Part shown: piece by piece, positions 1 to 64,000 of the stretch | Position numbering within the stretch: position 1 is the first letter of the stretch | Layout: every line of letters begins with the position of its first letter | DNA from: Clostridia bacterium | Lineage (GTDB): Bacteria > Bacillota > Clostridia > Christensenellales > DTU072 | Assembly: GCA_035409945.1 (NCBI GenBank) | Contig: DAONQC010000006.1 | Span: 12,570 to 76,569 of the forward strand | DNA length: 64,000 nt | Reading direction: 5' to 3' | Position numbers and translations under genes: made by a program | The notes under the pieces: model-generated | Told to the model about the DNA's origin: nothing | Seen by the model: the letters and a program-made list of their open reading frames with translations, nothing else | Databases searched by the model: none

Positions 1-950
1 CGGACAATAACAAGAAAGCGGGAGAATTTTGGCTAACTGGTTCACAGAGCTACTCGATAATGAGAAATGTAACAGAATCTCTAGCTGGAAGAATAGGCAT
101 TATGAATATGTATTCGCTAACACATAGTGAAATAAAAGGGAGCTTACTTGATGCACCCATTGATTTTAGTTTTGACAACCTAACAAATAGTCGTGCAAAT
201 AGCCCCAAGTTAGACTTACAAGAAGTGTTTAAATATATTTATTTCGGAGGGATGCCTAAGCTTATAAATGCAAGCGAGAAAGAAAGAGATAGCTATTTTA
301 GTTCGTACATACATTCATACCTAATGAGGGATATAATGGAACTCGGAAAAATTTCCGACATTGTGAAGTTTAATTTGTTTTTATCTGCATGTGCTCTGCA
401 GGTAGGGAATGTGGTAAACTATGCAAATTTAGCAAATGTAGCAGGTATTTCTCAACCGACTGCAAAAGAGTGGTTAGATATGTTACAAGGTATGGGAATT
501 GTGTATTTAATTCGGCCATATTTTAACAATTCTCTTAAAAGATTAACAAAAACTCCTAAGTTGTATTTTTATGACACAGGCCTTTGTTCATATATATCGC
601 GAGTACCTTCTGCTGGAAATCTGCAATTAAGTTATATGGCTGGAGCATATTTTGAAAACTATGTAATGAATCAATTAGTTATTAAATATGACCTCATGTA
701 CAATGCGCCACAAATCTATTTTTATAGAGATAGTGACAAAAATGAAATTGATATTTTATTAGAGGATTTTAATGGCTTTACGCCACTTGAAATTAAGATG
801 TCAGCCAATCCAAATAAGAGAGTTGTAAGCCGATTTAAGGTTATAGAAAAACTTGGTAAACAAGTAAAGAATGGTGGCATCATCTGTTTAATTGATGATA
901 TTTATCCAATCGATGAGAAAAACAGCCTAATTCCAGTTTCGGTACTATAA
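1..950 (+). CDS. AAA+ ATPase, DUF4143 family, C-terminal part (5' end outside window)
   Basis: Frame is open from base 3 (DNNKKAGEFWLTGSQSYSIMRN...), so the Met at 60 is internal. SLAGR motif and C-terminal EIDILLE...LEIK (PD-(D/E)xK-like) block are shared with paralogs at 11174 and 12637. Confidence 0.8.
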   Translation, partial: DNNKKAGEFWLTGSQSYSIMRNVTESLAGRIGIMNMYSLTHSEIKGSLLDAPIDFSFDNLTNSRANSPKLDLQEVFKYIYFGGMPKLINASEKERDSYFSSYIHSYLMRDIMELGKISDIVKFNLFLSACALQVGNVVNYANLANVAGISQPTAKEWLDMLQGMGIVYLIRPYFNNSLKRLTKTPKLYFYDTGLCSYISRVPSAGNLQLSYMAGAYFENYVMNQLVIKYDLMYNAPQIYFYRDSDKNEIDILLEDFNGFTPLEIKMSANPNKRVVSRFKVIEKLGKQVKNGGIICLIDDIYPIDEKNSLIPVSVL

Positions 951-1129
951 TTTATCAGATTCCATATAATTGCCAAAAACAAGAATATGTAACGATTAAC
1001 TAAGGAAATGTTGTATAGTCATTCAGTCATGTTTTGATTGGTCTGAATTGTCTCTTGAACGCATTTTTGCTATCATGTTATTAATGGCGCTAAAGCGAGA
1101 TGCGATGATCGAGTTGAAAGGTGGTTGTT

Positions 1130-1417
1130 ATGAAAACTTGGACAGATTATAAAGAACATGTAAGAGAAACTAATCCTGAAATTGGGAAAGATATTGATGA
1201 GATGGAAGCCGTAGCTAGGATTGTGGGCGCTATGATTGAGCGTAGGCATGAGCTTAATCTTTCACAGCGCGATCTAGCTTTGCTTTGTGACATCCCTCAT
1301 TCTACTGTTGCTAGAATTGAATCAGGAAAGACAGTGCCTAATCTTAATACATTGCTAAAGGTTTTTAGATACCTTGATATAAATTTAGTGGTAGAAAAAT
1401 CAATCGATGTATTGTAA
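1130..1417 (+). CDS. XRE-family helix-turn-helix protein (antitoxin-like, orphan)
   Basis: LSQRDLALLCDIPHSTVARIESGKTVPNLNTLLKV HTH motif. AAGGTGG Shine-Dalgarno precedes the ATG at 1130 (the ORF-track start at 1121 is GTG). Confidence 0.7.
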   Translation: MKTWTDYKEHVRETNPEIGKDIDEMEAVARIVGAMIERRHELNLSQRDLALLCDIPHSTVARIESGKTVPNLNTLLKVFRYLDINLVVEKSIDVL

Positions 1418-1556
1418 TGTTTATAAGGGCACGAAAGTATAGGGGTATTATTCATGTCGGCTTTCGTGGAAAATAAAGTGGACTTTAGATTTTACGAAGC
1501 TTTCTTGAGTTTGGCGGTATAGGTTCCTAAAATACTGAAAAATGATTGCTGAATAT

Positions 1557-1592
1557 GTAAAAACGAGGCTAGTGATAGCCTCGTTTGGTTTG
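1557..1592. terminator. Bidirectional rho-independent terminator between HTH gene and parB
   Basis: 9-bp stem ACGAGGCTA (1563-1571) / TAGCCTCGT (1576-1584) with loop GTGA. Flanked by an A-run on the left and TTTGGTTTG on the right. Confidence 0.75.
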
Positions 1593-1612
1593 TATATTAA
1601 ATGATTTGGAGA

Positions 1613-2515
1613 TTATAAATCTTTTAAGTGTTCAACCAGTTCGAAGATTCTTTGTAGGTCGTCTGCGTTGAAGTAGTCTATGATAATTCTTCCTTTCTTA
1701 TCGTTTCCAACTAGCTTTACCTTAGTTCTAAAGACTCTCTTCATGTCGTCTACTAGATTTCTCATTTCGAGTGTTAGTCTTGCTTTTTCAGCTGCTGAGA
1801 TTCTCTTTGGTTTTAATTCTGGATTTAGATAGTAACGAACCTTTTTCTCTAAGTCCCTAACAGACATTCCACCATCAGCTGCATTGTATGCGTAGTCTAC
1901 TTGGTCTTCCTTTTTAGTTATAGGAATTAGCGTTCTAGCGTGTCCAGCAGATAATCTATTTTGACGGACAAGGCTCTTAACTTCATCATCTAATTGTAGT
2001 AAACGAAGAGAGTTGGTAACACTTGATCTCGCTTTGCCAATACGCTCTGCAAGTTGCTCTTGAGTATATCCATTAATACTCATAAGTTCGCGAAGTGCTT
2101 CTGCTTCTTCAATTGCATTTAGGTTTTCTCTTTGTAAGTTCTCGATAAGACTTACTTCTCTAATCATACTCTCGTCAAACTGCTTAACGATAGCGGGAAC
2201 AGTTTCTAAACCTAGTTTCTTCGCAGCGCGATATCTTCTTTCACCAGCAACTATCATGTACTTGTCGCCACGTTTAACTAAAATCAGTGGTTGTAAAATG
2301 CCATGAACTTTAATGCTTTGTGCTAATTCATTTTGTTCTGCCTCACCAAAAGTCTTTCGTGGTTGGTCGGGGTTAGGGAATATTTTAGATAGTTCTAATT
2401 CATAAACAGATGTGGAAGTGTTTTCTACTACATCTACGACTGTTGTTTCTTCAATGGTTTCATCTTCAATGCTAGCAAGAAGGTCAGTCAATCCTTTTCC
2501 TAATTTCTTTGCCAT
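1613..2515 (-). CDS. parB: ParB/Spo0J-family chromosome partitioning protein
   Basis: N-terminal KGLGKGL-like LGKGLTDLL, GERRYRAAKKLGL ParB box, HTH, and C-terminal dimerisation segment. GGAGG RBS. Confidence 0.9.
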   Translation of the reverse strand: MAKKLGKGLTDLLASIEDETIEETTVVDVVENTSTSVYELELSKIFPNPDQPRKTFGEAEQNELAQSIKVHGILQPLILVKRGDKYMIVAGERRYRAAKKLGLETVPAIVKQFDESMIREVSLIENLQRENLNAIEEAEALRELMSINGYTQEQLAERIGKARSSVTNSLRLLQLDDEVKSLVRQNRLSAGHARTLIPITKKEDQVDYAYNAADGGMSVRDLEKKVRYYLNPELKPKRISAAEKARLTLEMRNLVDDMKRVFRTKVKLVGNDKKGRIIIDYFNADDLQRIFELVEHLKDL

Positions 2516-2614
2516 TTATTTTTTCCTCCAAATTTCGTGCTCTAATATTATATATAATGTTTAATAAAATTACATCCTTTTTTAAGTATTTTGCGTCATA
2601 GCGCAGATTCGAGT

Positions 2615-2653
2615 GGATATCTACCGTTGCACTCACTATGATAACTAACACAT
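2615..2653 (+). repeat. Copy of a dispersed intergenic repeat (GGATATCTACCGTTGCACTCACTATGATAACTAACACAT)
   Basis: About 85% identical to 34687-34724 and about 75% to 25471-25508. All copies are intergenic. Confidence 0.7.
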
Positions 2654-2812
2654 AGCCACAGATTCACTAAACCACAAGAAGTTTGAGCATAAACTGTTAA
2701 GAAAGTGATTTTTAGTATAAGGTATGTACTTAGTGAGTGTTTTTCATTGGTTAGTTTATGTATTTAATGTATAGCAAGATACACTAAATATTAACGCACT
2801 TAAGCTAAACTA

Positions 2813-3532
2813 TCAGGCAAGAGGTTTTTTTAGAATTAGCTTAGTATCACGAGGATACATTTCAGGGGTGCCTGAAGTTTTTTCATATATTAGTATAACT
2901 CTACTAGCATCGGATAAGGGATACTCTTCAGCTTTTATGAATGTAGCACCCAAAGTTTCCGCTGCTTTACTTCCAGCTGTGAATTCTTCAATATAGTTAG
3001 GTCCTTTGTATGCAATAAACTTTCCACCAAGTTTTAGTAGGGGTAGTGCATATTCTAGCAATACATTTAGTGGAGCAAGTGCTCTTGCTAGTACTATATC
3101 AAACTTTTCTCTATGTATATCATTTTGTCCAAGTACTTCTATTCGCTCAGGGATTACGGTTACTTTATTTAGTGATAGTAGGTCTATAGCGCTGTTTAGA
3201 AATGTAGCCTTTTTCTTTATACTCTCAACTAAAGTTATATATAGATCTTCTCTCATTATTTTGAGTGGTATTCCAGGGAAGCCTGCTCCACTCCCAATAT
3301 CCACAACGCTAGAACATAGTGGAATATATTTTGCTGGTATAACGCTATCTAGAAAATGCTTATATATGACATCAGTAACATTAGTTATAGCCGTTAAATT
3401 TATCTTTTTATTAGTCTCGTTTAAGAAGTTATAGTACTTAAAAAAACTATCTATTTGCAAGCTTGATGGTTGAAATCCACACGGCGCAAATGCCTTTTTA
3501 AGCTCTTCTTTGAACGATAACGGTGCGCTCAA
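2813..3532 (-). CDS. rsmG: 16S rRNA (guanine527-N7)-methyltransferase RsmG/GidB
   Basis: VVDIGSGAGFPGIPLKI SAM-binding motif and typical length. TTG start 6 nt after AGGAGG. Synteny with parB. Confidence 0.9.
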   Translation of the reverse strand: MSAPLSFKEELKKAFAPCGFQPSSLQIDSFFKYYNFLNETNKKINLTAITNVTDVIYKHFLDSVIPAKYIPLCSSVVDIGSGAGFPGIPLKIMREDLYITLVESIKKKATFLNSAIDLLSLNKVTVIPERIEVLGQNDIHREKFDIVLARALAPLNVLLEYALPLLKLGGKFIAYKGPNYIEEFTAGSKAAETLGATFIKAEEYPLSDASRVILIYEKTSGTPEMYPRDTKLILKKPLA

Positions 3533-3622
3533 TACGACCTCCTTTTAAAACCTTTTTTGTAGCCATAGATACAAAATAGATATTGAAACCATACTGGTGA
3601 TTATAGTATATCACTTCACGAG

Positions 3623-3890
3623 CCCATTGACAATAACGAGACTTTAGGGGGTGTCTTATGTCGTTGTAATTAAGCCAGTTGTTGTATTCGTTTATATAGT
3701 TTTTAGAAAAATAAGGCACATTGATAATAATGAGACTTTAGGGGGCGTCTTATGCCGTGTTAATTAAGGAATTAGTAGTATTCATTTACATATATTACTC
3801 TAACTACTAAGGCTCGTTGGCAATGATGAGACTTTTTGGCATCCTATGGTGTGGCAATAGAGTTAGTTGTCATAATAAGCGCAACAGTAA
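3623..3890 (+). repeat. Three degenerate tandem repeats of about 91-97 nt
   Basis: Units start near 3623, 3714 and 3811. Shared core is TTGA(C/T)AATAA(C/T)GAGACTTTAGGGGG(T/C)GTCTTATG. Confidence 0.75.
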
Positions 3891-4002
3891 ACCTGGTACG
3901 AAAGCTTCCCAAAATAAGTGCAACTCGTTGATTTGTGACAAAAGATATTACTATTAGAATTCTCATATAAAAACTGTCGTGAGTGGCATCGAATTATAGA
4001 TA

Positions 4003-4059
4003 TTCACTTGTTAACAGTGAAAATAGTGAATATTCACTTTGTACAGTGAATTAAGTGAT
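4003..4059. promoter_or_regulatory. Array of AGTGAA/TTCACT hexamers forming three overlapping palindromes (candidate operator)
   Basis: TTCACT at 4003 and 4033; AGTGAA at 4016, 4025 and 4045; AGTGAT at 4054. Perfect 14-bp palindrome AGTGAATATTCACT at 4025-4038. Ends 16 nt upstream of the nfnA -35. Confidence 0.5.
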
Positions 4060-4074
4060 ATGCTCACACGAGCG

Positions 4075-4103
4075 TTGCGGAAATATGCGCGCGCGTGTAT
4101 AAT
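4075..4103 (+). promoter_or_regulatory. Sigma-A-type promoter of the nfnAB-like operon
   Basis: TTGCGG (4075-4080), 17-nt spacer, TATAAT (4098-4103). The spacer is an alternating GC tract, ATATGCGCGCGCGTG. Confidence 0.6.
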
Positions 4104-4137
4104 AACTGTATTGTTTTTAAGAGTTTGGAGGATTAAT

Positions 4138-4968
4138 TTGTACAATATATTAGCAAAAAGAGAACTGGCAAAAGACATTAACGAATATGTAATAGAGGCA
4201 CCAATGGTTGCAAAGAATGCAAAACCTGGTCAGTTTATAATCCTAATCGTTGAAGAAGGTGGAGAAAGAGTTCCCTTTACCATTTGTGACATGAATAAAG
4301 TTTTAGGCACTGTTACGATTTTAGTTCAAACGGTAGGCGCTACAACTGCTAAGCTTGCTAAACTTAAAGCTGGCGATACCATAGCTGAGTTTGTAGGTCC
4401 ACTTGGAAACCCCACTGATTTATCGGGATATAAAAAGGTTATGCTTGTTGGTGGTGGTATTGGCGGTGCCGTCATTTATCCCCAAGCAAAACTTCTTCAT
4501 CAATCCGGCATTGCTCCAGTAACCGTAATGGGAGCACGAAATAGAGATTTATTAATATATGAAAATGAAATGAGAACATATAGTTCAAGATTTTATCCCA
4601 TGACTGATGATGGTTCATATGGAGATAAGGGCTTTGTAACAAATAAGGTAAAAGAACTTTTAGATAATGAAGATTTTGATGTAATACTTGCAGTAGGTCC
4701 GCTACCCATGATGGAAGCTGTCACCAATGTAGCAAGAGATAACCCAGTAAAAGTCATAGTCAGTATGAATAGTGTAATGGTAGATGGAACTGGTATGTGT
4801 GGCTGTTGTAGAGTTACCGTGGGTGGAGAAACTAAATATGCCTGTGTCGATGGACCAGAGTTTGATGGTAAACTCATTGACTTTACAGAAGCTAGAACTA
4901 GAGCCAGCTTTTACAAAGAATTCGAAACTGAAGAAGATTGCAAAATTAGAGGACCAAGGAAAAAATAA
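4138..4968 (+). CDS. nfnA: NfnA-like FAD/NAD(P)-binding, [2Fe-2S] oxidoreductase subunit (PyrK/ferredoxin-NADP reductase-like)
   Basis: TTG start 7 nt after GGAGG gives (M)YNILAKRELAKDINEYVIEAPMVAKNAKPGQF, the typical N-terminus of this family. C-terminal CGCCRV...C cluster. The ORF-track start at 4039 lies upstream of the promoter. Confidence 0.8.
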   Translation: MYNILAKRELAKDINEYVIEAPMVAKNAKPGQFIILIVEEGGERVPFTICDMNKVLGTVTILVQTVGATTAKLAKLKAGDTIAEFVGPLGNPTDLSGYKKVMLVGGGIGGAVIYPQAKLLHQSGIAPVTVMGARNRDLLIYENEMRTYSSRFYPMTDDGSYGDKGFVTNKVKELLDNEDFDVILAVGPLPMMEAVTNVARDNPVKVIVSMNSVMVDGTGMCGCCRVTVGGETKYACVDGPEFDGKLIDFTEARTRASFYKEFETEEDCKIRGPRKK

Positions 4969-5180
4969 AGATTTTAGATATCCTGTAATAATCCTTGGTC
5001 GATAGACATACGCAAAGACTTCGAAACTTGGGAAGACTGCAAAATATTGGATCAAGAAAAAATAATGCTTTGTTAATAGACATGCGTTTCTAAAGAATAG
5101 GAAACCGAGGAAGACCATAAAATTAGAGGACCGAGAAAAAATAGAGATTAAGATATCCAGTAATAATACTTGGGTAGTGG
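4918..5180 (+). repeat. 3' echo of nfnA: real 3' end plus two degenerate tandem copies
   Basis: Units start at 4918, 5017 and 5095 (spacing 99 and 78 nt). EFETEEDCKIRGPRKK* is re-read as DFETWEDCKILDQEK... and *ETEEDHKIRGPRKN... Confidence 0.85.
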
Positions 5181-5198
5181 AAATAAAAGAGGATAAAT

Positions 5199-6569
5199 AT
5201 GGCAATACAGAAAAGAAATAAACCTTCAGAACTTAACCCTAATGTTAGGAATAAAAACTTTGAAGAAGTGACTAGAGTATTTACTGCCGAAATGGCTGTG
5301 AATGAAGCAACTAGATGCTTGCAATGTAAGGCAAAACCTTGCGTTAGTGGATGCCCAGTAGGTATAGATATCCCAGCCTTTATAGCAAAGATAAAAGCTA
5401 GTGATTTTGATGGTGCAGCAGATGTAATAAGTGAAGCAAATTTACTTCCTTCCATATGTGGAAGAGTATGCCCCCAAGAGACTCAATGTGAGGCGCGTTG
5501 TGTGCTAAATAAAATGGGAGAACCTGTCGCAATAGGAGCTCTTGAAAAATTCATAGGTGATTACAAACTGGCAAGAGGAATTAAAACTGAACCAGTCAAA
5601 AAGATTGGTAGAAGAGTTGCAATAGTTGGAAGTGGACCTGCTGGATTGACATGCGCTGCAGATCTTGCAAGAGAAGGTTTTGAGGTTACAATATTTGAAG
5701 CATTTCAAAGACCAGGCGGAGTATTAACTTACGGAATACCGGAGTTTAGGCTTCCAAAGCGTGTAGTTCAGAATGAGATAAAGACACTTAAAGAACTGGG
5801 AGTGGTCATAAAATGTAATGTTGTCGTGGGCAAAACTGTAATGTTAAATGAGCTCCTCGAAGAGTACAATGCAGTCTTCATAGGCACCGGTGCAGGACTG
5901 CCGACCTTCCAAGGGATACCTGGAGAAAACTTACCTGGGGTATATAGTGCAAATGAATACTTAACAAGAGTAAACCTTATGGAAGCTAGAAAAGAAGGTA
6001 GTGCGACTCCAGTATATAGAGGTAAAAAAGTTGTTGTAGTAGGCGCTGGTAATGTAGCTATGGATAGTGCAAGAACAGCTATAAGAATGGGTGCTGACGA
6101 AGTATCAATTGTATACAGAAGATCTAGAAAAGAAATGCCTGCAAGGCTAGAGGAAATCCACCATGCTGAAGAGGAAGGAATTAAGATGTTACTCCTTACC
6201 AATCCTGTTGAAGTTTTAGGTGAAAAGAAGGTTGAAGGTATACGGTGTATTAAGATGGAACTGGGCGAACCTGACGATAGAGGAAGGGCAAGACCTATTG
6301 AAATCAAAGGTAGCGAGTTTGATATAGAGTGTGACCAGTTAATTATGGCAATTGGGACTAGCCCAAACCCACTGCTTCATAAAGCAACTCCCGATCTTGA
6401 TGTTACAAATAGAGGGATAATAATAACCAATGAAGACGGATTAACATCCATTCCTAATGTATATGCAGGAGGAGACGCAGCAACGGGAGCTGCAACAGTA
6501 ATTTTAGCTATGAGCGCTGGAAGAAAGGCAGCAAAAGCTATAAAAGAATCACTGTTGAAGACAGAGTAG
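5199..6569 (+). CDS. nfnB: NfnB / glutamate-synthase small-subunit-like NADPH oxidoreductase (2x[4Fe-4S], FAD)
   Basis: CxxCxxxPC and CPxxxxC Fe-S motifs, VAIVGSGPAGL and VVVVGAGNVAMD dinucleotide folds. Adjacent to nfnA. Confidence 0.85.
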   Translation: MAIQKRNKPSELNPNVRNKNFEEVTRVFTAEMAVNEATRCLQCKAKPCVSGCPVGIDIPAFIAKIKASDFDGAADVISEANLLPSICGRVCPQETQCEARCVLNKMGEPVAIGALEKFIGDYKLARGIKTEPVKKIGRRVAIVGSGPAGLTCAADLAREGFEVTIFEAFQRPGGVLTYGIPEFRLPKRVVQNEIKTLKELGVVIKCNVVVGKTVMLNELLEEYNAVFIGTGAGLPTFQGIPGENLPGVYSANEYLTRVNLMEARKEGSATPVYRGKKVVVVGAGNVAMDSARTAIRMGADEVSIVYRRSRKEMPARLEEIHHAEEEGIKMLLLTNPVEVLGEKKVEGIRCIKMELGEPDDRGRARPIEIKGSEFDIECDQLIMAIGTSPNPLLHKATPDLDVTNRGIIITNEDGLTSIPNVYAGGDAATGAATVILAMSAGRKAAKAIKESLLKTE

Positions 6570-6620
6570 TCTTTATTTGAATATGCAGGAAAAGAATTAT
6601 TGTTAAAGACTGAGTGGCTC
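6542..6620 (+). repeat. 3' echo of nfnB (one copy)
   Basis: AAAAGAATCACTGTTGAAGACAGAGTAGTC (includes the stop) is repeated 48 nt later as AAAAGAATTATTGTTAAAGACTGAGTGGCTC. Confidence 0.7.
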
Positions 6621-6805
6621 CTATCCTTAGCGCATAGATGTGTAGAGATATTCTAGCTGTAATCTAAACTGCGAGCGATAAAGAATAATAATAAAAGCAA
6701 GAAGCATAGGATAAAGGCAGTAAAGGCTTCGGAGGTAAAATAACTTCAATTCATAAAAATCATTAATAAATTAGATTTGTAAAACGTTTACATGTATATA
6801 AAACA

Positions 6806-8215
6806 ATGGAAAAAAAGATATTTAGAGACAAAAAGGAAAAGTGGTATAGACTAGATTCGTCTGCAGATATGTATACTATGAGTTTATCTAGAGTTACACA
6901 AAGTAACTTTAGAATTACTGCCGAAATGAAAAAAACGGTAGATCCTAATCTTTTACAACAAGCACTAGAAATCACATATACTAGATATCCTTCTTTTAAA
7001 GTCCATTTACGCAAAGGACTATTTAGATTCTACTTTGAAGAAAATAATAGTAAACCTGTAGTTTTTCCGAGCTCTGGTATATTTATGGAAAACATGGACT
7101 TTCGGAAAAACAATAGATATGTCATAAGAGTTTCTTACTTTGAAAGCAATATAATAGCTGATTATTTCCACGGATTAACCGATGGGACAGGTGCAATAGA
7201 GTTTTTTAAAACCCTCATATATACCTACTTAAAACTCTCTGGGGAAAATATATTAGAAACTGATAATATAAAGGTCCCTGGCTCGGATATAGACCCCGAA
7301 GAGATGGAAGATGCGACCGCTAAATATTTTAAAGACTTTCCTTTAAACGACAAGGCTATTGCTTCAATGACAGGTAAAAACTCCATATACATAAAAGACA
7401 AACCACTTGTGCGTCCTGGTTTTGGCGTGATTAGAGGCTATGTAGACGCATCTAAGATTAAAGATCTTGCAAAGAAATACGATTGTAGTATAACCGAATA
7501 TTTAGCCGCATTAGCCTTAATTTCCATTAACTCAACATTTGTGAAAAGTGGTGACAAGAAAAACCTCAATGTAATGATTCCGGTCAATTTAAGAAATATT
7601 TTTCCTTCAAAGACACTACATAACTTTACAACGCTAGTTCGGTGCGAACTTGATCAACATAAAGTTGAGCCTGACATGCAAGCATATGTAGATGTAATAA
7701 AGGAAGATTTAAGAAAAGGGGTAGCAGATCACGATTTATTAAATAAAAAGTTATCCATTGCAGCACTTATGGCTAAAAAGATATATTTACGCCTTATGCC
7801 CAGCATGTTTAAAATGATATTTATAAAAGTTCCAAAAACTCCACTCATTAGACCAAGGCAATCCCTAATCTTATCAAATCTTGGGATATTTAAAGTACCT
7901 GATGATGTGGGGAGACACATAAAGAGTGTAGCATTTAATGTAAATGTAAGTAGTAAAACTCCCATCAATGTTGGTGTTTTAACGCATAATGGTATTGCCT
8001 GCATAAGCTTTACAAACCAGATTTCAAATACTGAATTTGAAAGAGAGTTCTTTACTCGTTTAGTGAAAGAAGGCGTAGAGGTTAAAATCTCCTCCAATAA
8101 CCGTATTGAATCAGATAATCAAGAAAGAAGCCGTAGAGGAAGAATAGCCATTAAAAAAGATTATTTGATAGAAAAGAAAAACCAGATTATAAAGAAAAAA
8201 CCCGAAACCAAATAA
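6806..8215 (+). CDS. Condensation-domain-like acyltransferase (HxxxD family)
   Basis: HGLTDGTG catalytic-type motif and about 470 aa length. N-terminal WYRLDSSADMY pattern typical of clostridial alcohol-acetyltransferase-like proteins. Confidence 0.6.
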   Translation: MEKKIFRDKKEKWYRLDSSADMYTMSLSRVTQSNFRITAEMKKTVDPNLLQQALEITYTRYPSFKVHLRKGLFRFYFEENNSKPVVFPSSGIFMENMDFRKNNRYVIRVSYFESNIIADYFHGLTDGTGAIEFFKTLIYTYLKLSGENILETDNIKVPGSDIDPEEMEDATAKYFKDFPLNDKAIASMTGKNSIYIKDKPLVRPGFGVIRGYVDASKIKDLAKKYDCSITEYLAALALISINSTFVKSGDKKNLNVMIPVNLRNIFPSKTLHNFTTLVRCELDQHKVEPDMQAYVDVIKEDLRKGVADHDLLNKKLSIAALMAKKIYLRLMPSMFKMIFIKVPKTPLIRPRQSLILSNLGIFKVPDDVGRHIKSVAFNVNVSSKTPINVGVLTHNGIACISFTNQISNTEFEREFFTRLVKEGVEVKISSNNRIESDNQERSRRGRIAIKKDYLIEKKNQIIKKKPETK

Positions 8216-8250
8216 CATAAATTTAGCGTGACTCAATAAAGTTGGATTTA

Positions 8251-8290
8251 ATACCAGTAATGACTATGTGTTGTTGCTGGTATTTTTATT
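8251..8290 (+). terminator. Rho-independent terminator after the acyltransferase gene
   Basis: ATACCAG (8251-8257) / CTGGTAT (8277-8283) stem followed by TTTTATTTG. Confidence 0.65.
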
Positions 8291-8413
8291 TGCTTATTTT
8301 CCAAAACAAATCAATGTCCGCTTTTAGGGACGCCCAGTATGTCATAATATTTCTATAGGCTAAATTAGGATTATTTTTCGTAATTAATATATGAAGTTAG
8401 CAGGAGGCTTAAA

Positions 8414-8599
8414 ATGAAGAAGATGATAACAAATGACATTAAAAATGCATTTAATGAATATTATAAAAGGCATAAAAAAGGCGATAAGAGCATAAAAAAC
8501 ATCTTGTTTTTAAGTAGCTTCAATATCTGGAAAGCAACAACTGGATGTAAAAAACATTTGCTTCTATCAAATGACTTGAAAAATCAATTTATGATGTAA
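8414..8599 (+). CDS. Hypothetical small basic protein (61 aa)
   Basis: AGGAGG 7 nt upstream of the ATG. No recognisable motif. Confidence 0.3.
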   Translation: MKKMITNDIKNAFNEYYKRHKKGDKSIKNILFLSSFNIWKATTGCKKHLLLSNDLKNQFMM

Positions 8600-8650
8600 A
8601 TCCTGATATAGAGCTAACCATACAATAGTAAAAAAACTGAAATACACAAA

Positions 8651-8706
8651 GTAGTGTTGCTAACCATCTTACTGGTTACATTCAAACGATATTATACGAG
8701 GTAAAA
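8651..8706 (+). promoter_or_regulatory. Conserved hairpin 5' leader, copy A (upstream of LRR gene)
   Basis: GTTGCTAACCA-TCTTAC-TGGTTACATTCAAACGATATTATACGAGGTAAAAATG. Inner stem 8661-8666 / 8673-8678. Confidence 0.7.
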
Positions 8707-9561
8707 ATGAAAAGAAATTTAGATCTTAAAGCTATGTACGAAAAACATGCTTCTACATATCAAAAAATTATGGGAAAAATAAAAGGTAGAAATGTTGAGT
8801 ACTATACTGCGAATAGTGAAGACTGGAATGAAGTTTTGGAAAAAGTAGGCTTTTTTAAAACAGACAATATAGAGGCAGTGATTGCACATAAAGGCTCTAG
8901 ACCACTGGTAATTCAAATGAAAGAAACTTGCGAAGATATAGAGCAAGCATTACTACCTTCCATAGGTGATATACTTAGTTTTTCTGGAATAAAAGCCAAA
9001 TTTGATGGCAATGAATTATCCTTTATGGTTAATTACAATATATATGAAAATCTAGTCTTTTTTGATGAGATTGCATTCTACATATTTAGAGGCGATTATA
9101 AACTAGATGAAGAGGATGGTGTATATTACACTAAAGATGGATTTGTTTATATAAAAGACCTTGGTCGTGCTTCAGCGCTTGGATATGTATATATCCCCGA
9201 AGGTGTTAAGTGTATAGTCGATTATGCATTTTTCGGAAGTAGTTCTCTAGAATTTGTTATTATTCCAAGTAGTGTAGAAAGAATAGGTAGTGCAGCTTTT
9301 TTAAATTGTTATAGTTTAAACGCCATTTTTTACGAAGGAACAAAAGAAGAGTGGGACCAAGTTACCATAAGCCAAGATGGAACTAGAGATTTTGATGAAG
9401 CAAAACTATATTACTACAGCGAGACTGAACCACCCCTAAATTCATCCGGTACAGATTATGGTGATAATTATTGGCGATATTCTGAAAAACCACATAGACA
9501 TAAAAACATAGCCATAGATATAATGCTTGAGGACATGCCAATAGAAGTTTGGGAAAAATAA
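8707..9561 (+). CDS. BspA-type leucine-rich-repeat protein
   Basis: IPEGVKCIVDYAFFGSSSLEFVIIPSSVERIGSAAFLNCYSLNAIFYEGTKEEW repeats. No signal peptide. Confidence 0.7.
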   Translation: MKRNLDLKAMYEKHASTYQKIMGKIKGRNVEYYTANSEDWNEVLEKVGFFKTDNIEAVIAHKGSRPLVIQMKETCEDIEQALLPSIGDILSFSGIKAKFDGNELSFMVNYNIYENLVFFDEIAFYIFRGDYKLDEEDGVYYTKDGFVYIKDLGRASALGYVYIPEGVKCIVDYAFFGSSSLEFVIIPSSVERIGSAAFLNCYSLNAIFYEGTKEEWDQVTISQDGTRDFDEAKLYYYSETEPPLNSSGTDYGDNYWRYSEKPHRHKNIAIDIMLEDMPIEVWEK

Positions 9562-9799
9562 TTGCTTTAGTTAGGAAGGGAAGACAGATTCTGACCTCTT
9601 CGGAGTGAAAAATAACAGATAGTTTAGCATTAAAAAAGACGGTTTGTAATGCCAAGATTGGTATGGGAAAACAACAAATTAGATGTAGGATGAAAAATAC
9701 AGTTTATCTGCCAGAATCATTATTTAGAGAACTTAATTGATGTTTTTCTAAAAGGTTCATTTAATTGTATAATCTAAGGGAAGGATTCAAAATAAATAT

Positions 9800-9858
9800 A
9801 TAATGTTACTAACCATATACACTGGTTAAATTCAAAAACATTATTATACGAGAAACAT
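9800..9858 (+). promoter_or_regulatory. Conserved hairpin 5' leader, copy B (upstream of HipA-like gene)
   Basis: Outer stem AATGTT (9802-9807) / AACATT (9837-9842); inner stem TAACCA (9810-9815) / TGGTTA (9823-9828); then ATTATACGAG. A TATAAT lies at about 9766. Confidence 0.7.
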
Positions 9859-10767
9859 ATGATTGATTTTACAAATTGCAAATTATTATATAAAGCATAT
9901 AGCGGTGCTAATGGAAAGAAAATCTCCATAGAGTACGAAGGACAGCAATATATGCTAAAATTCCCACTTCGTGTAAAAAATATGGCAACGCAATTGTCAT
10001 ATAGTAACAGTTGTTACAGTGAACATATCGGAAGTAGTATATTTAATATGCTTGGAGTCCAAGCTCAAGAAACTATACTTGGCACATATTTGGTTGGTGA
10101 TAAAACAAGATTAGTTTGCGCTTGTTTAGATTTCACGGGTGATAACAAGCACTTCTATGATTTTTGTGCCATTAAAAACACGGTACTTGATTCTACGACA
10201 AGTGGAACTAGTACAGATCTTTATGACATTATAGATACTATCGAAAAGCAAAAATATGTAGACCCTATTTGTTTATCGGAACATTTTTGGAATATGTTTG
10301 TAGTAGATGCTTTTCTTGGTAATTTTGATCGTCATAACTGCAACTGGGGCTTTTTGATAGATGAAAAGACTGGCGAAACAACAATCGCCCCTGTAATTGA
10401 TTGTGGTAGTTGTTTGTTATCACAAGCTGATGAAAGAATTATGACAAAAATTATGACCAATGAAGATGAACTAAATGCGCGTATTTTCACATTTCCTACT
10501 TCAGCTATTAAGCAAAATGGAAGAAAACTTAATTATTATGATTTTTTAACATCTACAGAAATTATAGATTGTCTTAATGCAGTTAATCGTATTGTGCCTC
10601 GGATTGATTTAGGACAAATTAATGAGTTTATAGACAACATTGATGGAACCTCTTCACCTCAAAAGGAGTTTTATAAATATTACCTAAACGCTCGTTATGA
10701 TAACATCCTAGTTCCTGCGTATGAGTTCGCAAAGGCGCAAGATAGAGGCCCATCTTTAGGTCGATAA
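9859..10767 (+). CDS. HipA-like Ser/Thr kinase domain protein
   Basis: GNFDRHNCNWGF (DRHxxN catalytic loop) and IDCGSCL. No adjacent HipB-like gene. Confidence 0.6.
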   Translation: MIDFTNCKLLYKAYSGANGKKISIEYEGQQYMLKFPLRVKNMATQLSYSNSCYSEHIGSSIFNMLGVQAQETILGTYLVGDKTRLVCACLDFTGDNKHFYDFCAIKNTVLDSTTSGTSTDLYDIIDTIEKQKYVDPICLSEHFWNMFVVDAFLGNFDRHNCNWGFLIDEKTGETTIAPVIDCGSCLLSQADERIMTKIMTNEDELNARIFTFPTSAIKQNGRKLNYYDFLTSTEIIDCLNAVNRIVPRIDLGQINEFIDNIDGTSSPQKEFYKYYLNARYDNILVPAYEFAKAQDRGPSLGR

Positions 10768-11173
10768 ATATGCTTTTTGCACATTGATTTACTAGGGATA
10801 AATTTAAGTTATTCAAAGTCTTAAAAACTGTTTTGATGTGTTTATATAAAGGTTAAACAAACGGATTCACATTTGCTAATAAAAAGTGTCTATTTTATCT
10901 AACATTTCCAAAAGGTCACGCGCTGAGTAGTGCTGGAAGACATCATACTAGAACTGCATCCGTTGGAGTATTTAAGATTAGAGGTAAATGCCGATTTTTA
11001 TGAAAGCGCTTTGGAATAAGTATTAATAACTCACTTGCGAAAGTTTCTTCAGGATTAGAAGTTTATCCTTCGGTAACAAGTACGCGGAAGGATGATGAAT
11101 ATAAGATTTTTTGGTAGTAAAAGTCTTACTTTTTTGGTAATAGCCAGTTATAATGCTAGTAGAAGGAGCTCTA

Positions 11174-12427
11174 ATGAGTACTATAAATTATAGAAAAAGA
11201 ATAATAGAATCTCAAATTATTAAAAAGATGTCATACAGTGGTGGCATCGTCATTGAAGGTACCAAATGGGTTGGAAAGTCGACTACAGCCAGTATCTTTG
11301 CTAATACAGTTATAAAACTAAAAGATCAGTTGATGAAAAAGAAATATCAAATTCTAGCTACCATATCAAAAGATGATGTATTGGAAGGTGAAAAGCCTAT
11401 ATTATTTGCCGAATGGCAAGAAGTTCCTGAAATTTGGGACTTTATCAGGCTCGATATTGATGATAATAGTTACAAAGGAGCATATCTTTTAACAGGCTCA
11501 ACAAAAAAACAAAGTGTAAAAACTGCTCATACAGGAACGGGAAGGATAAATTCGATTTATATGCGTCCTATGAGTTTATATGAAAGTGGTGAATCTAGTG
11601 GTTTAATTTCTTTAAAGAGTTTATTTTCAAAACCACAACTATCTCCAGTTATGTCTAATGTTACAATCGATGATATAGCGCATTATATTTGCAGAGGAGG
11701 ATGGCCTGGAAGTTTGGATTTGAATGAAGAGCTGCAGTTAGAGGTTCCTAAGGATTTACTTGAAACTATTATTACAAGAGATGTTGATGAAGTTGATGGA
11801 GTAAGCAAAGACAAAGAGAAATTAAGAAAAATAATTAAAAGCTATGCAAGAAACATTTCCACATTAGCCACAAACTCAACGATTTATAAAGATCAGTCCT
11901 ATGAAGATATTGTAAATGCCAAGACTTTCGATGCATATATGAGTGCGTTAAAAAGATTATATATCGTGGAAGATGTTTTACCGTGGTCACCAAACATTAG
12001 AAGTTCTGCTAGACTTAGAAAAGGTGTAAAAAAACAATTTGTAGATCCTAGTATTGCAGTTGCAGCTTTAGGATTATCGCCGAATAGATTGAAAAAAGAT
12101 TTTGAAACATTTGGCTTTTTATTTGAATCTATTGCAACAAGAGACATTAGAGTGTATGCAGAGGAAATGGGTGGAACGGTTTATTACTATAATGATACGA
12201 CTGGTCTTGAAGTTGATTTGATTGTTGAGTTAAAAGACGGAAGTTGGTGTGGAATTGAAGTCAAATTAGGAGAAAATGAGGTTGAAAAAGCAAGTAGTAA
12301 TCTAAAAAAACTAGCAAATTTATCTACTGCGAAACCATCCTTTCTTATTATATTAACAAATACAAAAATGGCTTATCAAAGACCAGATGGCGTTTATGTA
12401 ATTCCTCTTGGCTGTCTAAAACCTTAA
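11174..12427 (+). CDS. AAA+ ATPase, DUF4143 family
   Basis: Walker A-like GTKWVGKST, LLTGS, and C-terminal EVDLIVE...IEVK nuclease-like block. TATAAT (11149-11154) and GAAGGAG favour the ATG at 11174 over 11153. Confidence 0.85.
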   Translation: MSTINYRKRIIESQIIKKMSYSGGIVIEGTKWVGKSTTASIFANTVIKLKDQLMKKKYQILATISKDDVLEGEKPILFAEWQEVPEIWDFIRLDIDDNSYKGAYLLTGSTKKQSVKTAHTGTGRINSIYMRPMSLYESGESSGLISLKSLFSKPQLSPVMSNVTIDDIAHYICRGGWPGSLDLNEELQLEVPKDLLETIITRDVDEVDGVSKDKEKLRKIIKSYARNISTLATNSTIYKDQSYEDIVNAKTFDAYMSALKRLYIVEDVLPWSPNIRSSARLRKGVKKQFVDPSIAVAALGLSPNRLKKDFETFGFLFESIATRDIRVYAEEMGGTVYYYNDTTGLEVDLIVELKDGSWCGIEVKLGENEVEKASSNLKKLANLSTAKPSFLIILTNTKMAYQRPDGVYVIPLGCLKP

Positions 12428-12636
12428 GCTTTTTAAGCAAAGACTTGCATGATTTAAGTTCTTTCTATTCTTGGTTATACATTTTAAACAATTTGTTCGA
12501 AGAGTTTTATAGAATCTACAAAGATTGATATTAAGCCACTTTATTACAAAATAATATTAAACAGGCAATATTTTAAAGTTCAACTTGAAAATAATGCCGA
12601 TATGTAGTAGTATAGATTTAGTCAGGAGGTAATCAA

Positions 12637-13809
12637 ATGATAAATAGAGATATGTCTAACAAATTAACAAATCTTGCTAAACAAGTGCCTGTTGTAACAA
12701 TAATTGGACCTAGACAGTCGGGGAAAACGACTTTAGTAAAAAATGTTTTTCCTGAATACAATTATGTCAACTTGGAGGATCCTGTTAATAGAATGTTAGC
12801 AAAAGAAGATTATAAAGGTTTTTTTGCAACATACAAGGAGCCAATCATTATAGATGAAGTTCAAAGAGTTCCCGAACTCCTTTCGGCAATACAAGTTATG
12901 GTCGATGAGGACAGAGGGAAAAAAGGTCGCTTTATACTTACGGGTAGCCATCAACCAAGCTTACAAAGAGGAATTGCACAATCCTTGGCAGGTAGAACCA
13001 GTATTTTAACATTACTTCCTTTAAGTATGAACGAACTTGCAGAGGCAGGACTATTAGACGATTTATCCATTGATAAATTGCTATTAAGAGGTTTTATGCC
13101 AGAACTGTATACGGAAGGCTCAAGAGATCCTATCGTTTATTACCGAGATTATTTAAATACTTATGTTGAAAAAGATTTGCGAGAAATGTTAGAAATTAAG
13201 AATTTAGATAAGTTTTTAAGGTTTTTAATTTTACTTGCAGGCAGGGTTGGGCAGGTGATTAATTTATCTGCTATGTCAGGAGAGGTAGGTGTATCATCTA
13301 CGACATTATCTGAATGGCTATCCGTGCTTGAAGCTTCTTATGTAGTGTATAAATTAAAGCCATATTTTTCAAATATTACAAAACAGCAAATCAAATCACC
13401 GAAAATTTATTTTACAGAAGTTGGTTTGGCATCCTATCTTTTAGGAATAGAAACAGAAAATCAGGTAAACCGCGATCCACTACGAGGAAATCTTTTTGAA
13501 AATTTAATTGTTTCAGAGGTTTTAAAGTCAAGGCTAAATCAAAACCGAAACCCAAATATCTATTATATGCGAACTGCTAAAGGTGTTGAGGTGGATTTGA
13601 TTTTGAAAAAAGAGGAAAAACTATATCCATTTGAAATAAAGACATCAATGACACCTAATAAATCATTTTCAAGACATTTATTGTCATTTGTTGAAGCAGA
13701 AGAGAATGCCCAAAAACCAAGAATTATTTACATAGGACAATCTTACTTCCAATTCAATGGTGTTGAATATGTTAATTATAAGGATTTGAAAAAGCTTTTA
13801 AGTGATTAA
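12637..13809 (+). CDS. AAA+ ATPase, DUF4143 family
   Basis: Walker A GPRQSGKTT, Walker B IIIDEVQ, SLAGR, and EVDLILK...FEIK. AGGAGG RBS. Confidence 0.9.
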   Translation: MINRDMSNKLTNLAKQVPVVTIIGPRQSGKTTLVKNVFPEYNYVNLEDPVNRMLAKEDYKGFFATYKEPIIIDEVQRVPELLSAIQVMVDEDRGKKGRFILTGSHQPSLQRGIAQSLAGRTSILTLLPLSMNELAEAGLLDDLSIDKLLLRGFMPELYTEGSRDPIVYYRDYLNTYVEKDLREMLEIKNLDKFLRFLILLAGRVGQVINLSAMSGEVGVSSTTLSEWLSVLEASYVVYKLKPYFSNITKQQIKSPKIYFTEVGLASYLLGIETENQVNRDPLRGNLFENLIVSEVLKSRLNQNRNPNIYYMRTAKGVEVDLILKKEEKLYPFEIKTSMTPNKSFSRHLLSFVEAEENAQKPRIIYIGQSYFQFNGVEYVNYKDLKKLLSD

Positions 13810-14164
13810 ACGTTAATCTAGCGGATAAAAGAATTTTGGTTATATTCCTAATAGCCTCTGCTGTGGGCAGGCTAAACTCGTCGTGATATGGACTGAACTA
13901 GTTCTCAAATTAGGATCGAGAACTTTGGGAATCTAATCCGAGAGCCTGTCATGGTTAATACTAGTCACCTCTCTAAATATTGAGTGCTTTTTACGAAGGT
14001 TGTTTTAAGTCTATAAATGATAAATTGATAGAGTTATTTTTACAATTCCACAAAAGTAAAAAATCAGTCGAGGCATTTCGATTATCAGTAAGAATTCCAG
14101 AAATGCTATATCCATTAAAGAAAACACTATTTGTGTTACAATTTCATTTCCCAGAATAAATGAA

Positions 14165-14313
14165 GTGGCGATAAATGGGGTGATAAACGGGGTGATAAAG
14201 TGGGTGATAAACGGCCATAACGGGCAATGTAATGCACTGAATGGGCAATAAACAGGCGATAAGGTGGGTAATAAAGGCGGTAATAAGTGGGGTTATAAAA
14301 ACGTGGATAGAAA
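14165..14313 (-). repeat. About 12 tandem 11-12-nt units, TTTATCACCC(C)(G/A) on the fic sense strand
   Basis: Plus strand reads GTGGCGATAAA TGGGGTGATAAA CGGGGTGATAAA GTGGGTGATAAA ... Starts directly after the fic stop codon (14314-14316). Confidence 0.85.
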
Positions 14314-15231
14314 CTAATTAGATAGGCCAAATTTAACAAGTAGGTCATTGAATGTGTCTTGTCCATCAAGGCAGGTATCAATCAAATAGTTTCGGTCTTT
14401 TTTCCAGTTTGAAAAGCCTCGATAATAATATGATTTTTTAACATCTTCTATTATGAAAGGAACAATATTAAATCTTAGACATTCTTTGAATGCAATAAGC
14501 CTGCCAACTCTTCCGTTTCCATCCTGGAAAGGATGAATATATTCAAAATCAGCATGGAAGGAAATGATATCATTAATGGCGATTTCTTGAAGTGAGTTAT
14601 ATTCTGTAAGAAGTTTTTGCATCTCGGAAGCTACATTTTTAGGGTGCGTGGTTTCTCTACCTCCTACGACATTAGGCAGCTTTTTATAATCTCCTACAGC
14701 AAACCATTCTAGATATGAGTCTTTGGTGTTTTGCTTTAGAATGAGATGAAGTTTTTTTATTATATCTTCCGTTAAGATATCTTCTGCATGGTCAATACAA
14801 TAATCTATAGCACGAAAGTGGTTATAAGTTTCAATGATATCATCAACAGGAATGTATTCGTCTTTATCGATATTAATTGTACTAGTTTCAAAAATCAATC
14901 TAGTCTGTTTTTCAGAAAGCTTACTTCCTTCAATATGATTTGAATTGTAGGTCATAAGAATTTGGAGTTCGTGATAAACACCTCCAGAAATTTTAGCGTC
15001 TTTTTCATCTCGTAATGTCTGCAGTAATACATTGTCTGATTTGTATTGAATAAGATCTTCAATCTTACAGCCTAAGAATGTTGCTATACGATTCATTACA
15101 TGACTAGCAATTTTTTCTCCCTTAGCCATTTTAGCGATGGTTCTAGAAGAAATGCCAAGCATAGTAACTAAATCAGATTTCGTTAGATTTTTTGCTGCAA
15201 GAAGTTTTTCCAACTTATTATATGAATACAT
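14314..15231 (-). CDS. Fic-domain protein with N-terminal XRE-type HTH
   Basis: HPFQDGNGRVGR Fic motif, SNHIEG inhibitory-helix motif ((S/T)xxxE(G/N)), and N-terminal LGISSRTIAKMAKGEK HTH. The second ATG (15231) has better spacing to AGGAG. Confidence 0.9.
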   Translation of the reverse strand: MYSYNKLEKLLAAKNLTKSDLVTMLGISSRTIAKMAKGEKIASHVMNRIATFLGCKIEDLIQYKSDNVLLQTLRDEKDAKISGGVYHELQILMTYNSNHIEGSKLSEKQTRLIFETSTINIDKDEYIPVDDIIETYNHFRAIDYCIDHAEDILTEDIIKKLHLILKQNTKDSYLEWFAVGDYKKLPNVVGGRETTHPKNVASEMQKLLTEYNSLQEIAINDIISFHADFEYIHPFQDGNGRVGRLIAFKECLRFNIVPFIIEDVKKSYYYRGFSNWKKDRNYLIDTCLDGQDTFNDLLVKFGLSN

Positions 15232-15242
15232 ACGCATCTCCT

Positions 15243-15306
15243 ATCTTTACTTATTACACCATAAATCCATCAAAAAGTAAAGATTTTAATACCCGTAAGT
15301 AAAGAT
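15243..15306 (-). promoter_or_regulatory. Candidate autoregulatory operator of HTH-Fic
   Basis: 10-mer AAGTAAAGAT at 15275-15284 and 15297-15306, with its inverse ATCTTTACTT at 15243-15252. They overlap a putative TTACTC-16-TATTAA promoter and the RBS. Confidence 0.5.
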
Positions 15307-15389
15307 TGAGTAATAAAAGCGAAGTGTGATACAACAAAAAACGGATAGTTGTTGTGGAGCATATGTAATTGAGGATTTATGGTTTACTT

Positions 15390-15456
15390 TATAGTATACT
15401 TTTGCACATTTATAGGATACTTTATGGTATACTTTTGCCTATTTATAGTATACTTT
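15390..15456 (+). repeat. Four copies of TAT(A/G)G(T/G)ATACTTT
   Basis: Copies start at 15390, 15411, 15423 and 15444 (spacing 21/12/21), followed by TATAAT at 15462-15467. Confidence 0.7.
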
Positions 15457-15531
15457 TGAGATATAATGGGGTGCTGACAAAAATGGCTGCTGGCAAGTTT
15501 TAGAGTAATGACATCAAAGCTTAGAAAATCG

Positions 15532-15568
15532 CTAAACACTGGAATGAAAAGTCTCTAAACACTGGAAT
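15532..15568 (+). repeat. Direct repeat CTAAACACTGGAAT x2 (23-nt period)
   Basis: Exact copies at 15532-15545 and 15555-15568. Confidence 0.8.
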
Positions 15569-15685
15569 TACATTGTTATGGCACTGTGAAATGCGGATTT
15601 TTTGAAAGTAATACAAAGTGTAAAAACTTTTTGTGTCTACTTTACTTGACTGCTATACAACTGGTCATCAAACCGAACGGAAAGT

Positions 15686-15724
15686 GGAAATCTGACCGAA
15701 TGAAAAACGGAAATCTGACCGAAT
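15686..15724 (+). repeat. Direct repeat GGAAATCTGACCGAAT x2 (23-nt period)
   Basis: Exact copies at 15686-15701 and 15709-15724. Confidence 0.8.
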
Positions 15725-15871
15725 ATCCGTTCTTTATGTAAATTGATCGCGTTAGAATGCAGTTTTAGAAAGTAAAGCTTGTAAAAACATGAAAGCGATA
15801 TTATGCCATATAGACACCGTAGAATGCTAGAGGCATTCTAGTTAAGATGGAAGGAAAGTGCGATCGATATC

Positions 15872-16771
15872 CTAAGTAAGGTGTTTTTTAAAAAACTCGA
15901 GTTGTTTTTTAGATACTATATCAAACTGTTCTCCAAAATATAGATCGAAATGTCCTCCTGGGATGGTCATAAACTCTGGCTGTTTCATTTTCTTTACAGT
16001 CTTTTTAATAGATTTAATTGGAATAAGCGAGTCGGTTTCACCTGCTACAACTAGAGTAGGGCATTTTACACACCTTGCAAAACTCATAGGTCGGTACAAA
16101 AATAATGTAAGAAATATGCGAGCTGGTGTTGAGTTGTCTACTTCCATACCATCAGGAATTAGTGCCTCATATCCTGACCTTGAATCATGGGTGTTTAGGA
16201 CGGCAAATTCGCCAGGATAGGCGTACACAGGAACAGTGTATGTCTTACGCCTCGTTATAGCTCTGAATATGTCTCTAAAGCAAGAAAAAACGGCTTTGAA
16301 TAAGTATTTAGGACCATTTTTAATAACGATAGGAAAAGAACTTGCAAAACCGCTAACAAAAGGAACTTGTGCGGAAACGGCAGAGATCTTTTTATCTTTT
16401 GCAGCAGCCTTAACTACATGCCCGCCACTAAAAGAGCTTCCCCATAGTGCAATTTTATCTACATTGATGTCATCTCTACATCTTGCCCACTTTAATGCAG
16501 AAAGGTAATCTTCTACATGCCTTTTAGGAGAAATAAGCTGTCTTGGTGTGCCTTCGCTATCTGCAAATCCTCTATAATCAAAAGATAGAACTGCAAGACC
16601 ATTGTTTGCGAAAAGTTCGGCAAAAGGTTCAAGTCCACAGGTTTTCATTCCAGCTAATCCATGTGCCATAATGACTAGTGGTGGTTTTTCTATGTTACTA
16701 GGTAAATATAGCCAAGCAGAACATTTATCGCCAAGACTATCAAATGTACAATCAATTCTTGAAAAATTCAT
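15872..16771 (-). CDS. Alpha/beta-fold hydrolase
   Basis: GSSFSGG nucleophile elbow, HGLAG oxyanion region, C-terminal GGHFD. GAGGTG RBS. Confidence 0.8.
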   Translation of the reverse strand: MNFSRIDCTFDSLGDKCSAWLYLPSNIEKPPLVIMAHGLAGMKTCGLEPFAELFANNGLAVLSFDYRGFADSEGTPRQLISPKRHVEDYLSALKWARCRDDINVDKIALWGSSFSGGHVVKAAAKDKKISAVSAQVPFVSGFASSFPIVIKNGPKYLFKAVFSCFRDIFRAITRRKTYTVPVYAYPGEFAVLNTHDSRSGYEALIPDGMEVDNSTPARIFLTLFLYRPMSFARCVKCPTLVVAGETDSLIPIKSIKKTVKKMKQPEFMTIPGGHFDLYFGEQFDIVSKKQLEFFKKHLT

Positions 16772-16926
16772 ATATCACCTCGTGGCTTGTTATTTATGCA
16801 TATATGCTAAGGCAAACGATTTGTAATGTCAATAAAGGCTAAAATTTACAAAAATCTCAACCCCAACAATATTTGTATGCTATACCATGAGCAAAAAACT
16901 TATGATTTCAATAAGCAACATTAGTA

Positions 16927-17082
16927 ACGCGTATGCGCGCACGCGACGTGCGTGTGACGCGTGAGGGTGGAAGAGTTTTTGATTTTAAAAACAACAGAAA
17001 CTAATGAGAAAAAAATGTCCATGCGTGTGGGTGCCTGCGCATACGCGTATGTGCTACGCGTATATCTTGCGCGTGCGTGCGT
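16927..17082. other. Two GC-rich alternating purine-pyrimidine (Z-DNA-prone) blocks upstream of gyrB
   Basis: Perfect alternating runs at 16927-16945 (19 nt), 16946-16956 (11), 17020-17029 (10), 17036-17054 (19), 17055-17065 (11) and 17068-17082 (15). 12-nt inverted repeat at 16927-16938 / 17037-17048. Confidence 0.8.
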
Positions 17083-17110
17083 TAAATATTTAAATATATA
17101 TATAATATAA

Positions 17111-17139
17111 TTTACATTAAAGTATATAAGTGGTATAAT
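17111..17139 (+). promoter_or_regulatory. Near-consensus extended -10 promoter of gyrB-gyrA
   Basis: TTTACA (17111-17116), 17-nt spacer, TGgTATAAT (17131-17139). AAGGAG RBS at 17205-17210. Confidence 0.7.
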
Positions 17140-17216
17140 CTACAAGTTGATTTGGAGGTGAAACGCCTCGAAATGTCGACAAAAACAGCCTTAAGAGGCG
17201 AAATAAGGAGAATTTC

Positions 17217-19256
17217 ATGCAAAACAATGTAAATAACTATGATGAACATAATATCAAGGTTCTAAAGGGTCTTGAAGCCGTCAGGAAAAGACCGGGAATG
17301 TACATTGGGACAACAGACATAAAAGGTCTCAATCATTTAATTACCGAGATAGTTGATAACTCAGTAGACGAAGCGCTAGCTGGCTATTGTACTCACATTG
17401 AGGTTGTGCTAAAAGACGATGGCTCTTGCTCAGTAAGTGATAACGGAAGGGGAATCCCAACTGGTATCGTTAAAGAAGAAGGGTTGTCTGGTGTAGAAGT
17501 TGTTTTAACAAAACTTCACGCTGGTGGTAAGTTTGGAGAAGGTGGTGGATACGCCATATCCGGAGGTCTACACGGCGTTGGTCTTTCAGTTGTTAACGCA
17601 TTAAGCGATTGGCTAGTAGCAGAAGTTAGACAACACGGTAATATATATCGCCAAAGATTTGAAAAGGGCGAGAAGAAGTCCGAACTGGAAATAGTTGGAA
17701 AAACCGATGAAACAGGAACTACAATTTCTTTCCTTCCCGATAAAACTATTTTTGACTCCATCATATTTGATTATGAACCAGCAAAAAGAAGACTTAGAGA
17801 GCTTGCGTACTTGAATAAAGGGTTGAGAATAACTATACGAGATGAAAGAACTGTTAGAGAAACAAAGTTAGATGCCGATCAAGAAGAAAAAAAATCAGAA
17901 GAACGGATGGCAGACGAAAAACCTGCAGTAGTAGACGAAACTCAAACAGAAGAGAAAGAACACAAGATAATAGAGGAGTCATTCTGCTATGAAGGTGGAA
18001 TTATTGATTATGTAAAAGCTCTTGGAAGAGGAAAAGAATCGGTTCTACCCGAAATATTATACTTCTACGAAGAGATTCCTAACGCTGATCCTAAAAAAGT
18101 TAGCGATATAATAGAAATTGCTATGCAGTATAACACTGGATACGATGAAAAAATTGTAACATTTGCTAATAACATTAAAACCGAAGAGGGTGGTCAACAC
18201 TTAGATGGCTTTAAAGCAGCATTAACAAAAGTGTTTAATGATTACGGTGCTATTGCAAAGATATTAAAAGACAATGAAAAACTTTCAGGGGAAGACGTAA
18301 GAGAAGGATTAATTGCCATCATTAATGTCAAATTGCCTGAACCTCAATTTGAAGGGCAAACAAAGACTAAACTAGGTAATGCGACTATGCGTAGAAATGT
18401 AAATGCTACCATTACAAAATGTTTAGGCGAATACCTCGAAGAAAACCCCAAGGAAGGAAAAGAACTAATAACTAAGAGTGTTAACGCACAAAGAGCAAGA
18501 GAAGCCGCTAGAAAGGCAAGAGAGAGCTTTAGAAAGGGTGCTATGGAAAGTAGCGCACTACCAGGAAAACTAAGCGATTGTATCGATACCGATCCTTTAA
18601 ACTGCGAAATCTATCTTGTTGAGGGTGATAGCGCAGGCGGTACAGCTAAAACAGGCAGAGATAGAAAGTATCAAGCAATTCTACCACTTAGAGGTAAAAT
18701 TTTAAACGTTGAAAAAGCTAGGCTTGTAAGAGTTTTAGATAACGAAGAAATACGTGCTATGTTTACAGCATTTGGCTGTGGATACGGCGAAGATTTTGAT
18801 ATAACCAAAAGAAGATACGATAGAATCATATGCATGACCGACGCGGACGTTGATGGAAGCCATATTAGAACATTACTCATTACCTTCTTTTATAGGTTTA
18901 TGAGACCTCTTGTAGAGAATGGTCATGTATACATCGCACTACCTCCTCTATACAGAGTATCCGTAAGGGGAAAGGAAGATAAGTACATATATAATGATGA
19001 AGAATTGCAAGCGTATACAGCTAGTTTAGGTAACACAAAGTACACTTTACAGAGATATAAGGGTCTTGGTGAAATGAACGCACACCAGCTATATGAAACG
19101 ACTATGAACCCCGAGACTAGAACGTTACTTAGAGTAACGGTAGAAGATGCAGAAGAAGCAGATGCAACCATATCAATGCTCATGGGCGATGATGTGGAAG
19201 TAAGAAGAGAGTTCATTGAAAACAATGCAACGATGGTTAAGGAGCTTGATATATAA
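17217..19256 (+). CDS. gyrB: DNA gyrase subunit B
   Basis: GHKL ATPase motifs (DNGRGIP, GGLHGVG), Toprim EGDSAGG and DADVDGSHI, and a gyrA partner. Contains an acidic insertion of about 40 aa (aa 214-254). Confidence 0.97.
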
Positions 19257-21757
19257 TGGGAAAAGATAATAAAAACGAAAATGTTCAATCAATAAAGGAA
19301 ATTCTAGAAAAGTCACATGTTATTGAAGTGCCTTTGAAAGATGAGATGGAAAGGTCATTCATTTCATATGCAATGGCTGTCAACGTATCGCGTGCAATTC
19401 CAGACGTAAGAGATGGGCTGAAGCCAGTTCATAGAAGAATACTCTTTGGTATGGATGAGCTAGGATGTGCATACAATAGTCCATATAAAAAATGTGCACG
19501 TATTGTCGGTGAGGTTATGGGTAAATTCCATCCACACGGTGATAGCGCAATATATGATGCGCTTGTAAGGCTTGCACAGGATTTTTCTATAAACGAGCCA
19601 CTTGTAGATGGCCAAGGAAACTTCGGTTCAGTCGATGGCGACCCTGCAGCAGCTATGAGGTATACAGAAGCAAGGCTTACAAAAGTAGCAGGGGAGTTAT
19701 TAAAAGACTTAGATAAAGATACCGTAGATTTTTATCCTAACTTTGATGATACTTTGATGCAACCAGTAGTACTACCTGCAAGATATCCTAACCTTTTAGT
19801 CAACGGTGCTGAAGGTATTGCTGTTGGTATGGCAACTAATATCCCACCTCACAATCTTGGTGAAGTAATAGATGGTACTGTCGCACTTTTAGATAATCCA
19901 GAAATAGAAATAGATGAACTTGTAGAATACATCCCAGCACCAGATTATCCAACAGGTGGATTAATACTCGGAAGAGCTGCTGCAAAAGAAGCATATAAAA
20001 CTGGAAGGGGTGGAGTTGTTTGCAGAGCAAGATGTGAAATCGTTGAAGAAAGTAACGGCAGAACACATATTGTTGTAACAGCAATCCCTTATCAAGTTAA
20101 TAAGGCTGATTTAATTAAGAAAATAGTTGAGCAAGTTAAGGATAAAAAGCTTGAAGGCATCAGTAATGTTTGGGATTTAAGTGACAGAGAAGGTATGAGA
20201 ATAACCATCGAATTAAAACGCGATGCAGTTCCTAACGTTGTGCTCAATACTTTGTATAAACAAACCCAGCTACAGAAAAAGGATAACATGATTTTGCTGG
20301 CATTACATAAAGGCGTGCCTAAAGTTATGAACCTACTTGAGATATTGAATGCATATGTTGATCACCAAATTGATGTAGTTTCTAGAAGGACACAATTTTT
20401 ACTGAATAAAGCTGAAGAAAGAGAGCATATTGTAAAAGGTTTAGTAATAGCGCAAGCGAACATTGATGAGGTCATTAAGATTATAAAAGAGTCCGCCGAT
20501 GTAGAAACTGCCCGTCAGTCACTTATGGATACTTTCGTGCTTTCTGAAAAGCAAGCAAATGCAATTTTAGAAATGAGACTAAGGAGTTTGACATCTCTAG
20601 AAGTTGACAAACTGACTGCCGAACTTGCTGAATTGGAAGCCGCAATTGCCGATTATAAAGATATTTTAGCAAAGCCTGAAAGAGTAAGAGCAATCATAAA
20701 AGAGGAGTTACTTGAGGTTAAGAGACTCTATGCAAGACCTAGAAAATCTGAGATTAGTTATGACCCAGCGGAAATAGGATATGAGGATTTAATTGCTAGA
20801 GAAGATATCGCAATAACCATGTCATATCAAGGATACATTAAGAGAATGCCACTATCTGAATACAGAACACAAGGAAGAGGTGGCGTAGGACTAAAAGCTC
20901 AAAAAACCAAAGATGATGATTTCATCACAACGGTTGTAACCTGTTCTACTCACGATGATGTTGTATTTTTCACCAGTAAAGGAAAAGTATATAGACTAAG
21001 AGGATTTGATATACCAGAAGGGTCAAGAACATCTAAAGGAAGAGCTAGTGTTAACTTCCTACCGCTTGTGCCTGAAGAAAAGATTACAACTATACTTCCT
21101 GTGCCAGAGGATAAAGAAGGCTTTAAATATATGATTATGGCAACTAAGAATGGACTCATCAAGAAGACTCCGATAACTGAGTTCGATAGAATTAATGCAA
21201 ATGGTAAAATTGCAATTACATTAAGAGACGATGACGAATTAATCGCTGCAGATGGTACAACTGGTGATAATGAAATAATTATAGCTTCCTCAAATTGTAA
21301 GTGTATTCGTTTTCATGAAAGCGATGTAAGAGCGATGGGCAGAACTGCTATGGGTGTTAAGAGTATGAATCTTGGTAAAAAAGATACAATTGTAGACATG
21401 ACAGTTTTAAAACCCGGTTGTGAGCTGCTTACAGTTAGTGAAGGTGGTGTAGGTAAACGTTCTTGCCCCAGTGATTATAGACTACAAGGCAGAGCGGGAA
21501 AGGGCATTAAAGCTGGTAACTTTAACGAAGAAACTGGCAAACTCGTAGCGTTAAAACAAGTAGATGAAGAAACTGATGTAATACTAATATCAGATGCAGG
21601 AGTTATGATTCGTATTAGAACATCCGACATAAGCAAGATTGGCAGAAGCACAAAAGGTGTTAAACTTATGAGATTAAAAGATGGTGGCAAAGTTTCTGCA
21701 GTAGCATTAACTCCACACGATGAAGAAGCCGAATTCTCCGAAGTAGAGGACGAATAA
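19256..21757 (+). CDS. gyrA: DNA gyrase subunit A
   Basis: AAMRYTE active-site Tyr region, HPHGD, and GyrA-box-like QGRGGVG in the C-terminal domain. The start overlaps the gyrB stop (TAATG). Confidence 0.97.
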
Positions 21758-21790
21758 TAACCAAAAACTCGCAATCACAAACCAACCACA

Positions 21791-21819
21791 GGAGCTGTTC
21801 ATAACGAGCAGCTCTTTTG
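21791..21819 (+). terminator. Rho-independent terminator after gyrA
   Basis: GAGCTGTTC / GAGCAGCTC stem (with one G-U pair), loop ATAAC, then TTTTG. Confidence 0.7.
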
Positions 21820-21952
21820 CATATGGGAGACAATCGATGAGAAAAAAATCAAATTACTATTATGTCCCAAACCTCAACGAACATGAGGATTGTTTTACTA
21901 AAATTTCTCAAAGGCATTGAAAATGTAATTATTATGAGATAATGTAGATAAT

Positions 21953-22699
21953 ATGAATATTAAAACGCCAATGCCTATACTTTTTTCTAAAGAGGATATA
22001 AATTCACGGTTTAAAGACGAGTATCAATATCGAAACTGGATATATTCACGATTGAAAAGAGGGCAGATACGAAAAATTCGAAATAATCTATATGCACTTG
22101 TTGATATATCTACAGGGCACATTTATGCTAACAAATTTCAAATAGCAAGCAAGGTTACCAGTACATCATTTGTTTCTTACCATAGTGCTTTTGAGTATTA
22201 TGGTCTTGCTAACCAAGTGTTTTGTGATTGTTCGGTTGGCACTGTTTCTAAATTTCGCGAATTTATATTTGATGATACTGAATTTTCCTGCATCTTTTTT
22301 AGTGATACTTTTGATGTAGTAAACAAACAGATGGAAAAAGTTAAGGTGACGAGTCTAGAAAAGACAGTTATCGATTGCATTGATAATATAAATCTAGGTG
22401 GAGGCATAGATGAGATTTTAAACATACTATCATTTATCCACTACTTAAATGAAGATAAGCTAATTGCAGCCTTAAGGCATTACGACAAAATAATTCTATA
22501 TCAAAAAACTGGATATATGCTCGAGCATTTTAATGAGCGTTTAAAACTGCCTGATGAGTTTTTTGAGTTTTGTAAAAGCAAGTTAACAAATCAAGTCAAA
22601 TATTTTTTAAACGAAGAATATTCAAATTGTGCATATAACAAAAAATGGCAACTAATTGCCCCTGTAAACTTGTTGTCTAGAATATATGAGGGGCTGTAA
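21953..22699 (+). CDS. AbiEi-like antitoxin-family protein (orphan)
   Basis: N-terminal SRLKRGQIRKIRNNLYAL wHTH pattern and VKVTSLEKTVIDCIDN...GGGIDE typical of AbiEi. No AbiEii gene follows. Confidence 0.5.
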   Translation: MNIKTPMPILFSKEDINSRFKDEYQYRNWIYSRLKRGQIRKIRNNLYALVDISTGHIYANKFQIASKVTSTSFVSYHSAFEYYGLANQVFCDCSVGTVSKFREFIFDDTEFSCIFFSDTFDVVNKQMEKVKVTSLEKTVIDCIDNINLGGGIDEILNILSFIHYLNEDKLIAALRHYDKIILYQKTGYMLEHFNERLKLPDEFFEFCKSKLTNQVKYFLNEEYSNCAYNKKWQLIAPVNLLSRIYEGL

Positions 22700-22896
22700 T
22701 ATGAGAATGCTTTACAATATTTTTTGGAATTACGCAAAAACATTTACGACAAATTTTTGACGTAAATCGATACATAAATACATACTACGTAAAATGCGCC
22801 AAAACATTAGTTTTACTATAGTTTTAGCGTAATATATGTATAATAGAAGATAGTTTAATAGGTTGTTAGTCCAATAACTTATATGGTGATTATTAG

Positions 22897-23505
22897 ATGG
22901 AAACTATTGAGTCTCAAAAAAAAGAAAGGCGTGTAAAGAGAATTGCCTCAACAAGAAATATAGTATATTCAGCACTGTTTACGGCATTAATTGTCGCAGG
23001 TAGTTATATTACTGTAGATATACAACCAGTGCCATTTACGATGCAACTCCCTTGTGTGCTACTCACATCATTATTACTAGGTCCTATCTGGGGAACAGTA
23101 AGTGTTTTTGTCTATATTGCTTTAGGCTTAATGGGAGTGCCAGTGTTTTCTAGTAAGGGAGCAGCAGGCATTACATACGTGCTAAAGCCTTCATTTGGTT
23201 ACATAATTGGTTTTTTAGTTGCAAGTGTTGCTGTAGGGACAATAGCAAAATCAAAAGAAAATGATAAACTAAAACCTTATCAAAGGATGATTATTGCAAA
23301 CACAGTAGGTGTTCTTATCATCTATACAATAGGAATGATATATATGTATCTAATTTTAAAGTTGTACCTTGCAACTGAAGTTACTGTAAAAACTATTTTT
23401 CTATCTGGATTTTTGATTTTTTTACCCAAAGAAATTGTGTTTATATTTTTAACAGCATTGCTTGCATCCAAGCTAAAACCATATGTAAAAATGATACAGG
23501 AATAG
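22897..23505 (+). CDS. bioY: Biotin ECF-transporter S component BioY
   Basis: Six-TM protein with the TxQxxxVLL.G...G pattern (PFTMQLPCVLLTSLLLGPIWG) and KPSFGYIIGF. Confidence 0.85.
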   Translation: METIESQKKERRVKRIASTRNIVYSALFTALIVAGSYITVDIQPVPFTMQLPCVLLTSLLLGPIWGTVSVFVYIALGLMGVPVFSSKGAAGITYVLKPSFGYIIGFLVASVAVGTIAKSKENDKLKPYQRMIIANTVGVLIIYTIGMIYMYLILKLYLATEVTVKTIFLSGFLIFLPKEIVFIFLTALLASKLKPYVKMIQE

Positions 23506-23614
23506 GCAAAAAGTTATAAAAGATTTCTGCATCGTAATATAGACTATGATTCTTTAAATATTACCACTATGTGTTTGTTGCAATGACCTACAATACGGCT
23601 TGTCAAGTTTCTTC

Positions 23615-23780
23615 CTAGTATACTACGAAAGAATTACAAGTTTATTACTAGTATACTATGAAAGAATTTTATATTTATTACTAGTACACTATGAAAGAAT
23701 TACAAGTATATTGCTAGTATAGTGTGAAAGAATTGTAAATTTATTTCTTGCGCACTACGAATAAAATGGATTACGATTAA
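23615..23780 (+). repeat. Five tandem 33-bp repeats (CTAGTATACTATGAAAGAATTACAAGTTTATTA consensus)
   Basis: Units start at 23615, 23648, 23681, 23714 and 23747 (exact 33-nt phase). Located between convergent genes. Weaker copies may extend back to about 23535. Confidence 0.85.
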
Positions 23781-23805
23781 AAATAAATGGGTTTTAAAGT
23801 TTTAT

Positions 23806-24417
23806 TTAGGAGCTAAAAGAGGTTAGTAATGACCGTATGGTTTCAAATAGAGGCGTAGGGAAGTTTACTCCCCAGCGGTTGGATAGAAATTTTAGTTCAG
23901 TTTCATATTCACAGATTAGGTCTTTAAAATTGGGTTTTAAAAAGCTACATAAAGAAGTTATAAAATCAACCTTAATATGTTTCTCAACTTCATATAGTGA
24001 GGCAAAGGCCATAATTTTTGCGATGTAACATTCCAGTGTTCCTGCAGTACATTCCTCAAAGTCAACTCGTACACACTTGAAATCAGGGGTAACTATATAG
24101 TTTCTAAAGTTTTCGTCAAAGGTAATTTTTTTTGTAGTTGAGTGAATGTAAAAAATTGTATTTGCTAGAGATTCAGCAAGTTTTTTAGAAACTTCTGTAT
24201 CGGAACTAAGGTAATAATCTAAAAGTAAGGTTCCCTTTACATAGCTCATTTCTATACAGTTATCGGATAGTTGGTTTATGAAACTAGGGGCAAATTCCCC
24301 CTGTAATTTTTTAAGCATGCTAACTTCTGTCTTTAGTGCTTCTTTATTACTAAAGGTTTTTTCAATGTTGCTATCTTTATTTAGTACTACGTTATTTTTT
24401 CTACTTGCAAAAACCAT
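23806..24417 (-). CDS. Hypothetical protein with degenerate protein-kinase-like layout (last gene of ECF operon)
   Basis: Bud32/RIO-like N-lobe pattern (EKTF...LKTEVSMLKKL...MSYVKG) and a VDFEEC (DFG-like) segment. The catalytic HxD...N is not conserved (NFRNYIV). Confidence 0.45.
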   Translation of the reverse strand: MVFASRKNNVVLNKDSNIEKTFSNKEALKTEVSMLKKLQGEFAPSFINQLSDNCIEMSYVKGTLLLDYYLSSDTEVSKKLAESLANTIFYIHSTTKKITFDENFRNYIVTPDFKCVRVDFEECTAGTLECYIAKIMAFASLYEVEKHIKVDFITSLCSFLKPNFKDLICEYETELKFLSNRWGVNFPTPLFETIRSLLTSFSS

Positions 24418-24466
24418 ATTTGACCTATGTTAAGTACATTGATTTCTCGGGTTTAGAGTTAGATAG

Positions 24467-25219
24467 TTATTTACTATCATCAACAAACTCAAGGCAGATT
24501 TTTCCGCCTTTTTGAAATCCTTTTAATTCTTTAACTACGCCAGTAACCACATTTTTAAGTATGGATTCAACAAAAGGGACCATATAAATATTTTTGTCAT
24601 TAATAGTAAGTTTTACTTTGCTGTTTTTTAAAACACAGGCATTTATATCTACTTCGCCTTTTAAGTATTTAGAAAGAAAGGTTCTACAGTCCATACCACA
24701 CGCACTACAGCACTCTTTATCAATATCGTACATAAGAGATGGAGTTTTTTCGATTATTAAATCTACTAGTTTTTTGGTGTCGGTTATGCCATTTATTATT
24801 GGAAGATCTTTGTATGTCCCAGTATGAGCGTTAGCAAACCTTCCACTTATAGCAAAGGTGAGTGGGGATATTTTAGGCTCTCCATCTTCTGTTGCAACTG
24901 CGATTTCTGGAACAACTGCATCATGCACTCCCTCGAGTATAACAAAGTCCTGATTGTAATGAGAAAGAAGGTCATATATAGGCATATGTCCTTTATATAA
25001 AACATCAGTTTCGTTAGCCGAACGTGCAGTTACAGTATCCGAACCTGCCTGTCTATGTCTCCAGGTGTTTTTGCCTTCTGTGTCAATAGCAAAGGCTTCA
25101 AAGTGTATTTCTTTGACTGAACCTACAGTATATCCACGTGCTATTAGCTCCTTGATAATGTGCTCAATCGTGGCTGTTTTGCCACTACCACTTAGTCCTG
25201 TGATTGAAAAAACTTTCAT
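24467..25219 (-). CDS. MobB-like P-loop protein with extra Cys-rich C-terminal domain
   Basis: MKVFSITGLSGSGKTA Walker A and IDTEGKNTWRHRQAGSDTV, as in MobB. The C-terminal part carries CCSACGMDC...C. Confidence 0.6.
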   Translation of the reverse strand: MKVFSITGLSGSGKTATIEHIIKELIARGYTVGSVKEIHFEAFAIDTEGKNTWRHRQAGSDTVTARSANETDVLYKGHMPIYDLLSHYNQDFVILEGVHDAVVPEIAVATEDGEPKISPLTFAISGRFANAHTGTYKDLPIINGITDTKKLVDLIIEKTPSLMYDIDKECCSACGMDCRTFLSKYLKGEVDINACVLKNSKVKLTINDKNIYMVPFVESILKNVVTGVVKELKGFQKGGKICLEFVDDSK

Positions 25220-25330
25220 GTCTTTCTCCTGTTATTGTTAATCGTTACATGTACTTGGCAATTATATAACCTGCCATTAGTTTTCATTATATCATAAAAA
25301 TAATATAGTTTATTAATCACTCATATATCA

Positions 25331-25511
25331 CATATTTTCTAAAAATGCACTCGCCTTGTATGTTTGAGATCCTATCTGCTATTCCTAGGTGGAAGATCAT
25401 TCTTTGGGTGTACTCTCGCTATGAATGTTCAAAGATCTGTCCACTGTGACACTACACTGAAATACTCGAAGGTATATCCATTGTTGCACTTAAGATGATA
25501 ACGGACATTTT
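25331..25511 (-). repeat. 3' echo of the ecfT gene plus short degenerate repeats
   Basis: ATTTTCTAAAAATGCACTCGCC at 25334 matches ATTTTCTAAAAATGTACTAGTAC at 25507 (the real stop region), a period of 173 nt. The interval holds units of about 30-37 nt beginning AGATC/AGGTA and a dispersed-repeat copy at 25471-25508. Confidence 0.65.
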
Positions 25512-26261
25512 CTAAAAATGTACTAGTACACCATGGAAATACATGCCAGCTAAAAATACTCCAGCAAACAGTAGGGAGATAACAACAAGGAGGCAGTCTA
25601 TTGCTCCCATTTTTAATTCTCTTAGCATAGTTCTTTTTTTGTATGCTCTAAAACCTCTAACTTGCATGCTTTTTGCAAGCTCTTCACTTCTCATTATGCA
25701 GCCAGATATTGTGGGGGATATAAGGTATGCATACACTTTTACTTTTTTAGCAAGATTTAGTTTTTTAATATCAATTCCTCGCATAGCGATAGCATTGAGT
25801 CTACTTCTAAATTCCTCACTAAATATGGGTATAAATCTAAGCGATATGCTGGTCATAAAAGCAAGTTCATATGGCATTTTCAATTTAAGTAAGGCATCAA
25901 TCATTTCTCTTCCTTCTGTGCTTGCGGCAATTAAACCAGAAAGGAGTATAATGCTCATCCTTAGAATAAACTCTAGCGAAAACTGTAAGCCTTTGGTAGA
26001 TAGTAGGGCAATATTTCCAATAGGAATGAGAACGGTTCCACCTTTAATAGTCAGGCTTTGTACAATTGCAATAAATAGCAGTACTCCTAGAAAGTGTCTA
26101 AGTCTTTTAATTGCCATTAATAGTTCGGTTTTGAGACATAAGTTAATTAAGATACTAAGGAGTAGTATAATGCTAAGATAAATAACATCTTTAGCAAGCA
26201 CTGCTAAGGTAGTTAGTAACACAATAAATAATAACTTTACACGAGGATCAATTTTTTTCAT
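25512..26261 (-). CDS. ecfT: ECF transporter T component (EcfT/CbiQ family)
   Basis: Multi-TM protein with the conserved ARG motifs (AIAMRGI, SMQVRGF). Overlaps the upstream ATPase gene. Confidence 0.85.
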   Translation of the reverse strand: MKKIDPRVKLLFIVLLTTLAVLAKDVIYLSIILLLSILINLCLKTELLMAIKRLRHFLGVLLFIAIVQSLTIKGGTVLIPIGNIALLSTKGLQFSLEFILRMSIILLSGLIAASTEGREMIDALLKLKMPYELAFMTSISLRFIPIFSEEFRSRLNAIAMRGIDIKKLNLAKKVKVYAYLISPTISGCIMRSEELAKSMQVRGFRAYKKRTMLRELKMGAIDCLLVVISLLFAGVFLAGMYFHGVLVHF

Positions 26262-26910
26262 CTAAAACACCTCCGTGTAAATGTAAATTAGTGACATTAT
26301 TAAGGCTAGATAAAAACTCCTCATCATGGGAAATAATGATAGCGCCACCACCTTTATTTACAAATCCGTTGATGAAAGTCGTGATAAATAGAATTCCTTC
26401 ACTATCTATAGAAGAAGTGGGCTCATCTAAAATCAAAAAATCTACATTACGACTCATTATGGTGGCAAGTGCTAGACGTTGCTTTTCACCTAAAGACATA
26501 GAGAGTGGGTATCTGTCTTCAAATCCAGACAAATTAAAATCTTTAAGTAGCAAGTTAATTTCAGCTCTTTTTTCATCAGTTAGTTCCTTTTTTAGTTCAA
26601 ACGGGAAAGTCAATTCCTCTATGACTGTCGGGGCAAAAAGTTGTAAATCTGGGTTTTGAAATAAATATCCAATACTATCAGCTCTTTTACCTGCGGATAT
26701 TTTTTTAGCATTAATGTCATCAAAATATATATCACCACTAGTTGGATGTAAAAGTCCAAGTATTAATTTTCCAAGCGTTGTTTTCCCAGCACCATTTGGA
26801 CCTTTCAATGCGTATAACTTACCCGTTTCAAAAGTGTAGGTTATGTTAGATAGCACGAAGGGAGATTTTTTATTGTACTTAAAAGAGAGGTTTTCTAACT
26901 TAATTTGCAT
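26248..26910 (-). CDS. ECF transporter ATPase (short, about 220 aa)
   Basis: GPNGAGKTT Walker A, LSLGEKQRLALA signature, LILDEPTS Walker B. Confidence 0.85.
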   Translation of the reverse strand: MQIKLENLSFKYNKKSPFVLSNITYTFETGKLYALKGPNGAGKTTLGKLILGLLHPTSGDIYFDDINAKKISAGKRADSIGYLFQNPDLQLFAPTVIEELTFPFELKKELTDEKRAEINLLLKDFNLSGFEDRYPLSMSLGEKQRLALATIMSRNVDFLILDEPTSSIDSEGILFITTFINGFVNKGGGAIIISHDEEFLSSLNNVTNLHLHGGVLDEKN

Positions 26911-26955
26911 ACATAACCTCCTTTTAGTGTTAATGTTAGTGGGGTATAGCCTAGA

Positions 26956-27621
26956 TTAAAGAACATAATTTTTACCTCTTTCAAGCGTAATTATTCTATT
27001 TGCAATTTTAAGGTCGTTTTCGTTATGGCTAATCATTACTACGCTTCCACCATTTTGGGCAAAATCTACGAGAATTTGTCGTATATCATCAATTTTTTCT
27101 TTATCTATTCTAGATGTAATTTCATCAGCTATTAAAACCTTCGGTTGCATGGTTAAAATAGAGGCTATTGCCACAAGTTGCTTTTCTCCACCTGATAGGG
27201 CATTGGTTTTAGCATGTTTTAGGTGTTCGATTTTACAGATTTTTAAAGCATCATTAATCCGCTTTTCCATTTCTTTTCTTTCGATATTTAAGTTTTCTGG
27301 GGCAAAAGCAAGTTCTTCAATTACAAGTGGTGAAAATAGCTGATTATCAGGGTTTTGGAAAATAAGGCCAAAAGCATTACATCTATCTGCAATGGTCATA
27401 TCGTTTAAATTGACGCCGTTATATAAAATTTCACCTCTAATATTATCACGCGCAAACTCTTCCTCAAATAGTCCAGCAAGACATAAGCAGAGGCTACTTT
27501 TACCGCTACCATTATGTCCTTTAAAACCAAGTATTTCACCTTCGTTTAGTTCAAACGAAAGGTTGTTAAAAATAACGGTTTTACCATACTTTAAGCCTAG
27601 TTTATTAACTTTTAAGTTCAT
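26956..27621 (-). CDS. ECF transporter ATPase (short, about 220 aa)
   Basis: GHNGSGKSS Walker A, LSGGEKQLVAIA signature, LIADEITS Walker B. Confidence 0.85.
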   Translation of the reverse strand: MNLKVNKLGLKYGKTVIFNNLSFELNEGEILGFKGHNGSGKSSLCLCLAGLFEEEFARDNIRGEILYNGVNLNDMTIADRCNAFGLIFQNPDNQLFSPLVIEELAFAPENLNIERKEMEKRINDALKICKIEHLKHAKTNALSGGEKQLVAIASILTMQPKVLIADEITSRIDKEKIDDIRQILVDFAQNGGSVVMISHNENDLKIANRIITLERGKNYVL

Positions 27622-27799
27622 ATGAAACCCTATTACATATAGTCTTATTTATTTATATTTATCCTAGTTCATTTAGTGTAAACGAACATTTATTGATATA
27701 TTCAAGTCTAGATTTTAAGCTCATACGCAATCCGATACATTTAGTATTGTTCGTTTACGCTTATTCTATTCATTTGGTTCAAACTAAATCCTATATACT

Positions 27800-28369
27800 C
27801 TATCCTATATTAACCTCGGTTAATAGTTTACATCTATGTTGTGAAAAAGTATCTGATACTCTTATTACTACATAAGGGCCACCATCTTCTCCTTCTAGGG
27901 TGTGGGCAGAAGTGACAATTCCTTTATTAAAATCAATACCATTTACTTTATATGCTATAAAGACATTATCGGGCGTGAGTACATCTTCAGCAGGGTATAA
28001 CTTGTTTGCACCATCACTTGCTTTAAAAGTAATGTTGCGAGCAATAGTCATATCTACATTTAGTGCCTTTAAGACGGCTTTAAGCTCAATCCCAGTGTAT
28101 GTTTTCTCAACTGGCTCACTAACGCTTGTATCATAAACATCTTTGAATGTTTTTTCCTCCACGCCTTCTAATGCAAGCAGTTCTTCTAAATTATATGAGC
28201 CAATCTCTTCACCATATGCAATAAGCCTTATCTTCTCTTGGGCATAGAGTTCACGTTGTGGAGCATTTGCTTTTAAGTAAAGTGGTAAAAATATGGCAAA
28301 GCCTACAATTAGTGCCGCTACTATAATTATTGCGATTATTACAGGTTTTGATAATGTTATCTTTTTCAT
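27800..28369 (-). CDS. N-terminally membrane-anchored exported protein with one copy of the operon's shared module
   Basis: TM helix PVIIAIIIVAALIVGFAIFL, then YTGIELKAVLKAL...FKASDGANKLYPAEDV...FIAYKVNG...GGPYVVIRV...KLLTEVNI. Confidence 0.55.
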   Translation of the reverse strand: MKKITLSKPVIIAIIIVAALIVGFAIFLPLYLKANAPQRELYAQEKIRLIAYGEEIGSYNLEELLALEGVEEKTFKDVYDTSVSEPVEKTYTGIELKAVLKALNVDMTIARNITFKASDGANKLYPAEDVLTPDNVFIAYKVNGIDFNKGIVTSAHTLEGEDGGPYVVIRVSDTFSQHRCKLLTEVNIG

Positions 28370-28590
28370 GAATTATCCCTTCCTTGCACGGATTTACACT
28401 TTCCGCGGGTTTTGATGATGTTATTTTTATTGAACCCTCTTCATATAGTCAGGTCTTTGTCTAATGTCTGTTTTGGTAGCGTTATTATTGTATCAATCTC
28501 TCCTAGAGGCTTTCAGCTAGTTTCTGTTTTGATAGTGCTGTTTTTATTAATTTCTCCTAGAGGTGTTTTTCATAGGTTATAGAAGTATAG
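28345..28590 (-). repeat. 5' echo: RBS plus first codons of the 27800-28369 gene, with three decayed upstream copies
   Basis: GTTTTG anchors at 28345, 28409, 28470 and 28526 (periods 64/61/56). Sense strand reads AGGGATAATTCATGAAAAAGATAACATTATCAAAAC versus AGGAGAAATTAATAAAAACAGCACTATCAAAAC and similar. Confidence 0.8.
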
Positions 28591-28600
28591 TTATTTCGTA

Positions 28601-30142
28601 TTAGTTATTGAAGACGAAGTAGGGCACATACATATCTTGATAGTCGAAGTAGCCGTGAGCGCCGTAAATATTCCCATCTTCATTGACAAATTCCATGTGT
28701 CCGTGGTCGGAAACCACAATTACTTTGCCATCAAATTGCATTTTTAAGTCTTTAACATAACTGTCTATTTCAATACATTTAATTTTAGCTTCTTGGCTTA
28801 ATGGACCATACTGGTGATTTACATCATCGATTTCATGGAAGTGCACAACGATTAAATCTGTCCCTTCGCTAATTGCGGTCTTGGCATTTTCATATGCCTC
28901 GTTATCGCTTAAAGAGTATATAGGGTCAATGCTGGTTATTATTAAATTCCCATTACCTTCTATATATTTCATCTTTATTTCTCTGTCATCAAACTCATAC
29001 ATATATTTTGCGAGGTAAAACACATCTGGGGGATAGGGTTTAAGTACAGCTCGGGTTTTATTAACGCTAAAATTAATACCAGTATGGCTAGGAGGCTGAC
29101 CTGTCAGCATTGATGCTAGAGCAACGGGAGATATAGCGTTGTATGTCGAAGTTGCGCATCCTTTAGATAGTGAGGCTTTTAAAATATCTAAATCGTTTTC
29201 GTATATGTTTGCCTGAATCCAAGAAAACCCATCGGTAATAATTAGCATAACTTTTTCGCTACTCTCTCCTGAAGTTTTCATCTCATCAAACACATCAAGA
29301 ATTGTCTTAGTTGCGTTAGTTGCGATACCTTTTATGCCATCTCCTGTATCTTTAACAATGATGTTTCTCCTTCGCCAAGCAAGTAAGGTATTGTCTGCAT
29401 TTTTAATAATATTTCCATTTGCTAAATACAAAACATTATTGTCTCTACCCGTGAATGAGTTCACAGTCATAGTGTCGGGCATATATTTATCAGCTCTATT
29501 TTTACCCATTATATTTTCTGCAGTCTTTGAAAACAGTTTTAGTTTTGCTTCCCCATATGTTATGAAATCAGTTTTTTCTTCTGTTAATATTTTGAGTCCA
29601 GGGGCATAGCGTAACCTGTAATCATTGGGGGTATTAGATAGGTCTTTTAATGGCTCTAGTATTTCGTTTGGATCTTTTGCGATTACAGTTATTTCGGAGA
29701 CGTTTTTAATATTTGTGCATTTTGGATAATTAGGTGCATGAACGTTAATAATTCCTTCTCCATCTGAATATAGATATATTTTATCTGTAAGATTTGCATC
29801 GATAAGGGCGCTTACGCCGTCAGTAGCGGATGTAATCATGAGATAGTTTTCGCTTGCTCTTAGCAATTGATGTTCGTTAATTTCATCTAAAAATGTCTGT
29901 AAATCCCAACCTTTATTTTTAATTTCTTCCCCATCCTTTTCGTATGTATATTCAACCATCTGCTCGTCATAAGCGGTACAAGAAAAACCGGCACCAACAA
30001 TGTCTCCATCAAATAAAATATGAGCTGGGGGAGTCTCATCATTATTTGGAAGCTCATTAGTTTCAGGCTTACACGCCGTAACTGTAATCACACAAATTAA
30101 AGCCATTAAAACTAAAAGTATAAATGCAAATTTTCTTTTCAT
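28601..30142 (-). CDS. Lipoprotein: N-terminal shared module fused to an NPP/alkaline-phosphatase-superfamily phosphodiesterase
   Basis: Lipobox VTAC. DGFSW, ISPVALASMLTGQPPSHTGI, HFHEIDDVNHQYGP and VSDHGH match nucleotide pyrophosphatase/phosphodiesterase metal and nucleophile motifs. Confidence 0.7.
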   Translation of the reverse strand: MKRKFAFILLVLMALICVITVTACKPETNELPNNDETPPAHILFDGDIVGAGFSCTAYDEQMVEYTYEKDGEEIKNKGWDLQTFLDEINEHQLLRASENYLMITSATDGVSALIDANLTDKIYLYSDGEGIINVHAPNYPKCTNIKNVSEITVIAKDPNEILEPLKDLSNTPNDYRLRYAPGLKILTEEKTDFITYGEAKLKLFSKTAENIMGKNRADKYMPDTMTVNSFTGRDNNVLYLANGNIIKNADNTLLAWRRRNIIVKDTGDGIKGIATNATKTILDVFDEMKTSGESSEKVMLIITDGFSWIQANIYENDLDILKASLSKGCATSTYNAISPVALASMLTGQPPSHTGINFSVNKTRAVLKPYPPDVFYLAKYMYEFDDREIKMKYIEGNGNLIITSIDPIYSLSDNEAYENAKTAISEGTDLIVVHFHEIDDVNHQYGPLSQEAKIKCIEIDSYVKDLKMQFDGKVIVVSDHGHMEFVNEDGNIYGAHGYFDYQDMYVPYFVFNN

Positions 30143-30376
30143 TTATTTTTCCTCGTCTACTACTATGCTATCCATCTGCCTAGCACGTCGCAATTTGAAT
30201 GTGCTCTCACTAGTTCCATTATCCACTTCGCCATTTTCATTTTGTCTTTCAGATACCTGCGCATCCTTCCAATGAAATCTTATTACTTAATTAGTCATTT
30301 TCATCCATTATCCTGCCAGCTATCTCAGCCTCGTCTGTCTAAGCTTTGGCATATTTTCATTGGCCAGATTGCTATA
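30143..30376 (-). repeat. 3' echoes (about 3 copies, 80-86-nt period) of the S-component gene
   Basis: TTAGTCATCCTCATCCATTATGATGC (30377, real end) versus TTAGTCATTTTCATCCATTATCCTGCC (30291). Weaker copies lie near 30205 and 30150. Confidence 0.75.
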
Positions 30377-31318
30377 TTAGTCATCCTCATCCATTATGAT
30401 GCTAATTATTTCTGTTTCTTCTAACCAATCATCATTTACCTTTCTATCTGCTTCAGTATCTAAACTGTCCTCATCGTCTAAGTCATCTATGTCGCTATTT
30501 GAATTATTTTCCTTATGTAATTTAGTGGTGCTAGCCAAGGATTTCTTTTCTTCCAAGTGGTCATAATTGGTCTTATTATCTATTTCAGCGCTTAAATTGA
30601 CATCATTTTTAAAATCATCTACATCACTATTTGAATTGTCTTCCTTTTGCAAATCGGTGGTGTTAGATAGGTTTTTTGCCTCTTCTTTGTCGATTTCATC
30701 CCAGCTGATAGTATCTTCATCTTTTCTTTTAATAGCGACTTTTGTTTTTACTCGGGATAGTATTCCCGTTTTAACAATTGCTAGATAGACTAGATACGCG
30801 ACTACTCCTCCAAGAGCACCAGACAACGAAGCTGCGAGTAGAGTGAAAAGCAAGGGGTATATGCTTAGTCTAAAAAACAAGAGGTTAGATCCGAAGGTTC
30901 CTGCCATATTGGCTAGTATTGTAGAAAGCATAAAGTGAAGTATATTATATCCATCTCGAGGCCTATATAAAAACACAAGTTCTACAAATATCGCTGGTGT
31001 CATGTATGTCAGTGCAGTCCACACTCCGTGACTTCCGGGTGCTCCAGTTGTAACCATAACTATCGTTTGAACTGCGGATATAAGCAGGGCAGAACCGCGT
31101 TTGCCAACAAGGACAATCGAAAGGGGAAGCCAAAGCATATATAGGCCACCAGCTAAAGCTCCTCCAGGGATGCCAAGAGGGCCTGTTATCATACGCACTA
31201 AATTACCAGCTACCACTTTAAAGCCTACGCTAGCAGCAGTAAGCATAGCTAGTAATACTAGGTCAAAAATACTAAATGCTTTCAACCCTTTTAGTTTGCG
31301 TTTTATAGGTTTATCCAT
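30377..31318 (-). CDS. ECF-transporter S-component-like membrane protein with long acidic repeat tail
   Basis: About 190 aa of Gly-rich TM helices (ITGPLGIPGGALAGGLYMLW...). The 110-aa acidic C-tail contains two repeats of about 44 aa (…NTTDLQKEDNSNSDVDDF… / …STTKLHKENNSNSDIDDL…). Confidence 0.6.
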   Translation of the reverse strand: MDKPIKRKLKGLKAFSIFDLVLLAMLTAASVGFKVVAGNLVRMITGPLGIPGGALAGGLYMLWLPLSIVLVGKRGSALLISAVQTIVMVTTGAPGSHGVWTALTYMTPAIFVELVFLYRPRDGYNILHFMLSTILANMAGTFGSNLLFFRLSIYPLLFTLLAASLSGALGGVVAYLVYLAIVKTGILSRVKTKVAIKRKDEDTISWDEIDKEEAKNLSNTTDLQKEDNSNSDVDDFKNDVNLSAEIDNKTNYDHLEEKKSLASTTKLHKENNSNSDIDDLDDEDSLDTEADRKVNDDWLEETEIISIIMDEDD

Positions 31319-31417
31319 ATATGTTCTCTACTACACCGTTCTTGTAAATCTGTAATATACAAGGTTTTATCTAACTGTTGTTAACCCCATTTATAGGCTA
31401 GTTGTATTATATCTCAT

Positions 31418-31448
31418 GACACAAAGGCGCCTCAATAAAGAGGCGTCC
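31418..31448 (-). terminator. Weak intra-operon hairpin/terminator
   Basis: GGCGCCTC (31426-31433) / GAGGCGTC (31440-31447). On the minus strand it is followed by TTTGTGT. Confidence 0.35.
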
Positions 31449-31494
31449 TATTATGTTTAGTTGTGTCTAAATGAATGTGTGGATTCAATAGTTT

Positions 31495-32856
31495 TTAAGC
31501 CACCGCTTCGTTTAAAACGATTTTTGCTACCTTTTTATTGACGGACTTACTAGCGGTGCTAGTGCTATCAGATAGGTATCTTGGAGAACTGCTATCTGCT
31601 TCGAACTTTCCATCATCTGTTATTTTACCGATTGTGATGTATGCGTTATCCATATTATCAGTTTCGGTTGTATAGTTGCCTGTGGAATCATAGGATGTAA
31701 CTTTAGTTATTTCTGGTATTGTGACTTTCAGTTTTGGAGTAATATTAGATAGCTTATATGCAAGATATATTACTGAAGTTTCATTTCCCATAGAATTAAC
31801 GGTGGTCATTGTAACATTTTCTCTTGCTACTTTTTTCAAGACATCATTAGTTATTGTTTTGAGAAGAGTAGCATTATCATATAGTTCAACATTTACCTCA
31901 ACAGTGGTTAAGGGATCGTTGAATATGACTTTCGCTATTTTTTTGTTAATAGATTTACTAGAATTGCTGGTGCTGTCAGATATATATCTAGGGCCATCGG
32001 CATCTTCAACAAACTTACCGTTTTCTACAAAGCCTATTGAGATGTATGCATTAGTGATGTTTTCTGCTTCAACTAAATAATCATCGGTAGCGCGAGAAAA
32101 TACGCTAGTAATTTCTGGGAGTGTGAAATTTTTTAGTTTTGGAGTAATGTTAGATAGCTTATATGCAAGATATGTTATGGAAGTTTCTGTTCCCATAGAA
32201 TTAACAGTGGTCATTGTAACATTTTCTCTTGCTGTTTTTTTCAATTCTTTATTAGTAATGGTGCCTAAAAGGGTAAGGCTATCATACAATTCAACGTTAA
32301 CATTAACAGTGGCTAATGGGTCATTAAATATGACTTTTGCAAGTTTTTTATTAATTGATTTGCTTTCGGTACTTTGGCTGTCAGATACATATCTAGGAGA
32401 ATCTGCATCAGCTACAAACGCGCCGTCTTCTTCTAAACCTATAGTGATATATGCATTGGCAATATTTTTAGCCTCGACAATATAGTTATCTGAAGCAACA
32501 GCATAGACACTATTAATTTCTGGTAGTGTAAGGTCAAGGGCGGTAACTATGTCTGTAAGCTTATATGCAATGTATACCACCGAGGTTGTAGTGCCATAAT
32601 CGTTTACGGTATTCATACTAAGTTTATGTTGCTCAACATTTGCAAACGAAGCATTTACGGCAGTCCCTAGCAGTTCAATACCATTATATATCTCAACATT
32701 GATATTTAAATCAGCAGGAATTTGATAAGCATTCGGGGTATTATTAACATCGTCTGCTGGATCGGTTTCGACCTTATTGCATGCAAATAAAGTCATGCTT
32801 AGCACTAATACTGAAATAACAAGAAATAGTGCGAGTAATTTTTTGTTCATTTTCAT
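31495..32856 (-). CDS. Lipoprotein made of three tandem copies of the shared module
   Basis: Lipobox LFAC. Three 135-aa repeats each end ...GPRY(I/V)SDS...SKSINKK(I/L)AKVIFNDPL. Confidence 0.6.
   Translation of the reverse strand: MKMNKKLLALFLVISVLVLSMTLFACNKVETDPADDVNNTPNAYQIPADLNINVEIYNGIELLGTAVNASFANVEQHKLSMNTVNDYGTTTSVVYIAYKLTDIVTALDLTLPEINSVYAVASDNYIVEAKNIANAYITIGLEEDGAFVADADSPRYVSDSQSTESKSINKKLAKVIFNDPLATVNVNVELYDSLTLLGTITNKELKKTARENVTMTTVNSMGTETSITYLAYKLSNITPKLKNFTLPEITSVFSRATDDYLVEAENITNAYISIGFVENGKFVEDADGPRYISDSTSNSSKSINKKIAKVIFNDPLTTVEVNVELYDNATLLKTITNDVLKKVARENVTMTTVNSMGNETSVIYLAYKLSNITPKLKVTIPEITKVTSYDSTGNYTTETDNMDNAYITIGKITDDGKFEADSSSPRYLSDSTSTASKSVNKKVAKIVLNEAVA
31500..32715 (-). 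repeat. Intragenic 405-nt tandem repeat x3
   Basis: AATATGACT anchors at 31922 and 32327. Antisense shadow ORFs at 31721-32080 and 32123-32485 translate almost identically. Confidence 0.85.
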
Positions 32857-32900
32857 TTTCTTCTCTCTCCTTTGTTTATATATATTTGCCTAAAGGATTA

Positions 32901-33053
32901 GGCTATTTCCTTAAGTTTTAGTGTTGTATCACTACATCCGATTAACAATGCTTGCTAGTTCTTTATTGGCTATTTCCTTGGGTTAGTGTTATATCACTAC
33001 ATCCGATTAACAATGCTTGCTGGTTTTTATCGGCTATTTCCTTAAGCTTATTG
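32901..33053 (-). repeat. 3' echoes (2 copies, about 65-nt period) of the 438-aa lipoprotein gene
   Basis: GGCTATTTCCTTAAG... units start at 32901, 32968 and 33032; the third contains the real stop. The two echoes are about 90% identical to each other. Confidence 0.8.
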
Positions 33054-34337
33054 TTATATCTCTACATTTATGGCTTTAAATACGATTGATTTACCTTCGT
33101 AATTAAGAGTGTATTTACCATCTTCATTTTTTGTGACTTTAGCGCCTAGAATTTGCTCATATGACACATCTACTTTTGTATTATCAATTTTCGTTACCGA
33201 ATACTCTGTATAAGGTTTAAACATGTTAAGTAAAATTAGCAAATCTTTTACATTAAACGAGCCATCAGTTTTTCCATCTACATCTGGGTCATAACGTTTC
33301 ATTGCAACATCAAAAGAGACAATTGCAGAGTGAAATACAGATATAGAAAGAACATTTTTGACTGACATACCGTCAGGGAAAGCGGGACCGTCTAAAATAG
33401 GTGTTCTAGTTAGTGTCCAGCTAGCGTCAGCATCACAAATGCCAGATGTTAATATGTATGCATTGCTATATATGTCGTAGGTTGCCCATTTTTGATATTC
33501 TCTGTATGTGTCAGAGCCTGAAATATAGTCCCAAGCTACTACACTCATTTTATCTATTTCTTGTACACCTTTTAATATGTTGGTTGGACCTATCATTTTT
33601 GAAATGTCTAACCCATAGTACGTGTAGTTACCGTCACTTTCTTCTTTTGTATATTGTCCGCCATATGTAGTAGAGTTTATTTCATCAAGAGAATAGAGGG
33701 AGTATACGGTAGGAGTCTTTAGTAACTCAGTAGAAAAATCGATTTTGTATAAATATTTAACCCAGGTGTTTGCAACTTGGTCATGGAATATAGCTCTTAA
33801 AGCACCACTGCCTGATTTTATTGTTAAAACTTCGCCGTCTAATTCAAGAGCAATTACCATCTTGCTCCCACGACCATCGCTATCGAATACTTCATCAGTG
33901 GCAACTGCTACGTAGCCATCTGTTCCATAAAGGGATAAACTTCCATATACATTAATTGGAGCACTTTCTGTATAGTCAGAAAGTAAGTCTTCTAAATATA
34001 CGCCTTTAACAGTATGTGGAATTAAATTACCATCATCGTCTTGTTTATCACTTGCAACAGCGGGGTTATCTTCATCAAATATAACGGGTTTAGTTTCATA
34101 AAGTGTTTTAATTGTAGATTTCTTTATTACAACATCTTCGAGTAAATTCCCATCTACTTTCTGTAATCCAGATAGCGTAAGGGTGTAGTCATCGTCCGTA
34201 ACGGGGGCAGTGTTATTAGTATTATTGGTATTATCAGGTTCAGTATCGGGCTTATCGTTACAACCGACAAAAAATGTCATAGAAATAATGAGTGCAAATA
34301 CAATACTAAAAAGAATAACAGTCTTAAGTTTTTTCAT
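33054..34337 (-). CDS. Lipoprotein with two copies of the shared module and a dockerin/EF-hand-like segment
   Basis: Lipobox FFVGC. VKGVYLEDLL...YGTDGYVAV...IALELDGEVL...GALRAIF...NTWVKYLYKIDF, and DVDGKTDGSFNVKDLLILL. The MKKLKT start (34337) follows GGGGAG. Confidence 0.6.
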   Translation of the reverse strand: MKKLKTVILFSIVFALIISMTFFVGCNDKPDTEPDNTNNTNNTAPVTDDDYTLTLSGLQKVDGNLLEDVVIKKSTIKTLYETKPVIFDEDNPAVASDKQDDDGNLIPHTVKGVYLEDLLSDYTESAPINVYGSLSLYGTDGYVAVATDEVFDSDGRGSKMVIALELDGEVLTIKSGSGALRAIFHDQVANTWVKYLYKIDFSTELLKTPTVYSLYSLDEINSTTYGGQYTKEESDGNYTYYGLDISKMIGPTNILKGVQEIDKMSVVAWDYISGSDTYREYQKWATYDIYSNAYILTSGICDADASWTLTRTPILDGPAFPDGMSVKNVLSISVFHSAIVSFDVAMKRYDPDVDGKTDGSFNVKDLLILLNMFKPYTEYSVTKIDNTKVDVSYEQILGAKVTKNEDGKYTLNYEGKSIVFKAINVEI

Positions 34338-34500
34338 AATAAAGAGCTCCCCATAAAATAAAAAGTTCACGTTCCCACGTGAAAAGAGCTCTTTAGAAGA
34401 GAGAGTGTTCTTTTCGCAATGGAAGGGTAATCCCTTTCGAAGTTACCCCCGGTCTAAACCCATAGCATTGCCTTAGGTGTTTAGACTCGAACATGTCTAT
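34338..34500 (-). promoter_or_regulatory. Structured 5' leader (riboswitch-like, class not recognised) of the ECF-lipoprotein operon
   Basis: 8-bp helix GTCTAAAC/GTTTAGAC (34452-34459 / 34479-34486), hairpin GGGTAA...TTACCC, possible pseudoknot GCAATG/CATTGC, terminator-like TTCACGT-GGGA-ACGTGAA plus T-run (34350-34383), and AAAGAGCTC able to pair with the GAGCTCTTT overlapping the RBS. Confidence 0.5.
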
Positions 34501-34530
34501 ATGATATATAAATATACAGTATTTTGTCAA
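34501..34530 (-). promoter_or_regulatory. Putative promoter of the ECF-lipoprotein operon
   Basis: Perfect TTGACA (34525-34530, minus strand), 18-nt spacer, TATCAT (34501-34506). Confidence 0.4.
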
Positions 34531-34571
34531 GAATTAGCACTTTTTAGAGTGAGGACCTACTTACTGTTGCA

Positions 34572-34810
34572 CTTACTGCGACAACTAGCATTACCATGTT
34601 TTGCAGTCGGTTATCACACCCTGCTCGATGTCTTAGCTCCCTCTCAACTAACTATGACAACTAATATGAACCTGTCTTGCCTGATGGGCTATCTACCGCT
34701 GGCTTACTATGACAACTAACATATCGTGTCTTGCTCAATGACCTATATGCCACATAACTTACTATAACAAGTGCTATCATGTCCATGATAAATTTCTTCC
34801 AATCGCAGAT
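34572..34810 (+). repeat. Four degenerate tandem copies of the dispersed intergenic repeat
   Basis: CTTACT(G/A)(C/T)GACAACTA... units start at 34572, 34648, 34703 and 34758 (periods 76/55/55). Confidence 0.75.
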
Positions 34811-34947
34811 CTCTAAGGAAAATTATGACCGAGAACTCGCAAAAGATAGTGCGGTTTTGTTATATGCTCTAGCTTTATTACCATTTTTTTGTTGTAGTGG
34901 TATAATTATTATTAATACGGACAATCAAGAAGGCAGATGAAATTATT

Positions 34948-36492
34948 ATGAGTTGGTTTAACTATATAGGTTTAATTGTAGTAGGGCTTTTACTAATTCC
35001 TAATATTGTTTATGCCATTTTAAACAAAGGAAAAGATATAATTGCGTATAGAAGTAAAGGACTTGAAATAGTTGAACAAATCGGAAGATTTGGTTCAATG
35101 ATACTTATGGTATTTAATATCCCATACACATATATGCAATTTTATTTCCAGTTTGCCAAAGAAGTGTATATAGGAGTAAACATCTTTCTGGTTTTGGTAT
35201 ATATCATACTGTTTGTAATTTTGTGGAAGAAAGAGACACTTTCAAAAGCCATTATATTATCTGTTATTCCATCTTTGATATTTATCTTTTCTGGGGTTAT
35301 GATAGCAAGCATTCCGCTTGTTGTTTTTGCATTAATATTTGTAATATCTCACATTATAATTTCAGTTAAAAGCGCATTAATTACTGATTCATCACCTAAA
35401 AGGAAAAGAAATGGTATTTTAACAATAGTATCAATTGGGGTAGCAATTATTTTTATTTCAGTTACCGTAATAGGGTCTTTGATAGGATACTCAAGTTCCT
35501 CGCTAAACAAGTTAAAAGGCATGTCCTCTAAGGAAATGATTGACTATTGTGTCTATGACAAAACAACTAAGATTAGTGTTGCAATTATTGATAATGGAAG
35601 TGTTACGTACCACACATATGGTGTAGATGGAGAAGAAGATATGCTTTATGATTATGAGATTGGTTCTATTAGTAAGACATATTTAGGGCTGCTTTTTTCA
35701 AAGGCTATATCCGAAGGAAAAGTTCAGTTAAACGACTCCATTTCAAAATATTTAGATTTAAGTAGTAACAGGTACTATCCAACAATTGAAAGGCTTTTAA
35801 CACATACCTCTGGATATGAAGGCTATTATTTTGAAAGCGAAATGATTGCGACAAGGTATGCCCAAAAGACAACCAATGATTTTTATGGAATCAGTAGAGA
35901 AAAGATATTAAAGCGTATTCAAAAAGTAAAACTTAAAGATAAAGATTACGAGTTTAAGTATTCGAACTTTGGAATTTCAGTCCTAGGATTAGTGCTTGAA
36001 AAGGTGTACAACAAATCGTTTACTGAGATATTGACCTCGTTTGTAAAAAACGATTTAGGATTAAACAATACTACTGTTGCATCATATTCTGGAAATTTAC
36101 ACGGATACTGGATTTGGGAAGACAATGACGGATACATTCCTGCGGGAAGTATCATCTCAACGATAAAAGATATGGCTACGTATTTAAAAATCTACCTAGA
36201 TGATTCCTTACCATATGCAAAACAAGCGATTACTCAAATTAAGAAGGTCGATGGTAACAATCCAACATATAACGCTATGAATATACGGATTGATTCTATA
36301 GGCATGACTTGGGTACACGATGATACAAATGGAATTACCTGGCATAATGGAGCGACTGGCGCTTTCAATACATACATAGCTTTTAATGATAATAAGACAA
36401 AAGGAGTCGTAATCCTTTCCAACTTAAGTCCAACTGACCGCATTCCCATGACCACCATCGGCACTAAATTAATGCTTGAAATAATGAACTAG
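34948..36492 (+). CDS. Membrane-anchored serine hydrolase of the beta-lactamase family
   Basis: Five to six N-terminal TM helices, then the SxxK motif (GSISKTY) and a YSN motif (FKYSNFG). Confidence 0.8.
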   Translation: MSWFNYIGLIVVGLLLIPNIVYAILNKGKDIIAYRSKGLEIVEQIGRFGSMILMVFNIPYTYMQFYFQFAKEVYIGVNIFLVLVYIILFVILWKKETLSKAIILSVIPSLIFIFSGVMIASIPLVVFALIFVISHIIISVKSALITDSSPKRKRNGILTIVSIGVAIIFISVTVIGSLIGYSSSSLNKLKGMSSKEMIDYCVYDKTTKISVAIIDNGSVTYHTYGVDGEEDMLYDYEIGSISKTYLGLLFSKAISEGKVQLNDSISKYLDLSSNRYYPTIERLLTHTSGYEGYYFESEMIATRYAQKTTNDFYGISREKILKRIQKVKLKDKDYEFKYSNFGISVLGLVLEKVYNKSFTEILTSFVKNDLGLNNTTVASYSGNLHGYWIWEDNDGYIPAGSIISTIKDMATYLKIYLDDSLPYAKQAITQIKKVDGNNPTYNAMNIRIDSIGMTWVHDDTNGITWHNGATGAFNTYIAFNDNKTKGVVILSNLSPTDRIPMTTIGTKLMLEIMN

Positions 36493-36514
36493 CTAAATAT
36501 TAACCAGGTCTCAT

Positions 36515-37447
36515 TTAACTATGTTGGTTTAAAAAGGTATCAAGCGCTTCATCAATTTCTGCACCATGACCTTCCATCATATGTCCACCGTCAGGAAAGG
36601 AAATGAGAGTGAGGACCGGAAAACGGTGTTTAACATTTTTAACTTTTTCAAAACTTGCCACAGGATCATCTTCAGAATGTAAAATTAATACTGGAACTTG
36701 TAATTGTTCAATTGGATATTTATCAAAGTTTCGTTCCATGTCAGGATTAGTGTATTTACCGTCCAAAACAACACCACCTTTTCTGTCTTCAACAGGCAAG
36801 ATGGTTTTAACTGTTGAGGCAGGCATTCCCATCATAGGCTGCATGAGTGGGCTTATCAAATACATTGCATAACTAGACAGTAGTGGCTCTGGCGGAGCTT
36901 GATATTCTATAAACGAATCAGGTTTTTCAGTAACTGGCATAGCGGAACAGTATAGAATTAATCCTTTTACACGCTCAGGATAGTCTAAAGAAAATCGAAT
37001 TGCTGGTGTTCCACCCGCAGAGGTTGCGAGAACAAAGACTTTGTCTATTTCTAGATAATCTAAAAGTTCTTTAAAAGCAGTAGCTTGTTCGCTAGGCGTT
37101 CCTTCTCCTTTTATGCTAGAGCCAAGATAACCAAACCTTGATGGCGCAAGCAAGCGATTTGTAGAGCCTCTATTTTTAACGCTCTCATATGCTTGATCAT
37201 ATCCGCCAAAGATACCGTGCACAGATAAAATAGTTTCACCAGATCCTGTGTCTATATATGTCATGGAACCATATGAAAGATTTGCTACTTTTGAATCATA
37301 TGAATCAAGTTTGGCTTGAGCTTTTTTTACTCCAACAGCACAACGAATGCCTTGTATCCCTAAATACAAGACAATAGTAAGCAAAATAATAATCAAGAAA
37401 GCGAGTAATATCCGTTTTACAATTCCTTTTTTCTTTACATTTGCCAT
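36515..37447 (-). CDS. Membrane-anchored alpha/beta-fold hydrolase
   Basis: N-terminal TM, HGIFGG oxyanion region, ATSAGG elbow, C-terminal DGGHM. Confidence 0.75.
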   Translation of the reverse strand: MANVKKKGIVKRILLAFLIIILLTIVLYLGIQGIRCAVGVKKAQAKLDSYDSKVANLSYGSMTYIDTGSGETILSVHGIFGGYDQAYESVKNRGSTNRLLAPSRFGYLGSSIKGEGTPSEQATAFKELLDYLEIDKVFVLATSAGGTPAIRFSLDYPERVKGLILYCSAMPVTEKPDSFIEYQAPPEPLLSSYAMYLISPLMQPMMGMPASTVKTILPVEDRKGGVVLDGKYTNPDMERNFDKYPIEQLQVPVLILHSEDDPVASFEKVKNVKHRFPVLTLISFPDGGHMMEGHGAEIDEALDTFLNQHS

Positions 37448-37589
37448 ATTTTTTTCTCCATTTGTTATTAAACTTAGTTATAACTTAGGTTCTTATTGTT
37501 GAATATTGCTATATTTGTTGTATTTACTGAATGCTGTTAATCAGTCTAAGTTCTTGCTTTTGAGCATTTCGCCATTTACATATTATGTT

Positions 37590-38171
37590 TTATATGTTTA
37601 CAATTTTTGCTATGAGATTAAAGAAAGCGAAATAATCGTTCTCGGAGTTTAAATCAAACCCCACAAGATTTTTACTGATTGAGCGGTTTAGAAAGGCAGA
37701 TTGGATGCAAGATAGTAAAATAAAAGCTTTTACCTTCCGTATATCATCAGACTTAGCTTCTGGCAGGGCTTTTAAAATCGCATTGTAACTTCTAGAAGAG
37801 TTGCTTTCTTCATTTGGGTTTAAAAGGTCTCCAAGCATAGAGATTTTAGATATCTCTGCATTGTTTAACAGAAAATCAAAAACTTTCGTCGTAAAAGTCG
37901 TTATATCAAAAACTACATCTTTGTTCGAGTAATTACTGGTTTTTGAAAAGATGTCCATTACATTAGAAATAATTCGTTGTACACAAATTTCAATTAAATT
38001 TGCTTTAGAACCAAAGTGATAATTAATGAGACCTACGGCAATGTCGGCTTCCTTAGCTATGTCTCTAATAGTAATGTTCTCTACAAATCCATTTGAGCGT
38101 TGGATTAAAGACATGGTGGTTTTTATTATTTGTTCTTGTACAGGTGAAGATTTTTTGCCCAAGTTTTCCAT
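37590..38171 (-). CDS. TetR-family transcriptional regulator
   Basis: ITIRDIAKEADIAVGLINYHFGSKANLI HTH signature. Confidence 0.85.
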   Translation of the reverse strand: MENLGKKSSPVQEQIIKTTMSLIQRSNGFVENITIRDIAKEADIAVGLINYHFGSKANLIEICVQRIISNVMDIFSKTSNYSNKDVVFDITTFTTKVFDFLLNNAEISKISMLGDLLNPNEESNSSRSYNAILKALPEAKSDDIRKVKAFILLSCIQSAFLNRSISKNLVGFDLNSENDYFAFFNLIAKIVNI

Positions 38172-38183
38172 AGGTACCTCCCT

Positions 38184-38202
38184 AATTGAACGTTGTTCAA
38201 TT
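38184..38202. promoter_or_regulatory. Candidate TetR operator
   Basis: Palindrome AATTGAAC-GTT-GTTCAATT, 13 nt upstream of the tetR start. Confidence 0.5.
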
Positions 38203-38417
38203 TAATTATATGTGATACAATTTATATTGTCAAGATGGTCAAACATATGCCGAAGTGTAATATAATCAATTATTGTTCTGAAAAAGGCGCATACAACACT
38301 TCTATGAACACGGGTACGAAAACGCTAAAGCTCGGAAGTGAAAGAACATTTTACATTAACTTTACACAGTACTTAATATGTTAAGTGTTAAAATATATGC
38401 ATAAATAAAATATATTT

Positions 38418-39146
38418 GTGGGGATGTTTTTGGATATGAAGTGTGTAGTAATTAATGGTACAGAGCAAAAAGGCTGTACATATGCATTAAAAGAGATTTT
38501 TTTAGACGAACTAAAACCAGACGAAGTAACTGAATTTTATTTTCCTGAAGATGCTCCTAATTTTTGTACGGGTTGCAAAGTGTGTTTTATGAAAGATGAA
38601 GCACTTTGTCCTCATTACGCACAAGTTAATCCGATTTGGCAGGCTATGTTAGATGCTGATTTAATAGTGTTTGCATATCCTGTATATGTACTTCGAACTC
38701 CCGGGCATGTAAAGACTTTTCTTGATCATTTAGGAGTGCATTGGTTTGCTCATCGACCAGAGCCTAAAATGTTTAATAAATCAGCTGCGATTATAACTCA
38801 AAGCATTGGCGCTCCCAATGAAGATGCTCAAAAAGATGTGGAGACTAGTTTAAAATGGCTTGGAGTTTCAAGGATTAAAAAACTGGGGCTCGGCATGATG
38901 GAAGGCGTTATTTGGAATGAGATTTCCGAAAAAAGAAGATATTATTTTGAAAAAGATGTGAGAAAGTTTGCTAGGAAATTCAAAGATTTAAAACCTGCAA
39001 AGAAAAGTTTGGAAGTAAAATTTATTTTCACTATGTGTAAGTTTTTACAAAAATATGTAATGAGAAAACTAAAGCCAGGAGAGGCTCCCAGCAGAGATTT
39101 ACAACACTGGCTAGATAATGGATGGATAAAAAGAAAAGGCGCTTGA
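38418..39146 (+). CDS. Flavodoxin-like / NAD(P)H-dependent FMN reductase-like protein
   Basis: MKCVVINGTEQKG..., CTGCKVC, and flavodoxin-like fold pattern. The exact start is uncertain (38418 GTG, 38424 or 38436 ATG). Confidence 0.55.
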   Translation: MGMFLDMKCVVINGTEQKGCTYALKEIFLDELKPDEVTEFYFPEDAPNFCTGCKVCFMKDEALCPHYAQVNPIWQAMLDADLIVFAYPVYVLRTPGHVKTFLDHLGVHWFAHRPEPKMFNKSAAIITQSIGAPNEDAQKDVETSLKWLGVSRIKKLGLGMMEGVIWNEISEKRRYYFEKDVRKFARKFKDLKPAKKSLEVKFIFTMCKFLQKYVMRKLKPGEAPSRDLQHWLDNGWIKRKGA

Positions 39147-39225
39147 TATATAGATGCAGTAGGTTTTACGAAGGCTGTGGTTGTGGTAATAAGATATTGT
39201 AGTGCAATATTTTAGGATAGTGGAA

Positions 39226-40050
39226 ATGAAAAAGATAAGTGGTGGTGATAGAGTGGACTGGAAGATAATTGTGGTAAGAGTCATTCTCAAAGTAATTTTG
39301 GCTATTTTACTATTAGGCTTTGGCTCTAATATTTTAATCCGCACAATTTCATATTCATTTTACAAAGGTAATAAAAATAAATCTGAAGTAACTATATCTC
39401 CTCACAAACTCACATATGCAGAGAATTTAACTGGTTATGGATATAATCTTGAAAATGAGTCCGACTCGGTTATTTTATGCTTTGGTGGCTCATTTTATGT
39501 TGCATACAACACAGTTGGAATGTTTGCACCATACTATGACACTCCATTTCTTTCAGTAGATTATTATGGAACCCAAGAAAGTAAAGGAAAAATGAATTTA
39601 AAAACCATGAAAGCTTCAGCAGAAGGTTTATACGACTATGTAGTACAAAAATATTCTGGTAGAAAAATTATCATAATAGGTCATAGTTATGGATGCGGAA
39701 TGGCGGCTTACTTAGCTTCTGTAAGGGAATGTAGTCACCTATACTTAGCCTCTGGATATAGAGATCTTGCAGACATTTATAACAAGATAATGCCAATCTT
39801 TTGGGGACCACTTAAAATCTTTATTTCTGACAATATGGATATCAAGAGCTACGCGGAAAAAACCACTTGTCCAGTTACAGTAATTGGTTCTGAAAAGGAT
39901 AAAACGTTAAGCAGTAAGCTACAAGGGAAGGTAGCCGAATGCTATAAAAATGCAACACTTAAAATATTTGATGATATTGAACACGAACATTACCTAAAAG
40001 ATGAAAGAGTTGTATCACTAATAAAGGCATCACTAACAGATAATAATTAG
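39226..40050 (+). CDS. Alpha/beta-fold hydrolase (membrane-anchored)
   Basis: GHSYGCG nucleophile elbow and an N-terminal TM. MKKISGG start preferred. Confidence 0.7.
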   Translation: MKKISGGDRVDWKIIVVRVILKVILAILLLGFGSNILIRTISYSFYKGNKNKSEVTISPHKLTYAENLTGYGYNLENESDSVILCFGGSFYVAYNTVGMFAPYYDTPFLSVDYYGTQESKGKMNLKTMKASAEGLYDYVVQKYSGRKIIIIGHSYGCGMAAYLASVRECSHLYLASGYRDLADIYNKIMPIFWGPLKIFISDNMDIKSYAEKTTCPVTVIGSEKDKTLSSKLQGKVAECYKNATLKIFDDIEHEHYLKDERVVSLIKASLTDNN

Positions 40051-40206
40051 CAACGTGATGATATAGACACTAATTAACTACTTGAAAGGTAAAATAGTCA
40101 TAGCGTGAATAAAAACATTGCCAACGGATAATAACTAAAAATACTATGATTTAAACATTAATAAGCGAAGCACTGCGATAGAAAGGCTTCAAATCGAATA
40201 TATAAC

Positions 40207-40267
40207 TTAATGTTGCTAACCATTTAAATTGGTTAAATTTAGACAACATTATTATACGAGGTACAAA
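40207..40267 (+). promoter_or_regulatory. Conserved hairpin 5' leader, copy C (upstream of flavodoxin gene)
   Basis: Outer stem AATGTTG (40209-40215) / CAACATT (40244-40250); inner stem TAACCA (40217-40222) / TGGTTA (40230-40235); then ATTATACGAGG. Confidence 0.7.
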
Positions 40268-40798
40268 ATGAACGGAATTATTTTATACAAGTCAAAATAC
40301 GGCTCAACAAAAAAGTACGCTGATTGGCTATCAGAAGCGACAGGTTTTTCATGTATGGAAACGGATAAAGCAAGTGTTAAATCACTATCTGATGCTGATG
40401 TTATCATTTTAGGCGGTGGTGTCTATGCATCAGGTATAGGCGGACTTAAATTTTTAAGGAAAAACATCGGTGCGTTGAAGGATAAAAAGATTGTTGTATT
40501 TGCTTGCGGAGCATCGCCATATGAAGAAAAAGGCTTTCAGCAACTCAAAGAGCATAACTTAAAAGGAGAGCTGGCTAACCTTCCTCTATTTTATTGCCGT
40601 GGTGCGTGGGATTTAGATTCAATGTCATTTATAGACAGAAAACTATGTAATTTACTAAGAAAAATGCTAGCTAAAAAAGATCCATCGGAATATGAGCCTT
40701 GGGCAAAAGCACTTATGGATGCAGGAGACGCTAAAGCTAATTGGACGGATAAAAAATATATACAGCCAATTCTAAATCACATTGGAAAATCGATATAA
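40268..40798 (+). CDS. Flavodoxin-domain protein
   Basis: MNGIILYKSKYGSTKKYADWL N-terminus typical of flavodoxin-domain proteins. Start set by the conserved leader and RBS. Confidence 0.7.
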   Translation: MNGIILYKSKYGSTKKYADWLSEATGFSCMETDKASVKSLSDADVIILGGGVYASGIGGLKFLRKNIGALKDKKIVVFACGASPYEEKGFQQLKEHNLKGELANLPLFYCRGAWDLDSMSFIDRKLCNLLRKMLAKKDPSEYEPWAKALMDAGDAKANWTDKKYIQPILNHIGKSI

Positions 40799-40834
40799 AT
40801 TGACAATATTATTTGCTGTAGAGATAATATCATT

Positions 40835-41359
40835 ATGAATAAGCAAATAAAAAAATTAATAGTTGTTGTTTTATTAGTAGCCTGCGTGGCGCTAGTAGTT
40901 TTTAATGTAGCTTGTAAAAAAGAGCAAGATAATTATGCACCAATGATTGATAATGCTAGAGAGTATGTGGGCGTTTCTATTTCTCCTGAGAAAAAAAATA
41001 TTGCAAATTATTGCAGGATAGAAAATTACTATACAAGCGCTGAATATAAGGTTATAAGAGTGATTGCTGAAAGAGGTTATGCAGGCGAGATAGAACTACT
41101 TGTCTTATTAGAAGGTACTACGCTAAAGAAAATAAAGGTCATAAAGTCGGATGAAACTCCAGGCCATGGAACAAAGTGTTTTGAGGATAAGTTTTTAGAG
41201 CAGTTTTATGAAAAAGATCTTTCAACTATTGAGCCACTAATAGGCAAGGAAGAGAAAAACGAAAGTGGCGATATCTTGTATGTGACAGGCGCCACCAAGA
41301 CCTCAAGAGCAATAATATCTGCGATTAATGCAGTTATATTGTTTATTAAGTCATTATAG
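40835..41359 (+). CDS. FMN-binding-domain lipoprotein
   Basis: Signal peptide with Cys (NVAC) and the VTGATKTSRAI motif (the flavinylated Thr motif of the RnfG/NqrC-type FMN_bind domain). Confidence 0.7.
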   Translation: MNKQIKKLIVVVLLVACVALVVFNVACKKEQDNYAPMIDNAREYVGVSISPEKKNIANYCRIENYYTSAEYKVIRVIAERGYAGEIELLVLLEGTTLKKIKVIKSDETPGHGTKCFEDKFLEQFYEKDLSTIEPLIGKEEKNESGDILYVTGATKTSRAIISAINAVILFIKSL

Positions 41360-41518
41360 ATTTAAGTTCGATTTTACTACAAATTTTTAAATAATTACTT
41401 TGAATGAGAGAACCAAAACAAGTAGTTAATTTTGGCAGTTGTCGCATAAACTATATTGTTGCTTCTATACCATAAATATGCTACAATCTTGGTATAAAGG
41501 CAACAAGAGGTCTGAAAG

Positions 41519-42097
41519 ATGAATTATGAATCTAAAATCATTGACTATATGGAAAATAACGATGGATACATATCTAATAAAATGACAAAAAAATTAGGTA
41601 TTCCGACTATTTATTTGACTCGCATGGCAGAAAAAAAAGACATTCTCAAAGTTACAAGAGGCGTCTATATCTTGCCTAATATATTTGAAGATGAGTTGTT
41701 TATTAACTATCTAAGATATTCTAAAATTATATACTCTGGCAATACAGCGCTGGTTTTAAATAAAATGTCGAACCGGTCTTTGAAGGAGATAGAAGCCAAT
41801 GTTCCCATTAGTTATAACATACATAACAGCGTTACGTTTAAAACTAATAGAGTTAATAATCTTCGTTATACTCTTGGAAAATCTTTTATAAAAACTGATT
41901 TTGGCAATTTAGTACCAACATATAATAAAGAAAGGGTGCTCTGTGATATTTTTACTTTTGAAACATTAGATAATGAAGCATTGAATTATGCAATAAAATC
42001 AGCTAAAGAACAAAAGATAAACTATGAACAACTTTACGACTATTCTATAAAACTAGGCATATATGAAAAAATACGACTATTATTGGAGATCAGATAA
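41519..42097 (+). CDS. AbiEi-family antitoxin
   Basis: N-terminal wHTH (ISNKMTKKLGIPTIYLTRMAEKKDILKVTRGVYIL). Directly precedes an AbiEii-type gene. Confidence 0.75.
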   Translation: MNYESKIIDYMENNDGYISNKMTKKLGIPTIYLTRMAEKKDILKVTRGVYILPNIFEDELFINYLRYSKIIYSGNTALVLNKMSNRSLKEIEANVPISYNIHNSVTFKTNRVNNLRYTLGKSFIKTDFGNLVPTYNKERVLCDIFTFETLDNEALNYAIKSAKEQKINYEQLYDYSIKLGIYEKIRLLLEIR

Positions 42098-42098
42098 T

Positions 42099-43502
42099 AT
42101 GAATATTGACAAATTGAAAAACATAGTAGTTAATACTGCTAAAAAAGAGAACGTAACGGTGCAAGAAGTCTGGGACAAATATTTTTTTGACCAATTTTTA
42201 GTACGATTATCACAAAGCGAATATAAAGCCAATTTCATATTAAAAGGAGGTTTTTTGCTCGAAAATATTGTTGGTATAAAAAACAGAACTACGCTCGATT
42301 TGGATTTTAGTTATAGACTAGCAAAAATTAATAAAGAAGATTTACAACATAAAATATCGACAATTATAGCTGAAGATGTGAAAGATCAGATAAGCTTCGA
42401 ACTGAGAGATATCAAAAGTATTAATGAAGAAGGCAAATATGGAGGGTTTAGAATAAGAATTGATGGCAACACTGGGAATATAAGAAAAACATTTTCAATA
42501 GATGTTGTTAGTGGCGATATTATAACTCCTTATCCACAGCTTTTAGAGTATAAGACTGATATAAGGCAACAGACAATAAAGGTATATAGTTATAATAAGG
42601 AGACAATTTTGGCTGAAAAATTCCAAACAGTTATCAGTAGAGGAATTAACAACACTAGGATGAAAGATTTTTATGACATATGCATGCTAACTAATGACAA
42701 GAGTTTAGACAGAGAACTGTTGCATGATGTGTTAATTAATACATTTGAAAACAGGAAGACAAGCATCAAAGCAAGTGATATAGAGCCAGTAATTAGTGAT
42801 ATTATTAATTCTAAGCTATTAGAAAGACAGTTTAATGAGTATGTGCGTAAGGCGCAATTTGCTCGCGATTTAGAATATTCTAATGTTATAGATGCATTGG
42901 TTATAGCATTTAAATCGATTAAGTATATAAAAGAGATTAAGCTCAAGATAAAATCTTTGTTGATTATTAGACAGGGTGAAACGGAACAGAGTATAGCTGG
43001 TGGATGGTTTGATTCTCGGTTAACTCAAAGCGGTGTAACACAAATTACTCGTCTAAAGGATGAGATTTCAGAAAAAATTAAGGATTTAGAAGAAGTTTAT
43101 ATATTGTCCAGCGACTTAAATAGAGCAAGAGAAACAGTTAAGATATTATTCAATGATAAATATCCAATTAAGTATGACCAAAGGCTTCGTGAGAGTAATG
43201 ATGCTCACTTAACAAGTCTTGACGTAGATGCCACCAAAACGAAACATCATAATGAGCAGTTAGACAAAATAGAATTTGGAGAAAACTATCCTAACGAGGA
43301 ATCGGCCGAAGGATACTATAATCGAGTTTATGATTGTTTTTTAGGAATCAATGAGCAATATCAAAACAAGAATGTGGTTATCGTAACTCACGAAGGCGCG
43401 TATGGTATTATAAAATCTATAATTAATGGGACAGTATGGTCCAGTAAACAAAGGTATGTGCTGGGATGTTCAGAAGTTTTCGCATACCAAGTTCAGCCAT
43501 GA
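42099..43502 (+). CDS. AbiEii/AbiGii-family nucleotidyltransferase toxin fused to a histidine-phosphatase-like C-terminal domain
   Basis: ILKGGFLLE...RTTLDLDF and ILAEKFQTVISR are NTase motifs. The C-terminal 185 aa has LIIRQGETE..., SSDLNRARET and VTHEG (phosphoglycerate-mutase-type layout, with Q in place of the RHG His; CAG at 42972-42974). The ATG lies 2 nt after the abiEi stop. Confidence 0.75.
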   Translation: MNIDKLKNIVVNTAKKENVTVQEVWDKYFFDQFLVRLSQSEYKANFILKGGFLLENIVGIKNRTTLDLDFSYRLAKINKEDLQHKISTIIAEDVKDQISFELRDIKSINEEGKYGGFRIRIDGNTGNIRKTFSIDVVSGDIITPYPQLLEYKTDIRQQTIKVYSYNKETILAEKFQTVISRGINNTRMKDFYDICMLTNDKSLDRELLHDVLINTFENRKTSIKASDIEPVISDIINSKLLERQFNEYVRKAQFARDLEYSNVIDALVIAFKSIKYIKEIKLKIKSLLIIRQGETEQSIAGGWFDSRLTQSGVTQITRLKDEISEKIKDLEEVYILSSDLNRARETVKILFNDKYPIKYDQRLRESNDAHLTSLDVDATKTKHHNEQLDKIEFGENYPNEESAEGYYNRVYDCFLGINEQYQNKNVVIVTHEGAYGIIKSIINGTVWSSKQRYVLGCSEVFAYQVQP

Positions 43503-43966
43503 TGAGTTTAATATCTGTTGCAATGACCTAACAATTTTTAACTTATTGCTTATTAAACGATATATTATTCATTTGCTATTAAATAGTTATTGTCTTGCAA
43601 AATCATATATTGGTTATGACAAAAGATTGCGAGAAATATAAGTATGCATAAATATGCCAAAATTTAGCATTAGTAGTTGTTATATTAGCCCAGCTTTGTT
43701 GTATTGTACTATTTGTTTGTTAGCAATAGATGGCTAAAAACATAAGTGTTTAGATGGTTTTGAGTAAAGAGTTTGTTTATTAATCGCTATTAAGGACGAG
43801 CGACCGAAATTTACTAAAATCTTAAAACGTACGAAAAAATGGCAGGCTTTTTAGAGCTTAAAATGGCTGAAAGGGCGCATAGGTATCGCGCGTTTTGGCT
43901 TTTTCGTATTTTACAACTGTCAAATTATTAGCGTTAATAAAAGGCGATTAATTTCTTTTTTTTGAT

Positions 43967-43994
43967 TTTACACAAATATTACAAGAGCTTTACC
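43967..43994 (+). promoter_or_regulatory. Pho box (three 11-bp-phased hexamers) upstream of pstS
   Basis: TTTACA (43967), ATTACA (43978) and TTTACC (43989). TAGAAT -10 candidate at 44027-44032. Confidence 0.6.
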
Positions 43995-44059
43995 AATGTT
44001 GGTGGAAGCTTTTTTTCGTTGTGAGATAGAATGAAAGCAGAATCAATAGGAGGTTTAAT

Positions 44060-44983
44060 ATGAAAAAACAAGTTAAAATTATTATGGTAGTATTATGTAT
44101 CTGTGCTTTAGTTGGCACCATAGCCATAGGCCTAGCTGGATGCAAAAAAGATGCAGAAAAAGATATCACAGTCATATCAAGAGAAGATGGAAGTGGTACA
44201 CGAGATGCGTTTGACAGTCTCATTAAAAAAGACGGTGCAAGTTTGGTAAAAGATGCAAATGGAAAGAAATATACAACAAGCCCATTTGTTAAAAGTATTG
44301 AAATGCTAAGCAAAACTGGTGATGTTAAAACTAAAGTCTCATCTACCAAAACAGCTATTGGATATATATCCTTAGGTTCTTTAGATAATACAGTTAAGGC
44401 ATTAACCATTAACGGTGTAGTTGCAAGTTCTGAAAATGTATTAAATGGAACATATTTATTAAAGCGCCCGTTCGTTATAGTTACTTCAAATAGTACTACA
44501 TTAACCGCAGCAACAGATGACTTTGTTAAATATCTAAAAAGTTCACAAGCCCAAATCATAGTTAAAGGACAAAAGTATGTAGAGCAAGCATCTACTACAG
44601 CCTACACAGCACCTGCTACGGCAGTATCTGGAACTATATACATAAAGGGCTCGACGTCAGTTGATCCATTAATGGATAAGTTAATTGCAGACTATCAAAA
44701 AATAGGTGGAGCAAAAGTCAGTGGCATAGAGTTTGAAAAAGACGCACAAGGATCATCTCACGGTATAACCGCAGCAAAAGAGGATACTACGGGTAATGTG
44801 ATTGGTATGTCATCTTCAGCTATAAAAACAGCAGACGCAGGTAGCTTAAGCCAATTCAATATTGCATTAGATGCAGTTGCGGTAATAGTGCATAAGGATA
44901 ACGGCATACAGAATGTAACAATAGAACAATTATTTGATATCTACACTGGTGCTATAACGAAGTTCTCACAGATTACTGCATAA
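44060..44983 (+). CDS. pstS: Phosphate ABC transporter substrate-binding lipoprotein PstS (segment order permuted relative to B. subtilis/E. coli PstS)
   Basis: Lipobox LAGC. VISREDGSGTRDAF and AIGYISLG...NGTYLLKRPF come before IKGSTSVDPLMDKL...ALDAVAVIVHKDN...IEQLFDIYTG. Confidence 0.85.
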   Translation: MKKQVKIIMVVLCICALVGTIAIGLAGCKKDAEKDITVISREDGSGTRDAFDSLIKKDGASLVKDANGKKYTTSPFVKSIEMLSKTGDVKTKVSSTKTAIGYISLGSLDNTVKALTINGVVASSENVLNGTYLLKRPFVIVTSNSTTLTAATDDFVKYLKSSQAQIIVKGQKYVEQASTTAYTAPATAVSGTIYIKGSTSVDPLMDKLIADYQKIGGAKVSGIEFEKDAQGSSHGITAAKEDTTGNVIGMSSSAIKTADAGSLSQFNIALDAVAVIVHKDNGIQNVTIEQLFDIYTGAITKFSQITA

Positions 44984-45105
44984 GGATGAGGTTACTCCTT
45001 AACGGGAATTATTAAAACAACACCTAGCACTTGTTATTTAGACAGGTGCTAGGTAGGTTCATTAAAGATGTAGGGAGGGCTTTGATGAACGACTAACTAG
45101 ATAGA

Positions 45106-47058
45106 ATGAATCAAGAAAAGACAGATAAAGTAAATTTAAAAATTAATAAAGAATTAGGGATGAAGATTTTGTTTGGGATAGCAGCGTGTGTTGCTATATT
45201 AGCCACAATAACTATCTTCATCTTTTTATTTATAAAAGGCGTCCCCGCGATTAGAAGAATTGGCTTGGGAAACTTTTTATTTGGTCAAACCTGGCGACCA
45301 GATACGCATGATACATATGAAGGTGAGATATCTGGGATTTATGGGATATTCCCTATGATTATAGGGACTTTGTATGCTACGGTAGGAGCTGTAATAATTG
45401 GTGGAATATTAGGATTTTTTACTGCTGTATTTCTATCAAGGTTCTGCCCGCCAAAAATAAAGCCAATTTTAACCCAGCTTGTGAATTTGCTTGCAGGGAT
45501 TCCTTCAGTTGTGTATGGATTTTTTGGCATGCAACTATTACTTCCTCTACTTGGAGAAGTTTCGCCAAACGGCTCAGGTTCTGGGATTTTAGCGGTATCT
45601 ATCATATTAGGTGTTATGATTTTACCTACCATTGTTGCACTCTCAAAAACTTCTATCGATGCAGTCCCTGAAGCATATTATACTGGTGCTCGTGCAATAG
45701 GTGATAGCCATGCAGGAGCGGTGTTTGGAGCAGTGGTTCCAGCAGCAAAGTCTGGTATAGCGGCAAGCTTTATTTTAGGGATAGGCAGGGCTGTCGGAGA
45801 GACTATGGCGGTTATCATGCTTGCTGGAAATAACCCAGTTATCCCTACAACGCTATTTTCATCCTTTAGAACAATGACAGCTAATGTTGTTCTGGAAATG
45901 GGCTATGCAGGTGAATTACAACTTGGTGCATTAATAGCAACTGGGTGTATATTATTTTTCTTTGTGTTAGTAATTAACACACTCTTCGGATTAATACGCG
46001 GAAGCTCTGAAAAAGTCGAAGGGAAAAACAAGCTAGGTTTGTTTATCAAAAAGATACAGAGAAAAAGGTCAACTAACAACCTCTCTGATTTAGCAAGTAA
46101 CATATCTGAAAATCGAGTCGATAACATTAAAAAAGAATCTAAATTCAAGCAAGTTATGAAGGGCGTAAAAAGAGATATACAGCGATTTAGAGAGGGGTTT
46201 CAATCTTTATTAAACCGTAGGAACAAGGTGATTATTCAGATAAAGACGATACTTTGTTATGTTTGTACTATAGTGGCTGTAACTGCACTTATTACTATTG
46301 TGGTATTTATATTTGTGAAAGGAGTGCCGAATATTACTTGGGACTTGATAAGCCGCAATTTTAGTTATGGTGAAGATCCAACCATAATGCCATCTATAGT
46401 TGTTACCATAATGCTGATAGCTTTAAGTATGGTAATAGCTTTACCTTTAGGTATTTGCACAGCGGTCTTTTTATCAGAATATACTAAAAAAGGCAATAAA
46501 TTTATTAAGATAATACGTGGTGCACTAGAAATATTATCGGGCATCCCTTCCATCGTTTATGGACTGTTCGGTATGGTCTTTTTCTGTGTAATGCTGAAGC
46601 TTGGAACTAGTGTTCTTGCCGGTTCGTTGACGGTAGCGATTATGATAATACCAGTTATATGTCGCTCAACTGAAGAGAGCTTAAAGATGGTACCACAAAG
46701 TTATCGAGAAGGTAGTTTTGCGCTTGGCGCCGGTAAGGCTAGAACTATTTTTAAAGTTGTTATACCTTCTGCTATGCCAGGCATTTTAGCTGCTACCATA
46801 TTAGCGGTTGGGAGGGTTATAAGCGAGTCTGCGCCGCTAATGTTCACTATGGGCGCATCGCTTAAAGGAGTTCCTCGAACCGGTTACTTAGGTAGTGGGA
46901 CATCTTTAGCTGTTGCATTATATATATTAGCAGGGGAAGGATTGTACATAAAAGAAGCTTATGCGACTGCCTGTGTGCTCATATTAATAATACTTACACT
47001 CAACATATTATCAACACTGCTCGTCAGCAGACTGCAAAAGAAGTTCGTTGGAAAATAA
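45106..47058 (+). CDS. Fused PstC-PstA phosphate ABC permease
   Basis: Two MetI-type permease halves (EAA-like AYYTGARAIG... and SYREGSFALGAGK...) joined by a basic linker of about 70 aa. Confidence 0.85.
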   Translation: MNQEKTDKVNLKINKELGMKILFGIAACVAILATITIFIFLFIKGVPAIRRIGLGNFLFGQTWRPDTHDTYEGEISGIYGIFPMIIGTLYATVGAVIIGGILGFFTAVFLSRFCPPKIKPILTQLVNLLAGIPSVVYGFFGMQLLLPLLGEVSPNGSGSGILAVSIILGVMILPTIVALSKTSIDAVPEAYYTGARAIGDSHAGAVFGAVVPAAKSGIAASFILGIGRAVGETMAVIMLAGNNPVIPTTLFSSFRTMTANVVLEMGYAGELQLGALIATGCILFFFVLVINTLFGLIRGSSEKVEGKNKLGLFIKKIQRKRSTNNLSDLASNISENRVDNIKKESKFKQVMKGVKRDIQRFREGFQSLLNRRNKVIIQIKTILCYVCTIVAVTALITIVVFIFVKGVPNITWDLISRNFSYGEDPTIMPSIVVTIMLIALSMVIALPLGICTAVFLSEYTKKGNKFIKIIRGALEILSGIPSIVYGLFGMVFFCVMLKLGTSVLAGSLTVAIMIIPVICRSTEESLKMVPQSYREGSFALGAGKARTIFKVVIPSAMPGILAATILAVGRVISESAPLMFTMGASLKGVPRTGYLGSGTSLAVALYILAGEGLYIKEAYATACVLILIILTLNILSTLLVSRLQKKFVGK

Positions 47059-47167
47059 TGAGATGTTTGCAAATAAATGATAAAAACAATCTAGCGAATG
47101 GCAAAAGCAATACCAACACTACTTGCGGGCTCGTCTGAAAAAGAAGTTTGTTGGGAAATAATAGGGA
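47011..47167 (+). repeat. 3' echo of pstCA (one copy, 102-nt period)
   Basis: TCAACACTGCTCGTCAGCAGACTGCAAAAGAAGTTCGTTGGAAAATAATGAG versus CCAACACTACTTGCGGGCTCGTCTGAAAAAGAAGTTTGTTGGGAAATAATAGG. Confidence 0.8.
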
Positions 47168-47197
47168 ATACAGAAGTGTTAATAATTAATCTAGTTA

Positions 47198-48025
47198 ATG
47201 GTAACGAAGGAGAAAATTTTGAAAAATAAAAAAAGAAAAAATCAAAATAATCTATTAGATGAGAAGAAAATATTAAACGGCAATATAGAAATTAAAAATG
47301 CAAATCTTTGGTACGGTGAATTTCAGGCCTTAAAAAACATAACAATGAACATCCCTGAGAAAAAGGTAACTGCTTTCATTGGCCCCTCTGGCTGTGGAAA
47401 AACCACTCTTTTAAAGTGTTTAAATAGGATGAATGAGTTAATCCCTGGCTGTAGAACGGAAGGTGATTTTAGGATCGGTGGTGTAGATATATATAATGGA
47501 ATTGATGTAAATCTGCTTCGTAAGGATGTAGGTATGGTTTTTCAAAAACCTAATCCATTTGCTATGAGCTTATATGATAACATTTCATATGGGCCTAGGA
47601 CGCACGGTATAAAATCTAAGTCAGCTTTAGATAATATTGTAGAAACTAGTCTTAAGCAAGCAGCAATGTGGGAAGAAGTAAAAGATAGATTGCATAAATC
47701 TGCTCTGGGGCTGTCAGGCGGGCAACAACAACGGTTATGCATTGCAAGAGCCCTGGCTGTCCAGCCGAAAATACTTTTAATGGACGAGCCAACTAGTGCG
47801 CTAGATCCTATCTCTACTGGAAAAATAGAAGAACTTATGGAGATATTAAAAACAGATTACACCATTGTAATAGTTACTCATAATATGCAACAAGCAACTA
47901 GAATTGCAGATGAAACTGCTTTTTTACTACTAGGAGACCTTGTTGAACATGGTAAAACCGAAGATGTATTTAATACACCAAAAGACCTGCGCACAGAAAA
48001 TTATATCACTGGAAGATTTGGTTAA
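47198..48025 (+). CDS. pstB: Phosphate ABC transporter ATPase PstB
   Basis: [34 protein letters not shown]. The start may instead be TTG at 47219 (AAGGAG 6 nt upstream). Confidence 0.95.
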
Positions 48026-48074
48026 TAAAAATATAACTGAATATGTTTTTAGGAATAGGAGGTATTAGGGTATA

Positions 48075-48734
48075 ATGGGAATAAGGAATAGATATGAATC
48101 TGAACTCAAATTAGTCTTTAACAAAATGATAGACATGTGTAGAGCAGTGGAGAACGCTATAGAAAAATCAATCAATGCTTTGGTACTTAGGGATAGAGAT
48201 TTAGCAAAGGAAGTAATACAAGAAGACCAATATATAGATGATTTAGAAAGGGATATAGAGAGGGACTGCTTAAAAATTTTGTTACTTGAACATCCTGTTG
48301 CAAGCGATTTTAGAGATATCTCCGCTGCACTCAAGATGATTACTGATTTAGAACGGATTGCAGACCAGGCCGCTGATATATCAAGCATATCTTTGCAGTT
48401 TGGCGATGAGGAGTATATAAAGAAATTAGAGCATATACCGATTATGGCGAGGCTTACTCAGTCAATGTTGCATGACGGCATACAAAGTTATATAAATAAA
48501 GATTTAGCAGTTGCGAGGTCGCTAGATAAGCGGGATGACGAAGTCGATGAGCTTTTCGAAACGATAAAAAAAGAGTTGGTCGAAATAATCAAAAAAGATA
48601 CAGATACAGCAGATCAAGCCTTGTTGCTTATGATGATTGCGAAGTATCTAGAGCGTATCGGTGACCATGCTGTCAATGTAGGTGAGTGGGTTGAGTATGC
48701 TATCGCTGGGTACAGAAAAACAGGGGTTGTTTAA
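48075..48734 (+). CDS. phoU: Phosphate signalling regulator PhoU
   Basis: Two PhoU repeats with ERI(A/G)D motifs (DLERIADQAADI, YLERIGDHAVNV). Confidence 0.9.
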   Translation: MGIRNRYESELKLVFNKMIDMCRAVENAIEKSINALVLRDRDLAKEVIQEDQYIDDLERDIERDCLKILLLEHPVASDFRDISAALKMITDLERIADQAADISSISLQFGDEEYIKKLEHIPIMARLTQSMLHDGIQSYINKDLAVARSLDKRDDEVDELFETIKKELVEIIKKDTDTADQALLLMMIAKYLERIGDHAVNVGEWVEYAIAGYRKTGVV

Positions 48735-48897
48735 CAGCTAATTATATATTTAAGCAGCCGAATAACAATCTTGTTTGAGAAATTGTCGCAGTTACAAATA
48801 ATAACCAAATGTTAATTATAGGATACAATAAAATACTAAAAGGTAGCCTAAATCAATAATATAATAATACTTTATAGGATGAGAAAGAGAGGGGTGC

Positions 48898-49572
48898 ATG
48901 GAGAACAAACAACTAATATATGCAGTCGATGATGAAAAGTCAATAAGAGATCTTTATGATTGCGCGCTAGCAAGTTCAGGGTTTGCAGTTAAATGTTTTG
49001 AAAACGCAGAGACGTTATTTAAAGCAATTGAAGAACAAAAGCCAGATATGTGTCTACTAGATATTATGCTAGATGGAATGGATGGATATGAAATCCTTTT
49101 TAAACTTAGAGCTGAAAGCGAAACCTCTAATATTCCAGTGATTTTAGTATCCGCAAAAGGAGAAGAAATTAGCAAGGTAAAAGGCTTGAATTTAGGTGCT
49201 GATGATTACATTGAAAAGCCATTTGGCATTATGGAACTTGTGGCAAGGATAAATGCTAATTTAAGAAGAGTGGTTACAAAAACTGTTTCCAAAATACAAT
49301 ATAAAGATATATTCATTAACGATGCTGCTCACGAAATCAGTATTGCAGATAATGTTGTGGAACTAACGTTGAAGGAATATGAGTTACTGAAACATCTAGT
49401 CGCAAACGCTGAAAATGTTGTGACAAGAGAAGATTTATTAAATACAGTTTGGGGGCCGAATTACGGAGAGACAAGAACATTGGACATGCATATTGCTTCG
49501 CTTAGAAAAGCTCTATCTGATTCCGAGACGCAAATTAACACTATTAGAGGCGTAGGGTACTTGTTAAAATAA
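48898..49572 (+). CDS. OmpR/PhoB-family response regulator (phosphate regulon)
   Basis: Receiver domain (DD...LLDIMLDG...K) plus a winged-helix ending TIRGVGYLLK. Context with pst genes and a PhoR-like kinase. Confidence 0.9.
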   Translation: MENKQLIYAVDDEKSIRDLYDCALASSGFAVKCFENAETLFKAIEEQKPDMCLLDIMLDGMDGYEILFKLRAESETSNIPVILVSAKGEEISKVKGLNLGADDYIEKPFGIMELVARINANLRRVVTKTVSKIQYKDIFINDAAHEISIADNVVELTLKEYELLKHLVANAENVVTREDLLNTVWGPNYGETRTLDMHIASLRKALSDSETQINTIRGVGYLLK

Positions 49573-49850
49573 AGGCTTGTTTAGACAACCGCCCAGGTGC
49601 GACAAACTAATATGTGTGGGAGTTGTTTGTTAAAACAAAGGCTTGCTTATACAATAGCCCTGAGTACAACAAACCAATGCGTGTAGGTGCTTTTTAAAAT
49701 AAGACTTGCCTAGACAATTCTGGATGTGGTAAATGAAATGCACGTGGGTTACTTGTTGGAAGAACTTGCCTCTAAAATGGAGCCGATTCGACAAATGAAA
49801 TATGATAGGCAACTTGGTGAAATAAAGGCTTACCTATACTATGATTGTCA
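49548..49850 (+). repeat. 3' echo array of the response-regulator gene: real end plus four degenerate copies (about 63-nt period)
   Basis: Anchors AAAGGCTTG/AAGACTTGC/GAACTTGCC/AAAGGCTTA at 49571, 49637, 49701, 49762 and 49824. The array fills the whole RR-HK intergenic region. Confidence 0.85.
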
Positions 49851-49877
49851 TGCAATCTATATAAAGATGAAATAGAA

Positions 49878-51563
49878 ATGAAAAAACGACTTATTATCTT
49901 TAATACCCTTATTGTAGCAATTGCGCTAATTTTGATGTTTGTGCTAGGCGTTTATGTTACTAAAAACAACAATCGAGAACAAGCCGAAGCCACAATTAAA
50001 AATTTAACCAAGATTTATAGTGGTTATTATTTAAAAAATCCAGATGAAACACCAGTAGTAGTTGATGATATGAGGCTTACAATCATAGAAGCTTCTGGGA
50101 AGGTGACGTTTGATAACAAAGCCGATGTTGCTACTATGGATAATCATATCGATAGAGAAGAGGTGCAGCATGCTTTGGAGGGAAAGCCACAAGTTGTAAT
50201 AAGAAGGTCAAATACATTGAAAAAAGAATTAATGTATTATGCCGAAAAGGTGGATGTAGGGGATAGTTATGTTTTCATTAGAGTGTCAACTACTATAAAA
50301 AGTGTTGATGCATATGTGTTAAAGTCTTTACCACTTATGATAACTATATTCATAGTTTCATTATGGGCTGCGGCAATGGTAAGTATATTTATATCCGATA
50401 GTTTACTTAAACCGTTTAAAGGCATTAAAAGCAGCTTAGAAGCTATAAACAAAGGTTCATACAATCCTGTCCTTCGTTTTTCAGGTGATGCCGAAATTAA
50501 TAGTATACTTGGCGAGATAGACAGGATAAGCGAAAAGATTATGCAAATGGTAGATGCTTCCACTCAAGAAAAGGAAAGAATGGATTTCATTTTTAACAAT
50601 GTTTCAGATGCTATAATCGTCTTCAATTTTAGGGGAGATATTGAACTGATAAATCACAATGCCCTTGATTTGTTTGGAGTTACCAATGCAATAGGTAAAA
50701 AAGCTAATATATTAACTGGCGACACGGTTTTTGTAGATGCAATTCAACAGTGTGTAAAGGAAAGCGAAAATAGTATTTTTGAATATACACATGGCCCCTT
50801 CATATATCTAACAGCAGTAAGAAAAGTGGAAAATAGGTTAACCATTGTAGTTTTATCAGATATTACGGCAACAAAGAATGCTGAGAAAAACAGGAGCGAC
50901 TTCTTTGCGAATGCCTCCCACGAGTTGAAAACACCTTTAACATCAGTAAAAGGATTTAATGAACTTATTATGCTGAAGTCAAAAGACGAGGAAATAAAAG
51001 GTTTTGCTACACATATAGAAAAAGAAAGTACACGTATGCTAGCATTAATTGATGATATGTTAAATCTATCCAAACTAGAAAACCAAAAAGAATTAAAGCC
51101 TATTGATGTTGATCTAAAGGAAGTTACAGACGAAGTTTTTGGTACTCTTTCCCAATTTGCATCCGATAAAAATATCTTACTAAGCGTGCAGGGGAGTGGT
51201 ACTGTCTATGCAGAAAGGGAACATATTTTTGAGGTAATAAAGAATTTAGTAGAAAACGGCATAAGGTATAACAATGATGGCGGAAAAGTCGATGTTAAAA
51301 TCTCTATGAAAAAAGATAAAACCATACTTGAAGTAGAAGATAATGGGATTGGAATAGACGAAAGTAATCAAACCAGAATATTTGAAAGATTTTATAGAGT
51401 TGATAAATCACGTTCAAGAGAAACAGCAGGGACAGGGTTAGGGCTAGCAATCGTTAAACATGCTGCTGAACTATACAATGCGAATGTGAGACTGCAGTCA
51501 AAAATTGGCGTAGGAACATCAGTTAGGGTAATTTTCAAAACCACACCTCATCCAGTCAAGTAA
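49878..51563 (+). CDS. phoR: PhoR-like sensor histidine kinase
   Basis: Two TM segments, PAS-like segment, H-box SHELKTPLTS, and N/G boxes (NGIRYN, DNGIGI, GTGLGLAIV). MKKRLIIF start preferred. Confidence 0.85.
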   Translation: MKKRLIIFNTLIVAIALILMFVLGVYVTKNNNREQAEATIKNLTKIYSGYYLKNPDETPVVVDDMRLTIIEASGKVTFDNKADVATMDNHIDREEVQHALEGKPQVVIRRSNTLKKELMYYAEKVDVGDSYVFIRVSTTIKSVDAYVLKSLPLMITIFIVSLWAAAMVSIFISDSLLKPFKGIKSSLEAINKGSYNPVLRFSGDAEINSILGEIDRISEKIMQMVDASTQEKERMDFIFNNVSDAIIVFNFRGDIELINHNALDLFGVTNAIGKKANILTGDTVFVDAIQQCVKESENSIFEYTHGPFIYLTAVRKVENRLTIVVLSDITATKNAEKNRSDFFANASHELKTPLTSVKGFNELIMLKSKDEEIKGFATHIEKESTRMLALIDDMLNLSKLENQKELKPIDVDLKEVTDEVFGTLSQFASDKNILLSVQGSGTVYAEREHIFEVIKNLVENGIRYNNDGGKVDVKISMKKDKTILEVEDNGIGIDESNQTRIFERFYRVDKSRSRETAGTGLGLAIVKHAAELYNANVRLQSKIGVGTSVRVIFKTTPHPVK

Positions 51564-51582
51564 ATCACCAGGTAAAAACATA

Positions 51583-51625
51583 AAAACATCGTCTATTAAT
51601 AACGATGTTTTACGTTGTTGTTTTT
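51583..51625 (+). terminator. Terminator after phoR
   Basis: 10-bp stem AAAACATCGT (51583-51592) / ACGATGTTTT (51602-51611), with a T-rich tail. Confidence 0.6.
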
Positions 51626-51714
51626 CCTACCCGACTTGGTCCACAAACAAGTACAACTTGAAATATACTATTTAGTAATTGAAACCTTCTTTCGGCAAGT
51701 TTATTAGTGTGCAT
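51610..51714 (-). pseudogene. 34-codon N-terminal fragment of an AAA+ (DUF4143-type) ATPase
   Basis: GGAGAGGTG RBS plus ATG, then MHTNKLAERRFQLLNSIFQVVLVCGPSRVGKTTT*. It stops right after the Walker A motif and abuts the phoR terminator. Confidence 0.4.
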
Positions 51715-51940
51715 ATTATCACCTCTCCGAGTAATCTAAACTATACTTTATTTTACTCGAAAACATAAAGAGCCAATACGCAATCGTGTTTTTTGAAGAT
51801 TTGGTTTTTTATATTCTCATAGAAATAAAAATAGAAAGGATCTAGAAATCTAGTCCAGTCCTATAAAGTTGGAATTAAATATTATAATAAGTAAGCTCTC
51901 TATTGGGACCATAGTAGTTGGATTTTATTGCTAGTATTTT

Positions 51941-51976
51941 ACAAACAAAAAGGACTGATATTCTCATATCAATCCT
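51941..51976 (-). terminator. Terminator after tRNA-Val
   Basis: Minus strand reads AGGATTGATA-tgagaa-TATCAGTCCT followed by TTTTTGTTTG. Confidence 0.7.
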
Positions 51977-51988
51977 CTTGTTTTTGTT

Positions 51989-52064
51989 TGGTGGGAACAA
52001 CAGGGCTCGAACCTGTGACCCCATGCGTGTAAAGCATGTGCTCTCCCAGCTGAGCTATGCTCCC
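51989..52064 (-). tRNA. tRNA-Val (anticodon UAC)
   Basis: GGGAGCATAGCTCAGCTGGGAGAGCACATGCTTTACACGCATGGGGTCACAGGTTCGAGCCCTGTTGTTCCCACCA. Cloverleaf is foldable and CCA is encoded. Confidence 0.9.
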
Positions 52065-52231
52065 ATCGAACATTTAGCGCATGTAGAGAAGGTCTAAACA
52101 TTTCTCTTGCTATGGATAAGCATAACAAAGCGAGAGTTAAAAGTCTAGTATTTTTTTATTTATCATAATAACATTGAGACCGAGACCTTAAATTGATTGA
52201 AAATATTTTGGTATAAAAGGCAGTGCTACAT

Positions 52232-52360
52232 TTCGATTATAGTCGAAGAAAATATGTAAATTTATAAAAGTTTTGATTACAGTCGAAAAATATAGGTAAA
52301 TTAGAAAAAGTCTGGTTATGGTCGAAGAGAAGATGGTGGTGGCAAAGATTTGGAAGTGTT
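52232..52360 (+). repeat. Three degenerate tandem repeats of about 42 nt between tRNA-Glu and tRNA-Val
   Basis: TTCGATTATAGTCGAAGAAAATATGTAAATT... / TTTGATTACAGTCGAAAAATATAGGTAAATT... / CTGGTTATGGTCGAAGAGAAGATGG... Confidence 0.7.
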
Positions 52361-52373
52361 TTAAACTTAACCA

Positions 52374-52404
52374 TATAAAAAGCATCCGTCGAAATGCGGA
52401 TGCT
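52374..52404 (-). terminator. Terminator after the fMet-Met-Glu tRNA cluster
   Basis: AGCATCCG (52381-52388) / CGGATGCT (52397-52404). The minus strand continues TTTTAT. Confidence 0.6.
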
Positions 52405-52416
52405 TTGTATATTCTT

Positions 52417-52492
52417 TGGTGACCTCAAGGGGATTCGAACCCCTACTGTCGCCGTGAAAGGGCGGTGTCCTAACCTACTAGACGATGAGGCC
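52417..52492 (-). tRNA. tRNA-Glu (anticodon UUC)
   Basis: GGCCTCATCGTCTAGTAGGTTAGGACACCGCCCTTTCACGGCGACAGTAGGGGTTCGAATCCCCTTGAGGTCACCA. Confidence 0.9.
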
Positions 52493-52501
52493 ATCAACGT
52501 T

Positions 52502-52578
52502 TGGTAGCGGCGGTCGGAGTCGAACCAACGACCTGCCGGGTATGAACCGGCCGCTCTAACCAACTAAGCTACGCCGCC
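52502..52578 (-). tRNA. tRNA with CAU anticodon (elongator Met, or Ile2 if lysidinylated)
   Basis: GGCGGCGTAGCTTAGTTGGTTAGAGCGGCCGGTTCATACCCGGCAGGTCGTTGGTTCGACTCCGACCGCCGCTACCA. The anticodon stem lacks the three G-C pairs of initiators. Confidence 0.85.
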
Positions 52579-52592
52579 AAGATTGATGGTAT

Positions 52593-52667
52593 TGGTAGCG
52601 GGGGAGGGATTCGAACCCACGACCTCTGGGTTATGAGCCCAGCAAGCTACCTCTGCTCCACCCCGCG
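52593..52667 (-). tRNA. Initiator tRNA-fMet (CAU)
   Basis: CGCGGGGTGGAGCAGAGGTAGCTTGCTGGGCTCATAACCCAGAGGTCGTGGGTTCGAATCCCTCCCCCGCTACCA. Has a 1-72 mismatch (C1/U72) and GGG/CCC in the anticodon stem. Confidence 0.9.
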
Positions 52668-52787
52668 ACGATGCTTTTCTATAATATCAACATATAAAAA
52701 TGTTGTCAACTAATATTTATTAGATAGCGTTTAGGTAAAAGGCGGGAGTAAAATCCTGACAAAATAGAACTATATAAGTTACTTTTA

Positions 52788-53459
52788 CTAGATATGTAGT
52801 ATTTTTCTAAACTCCCATATGAGGCGTTTTAGACCAAAGATCAAAATGAATAATATGTTAAGAGCACCTAGAGAAGCTGTAATGGCAGTAAGGATTATAA
52901 ATGTTCCATCATAAATGTAATATAGGACAATAGGTAAAATAGAAAGTAGGGAAAGCATAAGTAACGAAACTATATACTTTCGGGGTTTTTGTATGTTTAA
53001 AAACACATATATGTACATTGCAATAAGGGCTAAAACATTTATAGAAGGGAGTAGATATTCAAAAATAATATTTTTATTATTTAATGCAAAATATGTCGAC
53101 GCTGCAATTATAGACAGTAGTATTGCTTGTGTTAATATCTGAGAAGAAACATATTTTTGGATGTAGAATTTTATACGGAGCCAAAAGAAAATATCTACTA
53201 AAATTGCAAACACTATGTATGAGTACTTAATTTGAAAATCTGTTAAAAATCCCTCTACCAGTAAAGAAACAACGCCACAAATAATGGCCACTAAAACAAA
53301 ATATCTGTCTAGTTTTAAAAAGATACTCGAATGGACAAAACCACGCTTTGGGAAATAGGGCTTTTCTTCGCCAGTTTTATCAGTAACAGGATTATGGCAA
53401 AGAGGGCAGTTTTCACCTTCAGATAAGATCTCTACATTACAGTTATTACATTTTGCCAT
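52788..53459 (-). CDS. Zinc-ribbon membrane protein (hypothetical)
   Basis: N-terminal CNNCNVEI...CPLCHN followed by about 5 TM helices. MAKCNNC start preferred. Confidence 0.5.
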   Translation of the reverse strand: MAKCNNCNVEILSEGENCPLCHNPVTDKTGEEKPYFPKRGFVHSSIFLKLDRYFVLVAIICGVVSLLVEGFLTDFQIKYSYIVFAILVDIFFWLRIKFYIQKYVSSQILTQAILLSIIAASTYFALNNKNIIFEYLLPSINVLALIAMYIYVFLNIQKPRKYIVSLLMLSLLSILPIVLYYIYDGTFIILTAITASLGALNILFILIFGLKRLIWEFRKILHI

Positions 53460-53583
53460 ATATATCCTACTTCGTCTGTTAACCAAATAATTATTATCAT
53501 TTTAAACTCAGAAAGTTCCAAACCCTCGCTATGACCAGTACACTATCAGCCTTACTTAAAACGCTTTGAAATGGACGACAATA

Positions 53584-54975
53584 TTAATTTGCAGTTATAG
53601 TGTATCCTTCTTTGGTATCGATTATGGTAAATCCTTTGGAGTTAATAATACTACGTATCTCATCAGCCAGTGCCCAGTTTCTATCTTTTTTAGCATTTGC
53701 ACGTTTTTCTGCTAGTTCTAAAATCTCATTTGGGATGGCACTAACAGGCTCTTCTTTAGCAGGTTCAAGCTCCGCAAATGAAAGCCCAAATATATTATCA
53801 AAGTAAATTGCCAAATCAAATATGTCTTTTGATTTAGGTTCCTTAATTGCTTCAAACAGTATACCCAAAGCTTTTGGTGCATTGATATCGTCAAACACTG
53901 CGTTGGTGAATAGCTTTTTATATTTTTCAATAACTTTAGGGTCGGTTTTAGCACTTGATTCTTTATGGGCGAGAAGGGCGTTATTTAACCTTTCACGTGC
54001 TACCTTTGCAGCATCCATAGATTCAAAGGTGAAGTTTAACTTCTTACGATAATGTGCATTTAAGCAGAAAAATCTAAAATCTAAAGGGGAGTAACCTTTA
54101 GCTTCTAAATCAGATACGGTGTAGATATTGCCTAGTGACTTACTCATCTTGCCACCGTCAACCTGCATAAATTCGCCGTGCATCCAGAAGTTTACAGACT
54201 TAGCACCAGTGAGCGCTTCGTTTTGTGCAATCTCATTTTCGTGGTGAATTGGTATATGATCTACTCCTCCGCTGTGTATATCGAAATAATCGCCTAAGTA
54301 TTTTTGGCTCATAGCAGAACACTCTATGTGCCAACCAGGATATCCCATGCCCCATGGGCTAGGCCACTGCATGATATGTCCAGGTTCAGCCTTTTTCCAA
54401 ACAGCGAAGTCATCTGGATTATGTTTTTCAGTATTAATTTCAATTCTTGCACCTGCAAGTTGCTCTTCGCGTTTTTTACCACTTAAGCATCCATATGTTG
54501 GGAATTTTGCAATGTCAAAATATATGCCATCACTGGTTTCATATGCAAACCCATGTTTTAGCAGTTCTTCTACGAAAACTATCATATCTTCAATATGGTC
54601 AGTTGCTTTGGAGATGATTTCAGGTGTTTCAATGTTTAGCTTTTTTAGGTCTTCAAAAAACACATCGGAATAATACTTAGCAATTTCATAAGGGGTTTTT
54701 TGTTGTTCCTTACTAGCTTTAACCATCTTATCTTCGCCATCATCGCTATCTGCCATTAGATGACCGACATCTGTTATATTCATAACTCCTTTGATTTTAT
54801 ATCCTGCAAGTTTTAATGTCCTTCTGATTAAGTCCATGAAAATATATGTTCTAAGATTACCTATGTGTGCATAGTTATATACAGTAGGGCCACAGGAATA
54901 CATACGTACAGTGTCACCTTCAATAGGTGTGAATATTTCCTTTTTGCGAGTCATTGTGTTATAAAACTTTAACAT
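53584..54975 (-). CDS. cysS: Cysteine--tRNA ligase
   Basis: HIGN (HIGH) motif in CGPTVYNYAHIGNLR, KMSKS motif, Zn-binding Cys. The MLKFYNT start follows AGGAGAG; the ORF-track start at 55047 is too far upstream. Confidence 0.95.
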   Translation of the reverse strand: MLKFYNTMTRKKEIFTPIEGDTVRMYSCGPTVYNYAHIGNLRTYIFMDLIRRTLKLAGYKIKGVMNITDVGHLMADSDDGEDKMVKASKEQQKTPYEIAKYYSDVFFEDLKKLNIETPEIISKATDHIEDMIVFVEELLKHGFAYETSDGIYFDIAKFPTYGCLSGKKREEQLAGARIEINTEKHNPDDFAVWKKAEPGHIMQWPSPWGMGYPGWHIECSAMSQKYLGDYFDIHSGGVDHIPIHHENEIAQNEALTGAKSVNFWMHGEFMQVDGGKMSKSLGNIYTVSDLEAKGYSPLDFRFFCLNAHYRKKLNFTFESMDAAKVARERLNNALLAHKESSAKTDPKVIEKYKKLFTNAVFDDINAPKALGILFEAIKEPKSKDIFDLAIYFDNIFGLSFAELEPAKEEPVSAIPNEILELAEKRANAKKDRNWALADEIRSIINSKGFTIIDTKEGYTITAN

Positions 54976-55020
54976 TATTTCTCTCCTGATAATTTGATGA
55001 TAAATGGTCTCTTGGCTAAA

Positions 55021-55195
55021 TGGATTTTCTTTATGGCTCTTTAACATACATTCTTAGCCATTGTTTGGTAGATTCGAAGAAGTAATGGGCACCATCTAAT
55101 ATTTGAATTTTTCTCTATAGTATAGTCTAGATAATTTACTACTTCTTTAGGTATGTAGTATCTAAAGCATTAAAGCACCAGATTTTGAAAGATGG
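55021..55195 (-). repeat. 3' echo(es) of cysE filling the cysE-cysS spacer
   Basis: TTTTTCTCTATAGTATAGTCTAGATAATTTACTACTTCTTTAGG (55108-) versus the real end TTTCTTTCTCTGCCGTATAGTCTGGTTTATTTGCTGCTTCTTCAG (55211-), period 104. A possible weaker second copy lies at 55021-55095. Confidence 0.7.
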
Positions 55196-55894
55196 TTATT
55201 TTTCTGACTTTTCTTTCTCTGCCGTATAGTCTGGTTTATTTGCTGCTTCTTCAGTCATTGAATATTTAGAGCAGTTGAGACCTAGTTTTTCTTCTATGCA
55301 GTTAATTCTATCTCTAATTTTTGCAAACTCCTCTAATACCGGGTCGGGGACAAATTGATCCATGTCTTGGTATTTATTGCCGTTCATCCTCACAACTCTA
55401 CCTGGAACTCCAACAACTGTACAATTAGGTGGAACGTCTTTTAGCACCACGCTTCCTGCACCAACTTTTGACCCTGCTCCGATTGTGACTGGACCGAGTA
55501 TTTTAGCACCTGATGAAATCATTACATTATCGCCAATAGTGGGGTGACGTTTGCCAGTGCCTTTACCAGTACCTCCAAGAGTTACTCCTTGGTAGATAGT
55601 AACATTTTTACCAATTTCTGCAGTTTCTCCGATAACTACACCGTGTCCATGGTCTATGAATAAACCTTCGCCTATTTTTGCAGCTGGGTGAATTTCTATA
55701 CCAGTGCGCCTTGCAGCTCTTTGGCTAATTAGCCTTGCTAGTAAATAAAATTTTTTAGCGTGTAATTTGTGAGCTGTTCTATATGCGCGCAGTGCTTTTA
55801 CGCCGTTATATGTTAATCTTACCTCCAGCCTAGAACGTGCGGCAGGGTCTCTTTCCATTACTGCATCTATATCTTTTTTCAGTAAACTAGCCAT
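55196..55894 (-). CDS. cysE: Serine O-acetyltransferase
   Basis: N-terminal SATase helix region, hexapeptide repeats, and [16 protein letters not shown]. Confidence 0.9.
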
Positions 55895-56123
55895 AATTTT
55901 ACCTCAGGTTTATGCTATTTTTCTAGACTTAAATATTTGAAAGTTTATTTTTCTCTATGATTTAAGAGCCTCACGCGCGTAATTATAAATCTAGTATATT
56001 GATTATATTAATATCTTAGTTTATTGACAAGCGTTTGAGAAAGGTAGGGTTAGTGACAGTTAGTTAAAACATCTAAAAAACTATGTGAATAAACGAAGTA
56101 ATATTTCACTGTGTTAGGCAGGA

Positions 56124-56161
56124 TATATAAAAAAGGAACTGATTTTGTTAGTCAGTTCCTT
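56124..56161 (-). terminator. Rho-independent terminator after the 56186-57631 gene
   Basis: AAGGAACTGA (56133-56142) / TCAGTTCCTT (56152-56161). The minus strand continues TTTTTTATATA. Confidence 0.8.
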
Positions 56162-56185
56162 ATAAGTTAAGTTTAATTTATTCCG

Positions 56186-57631
56186 CTATGGCATTCGTCG
56201 TGGTAACTGCCGGTTAGGTGTTTGTGGTGAGTAGGCTGGTTTTGTTCCAGCAAGTGCATATGCTCCTTTCTTAGGAACTCTACTCATACCAGGTTGCCCA
56301 GCTTTGGTTGCTTTTGTATCGCCAGCATATACGTGTGGCTTATTGCCTTTTGGTACATATGCCACAGTCTTTGCAGGTCTGTTCTTAAAGAAGAAGGGTA
56401 GAATAGTTAGCAGGAATGGAATTATTAGTAACAAGGCAAATAATAGATTGAAAGTAATTGTTGATTCGCCGTATATGAAGTCAGTCCAATACATTGTAAA
56501 GTAGTTTGAAAAAGCTTGTTTTATATCTGCCGAAGAAACTGATTTTATTTCCAAAAATGCTGGGAATATCATAGTTAATACGCCACAAATAAGGATTAAA
56601 ATGGGCCATAAATGCAGTCTTCTAGATGTATAACTAAAGAGCCTACCTACGTTTATAAATAGTTCAACAACGCAGGCTATAATCATAATAACTAGAGAGT
56701 AAATAGTACCATAAGTTGCTATTCTCTTTACGATAGCTACATTATTATATTTTCCATCTTCGCCTTTTACTATTTCAATTTCATCTGCACGATCTCTTAT
56801 GTACCTCATGTAGTACCAGCTAGGTCCTTGCATTGCATCTAAGTTTTCAATTATATCTACTCTATTTTTGCTGAACAATTCAGTTCTAAATAGGGCTTTA
56901 ATTACATCAACTACAGTTATATCAATTGATTGCATATGTAATTGGTCATATAATAAAACTTTATCTGGGGCAAATGAATCTTCGTCTTTATATACATCAC
57001 CATAAGTGAATTTTTGCTCGTCGTGAATAAAAGTTCCTTTTGGCCATTCGCCATTATTAGGGACTAAAAGGTCATTGGCGCCCGATTCTAGTTTAAAATA
57101 TCCAATTGAGGTTAATGATAACTTGGAGTTAGCGGACAGTGTGGTTTCTATTGGTTCTAATTGAGTTGGTGTTAAGTATACAGAAGAGAATATTAGCGCG
57201 GCAAAAACAAGTATTAAAATAATCATAATGATGGGTAGGGCAGCACCAAAGTATCTGGATTTAGAAAAATATGTTTCAAAGTCAAAATCAACATCTGAAT
57301 AAGCATCAGCATATTTTGAAAGTTGCTTATCTCTTTTTGCCTTTATCTCGGCTTGATACATATGGTAGCTTTTGAGTTCAGCTGCTAATATGTCTGGATC
57401 ATAATCCCCACGTTGCACTTTGTCCAAAAGTGTTTGATATTCAGCACGTGTATGACGAAGCTTAGCCTTTGCATAAGGACTATCGAGCTTTCGTATCTCA
57501 TACCTCATTTCTTTGATTTTACGTTTTAAAAGTTCAACAAGTATTGCCTCGTCTCTTTCTGTCCAAGTAGCATTGAACATTTTAGCCTCGGTCAAAGGTT
57601 GTTGCTTTTTGCTGTATATTGATCTTGCCAT
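56186..57631 (-). CDS. Hypothetical polytopic membrane protein with Pro-rich C-terminus
   Basis: Long ORF with several TM helices. GGAG RBS 6 nt before the ATG at 57631. No recognisable motif. Confidence 0.5.
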   Translation of the reverse strand: MARSIYSKKQQPLTEAKMFNATWTERDEAILVELLKRKIKEMRYEIRKLDSPYAKAKLRHTRAEYQTLLDKVQRGDYDPDILAAELKSYHMYQAEIKAKRDKQLSKYADAYSDVDFDFETYFSKSRYFGAALPIIMIILILVFAALIFSSVYLTPTQLEPIETTLSANSKLSLTSIGYFKLESGANDLLVPNNGEWPKGTFIHDEQKFTYGDVYKDEDSFAPDKVLLYDQLHMQSIDITVVDVIKALFRTELFSKNRVDIIENLDAMQGPSWYYMRYIRDRADEIEIVKGEDGKYNNVAIVKRIATYGTIYSLVIMIIACVVELFINVGRLFSYTSRRLHLWPILILICGVLTMIFPAFLEIKSVSSADIKQAFSNYFTMYWTDFIYGESTITFNLLFALLLIIPFLLTILPFFFKNRPAKTVAYVPKGNKPHVYAGDTKATKAGQPGMSRVPKKGAYALAGTKPAYSPQTPNRQLPRRMP

Positions 57632-57852
57632 CATCAACTCCACTAAAAACGCGCGCATGTTGTTTAACGCGATATATTATGTATTATATAATACACGAAA
57701 ACAAAATACAAGTAATAAAGGGAAAACCAAAAAAGCTAGACTTTCAAAATATTTACTAGTCGGTTAAACGGCAGTTTTGTAAATGCAACTGCAACTTATA
57801 GTTAAGTCTTGGAGCTTAATTTAGCGCAAGAAACATATTTGCTTTTTCGACG

Positions 57853-58008
57853 CTACACATTGAACCTGAACAGGATGACGTCGCCTTCACGAACGACATA
57901 GTCTTTTTCCACTTAATGCGTATTGCTTACAGTTCGATGTTTGAAATATACTCAATATTCCAAAGCTATACATTGAACCTAAACATTGAACCTAAACATT
58001 GAACCTGA
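57853..58008 (-). repeat. 3' echoes of ychF at two scales (58-nt copy 139 nt downstream; 13-nt unit x3 across the stop codon)
   Basis: 57853-57910 is about 93% identical to 57992-58047. ACATTGAACCTAA repeats at 57970, 57983 and 57996. Confidence 0.9.
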
Positions 58009-59077
58009 ATAGGATGACATCGCCTTCACGAACGACATAGTCTTTTCCTTCGGAACGAACTTTTCCTTTTTCTTTAGCGACATTGTACGAGCCACATTCA
58101 AGCAAGGTGTCATAGTCTATGACCTCTGCACGAATAAAACCACGCTCAAAATCGGTATGGATGGTGCCAGCAGCTTGAGGAGCCTTAGTTCCAATAGGTA
58201 TGGTCCAAGCTCTAGATTCGGTGGGGCCGGCAGTTAAGAAACTCATAAGTCCTAGTAGTTTGTATGATTTTTTGATAAGCTTTTCTAGACCAGTGGTTTC
58301 AATACCTAATTCTTTAAGAAATTCAGCCCTCTCTTCGGGAGGTAAATCAGCAAGTTCTGCTTCTAGTTTTGCTTTTAAAACCACGACCTCGCTACCTTCG
58401 TTCTCAGCATATTCTTTAACTTTTTGAACATAGTCATTGTCTTCAGAATCATCTTCTGCTATGTTTGCGCAGTATATAACTTTCTTGGTTGTTAAGAGAA
58501 ATAGTGAATTTACAAAAGGTTGTTCTTCTTCTTTGATTGGGGCAAGTCTAGCACATTTCCCGTCGGACAAAGTATTGTATATTTTTTCAAGTATGGCATA
58601 CTCATCTTTATACTTTTGTTCACCGCTTTTCATCATTGTGCGAGTTTTGTCCATTCTTCTATTAAGGATTTCAAGGTCGGAAAGTATGAGTTCTAAATTG
58701 ATGTCTTCGATATCTCTAATGGGGTCTGTTGAGCCTGCGACATGGGTAATGTTGGGGTCGTCAAAACATCTTACAACATGAACTATTGCATCTACTTCTC
58801 TTATGTGAGATAAAAATTTATTACCTAGACCTTCGCCTTTACTAGCTCCTTTGACAAGGCCAGCAATATCTGAAAATTCTATATATGTATGAGTTACTTT
58901 CTTGCTGTTATAAAGTGCTGCTAATTTATATAATCTTTCATCTGGAACTTCTACCACTCCGATATTTGGGTTGATGGTACAAAAGGGGTAGTTTGCTACC
59001 GCTGCTCCAGCTGAAGTGAGTGCATTAAATATGGTGCTTTTTCCTACATTAGGAAGTCCAACAATACCTAATTTCAT
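57992..59077 (-). CDS. ychF: Ribosome-binding ATPase YchF
   Basis: GIVGLPNVGKST P-loop, TGS-like C-terminal domain ending EGDVILFRFNV. Confidence 0.95.
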   Translation of the reverse strand: MKLGIVGLPNVGKSTIFNALTSAGAAVANYPFCTINPNIGVVEVPDERLYKLAALYNSKKVTHTYIEFSDIAGLVKGASKGEGLGNKFLSHIREVDAIVHVVRCFDDPNITHVAGSTDPIRDIEDINLELILSDLEILNRRMDKTRTMMKSGEQKYKDEYAILEKIYNTLSDGKCARLAPIKEEEQPFVNSLFLLTTKKVIYCANIAEDDSEDNDYVQKVKEYAENEGSEVVVLKAKLEAELADLPPEERAEFLKELGIETTGLEKLIKKSYKLLGLMSFLTAGPTESRAWTIPIGTKAPQAAGTIHTDFERGFIRAEVIDYDTLLECGSYNVAKEKGKVRSEGKDYVVREGDVILFRFNV

Positions 59078-59106
59078 TTATTTTTTCACCTCGTATAATA
59101 TATTAA

Positions 59107-59241
59107 ATTCTTCGTTTAGGAAGGTTATGCTTTATTAAATTTATCCATATTAGCAACAAAGTTTTTACGAGCCTCTCTAGTATTATCTACTTTCTTCCAA
59201 GGGATTGACAGCTCTTCTACAATCTCTGCCGTATACCTTTG
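59107..59241 (-). repeat. 3' echo of the sigH-like gene (135 nt, 148-nt period, reading frame preserved)
   Basis: The echo translates QRYTAEIVEELSIPWKKVDNTREARKNFVANMDKFNKA*, versus the real QGYTYAEIAEELSIPQKKVDNTIMASKKKIAANMDKLNKA*. Confidence 0.9.
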
Positions 59242-59272
59242 ATACTATATCAAGCTCTTCGTTGTAGGAAGG

Positions 59273-59842
59273 CTATGCTTTATTAAGCTTATCCATATTT
59301 GCTGCAATTTTTTTCTTACTAGCCATTATGGTGTTATCTACTTTCTTTTGAGGAATCGACAGTTCTTCTGCAATCTCTGCATATGTATATCCTTGTACGT
59401 ATAGAGACCAAACTTCAAGTTGAAGGGGGGATAGAATATCTTTTAATATGTGGGAAACTGCGCTAGCCCGTTGCTTAGTTAATAGGTTTTGATATGGGTC
59501 TATTGTGTCGTCTGCAGTATCGTCTTTTACCTCAAAACGAGCGCTAGGGACAATTCGGTTTTTCTTGCGAAGTATGGTAAATAGTCTATTTTTCATACAG
59601 CGCTCGGAATAGTAATACAAACTATTATATTTATCATAGTCGAAAGTTTCTACTGCTTTGACAAAAGCAACCATCGCTTCCTGGACTAAATCATCTTTAT
59701 CTATGACAGGGGATATAAAAGGTTTACTAACATCAATACAAACTTTATGAATAGCTGCTTCATATTTTTTTATGAGCTGATTTAAAGCTTCTTTATCGCC
59801 TTTTTGTGCACGGCTTATTAATGTTTTTTCATCTACTTTCAT
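59273..59842 (-). CDS. sigH: Sigma-70-family sigma factor, SigH-like by synteny
   Basis: Region 2 (DDLVQEAMVAFVKAV) and region 4 HTH (YTYAEIAEELSIPQKKVDNTI). Located downstream of rlmB as in Bacillus. Confidence 0.7.
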   Translation of the reverse strand: MKVDEKTLISRAQKGDKEALNQLIKKYEAAIHKVCIDVSKPFISPVIDKDDLVQEAMVAFVKAVETFDYDKYNSLYYYSERCMKNRLFTILRKKNRIVPSARFEVKDDTADDTIDPYQNLLTKQRASAVSHILKDILSPLQLEVWSLYVQGYTYAEIAEELSIPQKKVDNTIMASKKKIAANMDKLNKA

Positions 59843-59933
59843 ACTGTTCTCCAGATTGTAGAGGGGCTTACAACCTCTATCTCTAAAAGTATATCACATT
59901 ACTTTTAAACCTTATCAGAACTAATTTAGCAAG

Positions 59934-60665
59934 TTATATCTTATTATTTCGTTGTCTAACTGCTTCGTATAATAAAATTCCAGTTGCAACAGAAGCATTT
60001 AGTGAATTAATCTTTCCTAGTTGTGGAAGGGACACAACTAAATCGGATAGTTTTCTTGGTAGTTCGTGTAATCCTTCACCTTCTCCGCCAATAACTAGAG
60101 CAATATTGCCAGTCATATCAGAAGTGAAAGCATTTTCACCATTCATATCAGCTGCGATTATTTTCACACCTTGTTGTTTTAAGTATCTAATAGCATCATT
60201 GATGTTTGTTACTTTTGCTACTGGGACATGAGCAGTCGCACCAGCGCTAGTTCTAATTACAATTTCAGTGACGCTTGCGCTTCTGTGTTTTGGGATGATG
60301 ACAGCACTCGCTCCTGAACAGTCGGCTACCCGAATTATAGCCCCTAGGTTATGTGGATCTTCAACTCCGTCTAAAAGTACAAATACAGCTGGCTTATCGC
60401 CACTAAGGGCTTTTTGTACAACGTCTTCAAACACTGCATAAGTAAAATCAGTGGTAATAGCCATAATGCCTCTGGCTCTACCCGTTTCCGACTTTGCTTT
60501 GAATGCTTGCTCATCTAAAATCATCACCTTAACGCCTTGTTTTCTTGCAAGAGCAATTGCTTCATTTGTAGAGCGTTCAAAGTTGCCTTTTTGAACATAC
60601 AATGTTTCTACGGTTACATCGCCTTTTAAAGCTTCTAGTACCGCATTTCTTCCTTCTAATAACAT
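59934..60665 (-). CDS. rlmB: 23S rRNA 2'-O-ribose methyltransferase, RlmB/TrmH (SpoU) family
   Basis: DGVEDPHNLGAIIR, LVIGGEGEGL, and SLNASVATGILLYE SpoU motifs. mrnC-rlmB synteny. Confidence 0.85.
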   Translation of the reverse strand: MLLEGRNAVLEALKGDVTVETLYVQKGNFERSTNEAIALARKQGVKVMILDEQAFKAKSETGRARGIMAITTDFTYAVFEDVVQKALSGDKPAVFVLLDGVEDPHNLGAIIRVADCSGASAVIIPKHRSASVTEIVIRTSAGATAHVPVAKVTNINDAIRYLKQQGVKIIAADMNGENAFTSDMTGNIALVIGGEGEGLHELPRKLSDLVVSLPQLGKINSLNASVATGILLYEAVRQRNNKI

Positions 60666-60722
60666 AATTCCCTCGTATACAACACTGTTATGAATTTAAC
60701 CAATATATGGTTAACAATATTG
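60666..60722 (-). promoter_or_regulatory. Conserved hairpin 5' leader, copy D (upstream of rlmB)
   Basis: Sense strand reads CAATATTGTTAACCATATATTGGTTAAATTCATAACAGTGTTGTATACGAGGGAATTATG. Inner stem 60696-60702 / 60708-60714. The outer stem is kept through G-U pairs. Confidence 0.7.
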
Positions 60723-60760
60723 TTTATATTTTATTTAAATCGTAGCTTAACGCTAATGCT

Positions 60761-61180
60761 TTAATTCGTGTTCGGGTATGCAATCTCCATTAAGCTTGCT
60801 AGTCTTTCATCTTGCCCAGTGAGATATAGATAACCAATTAGACCTTCAAAACCAGATGCTAGGTTATATTCTGCTACTGAGCTATGTTTAGGTACATTGG
60901 GGTTACAGGAGTTTCTACATCTTTTAAAAATGGTAGATTCGTCTTCAGTCAGTATGCTTTCGATGTTTTTAATAGCAACAGCTTGTGCGGGAGCACTGAC
61001 TTCCTTAGAGGCAATACTATGTAAAACCCTAATTTTACATTTTTTACATGTGGCAAGTCTGGACCTTACATATACTGAATGAACCGAGTCCCCAACATAC
61101 GCGAGCACATCTGCAGAAAGCAGGGCAGCTTCTTCATTTTTTAGGGGTTGTTTATGCCTTGGCATATATTGTTCATTCAT
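60761..61180 (-). CDS. mrnC: Mini-ribonuclease III
   Basis: LAYVGDSVHSVYVR RNase III-like signature, about 140 aa, synteny with rlmB. Confidence 0.85.
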   Translation of the reverse strand: MNEQYMPRHKQPLKNEEAALLSADVLAYVGDSVHSVYVRSRLATCKKCKIRVLHSIASKEVSAPAQAVAIKNIESILTEDESTIFKRCRNSCNPNVPKHSSVAEYNLASGFEGLIGYLYLTGQDERLASLMEIAYPNTN

Positions 61181-61419
61181 AAAAAAGATTATACATTAAT
61201 GTGTAAAAACTAACAATTCAAATGAGTTATGTAGAGCACATTGACACAAAGTAGTGGAGTATATAACTTTTTTACAACTAAAATCACTGACGGTTATCTG
61301 CTTATAGATTTTAGATGTTACAAATAAATGCTTGTCATTTATCTATTTGAAACTTGTAGGCGTTTACCAGTTAGGCACTTATTAGGTATGTGTCTGGCAG
61401 TTGGTCATCATTGCTTTTG

Positions 61420-62916
61420 TTATTTACTAAGTTCTTGTAGCTTTTGCCAAATCCTTACCATTGCTAGTGTATCGAGTTTGCAATAGTCTAAAAGGTTTTG
61501 CCTGGCAATCGCTTGTTCGTCTTCTGGCATATCTTTTATTTGTTTAAAAATCCTCATAGCTTCTTCTCCGTTATGAACGCCTTCTAAATTGTCATAATTT
61601 AATTCGGGGTCATTGGGGAACATAGCTGGGAGCACGCTTTTTATGGACATGCTACCACCCATCTCTTTTATGTAGAGATAACCGTTTGTGAATACGTCTA
61701 ATAAATCTACAAAATTGCTATGGATTTCCATAAGGGGTTCAGCAAGATCAAGAAATAGTCCTGCTAACTCGTTTATTATTCTTCTTTCAAAGCTTTTATT
61801 ATATGCAATAATACAGGCATCTTTTGGGATATCAGCAACAAGCTTTTCAGCAATAATACGTCTTGAATCTTCACCAGAAATGCCTAAAAATTCTTTGTGC
61901 TGTAATTTTTCATCTTTACGCTCGATATAATGTAAGGAATATTGGAATGGAATTTGTCCATACGGCTTTGTATTATCAAATGGCGGAATAATATTTTGTT
62001 CGGTTTCAAAGTCTAAAAAGTAGAGCGGATATTTAAGTTGTGATAAAAACTCTTTGATTCCCTCTTTGTCAATAAAGGGCTCGTCGTTTGTTTCAGATAG
62101 AACTTGAAATCTTCTTATAATGTGACTGTTAACATATGAGTCATCATAAAAGTCGCTATATTTAACTTTACCTTCGCTATAATAACTAAATTTCTTTGCG
62201 GTAGTTAATCTATATAAATCGAAAACGGAAGGGATAGGGAGGTGTTTACTACAATACTGCCAGAATGTACAAGAATATGGTGAAAAACATGCTTCAGATA
62301 AATCTATATTTGGTTCATCTGTTAGCTGTAGAACTTTCTCTGCCTGTGCGAGATTATTTTCAACATCAAGTTTTGCTACTTCTACTTCTGAAGAGCAGTC
62401 GGTAATTGTAAATAATTGATTAATATCTAGCTCTCCCATTCGAACATAATCAGAGTTTATTGTTACTAAATAAGTTTTGGTTACGTTTACTCCGCAATGT
62501 TCTAGAACGTATTTTTGGTAAGCGATGTCAATGTAGTATACGTTTTTATCAGACTTTGTGGCGCTTTTTACTTCATATATTGCATAGCCTTTCCCATCTT
62601 TTTTCAAGATGTCAACAGCGCAGTATAACCCGTTATAGTCAAATGCAGCTTCCGCAATTACATTTTGTCCTTCCGATAAAAAACGCTTAGTATTTTCAAT
62701 CATTGTTGATAAATCTATTTTACCCTCTGCAGTATATGCTGTAGTTTCAACGAAATCGCCAAATAGCCCCATAGCTAAGTCGCCGACCACATTTCCTTCA
62801 GCAAACAGCGCACGTAGATTATCATCTATGACTCTTTCTTCTGGTTTGTTTTGAGCTAGCCACGTTATTTTTGGGCACTGGCAAAATTCTACATATCTTG
62901 TTTTAGAAAATCTCAT
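61420..62916 (-). CDS. DUF2779-family protein (Cas4/PD-(D/E)xK-like N-terminus)
   Basis: MRFSKTRYVEFCQCPKITWL start, AIYEVKS nuclease-like motif, and Cys cluster CFSPYSCTFWQYC. Confidence 0.75.
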   Translation of the reverse strand: MRFSKTRYVEFCQCPKITWLAQNKPEERVIDDNLRALFAEGNVVGDLAMGLFGDFVETTAYTAEGKIDLSTMIENTKRFLSEGQNVIAEAAFDYNGLYCAVDILKKDGKGYAIYEVKSATKSDKNVYYIDIAYQKYVLEHCGVNVTKTYLVTINSDYVRMGELDINQLFTITDCSSEVEVAKLDVENNLAQAEKVLQLTDEPNIDLSEACFSPYSCTFWQYCSKHLPIPSVFDLYRLTTAKKFSYYSEGKVKYSDFYDDSYVNSHIIRRFQVLSETNDEPFIDKEGIKEFLSQLKYPLYFLDFETEQNIIPPFDNTKPYGQIPFQYSLHYIERKDEKLQHKEFLGISGEDSRRIIAEKLVADIPKDACIIAYNKSFERRIINELAGLFLDLAEPLMEIHSNFVDLLDVFTNGYLYIKEMGGSMSIKSVLPAMFPNDPELNYDNLEGVHNGEEAMRIFKQIKDMPEDEQAIARQNLLDYCKLDTLAMVRIWQKLQELSK

Positions 62917-63338
62917 TATATAAAGCCTCCTTTGCTTTTTCTATGTAATTAATTCAATTTTATATCATACACTTGTATTAATCTTTTAGTGTATTTACGA
63001 ATATTGTATTCACTTAACCTAACTTGTAATTATGATATTATATCACGCTAGTTTTTATTATAGCGACTAAGATTATTTCATCCATTCAAAATCTTACACC
63101 CAGCCATTTCAACTCTAGTCAATTTAACCAGTATGCTATATGCTACTGCTATTAATCCCGAGCTGAAACTATCGTTTTCATTATGAGGGGCAAACGGGTC
63201 ATAATGCTCGCTGAATTAATTATACACAAAACAATGTCCTAAAATTAAGACATTGAAAAAATGGTCAAATTTGCCAATTTTTAATTACAAAAGAGTGATG
63301 GAATATAATGTTTATTAGGTGTTCAGGGCGTGTGCGTC

Positions 63339-63558
63339 GTTATTGAAGTGGCTCGTAAAGAGGCCTAAAGGCATGCCATAATGCTTGCTAACTATTACGA
63401 GAGCATTGGTGTAGGATAGCATATGCTGTGTGGCTAAGCTACTTTATCTTGGATTGAATTGGCTCTCAAAGAATCTAAAGGCAGGTAGCAATGCTTGCTA
63501 ATCATTACGAGAGTATTGGTGTAGGATTCGAATGTTGTGTGGCTAAGCTACTTTATCT
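63339..63558 (-). repeat. 3' echoes (2 copies, about 110-nt period) of the 63559-63903 gene
   Basis: (G)TTATTGAAGTGGCTCGT(C)AAAGA(A/G)G(T/C)CTAAAGGCATG at 63340 and 63559. A more diverged copy, GGATTGAATTGGCTCTCAAAGAATCTAAAGGCAGG, lies at 63451. Confidence 0.8.
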
Positions 63559-63903
63559 TTATTGAAGTGGCTCGTCAAAGAAGTCTAAAGGCATGTCTTT
63601 TATCGAGGTTGCTACCACTAGATTCAAAATGATGGAGATTACACAATATAAGCATATTGCTAAAATAGGTATGTCTATTTTTCTTAAGAATGTCCTGAAT
63701 TTGCCAACTGGTTTTACTTTAGTTTGAGTTTCATTAACTTGCGTTTCGGCATCCATAACCTCCGCTTGCGCTTCGGTAGTGGCAACCAAATCCTTATCTT
63801 CTACTTGACTAGTCGATTCGGTTTGTGAAGCGTCCTGAGCGATTGGGCCATATTGATTTTCAGCATATATATCTTCTAGTTGATATTTGGCAGTAGTGCA
63901 CAA
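63559..63903 (-). CDS. Hypothetical acidic protein with C-terminal TM anchor (the 5' end may extend beyond the listed Met)
   Basis: ORF with the TM segment IPILAICLYCVISIILNLVVA. No motif recognised. Confidence 0.4.
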   Translation of the reverse strand: MCTTAKYQLEDIYAENQYGPIAQDASQTESTSQVEDKDLVATTEAQAEVMDAETQVNETQTKVKPVGKFRTFLRKIDIPILAICLYCVISIILNLVVATSIKDMPLDFFDEPLQ

Positions 63904-64000
63904 ATTGCTATTTTCTGTCTGGCTGGTTAGTTCAGGTTGTAAGGTTTCTTTAGCTTCTGCCTCCAGTTTCTTGGCTTCAATTTCTCTAAATTTTTTGAAT

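Follow-up and report, generated by a model that had tools for sequence, protein, structure and literature searches.

Across the 64,000-nucleotide stretch analysed here (the window), which belongs to a contig from an uncultured biogas-reactor Clostridia, and in the neighbouring sequence examined, roughly every fifth gene has, just beyond it, worn tandem repeats of its own final 15-130 bases. These echoes have the look of innocuous remnants left by an unusually active local DNA duplication rather than of functional elements, and we consider it probable (roughly 0.72) that they stem from short-range tandem duplication at a high rate, or with a high retention, specific to this lineage, and are decaying neutrally as its by-products. 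Within the window, ten genes carry robust degenerate copies of their 3' end just past the stop codon and two further genes carry weak ones, and as an out-of-sample check two additional 3' echoes were present in the 5 kb of the same contig that follow position 64000. The scope is about 77 kb of this one contig, so that statements about the whole genome are extrapolations.

Local direct repeats were identified by self-blastn of the window, and the last 150 nt of each gene were aligned by Smith-Waterman to the next 400 nt, with 50 genes testable in this way. Eight of the 50 scored between 18 and 57; in the cross-gene control, 99.9% of scores lay at or below 17.5 and none exceeded 22. The same rate among 79 other Firmicutes loci was 2 of 1010 genes, which excludes chance (Fisher p=5.8e-10). 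The echoes are locus-specific and some 90-fold commoner than in other Firmicutes, an excess that backs the suggestion of an unusual mutational regime made in the preliminary description of this DNA. The degenerate copies past stop codons reported there were recovered by self-blastn, by Smith-Waterman and by detailed alignments. Most loci on its gene list are robust, but nfnB and ecfT are only weak, if probably real, and an echo at a hydrolase gene had been overlooked.

At seven loci the units are contiguous and take in both stop codon and spacer; they are arranged head-to-tail with a period equal to the unit length and with flanking sequence included, as tandem duplication would leave them. 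On the forward strand, the nfnA-like gene end (4907-5173, stop at 4968) is present in three copies in all, two of them downstream, with a period of about 75-99 nt and about 80% identity, and the array occupies the nfnA-nfnB spacer. The overlooked alpha/beta-hydrolase gene (39202-40050, stop at 40050) ends in 2.2 copies of 87 nt at 68% (39969-40162), the pstCA fusion gene (47009-47197, stop at 47058) in two full copies, at 77%, of a 102-nt unit made of 50 nt of gene and 52 nt of spacer, and the response-regulator gene (49553-49845, stop at 49572) in about 4.7 copies of 63-66 nt that fill the spacer before the histidine kinase gene. On the reverse strand, cysE (55083-55290, stop at 55196) has two copies of 104 nt at 70% in the cysE-cysS spacer, and the sigH-like sigma factor gene (59088-59403, stop at 59273) has 2.1 copies of 147-154 nt at 78%, each unit comprising about 110-130 nt of gene and about 40 nt of spacer, in an array that stops at the ychF ribosome-binding site. 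The gene at 63559-63903, also on the reverse strand, has 2.35-3 copies of 110 nt at 83-90% (63300-63596, the detailed alignment covering 63337-63596), with 38 nt of gene and 72 nt beyond it in each unit.

The remaining gene ends are less regular. The ECF S-component gene (30150-30422, reverse strand, stop at 30377) has copies at +86 and about +230, the main array covering 30282-30422 and a third copy lying near 30150-30180. Of the two weak cases, nfnB (gltD-like; 6542-6728, forward strand, stop at 6569) has a 28-nt echo at +48 with 79% identity and a second, older copy at offset +190, and ecfT/CbiQ (25325-25524, reverse strand, stop at 25512) has a 27-nt echo at +173 with 81% identity, with degenerate copies intermediate between it and the gene end. 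Two reverse-strand loci have an A-filler-A architecture. At the gene for a 438-aa lipoprotein (32901-33067, stop at 33054), 2.6 copies at 87% identity are built of a 65-nt unit consisting of A (36 nt) and a filler B (29 nt). At ychF (57853-58046, stop at 57992), a 55-nt copy with 94.5% identity lies 139 nt downstream of the gene end, with unrelated filler between, and the stop codon itself is spanned by a separate array of a 13-nt unit, GTTCAATGTTTAG x 3.2.

Duplications in other positions co-occur in the window. A single mirror case at a 5' end, claimed earlier, was present as described: upstream of gene 27800-28369 (reverse strand, 28345-28600) lie three degenerate copies of the ribosome-binding site, start and about 25 nt of the gene, and all three lack the ATG, with ATA or AAT instead. 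The S component has a disordered C-terminal tail, in which an in-frame 132-nt (44-aa) tandem duplication (30401-30685, reverse strand) looks like the same process tolerated within coding sequence; the protein has 313 aa here versus 259 aa in a sister lineage (sister A, below) from which this repeat is missing, one supporting case for the idea that echoes are raw material for new C-termini. Three arrays are wholly intergenic. The one at 3622-3835 (94 nt x 2.3), in the divergent region between gidB and nfnA, touches no gene and is of the same event class as the gene-end echoes; the others lie at 23604-23761 (33/66 nt x 4.3, between convergent genes) and 34646-34770 (55 nt x 2.3).

Comparison with two sister lineages gave the direction of these events. 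Sister A (L004/L084/L089/L093, 29 kb) has about 83% nucleotide identity to the window and sister B is represented by 22 kb (L090); gene-end echoes were not found in either at any comparable site. At echo sites the sister spacers are shorter by about the echo length: in sister A, 60 nt versus 195 nt here at the sigH-like gene, 60 versus 197 nt at the lipoprotein gene, 52 versus 231 nt at the 5' mirror case, 139 versus 292 nt at ecfT, and a 17-nt overlap (-17) with the next gene versus a 234-nt spacer at the S component; in sister B, 83 versus 230 nt at nfnA, 131 versus 236 nt at nfnB and 58 versus 148 nt at cysE. Each of these eight sites is single-copy or has a short spacer in the sister named, whereas echo-free spacers have the same length in sister and window (45/45 and 44/49). 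The absence of echoes from both sisters, together with spacers shorter by about the echo length, identifies the echoes as lineage-specific insertions. The single copy of the sister aligns to the last copy in the window and the ancestral downstream sequence. The ychF-end copy was also not found in sister A, where another gene lies downstream and spacer lengths are not comparable. YchF has a C-terminus that is canonical for the family and conserved in sister A as in the window, which marks the gene ends as ancestral. The direction of origin is from gene to copy, not from copy to gene.

Differences between gene and echo fall at the three codon positions in the proportions 34/27/57, with 48 synonymous and 70 non-synonymous changes, and indels are present; in the echoes other than that of ychF, substitutions are of every type. 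Such a pattern is expected when the echo decays neutrally next to a gene under constraint, which accepts changes at synonymous sites only. Echo decay is free of coding or RNA-structural constraint. Identities run continuously from 94% to about 65%, which argues for recurrent events rather than a single burst. The single-copy sisters, the codon-position pattern and this identity range back the model favoured in the preliminary description, recurrent tandem duplication across gene ends, except that the ychF and lipoprotein events, being A-filler-A, are not plain tandem duplications.

We propose that short tandem duplications with units of 13-180 nt, sometimes with filler DNA, arise frequently in this lineage, probably at all positions alike, through slippage during replication, template switching at microhomologies or end-joining, and that an existing duplicate can expand further to 2-5 copies. 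Selection would then act as a filter. A unit straddling the stop codon would leave the first copy complete with its own stop and would be kept as harmless in the downstream spacer. A unit within a gene would disrupt it and be purged, unless, like the S-component repeat, it kept the frame and fell in a disordered tail, and a unit straddling the start would make spurious translation starts and be purged, or kept with its ATG mutated as at 28345-28600. The 10:1 asymmetry between 3' and 5' ends would on this proposal be attributed to selection. The co-occurrence of intergenic arrays of the same size class is in favour of such a process. A single slippage event does not produce the A-filler-A architecture of the ychF and lipoprotein loci, whose fillers of 58 nt and 29 nt are non-ancestral. 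No convincing microhomology was seen at the junctions, where the 13-nt ychF array has only a 2-nt 'AG' and divergence in the older arrays is too great to judge. The molecular mechanism and the reason for the high number in this lineage are what we infer rather than observe; perhaps, as a guess based on what is known to raise rates of tandem duplication, altered lagging-strand or flap processing, single-stranded DNA exonucleases or end-joining lie behind the high rate.

An unlikely alternative is that the mutational mechanism itself targets gene 3' ends, for example by stalling of replication forks or RNA polymerase at termination regions followed by template switching. At a stringent threshold the window has 13 arrays in 64 kb, 8 at 3' ends, 3 intergenic, 1 in-gene and 1 that is a pair of tRNA-Met genes, and the control census counted 2 at 3' ends, 12 intergenic and 7 in-gene per 1.42 Mb. 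The ratio of 3' to intergenic arrays, 8:3 versus 2:12, differs accordingly (p=0.005), and 10 of 15 arrays, at 3' ends as opposed to wholly intergenic (10:5), exceed the 35%:65% expected from uniform placement in the de-duplicated window (p=0.013). Because the 3':intergenic ratio departs from both the uniform and the control values, the filter alone may not account for the 3' bias. The ychF stop codon also received two independent events, one that gave the 13-nt x 3 array and another that gave the 55-nt copy. Against 3' targeting, wholly intergenic arrays of equal size occur too, and the expected intergenic share is inflated because much intergenic space, such as promoters and leaders, is not neutral. 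The left boundaries of the units are scattered from 12 to 131 nt inside genes, echoes are present on both strands, no terminator-like sites or hairpins were found within the arrays, and at pstCA and the 63559 gene the boundaries that had seemed to lie at the stop codon did not hold up when the copies were aligned more closely.

It is improbable that the A-filler-A cases at least, ychF and the lipoprotein gene, come from illegitimate or homology-facilitated recombination with DNA of a related strain, in which the gene end that the recipient had before would survive as the displaced copy, and the two copies would differ as alleles do. The ychF 55-nt copies do differ at three sites that are all synonymous third positions, the 58-nt filler there is unrelated to the sequence past the echo, and the lipoprotein filler B is missing in sister A. 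Three differences are too small a sample, however, and polarisation with sister A is ambiguous, one site favouring the gene copy, one the echo and one neither. Other echoes have non-synonymous changes and indels, most are plain head-to-tail copies whose second unit includes ancestral spacer, and no foreign-looking tract was found.

We find it very improbable that the echoes are selected functional RNA or DNA elements, whether 3'-UTR or intercistronic stabilisers, exonuclease buffers or translation-uncoupling operon spacers. Each of the ten robust echoes is flanked by co-oriented genes, and several are in operons (nfnAB, pstCA-pstB, regulator-kinase, cysES); because of this location they are probably transcribed. 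This proportion is not significant against a background of 82%. Also in favour, a terminator-like hairpin of the 63559 gene (63255-63232) comes after the array. On the other side, orthologous sites in both sister lineages have no echo, and the copies decay with indels and with differences at all codon positions. An Rfam search matched only four tRNAs and a Moco riboswitch, all outside the echoes, and echo spacers showed no excess of folding over shuffled sequence (z -2.1 to +1.3, mean -0.24) or over other spacers (mean z about -0.2 versus about -0.85). With no terminators inside the arrays either, structured cis-regulatory RNAs and intrinsic terminators were rejected as candidates. All-against-all alignments of the units reached a maximum z of 3.75 in 272 comparisons with no motif common to the loci, and a 12-mer, TAGCAAGCATTG, is common to only two arrays. 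The 3'-UTR structure and exonuclease-buffer roles suggested earlier thus find no backing in Rfam, folding, sister conservation or shared motifs.

That the echoes are an artefact of strain mixtures or repeat mis-resolution, a natural concern with short-read metagenome assemblies of an uncultured organism, is excluded by contigs from six samples in three collections (Logan SRR11811202; JGI 3300009666, 3300009670, 3300036951 and 3300036953; ENA ERZ27257450), which are 99.975-100% identical and gap-free over the echoes, and by copies that, being 6-35% diverged with indels of their own, are unique sequence for an assembler. These contigs jointly span window positions 1-12515, 20377-41318 and 47992-64000, with the pstCA echo (47009-47197) outside them. 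Their sole indel is 1 nt in L087, outside the echoes; no length differences were found among them over the echoes, and they differ by only about 4 SNPs in 16 kb, a population close to clonal and effectively one clone.

Several known systems resemble the echoes in part. Mycobacterial interspersed repetitive units (MIRU), REP and MITE elements are 40-100-bp intergenic repeats, often tandem, that lie in operon spacers and sometimes overlap stop or start codons; they form dispersed families, in which one sequence recurs at many loci. In contrast, each array here comes from its own neighbouring gene and no two are alike, and with no cross-locus matches between echoes at E<1e-3 a dispersed family was ruled out. 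The template and variable repeats (TR, VR) of diversity-generating retroelements are accompanied by a nearby reverse transcriptase and by adenine-specific TR-to-VR differences. The echoes share with them a copy of about 100 nt of a gene 3' end just downstream, but they sit at housekeeping genes, at many loci per 64 kb, and include stop codon and spacer. The ychF copy differences (T>C, A>G, T>G) are not adenine-specific, and no reverse transcriptase appeared among the Pfam assignments for genes called on the contigs retrieved (41-48 kb not covered), so this reading was rejected. Duplicated att sites of an integrative element were rejected as well: such an element would put an integrase-bearing stretch of kb size between the two copies, whereas here 48-220 nt free of ORFs separate them, and the Pfam assignments inspected included no integrase.

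The closest precedent, and a partial one, is Ehrlichia ruminantium, whose repeats are reportedly associated with truncated gene fragments (Collins et al. 2005 PNAS); the earlier remark that no description of such a systematic feature was known to its author is to this extent qualified. This alphaproteobacterium, which is obligately intracellular, has numerous locus-specific tandem repeats, about 100-150 bp long, in its non-coding DNA; they make the intergenic regions longer, coding density is about 64% and copy number varies between strains (repeat plasticity: Collins et al. 2005 PNAS; Frutos et al. 2006 J Bacteriol; summary in PMC10710844). The window likewise has abundant locus-specific tandem repeats in non-coding DNA with gene fragments. 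It differs in that 80% of its length lies in ORFs of 100 aa or more, much as in the control loci (79%), and copy number does not vary among the six-sample assemblies, which are effectively one clone; arrays are mostly of 2-3 diverged copies and the dominant pattern is the gene's own 3' end across the stop codon. Microhomology-mediated tandem duplications (MTDs) of 3-500 bp are widespread and depleted by selection from essential genes; in S. pombe, S. cerevisiae and E. coli they are subclonal and quickly reverting, 20-fold fewer in E. coli than in S. pombe, and those that survive are intergenic, near gene 3' ends or in frame (PMC8639346). The duplications here are similarly local and head-to-tail, tens to hundreds of bp long, with survivors intergenic, at 3' ends or in frame, but they are fixed, dense and 6-35% diverged, and two have filler. 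The intergenic DNA of prokaryotes is in general enriched for tandem repeats, and a survey of thousands of genomes found them, as here, commoner downstream of stops and upstream of starts than in genes (PMC12418385). Unlike our analysis, that survey gives position-wise coverage only (genome-wide average 2.1%) and does not report repeat units that are a gene's own terminus.

The modest 3' excess (p~0.01) leaves room for a 3'-targeted mechanism beside the neutral duplication and filtering that we favour. If duplication were indeed directed to gene 3' ends, the pattern of echoes would show where duplications arise in this organism, and not only which of them survive.

Almost all of the sites at which the preliminary description had placed an echo, that is, a degenerate tandem copy of a gene's own 3' end just past the stop codon, were recovered by self-blastn tuned to diverged local direct repeats. 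Tandem Repeats Finder, run at default-like stringency, picked up just the youngest arrays, at 32901-33067, 57966-58006 and 63340-63593. For 50 testable ORFs, the terminal 150 nt were then aligned with the 400 nt that follow, and every gene end was compared with the downstream regions of all other genes as a control. Eight of the 50 genes gave scores of 18 to 57, while the cross-gene control reached 17.5 at its 99.9th percentile and 22 at most. Detailed alignments gave ten robust 3' echoes in the window, following the nfnA-like gene, the ECF S component gene, the 438-aa lipoprotein gene, an alpha/beta-hydrolase gene (39202-40050) absent from the earlier list, pstCA, the response regulator gene, cysE, ychF, the gene for a sigH-like sigma factor, and the gene at 63559-63903. 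Two more were weak, those of nfnB (28 nt, 79%) and ecfT (27 nt, 81%). The pattern claimed for gene 3' ends is real, and so is the single mirror case at a 5' end (28345-28600, minus strand), where three degenerate copies of the ribosome-binding site, start codon and first ~25 nt lie upstream of the gene at 27800-28369; in all three the ATG has become ATA or AAT. Pfam domains agreed with the gene names given earlier for the ten proteins scanned. Two further 3' echoes, one behind a 12TM_1 gene and one behind an ABC ATPase gene, were found in the 5 kb past window position 64000. In all, the analysis covered about 77 kb of a single contig from this organism.

The same automated test was applied to 1010 testable genes in 79 loci from other Firmicutes found through a YchF scan. 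Matches at 3' ends were obtained for 8/50 genes in the window and 2/1010 in the controls (Fisher p = 5.8e-10), demonstrating the elevated gene-end self-similarity that had been proposed; matches at 5' ends numbered eight among the same 1010 control genes. With one fixed blast search space, 13 arrays were detected in the 64 kb of the window, eight straddling 3' ends, three intergenic, one in-gene, and one consisting of a tRNA-Met gene pair, compared with two at 3' ends, 12 intergenic and seven in-gene over 1.42 Mb of control sequence. The tRNA-Met pair, which scores as a local repeat and is the source of a spurious 108-aa ORF match in the 5' test, belongs to a minus-strand cluster (51989-52667) of tRNA-Val-TAC, tRNA-Glu-TTC and two tRNA-Met-CAT genes, with a 40-nt x 2 tandem repeat between tRNA-Val and tRNA-Glu (52231-52311). 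The pattern is genuine and has strong statistical support, with roughly a fifth of genes in the window lineage trailing tandem copies of their own ends. The sole strong 3' echo among the 1010 control genes (score 55) was found in Selenomonas montiformis (contig L075, 4277-6490), showing that isolated events of this kind do occur in other Firmicutes.

The echoes are also present in further assemblies. Contigs encoding identical proteins were found in six samples (Logan SRR11811202; JGI 3300009666, 3300009670, 3300036951 and 3300036953; ENA ERZ27257450), and over the ranges that they cover (1-12515, 20377-41318 and 47992-64000, with the pstCA echo outside) they matched the window at 99.975-100% identity with zero gaps across the echoes. 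Their sole indel, 1 nt in contig L087, lies outside any echo. Moreover, the copies differ from one another by 6-35%, so an assembler would have had no reason to create them. The available strains are near-identical (4 SNPs per 16 kb), and no copy-number variation was seen among these near-clonal samples. Over 16 kb, four SNPs distinguish the window from two of the other assemblies: one, at 49589, falls inside the response-regulator echo array, and three fall in cysS and gltX. In the JGI 3300036951 strain, a 1-nt indel breaks an AAA_14/DUF4143 gene into two ORFs (window 11153-12427 region; L087 88-1363); this gene is unbroken in the other assemblies.

The organism is an uncultured Clostridia bacterium from biogas and anaerobic-digester metagenomes, and the presence of gidB, parB, gyrB and gyrA places the window near the replication origin. 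Two sister lineages were available for comparison: sister A, the Clostridiales MAG JAAZLE01, which is the closest GTDB species representative (YchF identity 94%, genes at ~83% nucleotide identity), and sister B, GCA_022706925.1 together with ADurb.Bin080 (GyrA identity 74-75%). A GltX metagenome scan yielded two loci only, and the SigH-like protein is almost without relatives in the database. No gene-end echoes were found in 29 kb of sister A (L004/L084, L089 and L093) or 22 kb of sister B (L090), and orthologous spacers are shorter in the sister at the echo-bearing sites compared: 60 versus 195 nt from sigH to ychF, 60 versus 197 nt from the lipoprotein gene to the next, an overlap of 17 nt (-17) versus 234 nt after the S component gene, 52 versus 231 nt from the 513-aa gene to the 189-aa gene, 139 versus 292 nt from CbiQ to MobB, 83 versus 230 nt from nfnA to nfnB, 131 versus 236 nt from nfnB to the next gene, and 58 versus 148 nt from cysE to cysS. 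Echo-free spacers have the same length in both (45/45 and 44/49 nt). At the sister's sigma-factor locus the stop codon leads directly into the ychF ribosome-binding site, whereas the window carries an additional 147-nt unit made of ~107 nt of gene end and ~40 nt of spacer. For the lipoprotein gene, the sister's one copy aligns with the final copy in the window and with the ancestral sequence after it, comprising hairpin, ribosome-binding site and next start codon. The echoes were therefore inserted in the window lineage after its split from sister A.

Two other differences from sister A were noted. An opposite-strand 410-aa gene is inserted between ychF and gltX in sister A (L084 4915-6360) and absent from the window lineage, whose ychF-gltX spacer retains no detectable trace of it. 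In addition, the 189-aa gene and the first ABC ATPase gene are separated by 178 nt in the window (27622-27799) versus 32 nt in sister A, a difference of 146 nt, and neither flanking gene has a statistically significant echo there. This spacer contains an internal pair, GTTTGAACCAAATGAA / GTTTACACTAAATGAA, similar to nt 61-81 of the ATPase gene, and may be an old, decayed 5' array.

Most arrays have a plain head-to-tail architecture in which the unit comprises the gene end, stop codon and spacer, and the second unit again terminates in spacer; this applies to sigH, pstCA (where segments B and B' are similar, p = 0.03), the hydrolase gene, cysE, nfnA and the response regulator gene, whose array runs for ~4.7 units and reaches the kinase start. 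In ychF, a 55-nt gene-end copy follows 58 nt of unrelated filler that is not repeated beyond the copy (no similarity between filler and the sequence after the echo, p = 0.8), and a separate 13-nt x 3.2 array lies across the stop codon. The lipoprotein unit consists of 36 nt of ancestral sequence and 29 nt missing in the sister, in the layout A-B-A-B-A-rest. These two young cases require either duplication with filler insertion, through end-joining or template switching, or two successive events. Echoes ending exactly at the stop codon were apparent for ychF, pstCA, the response regulator gene and the 63559 gene; we rejected this reading, as permissive alignment recovered a full two-copy unit for pstCA and indicated that the 63559 array probably continues.

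The copies derive from the gene and not the reverse. The conserved C-terminus is encoded by the gene-proximal copy (that of YchF is conserved in sister A and canonical for its family), and frameshifts and altered stop codons occur in the downstream copies. Echo identities run from 94.5% (ychF) through 87, 83, 80, 78, 77, 76, 73, 70 and 68% to the detection limit, and this continuum indicates recurrent duplication, as had been suggested, rather than a single burst. A minor rival, applicable to the filler cases only, is that the echo derives from an allele (HFIR). The ychF differences are all synonymous, as this would have it, and for that reason codon positions were compared over all echoes: differences between gene end and echo fell 34/27/57 on positions 1/2/3 (48 synonymous, 70 non-synonymous), near the 27/27/46% expected when the echo mutates freely and the gene is limited to synonymous change, which suits decay in situ. 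Polarisation with sister A was ambiguous. A function as 3'-UTR structure, raised in the preliminary description, found no support: the echo spacers had no Rfam family matches and folded no better than shuffles or echo-free spacers, and the arrays contained no terminator-like hairpins, the one terminator-like site of the 63559 gene following its array. Nor do the echoes represent a dispersed mobile element; they do not resemble one another, all-against-all unit alignments being at chance level, and a 12-mer, TAGCAAGCATTG, common to the lipoprotein and 63559 arrays was found in those two only and is probably a coincidence. Diversity-generating retroelements (DGR), integrative-element att sites, CRISPR-like arrays and riboswitches or T-boxes were rejected on the basis of anatomy and Rfam.

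To compare the distribution of events with uniform placement, detectable extra copies were removed and units of the observed lengths were placed uniformly on the window. Of these units, 74.5% would fall within genes, 11.4% in intergenic DNA, 6.2% across 3' ends, 6.3% across 5' ends and 1.4% across an operon junction. Events at 5' ends were almost missing (1 vs 10 at 3' ends, p = 0.006). The one young event inside a gene repeats 44 aa in frame within the disordered S-component tail; this protein is 313 aa long in the window versus 259 aa in sister A, where the repeat is missing. The scarcity of 5' events, the lost start codons and the in-frame tail repeat fit a selective filter, in which duplications would arise everywhere, 3' copies would be tolerated, 5' copies would persist only without a start codon, and in-gene copies only in a disordered tail. 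We consider this proposed cause of the echoes plausible. Among the tolerated classes, the 3' share (10/15) exceeded the uniform expectation of 35% (p = 0.013), and the control loci had a different 3':intergenic ratio (p = 0.005). This excess could arise because much intergenic DNA, such as promoters and leaders, is not neutral. A mutational process in this lineage that preferentially duplicates the 3' ends of transcribed or translated units seems unlikely to us; an example would be termination-coupled stalling of the fork or RNA polymerase, with subsequent template switching or filler-carrying end-joining. If it were true, the echoes would directly mark the genomic sites at which the process acts, and they would continuously supply new C-terminal tails and longer intercistronic spacers.

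Several other features of the window were noted. A Moco/tungsten-cofactor riboswitch (34391-34504, 47 bits) heads a long co-oriented gene string (23806-34504, minus strand) that begins with the 438-aa lipoprotein (weak Oxidored_molyb match), a 453-aa protein with 408-nt internal repeats and the ECF S component (PF09819), followed by a phosphodiesterase/metalloenzyme, the 189-aa protein, two ABC ATPases, EcfT/CbiQ and MobB. PF00174-PF09819 fusions occur among some database homologues (P0208, P0211). These observations suggest an ECF-type uptake system tied to molybdenum/tungsten cofactor metabolism. The gltX-cysE-cysS arrangement of Bacillus carries a T-box; upstream of cysE or gltX in the window (55895-56185, 57659-57991) no T-box leader reached the Rfam gathering threshold. 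A conserved element of ~55 nt lies directly upstream of the ribosome-binding site and start of three unrelated window genes, encoding LRR_5, HipA_C and the 40229 gene product (element at 8641-8716, 9801-9857 and 40197-40277), and upstream of a SpoU methylase gene in sister A (element at L084 2277-2326). It contains nested inverted repeats, AATGTTG-C-TAACCAT-N6-TGGTTAA-ATTCA-N-CAACATT, then ATTATACGAGG and ATG; it matched no Rfam family and may be an operator bound by a dimeric regulator or a hairpin in the 5' leader.

Many pseudogenes of Ehrlichia ruminantium are reportedly truncated gene fragments associated with repeats, as Collins et al. are said to have described in 2005. However, the present host is a digester-community Firmicute rather than an obligate intracellular bacterium, its ORF coverage is at the level of the control loci, copy-number variation was not seen among the near-clonal samples, and the systematic, dominant pattern here is a gene's own 3' end duplicated across the stop codon, in about one-fifth of genes. 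A recent survey found a general enrichment of tandem repeats in the intergenic DNA of prokaryotes (PMC12418385), and microhomology-mediated tandem duplications of similar size have a widespread origin and are purged from essential genes (PMC8639346). In metagenome-assembled genomes, echoes risk being miscalled as pseudogenes or small ORFs, or being suspected as assembly errors. The usual description of bacterial genomes is one of deletion bias and rapid loss of non-functional DNA; in contrast, about 20% of the genes in this lineage trail recognisable copies of their own ends, and none do in the sister lineages. The echoes preserve a natural record of short-range duplication and of the probable selective filter on it, and comparing this genome with its two sisters provides a handle on the putative repair or replication change that raised tandem duplication. 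They also show a route by which intra-operon spacers and C-terminal tails can grow.

Follow-up and report, generated by a model that had tools for sequence, protein, structure and literature searches.

The window analysed here, a stretch of 64,000 nt from a Christensenellales MAG whose RlmB is 95% identical to that of GCA_900198705.1, carries four copies (A-D) of a short hairpin-forming element, each lying shortly before a start codon. The four sites had been proposed in a first-pass annotation of the window, and the sequence at each of them confirmed both the copies and the genes behind them, which encode an LRR_5 protein, a HipA_C kinase-like protein, a flavodoxin (Flavodoxin_5) and the SpoU methylase RlmB. 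The loop lengths reported there (6, 7, 7 and 5 nt for A, B, C and D, respectively) were also correct. All copies have a common layout, which consists of an A-rich flank, AATGTTG, a single C, TAACCA, the loop, TGGTTA, a AAUUCAAA-like internal loop, CAACATT and ATTATACGAGG, and the gap from the end of the element to the ATG is 4-6 nt.

In copy A, located on the plus strand, an A-rich, single-stranded 5' flank (aaaaaaactgaaatacacaaag, 8630-8651) precedes the two-tier hairpin at 8652-8694, which is identical to the MFE fold and scored 53.6 bits with the covariance model described below. Its outer stem (8652-8659/8687-8694) encloses a bulged C (8660), the inner stem (8661-8666/8673-8678) with its loop (8667-8672) and a 3' internal loop (8679-8686). 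The tail (8695-8709) consists of TAC-GAGG with the SD at 8698-8701, a spacer and the ATG at 8707 of the LRR_5 gene (8707-9561, +). The hairpin of copy B (9801-9843, +; 72.0 bits) has an outer stem at 9801-9807/9837-9843, whose innermost pair is lost, and an inner stem at 9810-9815/9823-9828; the tail TTATACGAGAAACAT and the ATG at 9859 occupy 9844-9861, in front of the HipA_C gene (9859-10767, +). Copy C (40208-40251, +; 79.6 bits) is the nearest of the window copies to the family consensus, and three digester contigs from its own species carry an identical hairpin. The outer stem at 40208-40215/40244-40251, the bulged C at 40216, the inner stem at 40217-40222/40230-40235 and the loop at 40223-40229 are followed by the tail TTATACGAGG (SD at 40258-40261) and the ATG at 40268 (40252-40270) of the flavodoxin gene (40268-40798, +). 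Copy D, on the minus strand, forms its hairpin at 60680-60722 (57.8 bits), 39 nt past the stop codon of mrnC. It comprises the outer stem 60722-60715/60687-60680 (CAAUAUUG/CAGUGUUG), the inner stem 60713-60708/60702-60697 and the tail TATACGAGGGAATT with the ATG at 60665-60663 (60663-60679) of rlmB (59934-60665, -). The annotation had assigned an outer stem to copies B, C and D. These were borne out, as AATGTT(G)/(C)AACATT in B and C and as CAATATTG/CAGTGTTG, pairing through two G.U, in D, while the outer stem of copy A (AGTGTTG/CGATATT, with three G.U pairs) had been missed.

The inner-stem pattern TAACCA-N4-9-TGGTTA gave four matches in the 64-kb window when 0.07 was expected, and none of 100 shuffles reached four. 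The string TATACGAG was found six times against an expectation of 1.4; four of these are the tails of the element, one lies before ychF and one is intragenic. With the covariance model, built from 29 homologues, copies A-D scored 53.6-79.6 bits (E 4e-10 to 4e-16), and the next match in the window, at 18.5 bits, was copy C read in antisense. A partial match at 50000-50026 (-) is antisense within a coding region and was set aside as probably due to chance. Comparison with the 4227 families of Rfam 15 gave no match at any window copy at the gathering thresholds, and on copy C at E up to 10 only snoRNA/miRNA-model noise of 12-18 bits was obtained. Elsewhere in the window, a Moco/tungsten-cofactor riboswitch (34391-34504, -; 47 bits) and four clustered tRNA genes (51992-52667, -) were seen. 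Two further suggestions of the annotation did not hold. The supposed half copy before ychF (59088-59100) has only ATTATACGAGGT in common with the element, its apparent 5' half TTGCTAATATGGATAAATTTA is a duplicate of the 3' coding end of the adjacent sigma-factor gene, and the relative with 95% identity has ATTAGAGGTGAA at the position of the ychF tail (SD). As for the related cores described in the tandem repeat at 63340-63593, they run antisense to the surrounding genes and score under the model threshold.

Pattern scans, the covariance model and a look-up of rlmB orthologues together yielded 35 distinct copies of the element. The scan of GTDB species genomes, with a pattern in which the upper part of the inner stem was unconstrained, gave approximately 30 chance matches and five true ones, all of the latter in Clostridiales MAGs (three in AS21ysBPME_203, one each in Iy174_bin51 and Gx485_bin36). 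Approximately 25 more distinct copies came from metagenomes, on anaerobic-digester and activated-sludge contigs and on a second group of contigs, which is termed here the termite-type clade and shares clade-specific features with the Iy174 and Gx485 MAGs. The search with a covariance model, as the annotation had advised, found six further divergent copies beyond the 29 of the model itself, five in the flanks of fetched loci and one upstream of the rlmB orthologue in locus L074. The carriers, an uncultured group, are Christensenellales-like MAGs of anaerobic digesters and termite-gut-type metagenomes. Among the sequences sampled, the local density was about one copy per 3-20 kb. No true match was found in the phage, plasmid and viral collections searched, and the 0.82 Mb of fetched sequence contained neither solo inner hairpins nor inverted copies nor copies at gene 3' ends. 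A literature search by sequence string and by concept returned no description of the motif.

Of the 35 copies, 34 are sense-oriented and stand 4-13 nt ahead of a gene's start codon. The lone exception in position, also in sense orientation, is the first unit of a tandem pair at L042 8827-8995 (-), where the whole unit of flank, hairpin and tail is duplicated with a period of approximately 113 nt; this first unit has no gene behind it, and both units carry a compensated change of U-A to C-G in the outer stem. The genes behind the copies are unrelated to one another, including those for class II aldolases, SDR, PurE, ArgR, HisG, NagB, a GH20 hexosaminidase, an aminotransferase, an MFS transporter, RelB and HigA antitoxins and a PSP1/YaaT-like protein, and their functions are a mixture of housekeeping, metabolism, toxin-antitoxin and surface proteins. 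The idea of a shared or portable leader, raised in the annotation, holds up and has gained considerable support from the larger set of copies.

In the alignment of the 35 sequences, 98.5% of the stem cells of the two-tier hairpin can pair, when compared to just 18-68% for registers shifted by 1-3 columns. Changes on both sides affect five of the 14 pairs, four in the outer stem (U-A/C-G, A-U/G-C, G-C/A-U and U-A/C-G) and one at the top pair of the inner stem (A-U/G-C); many of the compensatory cells come from one clade (seven), so the number of independent events is small, about 5-6. The sense strand is paired to 98.5% and the antisense strand to 93.2%. The non-Watson-Crick cells comprise 31 G.U against five A.C, a bias that becomes 10 versus 3 when distinct pair types are counted and is then suggestive rather than conclusive, and part of the G.U excess could reflect strand-biased mutation. 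The cleanest evidence for structure in these comparisons is the orthologous rlmB pair. Between copy D and its counterpart in L074 (95% protein identity), six transitions have occurred in the outer stem, all of which keep the pairing, two being complete compensations and two yielding G.U, while the inner helix and AAAUU are unchanged. Taken together, the substitution patterns demonstrate, as far as an alignment can, that structure has been under selection on the sense strand. The annotation had preferred a sense-strand RNA hairpin to a fixed-spacing operator or a -35/-10 pair, and this preference is upheld by the pairing and its compensations, by the wobble bias of 31 to 5 towards the sense strand, by the rlmB orthologues and by a hexamer spacing that is wrong for a promoter.

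The two helices behave differently. The outer helix of 7-8 bp varies in the manner described above, and no variation was found across the copies in the inner helix UAACC/GGUUA and the AA following it. The inner stem had been called invariant in the annotation, which is right for these five pairs and wrong for the closing pair, where A-U, G-C and G.U all occur. Most copies were found by patterns that fix UAAC, GGUUA and the tail, and the invariance of these parts is therefore partly a matter of ascertainment. The six model-found copies, none of which was selected by the search pattern and which are hence less biased, also keep UAACC/GGUUAA, and no inner-helix variants were present among the outer-stem pattern matches in the 0.82 Mb. 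From these alignments, the outer helix may be read as selected for pairing and the inner helix as selected for sequence. One bulged pyrimidine (C, rarely U) is located on the 5' side and an internal loop of 8-9 nt on the 3' side. The loop ranges from 3 to 10 nt across the copies, with no conserved sequence.

The consensus fold corresponds to the MFE fold (94% of consensus pairs) and is of modest stability (-3.5 to -15 kcal/mol, mean z -1.8). In the six sequences whose folds were inspected, the SD was unpaired in both MFE and centroid structures. An extension of the outer stem into the flanks (UAAAGU/AUUAUA) was rejected, as position -2 is often C opposite U and covariation is absent. Neither a leader peptide MKYIK* in the A-rich flank nor a mini-ORF (ATG..TAA) within the hairpin, which is in phase only with a 7-nt loop, has a conserved frame or start codon.

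The element is missing at the orthologous site in relatives whose protein identity is 83% (flavodoxin, L082), 74% (rlmB, L078) or approximately 60% (L083-L086), indicating that it is lineage-restricted and turns over. The window flavodoxin itself is identical to proteins on digester contigs. Before the 83% flavodoxin orthologue, positions 455-512 of L082 carry ATATGTTAACTTATGGACTAAATAGAAAGGTTTTATTAGGAGG, which lacks the inner helix, falls under the model threshold and looks like a decayed copy of the element. In the 74% relative, another small hairpin (GUGC-AUAA-GCAC, L078 3375-3400) stands directly 5' of the rlmB SD (GGAGG), and this lineage may more generally place a hairpin next to the SD. 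The block mrnC-rlmB-sigma-ychF, which in the window (57992-61180, -) is spread by spacers of 95, 91 and 195 nt, is compact in L083-L086, where neighbouring genes overlap by 1-4 nt or leave no more than 57 nt between them; in these relatives of about 60% identity mrnC and rlmB overlap by 4 nt or are 57 nt apart. As for filled and empty sites, the 74-83% relatives are too diverged for a clean pair, and no flanking direct repeat was evident. A tblastn comparison of the window proteins against the loci, made for carrier-genome distance, gave too few orthologues.

The mean pairwise identity of the copies is 0.72-0.89 over approximately 56 nt of element. For six digester-type genomes, identity was 0.784 within genomes and 0.785 between them, indicating that a shared consensus is maintained. 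The termite-type clade consistently has G-C at two soft pairs, with G.U intermediates elsewhere. On these sequence comparisons, an old dispersed family held to its consensus by selection appears to fit better than recent genome-specific bursts. Another kind of repetition was observed in the same lineage, namely tandem "echo" duplications of gene 3' ends together with the sequence just downstream. A 110-nt unit is repeated 2.3 times at 63340-63593 of the window, including the stop region of the ORF at 63559-63903 (-); the C-terminal end of the sigma-factor gene is duplicated before ychF (59090-59131 and 59247-59290); and the 3' end of mrnC, single in the window, is duplicated in two relatives (L074 9760-9850 and L078 3120-3290). 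Duplication at gene boundaries looks like a habit of the whole lineage.

The approximately 20 nt 5' of the hairpin are A-rich with a TATA-like box in the 29 copies examined, and T is found at position -1 in 28 of these 29, where it pairs with A47. Seven copies lie 28-103 nt past a co-directional gene, several of them within 28-76 nt, a short distance that makes it very likely that they sit within polycistronic RNA; other copies head operons. Sigma-70-like sites accumulate 40-69 nt 5' of the hairpins, including two perfect TTGACA-17-TATAAT promoters before a relB gene. This location suggests, from the predicted sites, that primary transcripts do not begin at the hairpin, so that a 5'-terminal stabiliser would need processing. 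Two additional upstream features were noted. Six termite-type copies (L022, L045, L052, L053, L057 and L071) have an extra conserved module approximately 70 nt upstream of the hairpin, composed of a strong inverted repeat, (T)AGGGAAACCTTTTT..AAAAAGTTTTCCCT(A), and then CCTTCCAAAAACAATATAT; its CCUUCC is C-rich and anti-SD-like, and the module is missing from the digester-type copies. A second motif, GGAGCTAAC(N)GTAYAATAG(Y), lies approximately 25-45 nt 5' of the hairpin in the window (8611-8629) and in L048, L062, L038, L051 and L037. It repeats GCTAACC(A)T of the hairpin 5' arm and holds a TAYAAT -10-like box, and could be a local promoter or the relic of an older copy.

We interpret the element, with moderate confidence, as a dispersed family of cis-acting mRNA leader and intercistronic elements that would support both stability and translation. 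The unit would belong to the sense transcript, as part of a 5' UTR or of an intercistronic region, and would comprise four parts, which are an unstructured A/U-rich tract of approximately 20 nt, the two-tier hairpin with an outer helix conserved as structure and the inner UAACC/GGUUA and AA conserved as sequence, an AUUAUA-type spacer, and an exposed SD (GAGG) 4-13 nt before the start codon. Placed just outside the ribosome footprint on the SD and exit channel, the hairpin may keep the initiation region free of the upstream context. An RNase Y-type endonucleolytic cut in the A/U-rich tract would then leave the hairpin as a cap that protects the mRNA behind it from degradation in the 5'-to-3' direction. 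RNase Y is known to cut AU-rich single strands beside a structure, as at the B. subtilis gapA site CAAAGAA^GU (PMC3997798); the common flank here is ACAAAGU followed by the hairpin. Each gene would in this manner acquire a standard, autonomous leader for stability and translation. Since the inner helix is invariant, a conserved partner, either a protein or the ribosome, is suggested to read it. The same invariance, together with conserved loop bases, counts against our interpretation, as a plain stabiliser would need neither. The weak folding energy of the hairpin also speaks against it.

Because the invariant inner helix suggests a conserved reading partner, the main rival is a factor-dependent regulon, in which one trans-acting RNA-binding protein or small RNA would bind UAACC/GGUUA and its AA and switch the translation or decay of all genes with the leader on a global signal, the outer helix only presenting the site. 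We regard this as possible, at a clearly lower level of confidence. An inner helix of invariant sequence beside a covarying outer helix agrees with it, as does the lack of inner-helix variants in the 0.82 Mb, and the equality of identity within and between genomes is what would be expected of a consensus held by a common partner. The genes behind the copies, however, are without a common function, the SD was not sequestered in the folds examined, the loop sequence is not conserved, and the window yielded neither a candidate partner nor a complementary RNA. A riboswitch or RNA thermometer acting on translation was rejected on account of the unpaired SD in the six inspected folds and the functional incoherence of the downstream genes; a conserved anti-SD segment was not found in any digester-type copy.

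It is rather improbable, in our estimation, that the element is a self-propagating translation-initiation cassette, whose hairpin and SD are copied precisely before start codons, split overlapping coupled genes and are read by a partner. Formerly overlapping, translationally coupled genes would thereby become independently initiated, with mrnC-rlmB as a case, and an inner helix like the 23S ends might link the genes with factors of ribosome biogenesis, for example Mini-III or L3. The inner helix (G)CUAACC/GGUUAAAU (e.g., at 40216-40238 of the window) resembles what we take to be the paired ends of 23S rRNA (3' CUUAACC and 5' GGUUAAG), and the same 5 bp presumably also resemble the base of 16S helix 45 (h45). 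The helix above ACC is just 1 bp, and copy D comes directly after mrnC, the gene for Mini-III. The natural site of Mini-III is formed by the paired 23S rRNA ends, with a preference for ACC^U (PMC4357697). The likeness of the inner helix to the 23S ends is likely a coincidence.

Readings of the element as DNA or as a terminator are less likely than either the preferred leader function or the regulon. A promoter or operator cassette, with TTGCTA as -35 and TAAATT as -10, or the loop TTTACA with CATTAT, the A-rich flank as UP element, the palindromes as operator of a dimeric repressor and the mRNA starting downstream of the hairpin, is judged unlikely. The hexamers do resemble sigma-70 boxes with an A-rich tract exactly upstream, a location before many unrelated genes is typical of promoters, and a promoter must be close by where a copy is preceded by a terminator (L051) or a short gap. 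Nevertheless, the spacer between TTGCTA and TAAATT is 13-16 nt, when compared with 16-18 nt in sigma-70 promoters, four of the six model-found copies deviate at the last T, T-7 (TAAATC, TAAACT, TAAATG and TAAATA), and TTG has become CTG in two copies with a compensating change in the 3' arm 35 nt away. The palindromes are asymmetric (1 nt versus 8-9 nt between the stems) and their loop varies over 3-10 nt, which is unfit for a symmetric dimer site; the wobble bias is strand-specific; and promoter-like sites were not enriched in a scan of the region of copies A and B. The candidate boxes, whether a -10 in the A-rich flank, TTTACA/CATTAT or TTGCTA/TAAATT, were all weak or inconsistently spaced.

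A selfish miniature mobile repeat of the MITE, REP or IS200/IS605-PATE kind, with a hairpin that a transposase would recognise in single-stranded DNA and a position before genes that would be incidental or only tolerated, is very unlikely. Dispersed copies before non-homologous genes must stem from duplication, presence, absence and decay differ among close relatives, the L042 unit is duplicated in tandem, genes that overlap in relatives are parted by the element in the window, and tolerance of G.T also fits hairpins of single-stranded DNA. Such a repeat is difficult to reconcile with the sense orientation of all 35 copies and with the fixed start-codon distance and own SD of all but the first L042 unit, as well as with the lack of solo, inverted and 3'-end copies in the 0.82 Mb. 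The orientation follows the gene rather than the strand (three window copies are on the plus strand and one on the minus strand), no long terminal repeat or target duplication was apparent, no match was obtained in the phage, plasmid and viral collections, and within-genome similarity is not in excess. A MITE or Correia-like repeat would have terminal inverted repeats of approximately 20 bp or more and a target-site duplication; the outer stem here measures just 7-8 bp. A weak intrinsic terminator or attenuator partitioning operons, formed by the hairpin and AUUAUUAUA in sense or by the hairpin and a U-rich tract in antisense, is hardly credible, for although the A-rich tract, hairpin and U-containing tail resemble a degenerate bidirectional terminator, no U run follows the stem (the tail being AUUAUUAUAC), the AU-rich stems are weak (-3.5 to -15 kcal/mol), a scan of 8450-9900, the region of copies A and B, detected zero terminator-like sites, the sense strand gives the better structure, and an SD invariably adjoins the element.

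Of the named families considered, most are defined by features that the element lacks. For an integron attC site, GTTAAAT fits GTTRRRY, but TGCTAAC misfits RYYYAAC; AAC/GTT is part of the inner stem, and the copies precede scattered core genes. A REP/RAYT assignment was rejected, since all 35 copies are in sense before a start codon and GTAG occurs in only a few flanks; dif/Xer sites, IRE, K-turns, CsrA sites and ECF promoters were dropped after comparison by eye with their consensus features. The MIRU repeats of mycobacteria are intercistronic repeats of operons that adjoin the start of the next gene, in tandem units of 46-101 bp containing small ORFs for translational coupling, whereas the present element has no conserved ORF and would work as a hairpin. 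TD-1 of Treponema denticola, an orphan family of Rfam, is a lineage-restricted multi-copy motif in likely 5' UTRs of unrelated genes; the element is like such orphan motifs in being lineage-restricted and structured, and matches no Rfam family.

Putative mobile promoters are similar non-coding sequences upstream of non-homologous genes that are shared by related taxa, some families of which are RNA motifs rather than promoters; they were surveyed in the -150 to -50 region with at least 50 nt at at least 80% identity (Matus-Garcia, Nijveen and van Passel 2012, PMC3575422). The element is similar in that the same sequence stands before non-homologous genes in one genome and also in related taxa. 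It differs in its location at about -75 to -5 with the SD included, in the covariation of its hairpin and in lying probably downstream of the promoter. The 5' stabilisers and processed leaders of Firmicutes, such as the aprE 5' stem-loop, ermC, the cryIIIA STAB-SD and the RNase Y-processed cggR-gapA (PMC3997798), have a stem-loop and/or strong ribosome binding near the mRNA 5' end, as may be the case here, and the gapA site resembles the flank of the element. They are, however, single-gene leaders without a common sequence, whereas the element is one sequence family for dozens of genes. REP/BIME, ERIC, Correia/NEMIS and the pneumococcal BOX/RUP are short multi-copy intergenic hairpin repeats, transcribed along with genes, which can alter mRNA stability or processing (PMC3575422, PMC3049150). 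These occur in both orientations, mostly at 3' ends or variable sites, and none is fused to an SD and start codon; Correia repeats have longer terminal repeats, and REP a GTAG head and a cognate transposase, in contrast to an element at fixed distance to the SD.

If the element is a functional RNA, it would be a previously undescribed and abundant leader motif in Christensenellales-like bacteria, a little-studied lineage of digesters and insect guts. A whole 5'-UTR module of hairpin, spacer and SD would then be reusable before dozens of unrelated genes, and the idea of promoter reuse would be extended to signals for translation and stability. From the invariance of the inner helix, an RNA-binding partner is predicted, which might be isolated. 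For practical use, the element marks true start codons in the annotation of MAGs, and it is a candidate portable expression part for anaerobic Firmicutes.

Follow-up and report, generated by a model that had tools for sequence, protein, structure and literature searches.

A riboswitch-controlled ECF operon with surface mini-SUOX proteins in Clostridia: a candidate system for scavenging molybdopterin-type cofactors

The window, the whole stretch of 64,000 nucleotides of Clostridia bacterium DNA that was analysed, carries on its minus strand an operon running from 34337 down to 23806. In order of transcription, its genes encode lipoprotein A (33054..34337; 427 aa, start MKKLKT, lipobox FFVGC), a mini-SUOX protein whose homologues hold the first operon position in relatives; lipoprotein B (31495..32856; 453 aa, lipobox LFAC), which has three mini-SUOX modules in tandem; an ECF S component of the YkoE family (30377..31318); a lipoprotein (28601..30142; lipobox VTAC) in which an N-terminal mini-SUOX module is fused to a C-terminal NPP-type phosphodiesterase; a membrane-anchored single mini-SUOX module (27800..28369; 189 aa); the ATPases EcfA (26956..27621; 221 aa) and EcfA' (26248..26910; 220 aa); EcfT, the transmembrane coupling component of the CbiQ family (25512..26261); a MobB P-loop protein with a C-terminal Cys-cluster domain (24467..25219); and, last, a minimal kinase-like protein (23806..24417; 203 aa), the final two being predicted to be cytoplasmic. 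An earlier, sequence-only reading had counted eleven co-oriented genes, but translation of the window gives ten minus-strand ORFs of at least 60 aa in this interval; an eleventh gene was not seen, because the 292-nt gap at 25220-25511 holds just ORFs of 27-34 aa. The exported set that it described, three proteins with a lipobox and one with an N-terminal anchor, can be read directly from the translations.

The order [module proteins]-S-NPP-module-EcfA-EcfA'-EcfT-MobB-kinase recurs, almost gene for gene, in the fetched genomes of about 80 species from Clostridia and Tissierellia, and relatives of the S component occur in 505 species genomes. Across 93 loci, the NPP fusion is present in 81, MobB in 76, the kinase in 67, and lipoprotein B in 25. 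The single-module gene always lies directly before EcfA. Furthermore, fusions link the parts physically in some relatives: the S component is joined through a TM helix to a module (P0085, with P0088 of the same type) or to NPP (P0071). A search of the accessible literature found no published description of such a system, in keeping with the earlier remark that no described ECF system with this accessory set was known.

The operon is under riboswitch control. What had been noted as a structured leader RNA is a Moco/Wco riboswitch aptamer (RF01055; 34391..34504, minus strand; E 4e-8), which at 47 bits lies above the curated Rfam threshold (gathering score 36 bits) and retains the conserved core. 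Immediately upstream is a promoter-like site, TTGACA-18-TATCAT (34501..34530, minus strand), which with 11 of 12 consensus matches is the region's best and is named by consensus match alone. The aptamer is of the P3-less variant, its P3 positions being deleted in the RF01055 alignment. Of 80 related loci, 65 have a homologous aptamer ahead of the operon, and these elements show strong covariation: the share of paired cells is 85.9%, versus 54% or less in slid controls, and 26 of 31 pairs carry compensatory changes. The P3-less class has been associated with tungsten-cofactor metabolism by Regulski et al. 2008 (PMC2408646). At one related locus (L004), a second riboswitch of this class precedes an AOR gene, and at five loci tungsten-dependent AOR genes adjoin the operon; the class and these neighbours point to the tungsten cofactor no less than to Moco. 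However, since this class is also found ahead of enzymes that use the cofactor, riboswitch control alone is no proof of uptake.

Leader folding and a terminator scan place an intrinsic terminator hairpin (34366..34383, minus strand; TTCACGTGGGAACGTGAA then CTTTTTATTT), part of the expression platform, downstream of P1 and without overlap with it, and in the fold a helix able to sequester the ribosome-binding site comes after this hairpin. In a Christensenellales homologue, the leader has the antiterminator/terminator layout typical of an OFF switch, and the leader architecture, as judged from sequence, looks like an OFF switch.

The ECF core proposed in the sequence-only reading is confirmed by profile matches: the S component to PF09819 (E 2.6e-11), EcfA and EcfA' to PF00005 (E 1.3e-27 and 5.7e-30) and TIGR04520 (E 1.9e-53 and 1.2e-41), and EcfT to PF02361 (E 9e-31) and TIGR02454 (E 6e-21). 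All 88 S-component homologues belong to PF09819, whose characterised member we take to be YkoE, a thiamine-binding component of a thiamine/HMP importer, not a Mo/W-cofactor transporter. Within that family, the S components of these operons form a clade of their own, with 40-97% identity across 80 fetched loci and a marginal match to YkoE itself (E 8.4 to structure 5EDL, in a sequence search of the PDB); the protein in the window also has an acidic, lineage-specific C-terminal tail of about 110 aa. Beyond the PF09819 S component, the group I YkoEDC-type importers share with this operon dedicated S, T, and two A genes in one transcription unit, a cofactor-sensing riboswitch in the leader, and a scheme, proposed here, of trimmed-vitamin import followed by a cytoplasmic kinase. 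They differ in that their riboswitch is of the TPP rather than the Moco/Wco class and in that the operon here also encodes four surface proteins with a common binding module, together with a surface phosphodiesterase, MobB, and a kinase. To our knowledge, extracytoplasmic binding proteins are not part of classical ECF importers.

The copies of this module were tested by profile-profile comparison (hhalign) with a small-module family that comprises 115 proteins. All three repeat units of lipoprotein B match this family (P 97.2%, E 3.5e-11), units 2 and 3 being 79% identical as DNA, as does the N-terminus of the NPP fusion (P 93.5%, E 2.2e-7). Lipoprotein A has one clear module (residues ~60-203, E 4e-17), and one or two further copies match weakly (E ~3e-3). 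Thus, of the copy numbers first assigned to the four proteins (1, 1, 2, and 3), the single copies and the triplet hold, whereas the pair in lipoprotein A is a weak match.

The resemblance to SUOX/YedY, which had been suggested without a profile search, is borne out at the level of the fold. Matches of PF00174 to the single-module protein (E 1.2e-4) and lipoprotein A (E 2.7e-4) fall just below the Pfam gathering threshold, and PF00174 matches 21 of 28 module-family members (best E 1.3e-7). The AlphaFold model of the single-module protein (pLDDT 93.7) retrieves sulfite oxidase (E 4e-6) and YedY in Foldseek, over a range of E 4e-6 to 8e-4, and PruR with E 4e-6 and TM 0.63-0.68. With sulfite oxidase and YedY (MsrP, PF00174), the module has in common this fold, weak but consistent Pfam matches, and an alignable C-terminal G-G-P...K region. 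However, these enzymes carry a Mo-ligand Cys where the modules have a Y-D-T-S..S motif, they span about 170 aa or more plus a dimerisation domain rather than about 145 aa, and they are exported by Tat, whereas the lipoprotein signals here are Sec-type. A conserved Cys at the Mo-ligand position was found in no SUOX-like protein family of the 93 loci. In size and in the absence of this Cys, the module is instead most like PruR of Agrobacterium and Vibrio (PDB 7KOS, 7KOM), an extracytoplasmic, truncated SUOX fold of about 145 aa, at a sequence identity of 13-16%. PruR is a single soluble periplasmic pterin-binding protein, paired with DcpA/DTB signalling proteins in Proteobacteria; the module here is multiplied, lipid- or membrane-anchored, fused to NPP or the S component, and paired with a transporter in Firmicutes under a Moco riboswitch. 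Judged by its model, the module looks like a pterin binder.

The NPP domain (PF01663, E 2.7e-16) bears out the fusion first reported, and its predicted catalytic residues are kept: a comparison of 47 homologues shows conservation of D304, S/T338, D439, H443, D479, H480, and H496, a set made up of the metal ligands and the Ser/Thr nucleophile. The MobB assignment (PF03205, E 1.6e-22; NF011064 'MobB/FeS domain', E 6.9e-34) likewise agrees with the earlier description; its Walker A motif is conserved among homologues, and Cys170, 171, 174, 178, and 195 are each retained by 57-58 of 65. The Cys cluster is a probable Fe-S domain. In contrast, the kinase-like protein had been called degenerate, and of this only the likeness stands, since across 50 sequences K20, D101, N106, and D119 never vary and conservation of E31 and E121 is 90% or more. 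Among these 50 relatives, 31 match RIO1 and 28 match APH; the family profile matches Bud32 (8UNK, E 6e-6), and the AlphaFold model finds protein kinases in a structure search. No catalytic residue is lost, and the protein groups with the Bud32/RIO/APH kinases.

Other genes recur at the operon in relatives. ThiF/MoeB genes lie next to or inside it at seven loci, including L010, where such a gene stands directly before the first module gene and NPP is absent. At four loci, a FecCD/Peripla_BP_2 importer, a type known to work only as an importer, is encoded within the same riboswitch operon. FMN_bind-SUOX fusions, NapH-like Fer4_5+FMN_bind proteins, and FAD_binding_2+FMN_bind reductases are also found in or beside the operon. 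An FMN_bind protein is beside or inside it in 21 other loci; in the window, an FMN_bind lipoprotein outside the operon (40835..41359, plus strand; PF04205, E 2e-12) bears a TGAT flavinylation-type motif, is 36% identical (E 1e-30) to the operon-associated protein of relatives, and may be a detached accessory.

To explain these findings, we propose that the operon encodes a dedicated group I ECF system that scavenges an external molybdopterin-type cofactor (the W or Mo cofactor, or the metal-free pterin), a reading to which we give a probability of about 0.5. If correct, it would be an undescribed bacterial system for scavenging molybdopterin/tungstopterin cofactor. In this model, when the cofactor is low inside the cell, the P3-less riboswitch would permit transcription read-through, and surface lipoproteins with one to three Cys-less mini-SUOX modules would bind the pterin cofactor, much as in the NEAT haem relay. 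The module-NPP lipoprotein would then trim the bound cofactor, removing GMP/CMP from dinucleotide forms and/or phosphate, and the membrane-anchored single module would pass the product to the YkoE-type S component, the part that CbiN plays for CbiM. After import by EcfAA'T, the Bud32/APH-like kinase would trap or re-phosphorylate the product in the cytoplasm, and the MobB/Fe-S protein would relay it to metal loading or to insertion into an enzyme. In many relatives, flavinylated FMN_bind and NapH-like Fe-S proteins probably keep the pterin reduced or re-reduce it. The outline suggested in the sequence-only reading (capture, nucleotide cleavage, ECF import, and handling of a nucleotide-linked cofactor, with a pterin/molybdopterin dinucleotide as one candidate) gains support from the riboswitch, the conserved neighbourhood, and the SUOX fold, while the direction of transport, the exact substrate, every hand-over step, and the dinucleotide as the cleaved species are still what we infer.

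Import is favored because the S component falls in the YkoE family PF09819 rather than in the exporter family PF07456, because a FecCD/Peripla_BP_2 importer shares the riboswitch operon at four loci, and because an extracellular nucleotide pyrophosphatase, an importer, and a cytoplasmic kinase are combined as they are in the salvage of NAD and flavins. The AOR and ThiF/MoeB genes that adjoin the operon likewise connect it with the use and synthesis of the cofactor. In the roles proposed here, the extracellular pyrophosphatase, vitamin transporter, and trapping kinase are shared with Haemophilus NAD salvage (NadN, PnuC, NadR) and RibU flavin salvage, although the protein families and the cofactor are different. 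The Isd/NEAT haem relay also comprises several surface-anchored proteins with one to three copies of one ligand-binding module, whose genes accompany those of a membrane importer and are shut down in nutrient excess; the comparison is no more than an analogy, as the fold, ligand, transporter (type II ABC versus ECF), and regulator (Fur versus riboswitch) differ. Several points weigh against scavenging. Molybdopterin is very labile outside proteins; we know of no bacterial Moco importer and of no description of a kinase acting on dephospho-molybdopterin. Furthermore, the partners of FMN_bind, NapH-like, and FAD_binding_2 type in relatives could serve extracytoplasmic redox enzymes just as well as substrate conditioning, and the truncated pocket of PruR is thought to be too small for Moco (PMC13259868).

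The main alternative is that the ECF complex works outward, exporting a MobB-supplied pterin cofactor to SUOX-fold proteins that leave the cell by Sec and cannot receive it inside; NPP would unmask a nucleotide-protected exported form, and the loaded modules would be redox proteins fed by the FMN_bind/NapH-like partners. ECF-mediated cofactor export does exist: the Listeria FAD exporter EetB-FmnA (PMC9973259) is an ECF-type complex of Firmicutes that handles a cofactor and is colocalised with extracytoplasmic flavinylated redox proteins. The Sec-type lipoprotein signals, which mean that any cofactor would need to be added outside the cell, would suit export, as would the flavin-based partners in relatives, MobB as a cytoplasmic Moco-handling protein, and the riboswitch class that also precedes cofactor-using enzymes. 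Nevertheless, we regard export as unlikely. The SUOX-like families lack the conserved Mo-ligand Cys, the kinase would have no obvious role, and the FecCD-type importers point the other way; moreover, with an OFF-switch-like leader, a cofactor-consuming system would be shut off exactly when the cofactor is plentiful. In addition, the S component here is of the importer family PF09819, and EetB, the sole known ECF exporter S family, belongs to PF07456. As a system, EetB-FmnA also handles another cofactor, a riboswitch, NPP, MobB, and kinase have not been reported for it, and an ApbE gene was not seen in the operons examined here.

Somewhat less likely again is the import of another Mo/W species: a precursor such as cyclic pyranopterin monophosphate (cPMP), an oxidised pterin breakdown product that is then re-reduced, or a W/Mo chelate. 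The riboswitch ties the operon to cofactor status only and not to a particular substrate, and ThiF/MoeB genes, above all at L010 without NPP, would fit a precursor still needing sulfuration; the flavin-based redox partners would fit re-reduction, and the co-occurring FecCD-type importer is of the kind used for chelates. However, the substrate of MPT synthase is cPMP with an intact cyclic phosphate, which opening by a phosphodiesterase would destroy. Moreover, Mo/W oxyanion uptake uses ModA-, TupA-, or WtpA-type binding proteins, and a pterin-binding fold, phosphodiesterase, and kinase have no role in it.

Finally, it is improbable that the operon serves pterin sensing or some function outside the Mo/W cofactor, with PruR-like modules that bind monapterin or another small reduced pterin, an ECF complex that takes up an unrelated vitamin, for example a precursor of thiamine, and a riboswitch that is a divergent aptamer for another ligand: the module is as near to PruR as to SUOX enzymes in Foldseek and YkoE binds thiamine, but a DcpA-type or sensor-kinase partner is absent from the loci examined, the aptamer scores above threshold with its core intact, the S components stand apart from YkoE in their own clade, and MobB, AOR, and MoeB are recurrent neighbours.

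The minus strand of the window from 34530 to 23806 forms one transcription unit, which begins with a promoter-like site, a riboswitch match and a terminator hairpin and continues through ten open reading frames. Lipoprotein A (33054-34337) comes first, followed by lipoprotein B (31495-32856), the substrate-binding (S) component of an ECF transporter (30377-31318; PF09819, the YkoE family, E 2.6e-11), a lipoprotein that carries a phosphodiesterase domain of the NPP type (28601-30142; PF01663, E 2.7e-16), and a membrane-anchored protein of 189 aa (27800-28369). The sixth, seventh and eighth ORFs encode EcfA, EcfA' and EcfT (the last PF02361, E 9e-31). The ninth is a MobB protein (24467-25219; PF03205, E 1.6e-22) whose C-terminal domain is rich in Cys and whose best NCBIfam match is of the MobB/FeS type. 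The tenth is a 203-aa protein (23806-24417) that by itself has no Pfam or NCBIfam match; NCBI lists its exact sequence under a Clostridia bacterium MAG, as a hypothetical protein. A sequence-only reading had counted eleven genes; however, a search for the eleventh found none. It is postulated that this operon serves the uptake and salvage of a molybdopterin-type cofactor, a reading to which we give about even odds (roughly 0.5).

The intergenic gaps of the window operon are 176-292 nt long; in relatives, by contrast, these genes are directly adjacent or overlap. Local direct repeats lie in the gaps at 32918-33028, 25325-25524 and 30282-30422; between the genes for lipoproteins A and B, a 46-nt unit is repeated with 93% identity 65 nt apart, and the spacer downstream of the S gene contains a 55-nt copy of the 3' end of that gene. 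At 31406-31447, in the space that separates lipoprotein B from the S gene, lie a promoter-like TTGAGG-18-TATAAT and a GC-rich hairpin that resembles a terminator on either strand; this segment could act as an attenuator inside the operon or as a second promoter for its transporter half.

The leader begins with a near-consensus promoter-like site (TTGACA-18-TATCAT, 34501..34530, minus strand), followed by a 114-nt RF01055 element (34391-34504, minus strand) that scores 47 bits against a gathering score of 36, and then by a terminator hairpin (34383-34366, minus strand) and a helix able to sequester the ribosome-binding site. Copies of RF01055 in relatives score 42-67 bits with the covariance model and thus also exceed the gathering score of 36. 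In the window copy and in four related copies aligned to the Rfam model, the P3 model positions are deleted. Because the P3-less class of this riboswitch tracks tungsten-cofactor metabolism (Regulski et al. 2008), the window leader is assigned, from its aligned sequence, to the class associated with the tungsten cofactor (Tuco). Strong covariation supports the conserved secondary structure: across 66 distinct riboswitch sequences, 85.9% of cells are paired versus 39-54% in slid controls, a fraction that is somewhat inflated since the alignment was fitted to the model, and compensatory changes occur at 26 of the 31 riboswitch pairs. Rfam detects the riboswitch ahead of the operon in four related loci fetched from other genomes (L001, L004, L007 and L016). 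A covariance model of our own, built from the copies found by Rfam, places it ahead of the operon in 64 of 80 searched loci, or 65 of 80 when L016, seen by Rfam only, is counted; because this model missed at least one riboswitch that Rfam detects (L016), 65 of 80 is a lower bound. Most of the riboswitch-negative loci are cut off upstream. The Christensenellales leader has an antiterminator that draws on the 3' core of the aptamer, a predicted layout that shows a classic OFF design.

One related locus, L004, holds two P3-less Moco-class riboswitches (4596-4712 and 7757-7871), one belonging to the aldehyde:ferredoxin oxidoreductase (AOR) gene and lying ahead of an AOR-MoaD-MoeB unit, and the other ahead of the ECF operon. 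The fold predicted for the AOR leader has the CCUCC element of the aptamer paired with the ribosome-binding site, which hints at an ON logic, opposite to that of the terminator-type leader of the transporter operon. In the window, the repeat GTTAGTTGTCATAGTAAG is found in five copies with at most 3 mismatches, versus 0.08 expected by chance (34572-34720, 2632-2649 and 3862-3879); three of these lie just upstream of the riboswitch promoter, and the repeat looks like a REP-like intergenic element.

The four exported proteins had been read as carrying one repeated module that resembles the sulfite oxidase (SUOX)/YedY-type oxidoreductase domain. That the module recurs in all four is borne out by profile comparison, although significance required deeper profiles, made from the fetched loci: three units of lipoprotein B match the module family (E 3.5e-11), as does the N-terminus of the NPP lipoprotein (E 2.2e-7), and lipoprotein A has one strong copy (E 4e-17) with further copies that are weak. 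A narrow HMM made from the 189-aa family missed the modules of the three other exported proteins, and a shallow hhalign comparison of the three lipoprotein B repeats gave only E 0.25.

The resemblance to SUOX holds for the fold and fails for the enzyme. An AlphaFold model of the 189-aa protein (28 homologues) has a mean pLDDT of 93.7, and a Foldseek search of the PDB with this model returned the Moco domain of chicken sulfite oxidase (E 4e-6, TM 0.61 on query) and PruR (7KOM/7KOS; E 4e-6, TM 0.63-0.68 on target), with a probability of 1.0 for sulfite oxidase, nitrate reductase, SorT, YedY and PruR. These relatives emerged from the fold search alone, since PDB sequence searches with the module, singly or as a profile, returned no SUOX or PruR protein. 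PF00174 scores 22.1 and 21.0 bits on two window proteins, under the 24-bit cut-off, and matches 21 of 28 family members at E<=0.01 (best 1.3e-7). The region that aligns with YedY Cys102, in an alignment that used a YedY sequence checked against 1XDQ and whose register is uncertain by 1-2 residues, reads Y-D-T-S-x-S and has Cys in none of the 28 sequences; furthermore, no SUOX-like protein cluster from the 93 loci has a conserved Cys at the position of the Mo ligand. Thus, with the fold in agreement, the Mo-ligating Cys absent from every cluster and the Pfam scores below threshold, the modules are not filed as SUOX enzymes.

PruR binds reduced pterins without a metal (PMC13259868). The module resembles it in being of similar size and extracytoplasmic (a signal peptide or anchor is present) and in having a truncated SUOX fold with no Cys, and the modules may work as PruR does. 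However, the DcpA/DTB sensor that partners PruR is missing from the window and from the 93 loci, where the partner is always the ECF set. That the operon is devoted to PruR-like signalling, or to an unrelated vitamin, fits its regulon and neighbours poorly and is improbable.

Residues D304, S/T338, D439, H443, D479, H480 and H496 of the NPP domain are conserved among 47 homologues (position 338 being Thr in 24 and Ser in 23), so that the domain has the putative metal ligands and Ser/Thr nucleophile of the alkaline-phosphatase superfamily, with roles assigned by motif position only. MobB scores 80.3 bits with PF03205 (threshold 26.6) and 81.3 with TIGR00176 (threshold 76.2) and has kept its P-loop (G8, G13, K14 and T15 are conserved), while 57-58 of 65 homologues retain Cys170, 171, 174, 178 and 195. 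Compared with the MobB/FeS subtype (PRK14494), its best model is NF011064, a match that spans the whole protein and scores 117 bits, where the equivalog cut-off is 418; by these scores, the window protein is of MobB/FeS-like architecture and probably of a different orthologous group.

The 203-aa protein had been taken for a degenerate kinase. This is not the case: across 50 sequences of the family, K20, D101, N106 and D119 do not vary, and conservation of E31 and E121 is 90% or higher, giving the beta3 Lys, the alphaC Glu, D101-x4-N106 and D119-F-E121. Of the relatives, 31 of 50 match RIO1 and 28 of 50 match APH (best 3.3e-10), and a PDB search with the family profile returns Bud32, amicoumacin kinase and Rio2; a moderate AlphaFold model (pLDDT 73) matches protein kinases with E about 1e-4 but a TM of only about 0.45. 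The full catalytic set together with the RIO1, APH and Bud32 matches thus marks it as a minimal but intact kinase. A small-molecule substrate is plausible, favoured by the APH and amicoumacin-kinase matches but not by those to Bud32 and RIO. Homologues hold the same last position in the operons of distant relatives (36% and 29% identity).

The association of these genes is widespread. A scan with one genome per species found S relatives in 505 genomes, the best 80 of which include cultured Sedimentibacter, Alkaliphilus, Anaerovirgula, Wukongibacter, Anaerosalibacter and Acidaminobacter; the homologue clusters occur in Clostridia, Christensenellales and Bacillota, and the locus closest to the window operon is that of a biogas-reactor Clostridiales MAG. 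When families are called with HMMs that take the window proteins as seeds, nearly every untruncated locus shows the order [module protein(s)]-S-NPP-module-EcfA-EcfA'-EcfT-MobB-kinase. Fusions also occur: two S homologues (P0085 and P0088) join S to an extra TM helix and a module, and a third (P0071) joins S to a lipoprotein-like segment and NPP. Redox partners accompany the operon in many relatives, among them a NapH-like protein with Fer4_5 and FMN_bind domains, encoded directly upstream within the operon (27 loci), a small FMN_bind lipoprotein (21 loci) and a reductase with FAD_binding_2 and FMN_bind domains (9 loci); ThiF/MoeB is present in 7 loci and the tungsten enzyme AOR in 5. In the window, the homologue of this small FMN_bind lipoprotein (40835-41359; 36% identity to the protein of those 21 loci, E 1e-30) is detached, lying 6.5 kb away on the other strand. 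It follows a flavodoxin-like gene (the pair spans 40229-41359) and has a flavinylation-type TGAT motif.

In Sedimentibacter-type loci, the riboswitch operon grows to about 14 genes and includes extra module proteins whose length reaches about 1300 aa. In some relatives, the operon is headed by genes for surface proteins of 2000-2800 aa that carry SUOX-like modules (L007, 2036-8230; L011, 1-6495), with Reg_prop repeats and Flg_new domains in the former and SLH domains in the latter. Four loci (L058 at 2629-16172, L073, L078 and L089) encode, in the same riboswitch operon and directly upstream of the S gene, a Peripla_BP_2 binding protein with a FecCD permease and an ABC ATPase, and would thus place two importers in a single cofactor-controlled unit. 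Three small proteins not assigned to a family (about 136-143, 247-252 and 249 aa) are encoded in this same upstream stretch of the four loci, and a Pfam scan of the 249-aa protein gave no match.

The transporter itself is of the dedicated kind. The S component matches PF09819 above the gathering score, as do all 88 homologue clusters, and a T component and two PF00005 ATPases, whose best NCBIfam match is an ECF ATPase model, are encoded in the same operon; the system is thus a group I ECF transporter by its S signature and by its T component and two ATPases in one operon. Both ATPases, of about 220 aa, fall short of the NCBIfam equivalog cut-offs. The order S...a-a-T is kept in about 80 loci. 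The S component of the window ends in an acidic, repetitive, low-complexity tail of about 110 aa (30377-30720; residues about 200-313), which is absent from most relatives, themselves 183-198 aa long.

As for the direction of transport, the characterised PF09819-family member, YkoE, is an importer component, and FecCD-type systems are import-only. The S family, the co-encoded FecCD importer and the OFF-type leader all favour import. The only ECF exporter S family that we know of is that of EetB, which belongs to PF07456, versus PF09819 here, and an EetB-type flavin exporter was rejected on this difference. The main rival to uptake is nevertheless a system that exports cofactor in order to load Sec-exported redox proteins of the SUOX fold, for which ECF-mediated FAD export in Listeria (PMC9973259) is a precedent and with which the FMN_bind and NapH-like partners fit well. 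However, this explanation has to contend with the missing Mo ligand as well as with the S family, the FecCD importer and the OFF-type leader, and it leaves the kinase unexplained; consequently, export is considered unlikely.

Within the uptake and salvage reading, a model can be drawn whose transport, binding and enzymatic steps we infer throughout. A cofactor riboswitch would repress an ECF importer of the vitamin type. At the surface, a relay of multiple modules might concentrate a scarce ligand, much as NEAT proteins do for haem, and the surface nucleotide pyrophosphatase would trim the cofactor. The anchored single module, which is always beside the ECF genes and sometimes fused to S, could load S as CbiN loads CbiM. 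In the cytoplasm, the kinase would trap the imported cofactor, by analogy with NAD and flavin salvage, and in relatives the flavin partners may hold the oxygen- and oxidation-sensitive pterin in its reduced state. In its full form, this would be the first dedicated pathway for Mo/W pterin uptake and salvage in any organism, comprising a module relay, an ecto-phosphodiesterase, an ECF importer, a novel (dephospho-)molybdopterin kinase and a MobB/Fe-S chaperone, the whole set being under repression by a tungsten-cofactor riboswitch; this fuller claim is held more tentatively than uptake and salvage as such. The ligand might instead be another Mo/W-related compound (cPMP, an oxidised pterin or a metal chelate), a proposal that draws on the MoeB neighbours and on a variant locus without NPP (L010) and that we rate somewhat below export. 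Molybdate or tungstate as the substrate was rejected, given that no ModA-, TupA- or WtpA-type protein is present and that the pterin fold, the phosphodiesterase and the kinase would have no role in oxyanion uptake.

The working logic proposed for this operon is that of riboswitch-controlled ECF vitamin importers. It differs from described group I ECF systems in its riboswitch class, its extracytoplasmic binding modules, its ecto-phosphodiesterase and its MobB and kinase genes. The cofactor is assumed to be supplied by de novo synthesis, and the textbook picture of ECF transport has no extracytoplasmic binding modules. To our knowledge, no bacterial transporter of Moco, Wco or molybdopterin has been described, and a search of the accessible literature returned none; nor was a published description of the present system found there, and targeted reading of a flavinylation survey (PMC8238504) gave none either.

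If the uptake and salvage reading holds, the operon would be the first defined route by which an exogenous Mo/W-pterin cofactor crosses a bacterial membrane, a long-standing question that a defined gene set makes directly testable. Anaerobic communities would then trade a labile Mo/W cofactor much as they do corrinoids, and uptake by about 500 fermenting species of Clostridia and Tissierellia would make the pterin cofactor a shared "community vitamin". Such a system would also supply a transport target for the P3-less riboswitch class, assign a function to the MobB/Fe-S subfamily and to an orphan family of mini-kinases, and present an ECF transporter that works with extracytoplasmic binding modules, contrary to the textbook.

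Elsewhere in the window, a Pfam scan of ORFs to about 49.6 kb found no Moco genes. The annotated neighbours include parB, gidB, gyrB/gyrA, bioY, the pst-phoU phosphate system and toxin-antitoxin genes. The presence of parB, gidB, gyrB/gyrA and a cluster of four tRNA genes (1613-3532, 17217-21757 and 51992-52667) suggests a position near the replication origin of the chromosome. A solitary gene for BioY, the biotin ECF S component, converges on the end of the operon from the plus strand (22897-23505), with no ECF module of its own nearby. The window also holds three DUF4143 ATPase genes and an AbiEi/AbiEii toxin-antitoxin pair.

Follow-up and report, generated by a model that had tools for sequence, protein, structure and literature searches.

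The best explanation overall for the leader that precedes the ECF operon on the minus strand of the analysed DNA (a stretch of 64 kb, referred to here as the window) is a riboswitch of the Moco RNA motif that lacks P3 and gives feedback repression of the downstream genes, a reading that is very probably correct. As judged from its sequence, the leader is a member of the described Moco/Tuco riboswitch family, P3-less type. A scan of the whole window against Rfam matched it to RF01055 with 47 bits (gathering score 36; E 4e-8) over model positions 1-135, and this was the sole non-tRNA match. The initial annotation had regarded the leader as unclassified and had excluded the Moco motif; because the match lies above the gathering score, both statements were wrong, and the Rfam scan that had been proposed there as a check returned a known class, the outcome named there as refuting.

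The RNA itself is ordinary: it adds a further P3-less example to the Moco/Tuco riboswitches and belongs to a somewhat divergent subgroup, part of which escapes the Rfam model. Its value is that of a functional label, which ties a widespread, unannotated ECF operon of anaerobes to Mo/W-cofactor homeostasis. Within this context, the useful part of the initial annotation is its remark that the transporter's substrate could be read from the ligand, the presumed ligand class being a Mo/W pyranopterin cofactor.

The leader and its RNA class

All elements named in the initial annotation (a TTGACA -35, an 8-bp helix, GGGUAA...UUACCC, a short hairpin and a complementarity to the SD region) are present on the minus strand between 34100 and 34800. 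The promoter and the aptamer comprise the following features:

34501-34530, minus strand: sigma-70-type promoter, with TTGACA at 34530-34525, an 18-nt spacer and TATCAT at 34506-34501
34391-34504, minus strand: Moco/Tuco riboswitch aptamer of the P3-lacking type (Rfam RF01055), core 34405-34494
34406-34493, minus strand: P1, which closes the aptamer by pairing UGUUC (34493-34489) with GAACA (34410-34406)
34452-34486, minus strand: P2, an 8-bp helix of GUCUAAAC (34486-34479) and GUUUAGAC (34459-34452), plus CC/GG
34424-34449, minus strand: P4 hairpin, GGGGUAACUUC / GGGAUUACCCU, which includes GGGUAA...UUACCC (34448-34425)
34411-34423, minus strand: P5, UC (34423-34422) with GA (34415-34414) and the loop CAUUGC; a conserved AAA (34413-34411) joins P5 to P1

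With 11 of 12 consensus matches, TTGACA/TATCAT is the top sigma-70-like site that a promoter scan found in the surrounding 11 kb, and 12 orthologous leaders carry a TTGAC -35 and a TGnTAnnAT-like -10 at an equal distance before the aptamer. Transcription is predicted to start at approx. 34494-34496 (minus strand). The start codon of the first gene is the ATG at 34337-34335 (minus strand), which opens a lipoprotein signal peptide (MKKLKTVILFSIVFALIISMTFFVGC), and the SD sequence GGGGAG lies at 34352-34347 (minus strand). The initial annotation recognised the leader correctly and overestimated its length, which is approx. 157-160 nt from the predicted start site to the ATG rather than about 165 nt. 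A 176-nt leader sequence folds more stably than its dinucleotide shuffles (z = -3.5). A 33-codon frame beginning with the ATG at 34494 was considered as a possible leader peptide and rejected, because this ATG belongs to the 5' strand of P1 and is replaced by CUCC in most relatives.

The internal loop of P2 is an 11-nt GAAA-tetraloop receptor (CCUAAG at 34477-34472 ... UAUGG at 34464-34460) with a short apical stem, and a GAAA tetraloop caps P4 at 34438-34435. The GGGUAA...UUACCC hairpin had been noticed before and had been drawn with a CUUCGAAAGGGA loop; the hairpin stands, whereas the loop does not, since the helix continues (U-G, U-G, C-G) to the GAAA tetraloop. The junction nucleotides CGAG and AAAG are kept (the family consensus is ..CCGAG.. 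on the 5' side and ..GGAAAGGAG on the 3' side). The P1 and P5 nucleotides that flank the junctions are off consensus in the window (UUCGAG, GCGAAAAGAAC), with compensated changes. Indeed, the subgroup to which the window belongs departs from the family consensus in P1, which is GUUC/GAAC rather than CUCC/GGAG, and in a P2-P4 junction that is 3 nt shorter (CG in the window and C-GAUA in most relatives). Model positions 59-73 of RF01055, which form P3, are deleted in the window aptamer.

The available text of Regulski et al. (2008; PMC2408646) describes a motif with five stems, a tetraloop and its receptor in the P2 bulge, and two architectures, with and without P3. Compared with the Moco riboswitch presented there (RF01055; E. 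coli moaA leader), the window RNA is alike in its P1-P2-P4-P5 arrangement, in the docking of GAAA with its receptor and in the CGAG and AAAG of the junctions; it differs in lacking P3, in P1 and P5, which are altered with compensation (GUUC/GAAC, U-A), and in the CG of the P2-P4 junction. As far as that text goes, both are gene-OFF platforms associated with Mo/W-cofactor genes, although in the window the OFF action is a prediction, and what follows the aptamer here is an operon for an ECF transporter instead of moa, mod or tup genes.

Conservation upstream of orthologous operons

Homologues of the S component of the transporter (88 proteins from uncultured Clostridia and their relatives) were collected, and a profile made from them led to 80 genomic loci. 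A covariance model of the P3-less aptamer was built from the window and two relatives, and the remaining sequences were realigned with Infernal; MAFFT alignments that included L020 and L005 had misplaced P4, and three well-aligned sequences were used as the seed instead. This model (R1) gives 104 bits at the window aptamer, which is present there as a single copy.

In the first 14 loci, Rfam placed RF01055 upstream of the operon in 4. A search of all 80 loci with R1 yielded 53 matches, distributed over 51 loci, all on the operon strand and on the upstream side. Together with the window aptamer, these matches form a 54-sequence alignment. The number of carriers rises to 52 of 80 loci when L005, which was matched by Rfam and missed by R1, is added. 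In 15 of the 28 loci without an aptamer, the sequence ends less than 2.5 kb from the S gene on its upstream side, i.e., the leader is out of reach. Two loci (L053 and L074) carry tandem copies, as does Syntrophomonas wolfei among the Tuco riboswitches in the available text of PMC2408646.

The annotated helices are paired in 90.6% of the cells of the 54-aptamer alignment, compared with 40-50% in controls slid by 1-3 columns. Compensatory changes are seen at 27 of 32 pairs, a count that is inflated because the alignment was fitted to the model. RNAalifold, applied to the same 54 sequences, predicted P1, P2, P4 and P5 unaided, with 22 of 27 pairs compensated. Covariation supports all four helices: P1 reads CUCC/GGAG in relatives and GUUC/GAAC in the window, which is a compensated change; all 8 pairs of P2 and 8 of the 11 pairs of P4 show compensatory changes, and GAAA is found in essentially all 54 aptamers; the outer pair of P5 changes from C-G to U-A, also in a compensatory manner, in 16-17 sequences. 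A P3 stem was found in none of the 54 aptamers. The P1 variant GUUC/GAAC, the outer U-A pair of P5 and the CG of the P2-P4 junction define a subgroup of approx. 10 sequences, including the window, and five of its members (L003, L006, L007, L008 and L010) lie below the Rfam gathering level and were matched by R1.

The same alignment bears on a loop-loop complementarity that the initial annotation had interpreted as a pseudoknot-like arrangement. GCAAUG (34471-34466), in the apical loop of P2, is indeed complementary over 6 nt to CAUUGC (34421-34416), in the loop of P5. However, the remaining 53 aptamers reach at most 2-4 nt of continuous complementarity between the same regions, no better than shuffled loops, and the P5 loop is conserved irrespective of the sequence of the P2 loop. 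The complementarity is real; the pseudoknot, being confined to the window among 54 aptamers, was rejected as a product of chance.

It is very improbable that the leader represents a new riboswitch class with another ligand, as had been supposed in the initial annotation for want of a match: the P1, P5 and P2-P4 junction of the subgroup do differ from the family consensus and some close relatives fall below the Rfam gathering score, but the RF01055 match is full length (47 bits, E 4e-8), the helices, the tetraloop with its receptor and the CGAG/AAAG junction nucleotides are all as in the Moco motif, intermediate forms connect the subgroup to consensus-type members within one alignment, and the operon contains Mo/W-cofactor genes.

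The expression platform

The initial annotation described an aptamer-like 5' part followed by a terminator as typical of riboswitches, and this layout was upheld by the RF01055 match together with the terminator hairpin. Three elements follow or overlap the aptamer:

34355-34383, minus strand: intrinsic terminator, UUCACGU-GGGA-ACGUGAA (34383-34366) followed by CUUUUUAUUUU, detected by a terminator scan
34374-34422, minus strand: predicted anti-terminator, CCAUUGCGAAAAGA (34422-34409) with UCUUUUCACGUGG (34387-34374), the latter containing the 5' arm of the terminator
34341-34394, minus strand: possible RBS-sequestering helix, AAAGAGCUC (34394-34386) with GAGCUCUUU (34349-34341), overlapping the SD sequence

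The hairpin with its U-run, noticed before as terminator-like, was confirmed by the scan. Its stem has 7 bp (-8.3 kcal/mol), and it is kept in L002, the closest relative with an upstream region, as UUCACAU-GGAA-AUGUGAA plus U7, in which one pair has changed from G-C to A-U. In approximately half of the 54 orthologous leaders, an 8-12 bp stem with a U-run lies no more than 60 nt beyond the aptamer.

The 5' arm of the terminator can alternatively pair with the conserved GAAAAGA segment of the aptamer; therefore, the leader most likely acts as a transcriptional OFF switch, as far as sequence comparison and modelled folds allow this to be judged. When the transcript is folded as far as the U-run with no constraint, the minimum-energy structure (-44.7 kcal/mol) has the anti-terminator and lacks the terminator, whereas the terminator forms when P1 and P5 are forced (-36.1 kcal/mol). 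Transcriptional OFF switches are commonly built in this way, with a terminator that forms once ligand has stabilised the aptamer. In many of the orthologous leaders that have a terminator, its 5' arm can pair with a conserved aptamer segment, ..GCGAAAAGG.., and an equivalent anti-terminator pairing appears in the RNAfold minimum-energy folds of L002, L013, L015 and L016. Another pairing in the minimum-energy fold of the window, between CAUGUUC (5' strand of P1) and GAACGUG (3' arm of the terminator), has no equivalent in L002 and was set aside as window-specific.

The proposed mechanism would proceed as follows. Transcription would begin at the TTGACA/TATCAT promoter, and the aptamer, built from P1, the P2 receptor, the GAAA of P4 and P5, would bind the metal-pyranopterin cofactor. 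Without ligand, CCAUUGCGAAAAGA would pair with UCUUUUCACGUGG, the terminator would be blocked and the operon would be transcribed. When ligand is bound, the aptamer would retain CCAUUGCGAAAAGA, so that UUCACGU-GGGA-ACGUGAA and its U-run could form and transcription would stop ahead of gene 1. Translation may be repressed in addition, by a second helix that covers the ribosome-binding site. An ample supply of Mo/W cofactor would in this manner bring about feedback repression of the 10-gene ECF-type uptake operon.

The second helix deserves separate consideration. The pairing of AAAGAGCUC with GAGCUCUUU comprises 9 bp and occurs when the full leader is folded to minimum energy; the complementarity over the SD sequence reported in the initial annotation thus exists, but it is not conserved, as it has no counterpart in L002. 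A translational layer that uses it is possible but unsupported. It is improbable that this helix is the main route of control in an RNA of the Moco family, with the short hairpin being too weak as a terminator. Such a mechanism would be in line with the short terminator stem, with the presence of the helix in the full-leader fold, where it covers part of the SD sequence, and with the RBS-sequestering platforms known in the family from the available texts of PMC2408646 and PMC11725836. However, L002 lacks the helix and yet keeps the terminator with a compensatory change and U7, clear terminators are found in many orthologues, and there is scarcely any overlap between the helix and the aptamer-competing segment, which leaves its dependence on ligand uncertain. 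Terminator and RBS platforms, as well as tandem copies, are all recorded for the family in the accessible portion of PMC2408646, and the Tuco riboswitches in the available text of PMC11725836 use a terminator or an RBS sequestor, as is predicted for the RNA described here.

The operon, the sensed metal and a possible role in pterin salvage

Ten genes lie downstream on the minus strand, from 33054-34337 down to 23806-24417, and their order is conserved across loci:

33054-34337, minus strand: gene 1, a 427-aa lipoprotein with a SUOX-like (Oxidored_molyb) domain (PF00174, 21 bits, just below gathering)
31495-32856, minus strand: 453-aa lipoprotein with three internal repeats of approx. 135 aa, conserved in close relatives
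30377-31318, minus strand: ECF S component of the YkoE type (PF09819, 44 bits, gathering 25) with a long acidic C-terminal tail
28601-30142, minus strand: lipoprotein, type I phosphodiesterase / nucleotide pyrophosphatase (PF01663, 60 bits), conserved in its operon position
27800-28369, minus strand: membrane-anchored SUOX-fold protein of 189 aa (weak SUOX match; AlphaFold model with pLDDT 93)
25512-27621, minus strand: ECF energising module, with ATPases at 26956-27621 and 26248-26910 (ABC_tran twice) and the T component at 25512-26261 (CbiQ)
24467-25219, minus strand: MobB-type protein with a C-terminal FeS-like extension (PF03205, 80 bits; TIGR00176 above cut-off)
23806-24417, minus strand: 203-aa protein whose fold is that of a minimal RIO/Bud32-like kinase; the conserved part of the cluster ends with its gene, which is located after mobB in many loci

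The S and T components and the two ATPases are encoded together, which fits a Group I (dedicated) ECF transporter. Among the 88 S-component homologues there are fusions with PF00174 and with phosphodiesterase, which argue for a single functional unit. Orthologues of the 427-aa lipoprotein come after the aptamer in most loci. The 203-aa protein has no family match in Pfam or NCBIfam; a profile from 24 of its orthologues matched the Rio2 kinase domain (E 1.4e-5), and K20, E31, D101, N106 and D119 are invariant. MobB stands for molybdopterin-guanine dinucleotide biosynthesis protein B. The presence of MobB and of SUOX-fold proteins ties the operon to the Mo/W cofactor, and the aptamer occupies the 5' leader of these Mo/W-linked genes (mobB, SUOX-fold) in 52 of 80 loci. 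Operons of this kind occur in anaerobic Clostridia, Christensenellales, Tissierellia and some Dehalococcoidia, with Wukongibacter sp. M2B1 (NZ_CP138200), Sedimentibacter spp. and [Clostridium] ultunense among the carriers.

As to the cysteines of the exported proteins, every SUOX enzyme binds its metal via a conserved cysteine, whereas PruR, which lacks it, is a non-enzymatic pterin binder (PMC11194511). The 427-aa lipoprotein has only the lipobox Cys26 and Cys301, the latter outside the matched domain; in the 453-aa lipoprotein, the lipobox cysteine is the sole one; and the operon SUOX-fold proteins of L030 (307 aa) and L028 (163 aa) have no cysteine besides that of the lipobox. Several SUOX-fold proteins of the operon therefore lack the Mo/W-coordinating cysteine that characterises SUOX-family molybdoenzymes. 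The 189-aa type has a conserved C-terminal cysteine, C180. The signals of the SUOX-fold proteins, read from the sequences, are Sec/lipoprotein signals, not Tat. A search of PDB with a sequence profile of the 189-aa family gave nothing useful, and in a fold search its model was closest, among PDB entries, to the sulfite oxidase Moco domain, to PruR (a pterin binder) and to YedY. Like the periplasmic PruR (PDB 7kos, 7kom; PMC11194511), the 189-aa protein is a small, exported, stand-alone SUOX-fold domain (TM 0.64-0.69 on the PruR side, at 13-16% sequence identity), and related operon proteins likewise lack the Mo-ligand cysteine. It differs from PruR in having C180 and in the absence of a DcpA-type signalling partner, and it is a candidate pterin binder at most.

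With regard to the metal, the window riboswitch is putatively Tuco-responsive, a choice made by analogy with the published P3 correlation. According to the available text of PMC2408646, P3-less members correlate with tungsten-cofactor (Tuco) genes, with stated exceptions; in the accessible text of a 2024 study of Eubacterium limosum (PMC11725836), the absence of P3 is the criterion for Tuco, and the Tuco riboswitches of this form that are presented there have either terminators or RBS sequestors as platforms. The window RNA resembles the Tuco riboswitches of that text (E. limosum wor1, tupABC, fetABC and focA leaders) in the absence of P3 and in having an anaerobic Firmicutes host, whereas the regulated genes differ. 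In L016 (Christensenellales), genes for a tungsten-type aldehyde:ferredoxin oxidoreductase and a ThiF/MoeB-like protein lie directly upstream of the riboswitch. No W- or Mo-specific genes outside the operon, tupA/wtpA and AOR-type genes included, were found among approx. 30 of the larger ORFs scanned, out of 54 (at least 140 aa) in the 64-kb window.

It is rather unlikely that this RNA of the Moco family senses the Mo form, or either metal, and that the loss of P3 is uninformative in this respect. The link between P3 and metal is a correlation with exceptions stated in the available text of PMC2408646, MobB and SUOX-fold domains are mostly annotated as molybdenum-related, and a tungsten-specific gene was not found among the window ORFs scanned; on the other hand, P3 is missing from each of the 54 aptamers that precede operons of this type, these operons come from anaerobes (Clostridia, Tissierellia and Dehalococcoidia), a tungsten-type AOR adjoins the riboswitch in one relative, and the P3-less members of E. 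limosum respond to tungsten limitation, as far as the accessible text of PMC11725836 shows. Ligands of the Moco type are too labile for routine in-line probing.

An OFF riboswitch for a finished cofactor in front of an ECF module is the signature of an importer of a cofactor, a precursor or a metal. Cofactor riboswitches precede ECF importers in several systems, namely TPP (ThiT/YkoEDC), FMN (RibU), THF (FolT) and B12 (CbrT/CbiMNQO). The same logic appears in the window, where a predicted OFF switch precedes an S-A-A'-T set with an S component of the YkoE family (PF09819), with the difference that the sensed cofactor would be a Mo/W-pyranopterin. A further difference is that the operon adds lipoproteins resembling extracytoplasmic binding proteins, with which ECF systems, to our knowledge, normally dispense.

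Taken with an ECF module, exported pterin-binder-like domains, an extracellular pyrophosphatase, a cytoplasmic kinase and MobB, the OFF riboswitch makes pterin salvage the most attractive reading of the operon. It might, by analogy, be a dedicated salvage system for a Mo/W pyranopterin cofactor, which could be Moco/Tuco, molybdopterin or a derivative of the dinucleotide or dephospho kind, a proposal that is tentative. In such a system, exported SUOX-fold lipoproteins without the metal-ligand cysteine would capture the pterin, the nucleotide pyrophosphatase would remove dinucleotide or phosphate groups extracellularly, the YkoE-type ECF module would take in the product, the RIO-like kinase and MobB would reactivate it inside the cell, and the Tuco-type riboswitch would turn the system off at high cofactor.

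A precedent exists for a different substrate, as B12 riboswitches also govern ECF metal importers such as CbiMNQO (PMC13119186). It is conceivable, albeit doubtful, that the operon imports tungstate or molybdate, or that it encodes true extracytoplasmic Mo/W enzymes, with no import of a pterin in either case. While the CbiMNQO precedent (PMC13119186) would suit the import of an oxyanion, the S component (PF09819) belongs with YkoE rather than with CbiM/NikM. Similarly, FMN_bind and NapH-like FeS proteins encoded in the Sedimentibacter and Wukongibacter operons suggest extracytoplasmic electron transfer, but in several of the SUOX-fold proteins the lipobox holds the only cysteine, so that they could not coordinate Mo/W as SUOX enzymes do (PMC11194511), their signals are of the Sec/lipoprotein rather than the Tat type, and an OFF switch repressed by the cofactor suits supply genes better than enzymes that use it.

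An operon of this kind is not described in the literature consulted, although prior mention is possible in older ECF surveys (Rodionov et al. 2009) or in RegPrecise, and operons with an ECF transporter, a SUOX-fold lipoprotein or a pyrophosphatase are absent from the searchable text of PMC2408646 and PMC11725836. No bacterial importer of a Mo/W-pyranopterin was found in the searchable literature, in which the uptake reports found concern nematodes alone. According to the available text of a review (PMC9026282), most organisms are unable to absorb Moco as a nutrient, in contrast to other cofactors. If the ECF precedent holds, the locus is a concrete candidate for bacterial uptake of molybdopterin-type cofactors; if the salvage reading is true, it would encode the first bacterial importer for a cofactor that is generally held not to be taken up.

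The gene content of the operon also varies between hosts. Those of Sedimentibacter and Wukongibacter add FMN_bind, NapH-like FeS, SLH and propeller proteins, and their SUOX proteins exceed the Pfam threshold.

Proteins and gene spacing of the ECF operon

The C-terminal third of the YkoE-type S component (window 30377-30750, minus strand) forms an acidic, low-complexity tail of approx. 120 aa, in which units of the type K-E-(D/N)-N-S-N-S-D-(V/I)-D-D are repeated; most homologues of this protein are only 180-250 aa long. Three of the homologues are natural fusions, in which the S component is joined either to a phosphodiesterase domain (P0071) or to an Oxidored_molyb domain (P0085 and P0088). 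Such fusions physically link phosphodiesterase and Oxidored_molyb functions with that of the S component.

The lipoprotein encoded at window 31495-32856 contains three tandem repeats of approx. 135 aa each. Because the ends of these repeats (..PRY.SDS.S..SKS.NKK.AK..) are similar to the motif at the C-terminus of the 189-aa sulfite-oxidase (SUOX)-fold protein of the same operon, the lipoprotein may, judging from its sequence, comprise a triple SUOX-like domain. The final conserved gene of the cluster (window 23806-24417) encodes a minimal RIO/Bud32-like kinase of 203 aa. This protein has no match in Pfam or NCBIfam. It is found in identical form on 24 public contigs, and a Clostridia MAG lists it as hypothetical.

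The first six genes of the operon (window 27621-34337) are separated by unusually long spacers of 176-234 nt, whereas the corresponding genes are near-contiguous in several relatives. A search for internal terminators on the minus strand gave no convincing candidate.

Riboswitch settings in orthologous loci

In two Clostridia/Alkaliphilus MAGs, P3-less aptamers occur in tandem, two at each locus (L053:4322-4694 and L074:7993-8287), with the same type of operon downstream. Tandem and triple copies of the Moco RNA motif were noted in Syntrophomonas wolfei in 2008 (PMC2408646). In Sedimentibacter and Wukongibacter (L030:806-9972 and L028:7887-9981), the riboswitch lies 2-9 kb upstream of the S gene. 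The products of the intervening genes, namely SLH, propeller, FMN_bind, NapH-like 4Fe-4S, and SUOX-domain proteins, hint at an extracytoplasmic electron-transfer component. In a Christensenellales MAG (L016:4368-7611), a tungsten-type aldehyde:ferredoxin oxidoreductase is encoded directly upstream of the riboswitch, as are one ThiF/MoeB-like and one FMN_bind protein.

Direct repeats and chromosomal setting

The intergenic region immediately upstream of the riboswitch promoter carries four direct copies of a motif of approx. 20 nt, CTTACTATGACAACTAAC (plus strand; window 34572-34777), which are spaced 55-76 nt apart. The motif is non-palindromic, and five matches (with at most three mismatches) were found vs. 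0.05 expected. Two further copies (2632-2649 and 3862-3879) flank the noc/parB-like gene (approx. 2.6-3.9 kb).

Both noc/parB and gyrB-gyrA are present in the window, which with these genes resembles a part of the chromosome close to the origin. The window also encodes a phosphate permease, a fused PstC-PstA protein of 650 aa (window 45106-47058), whose gene adjoins a PstS-like gene, and a tRNA cluster that comprises four genes on the minus strand (window 51992-52667).
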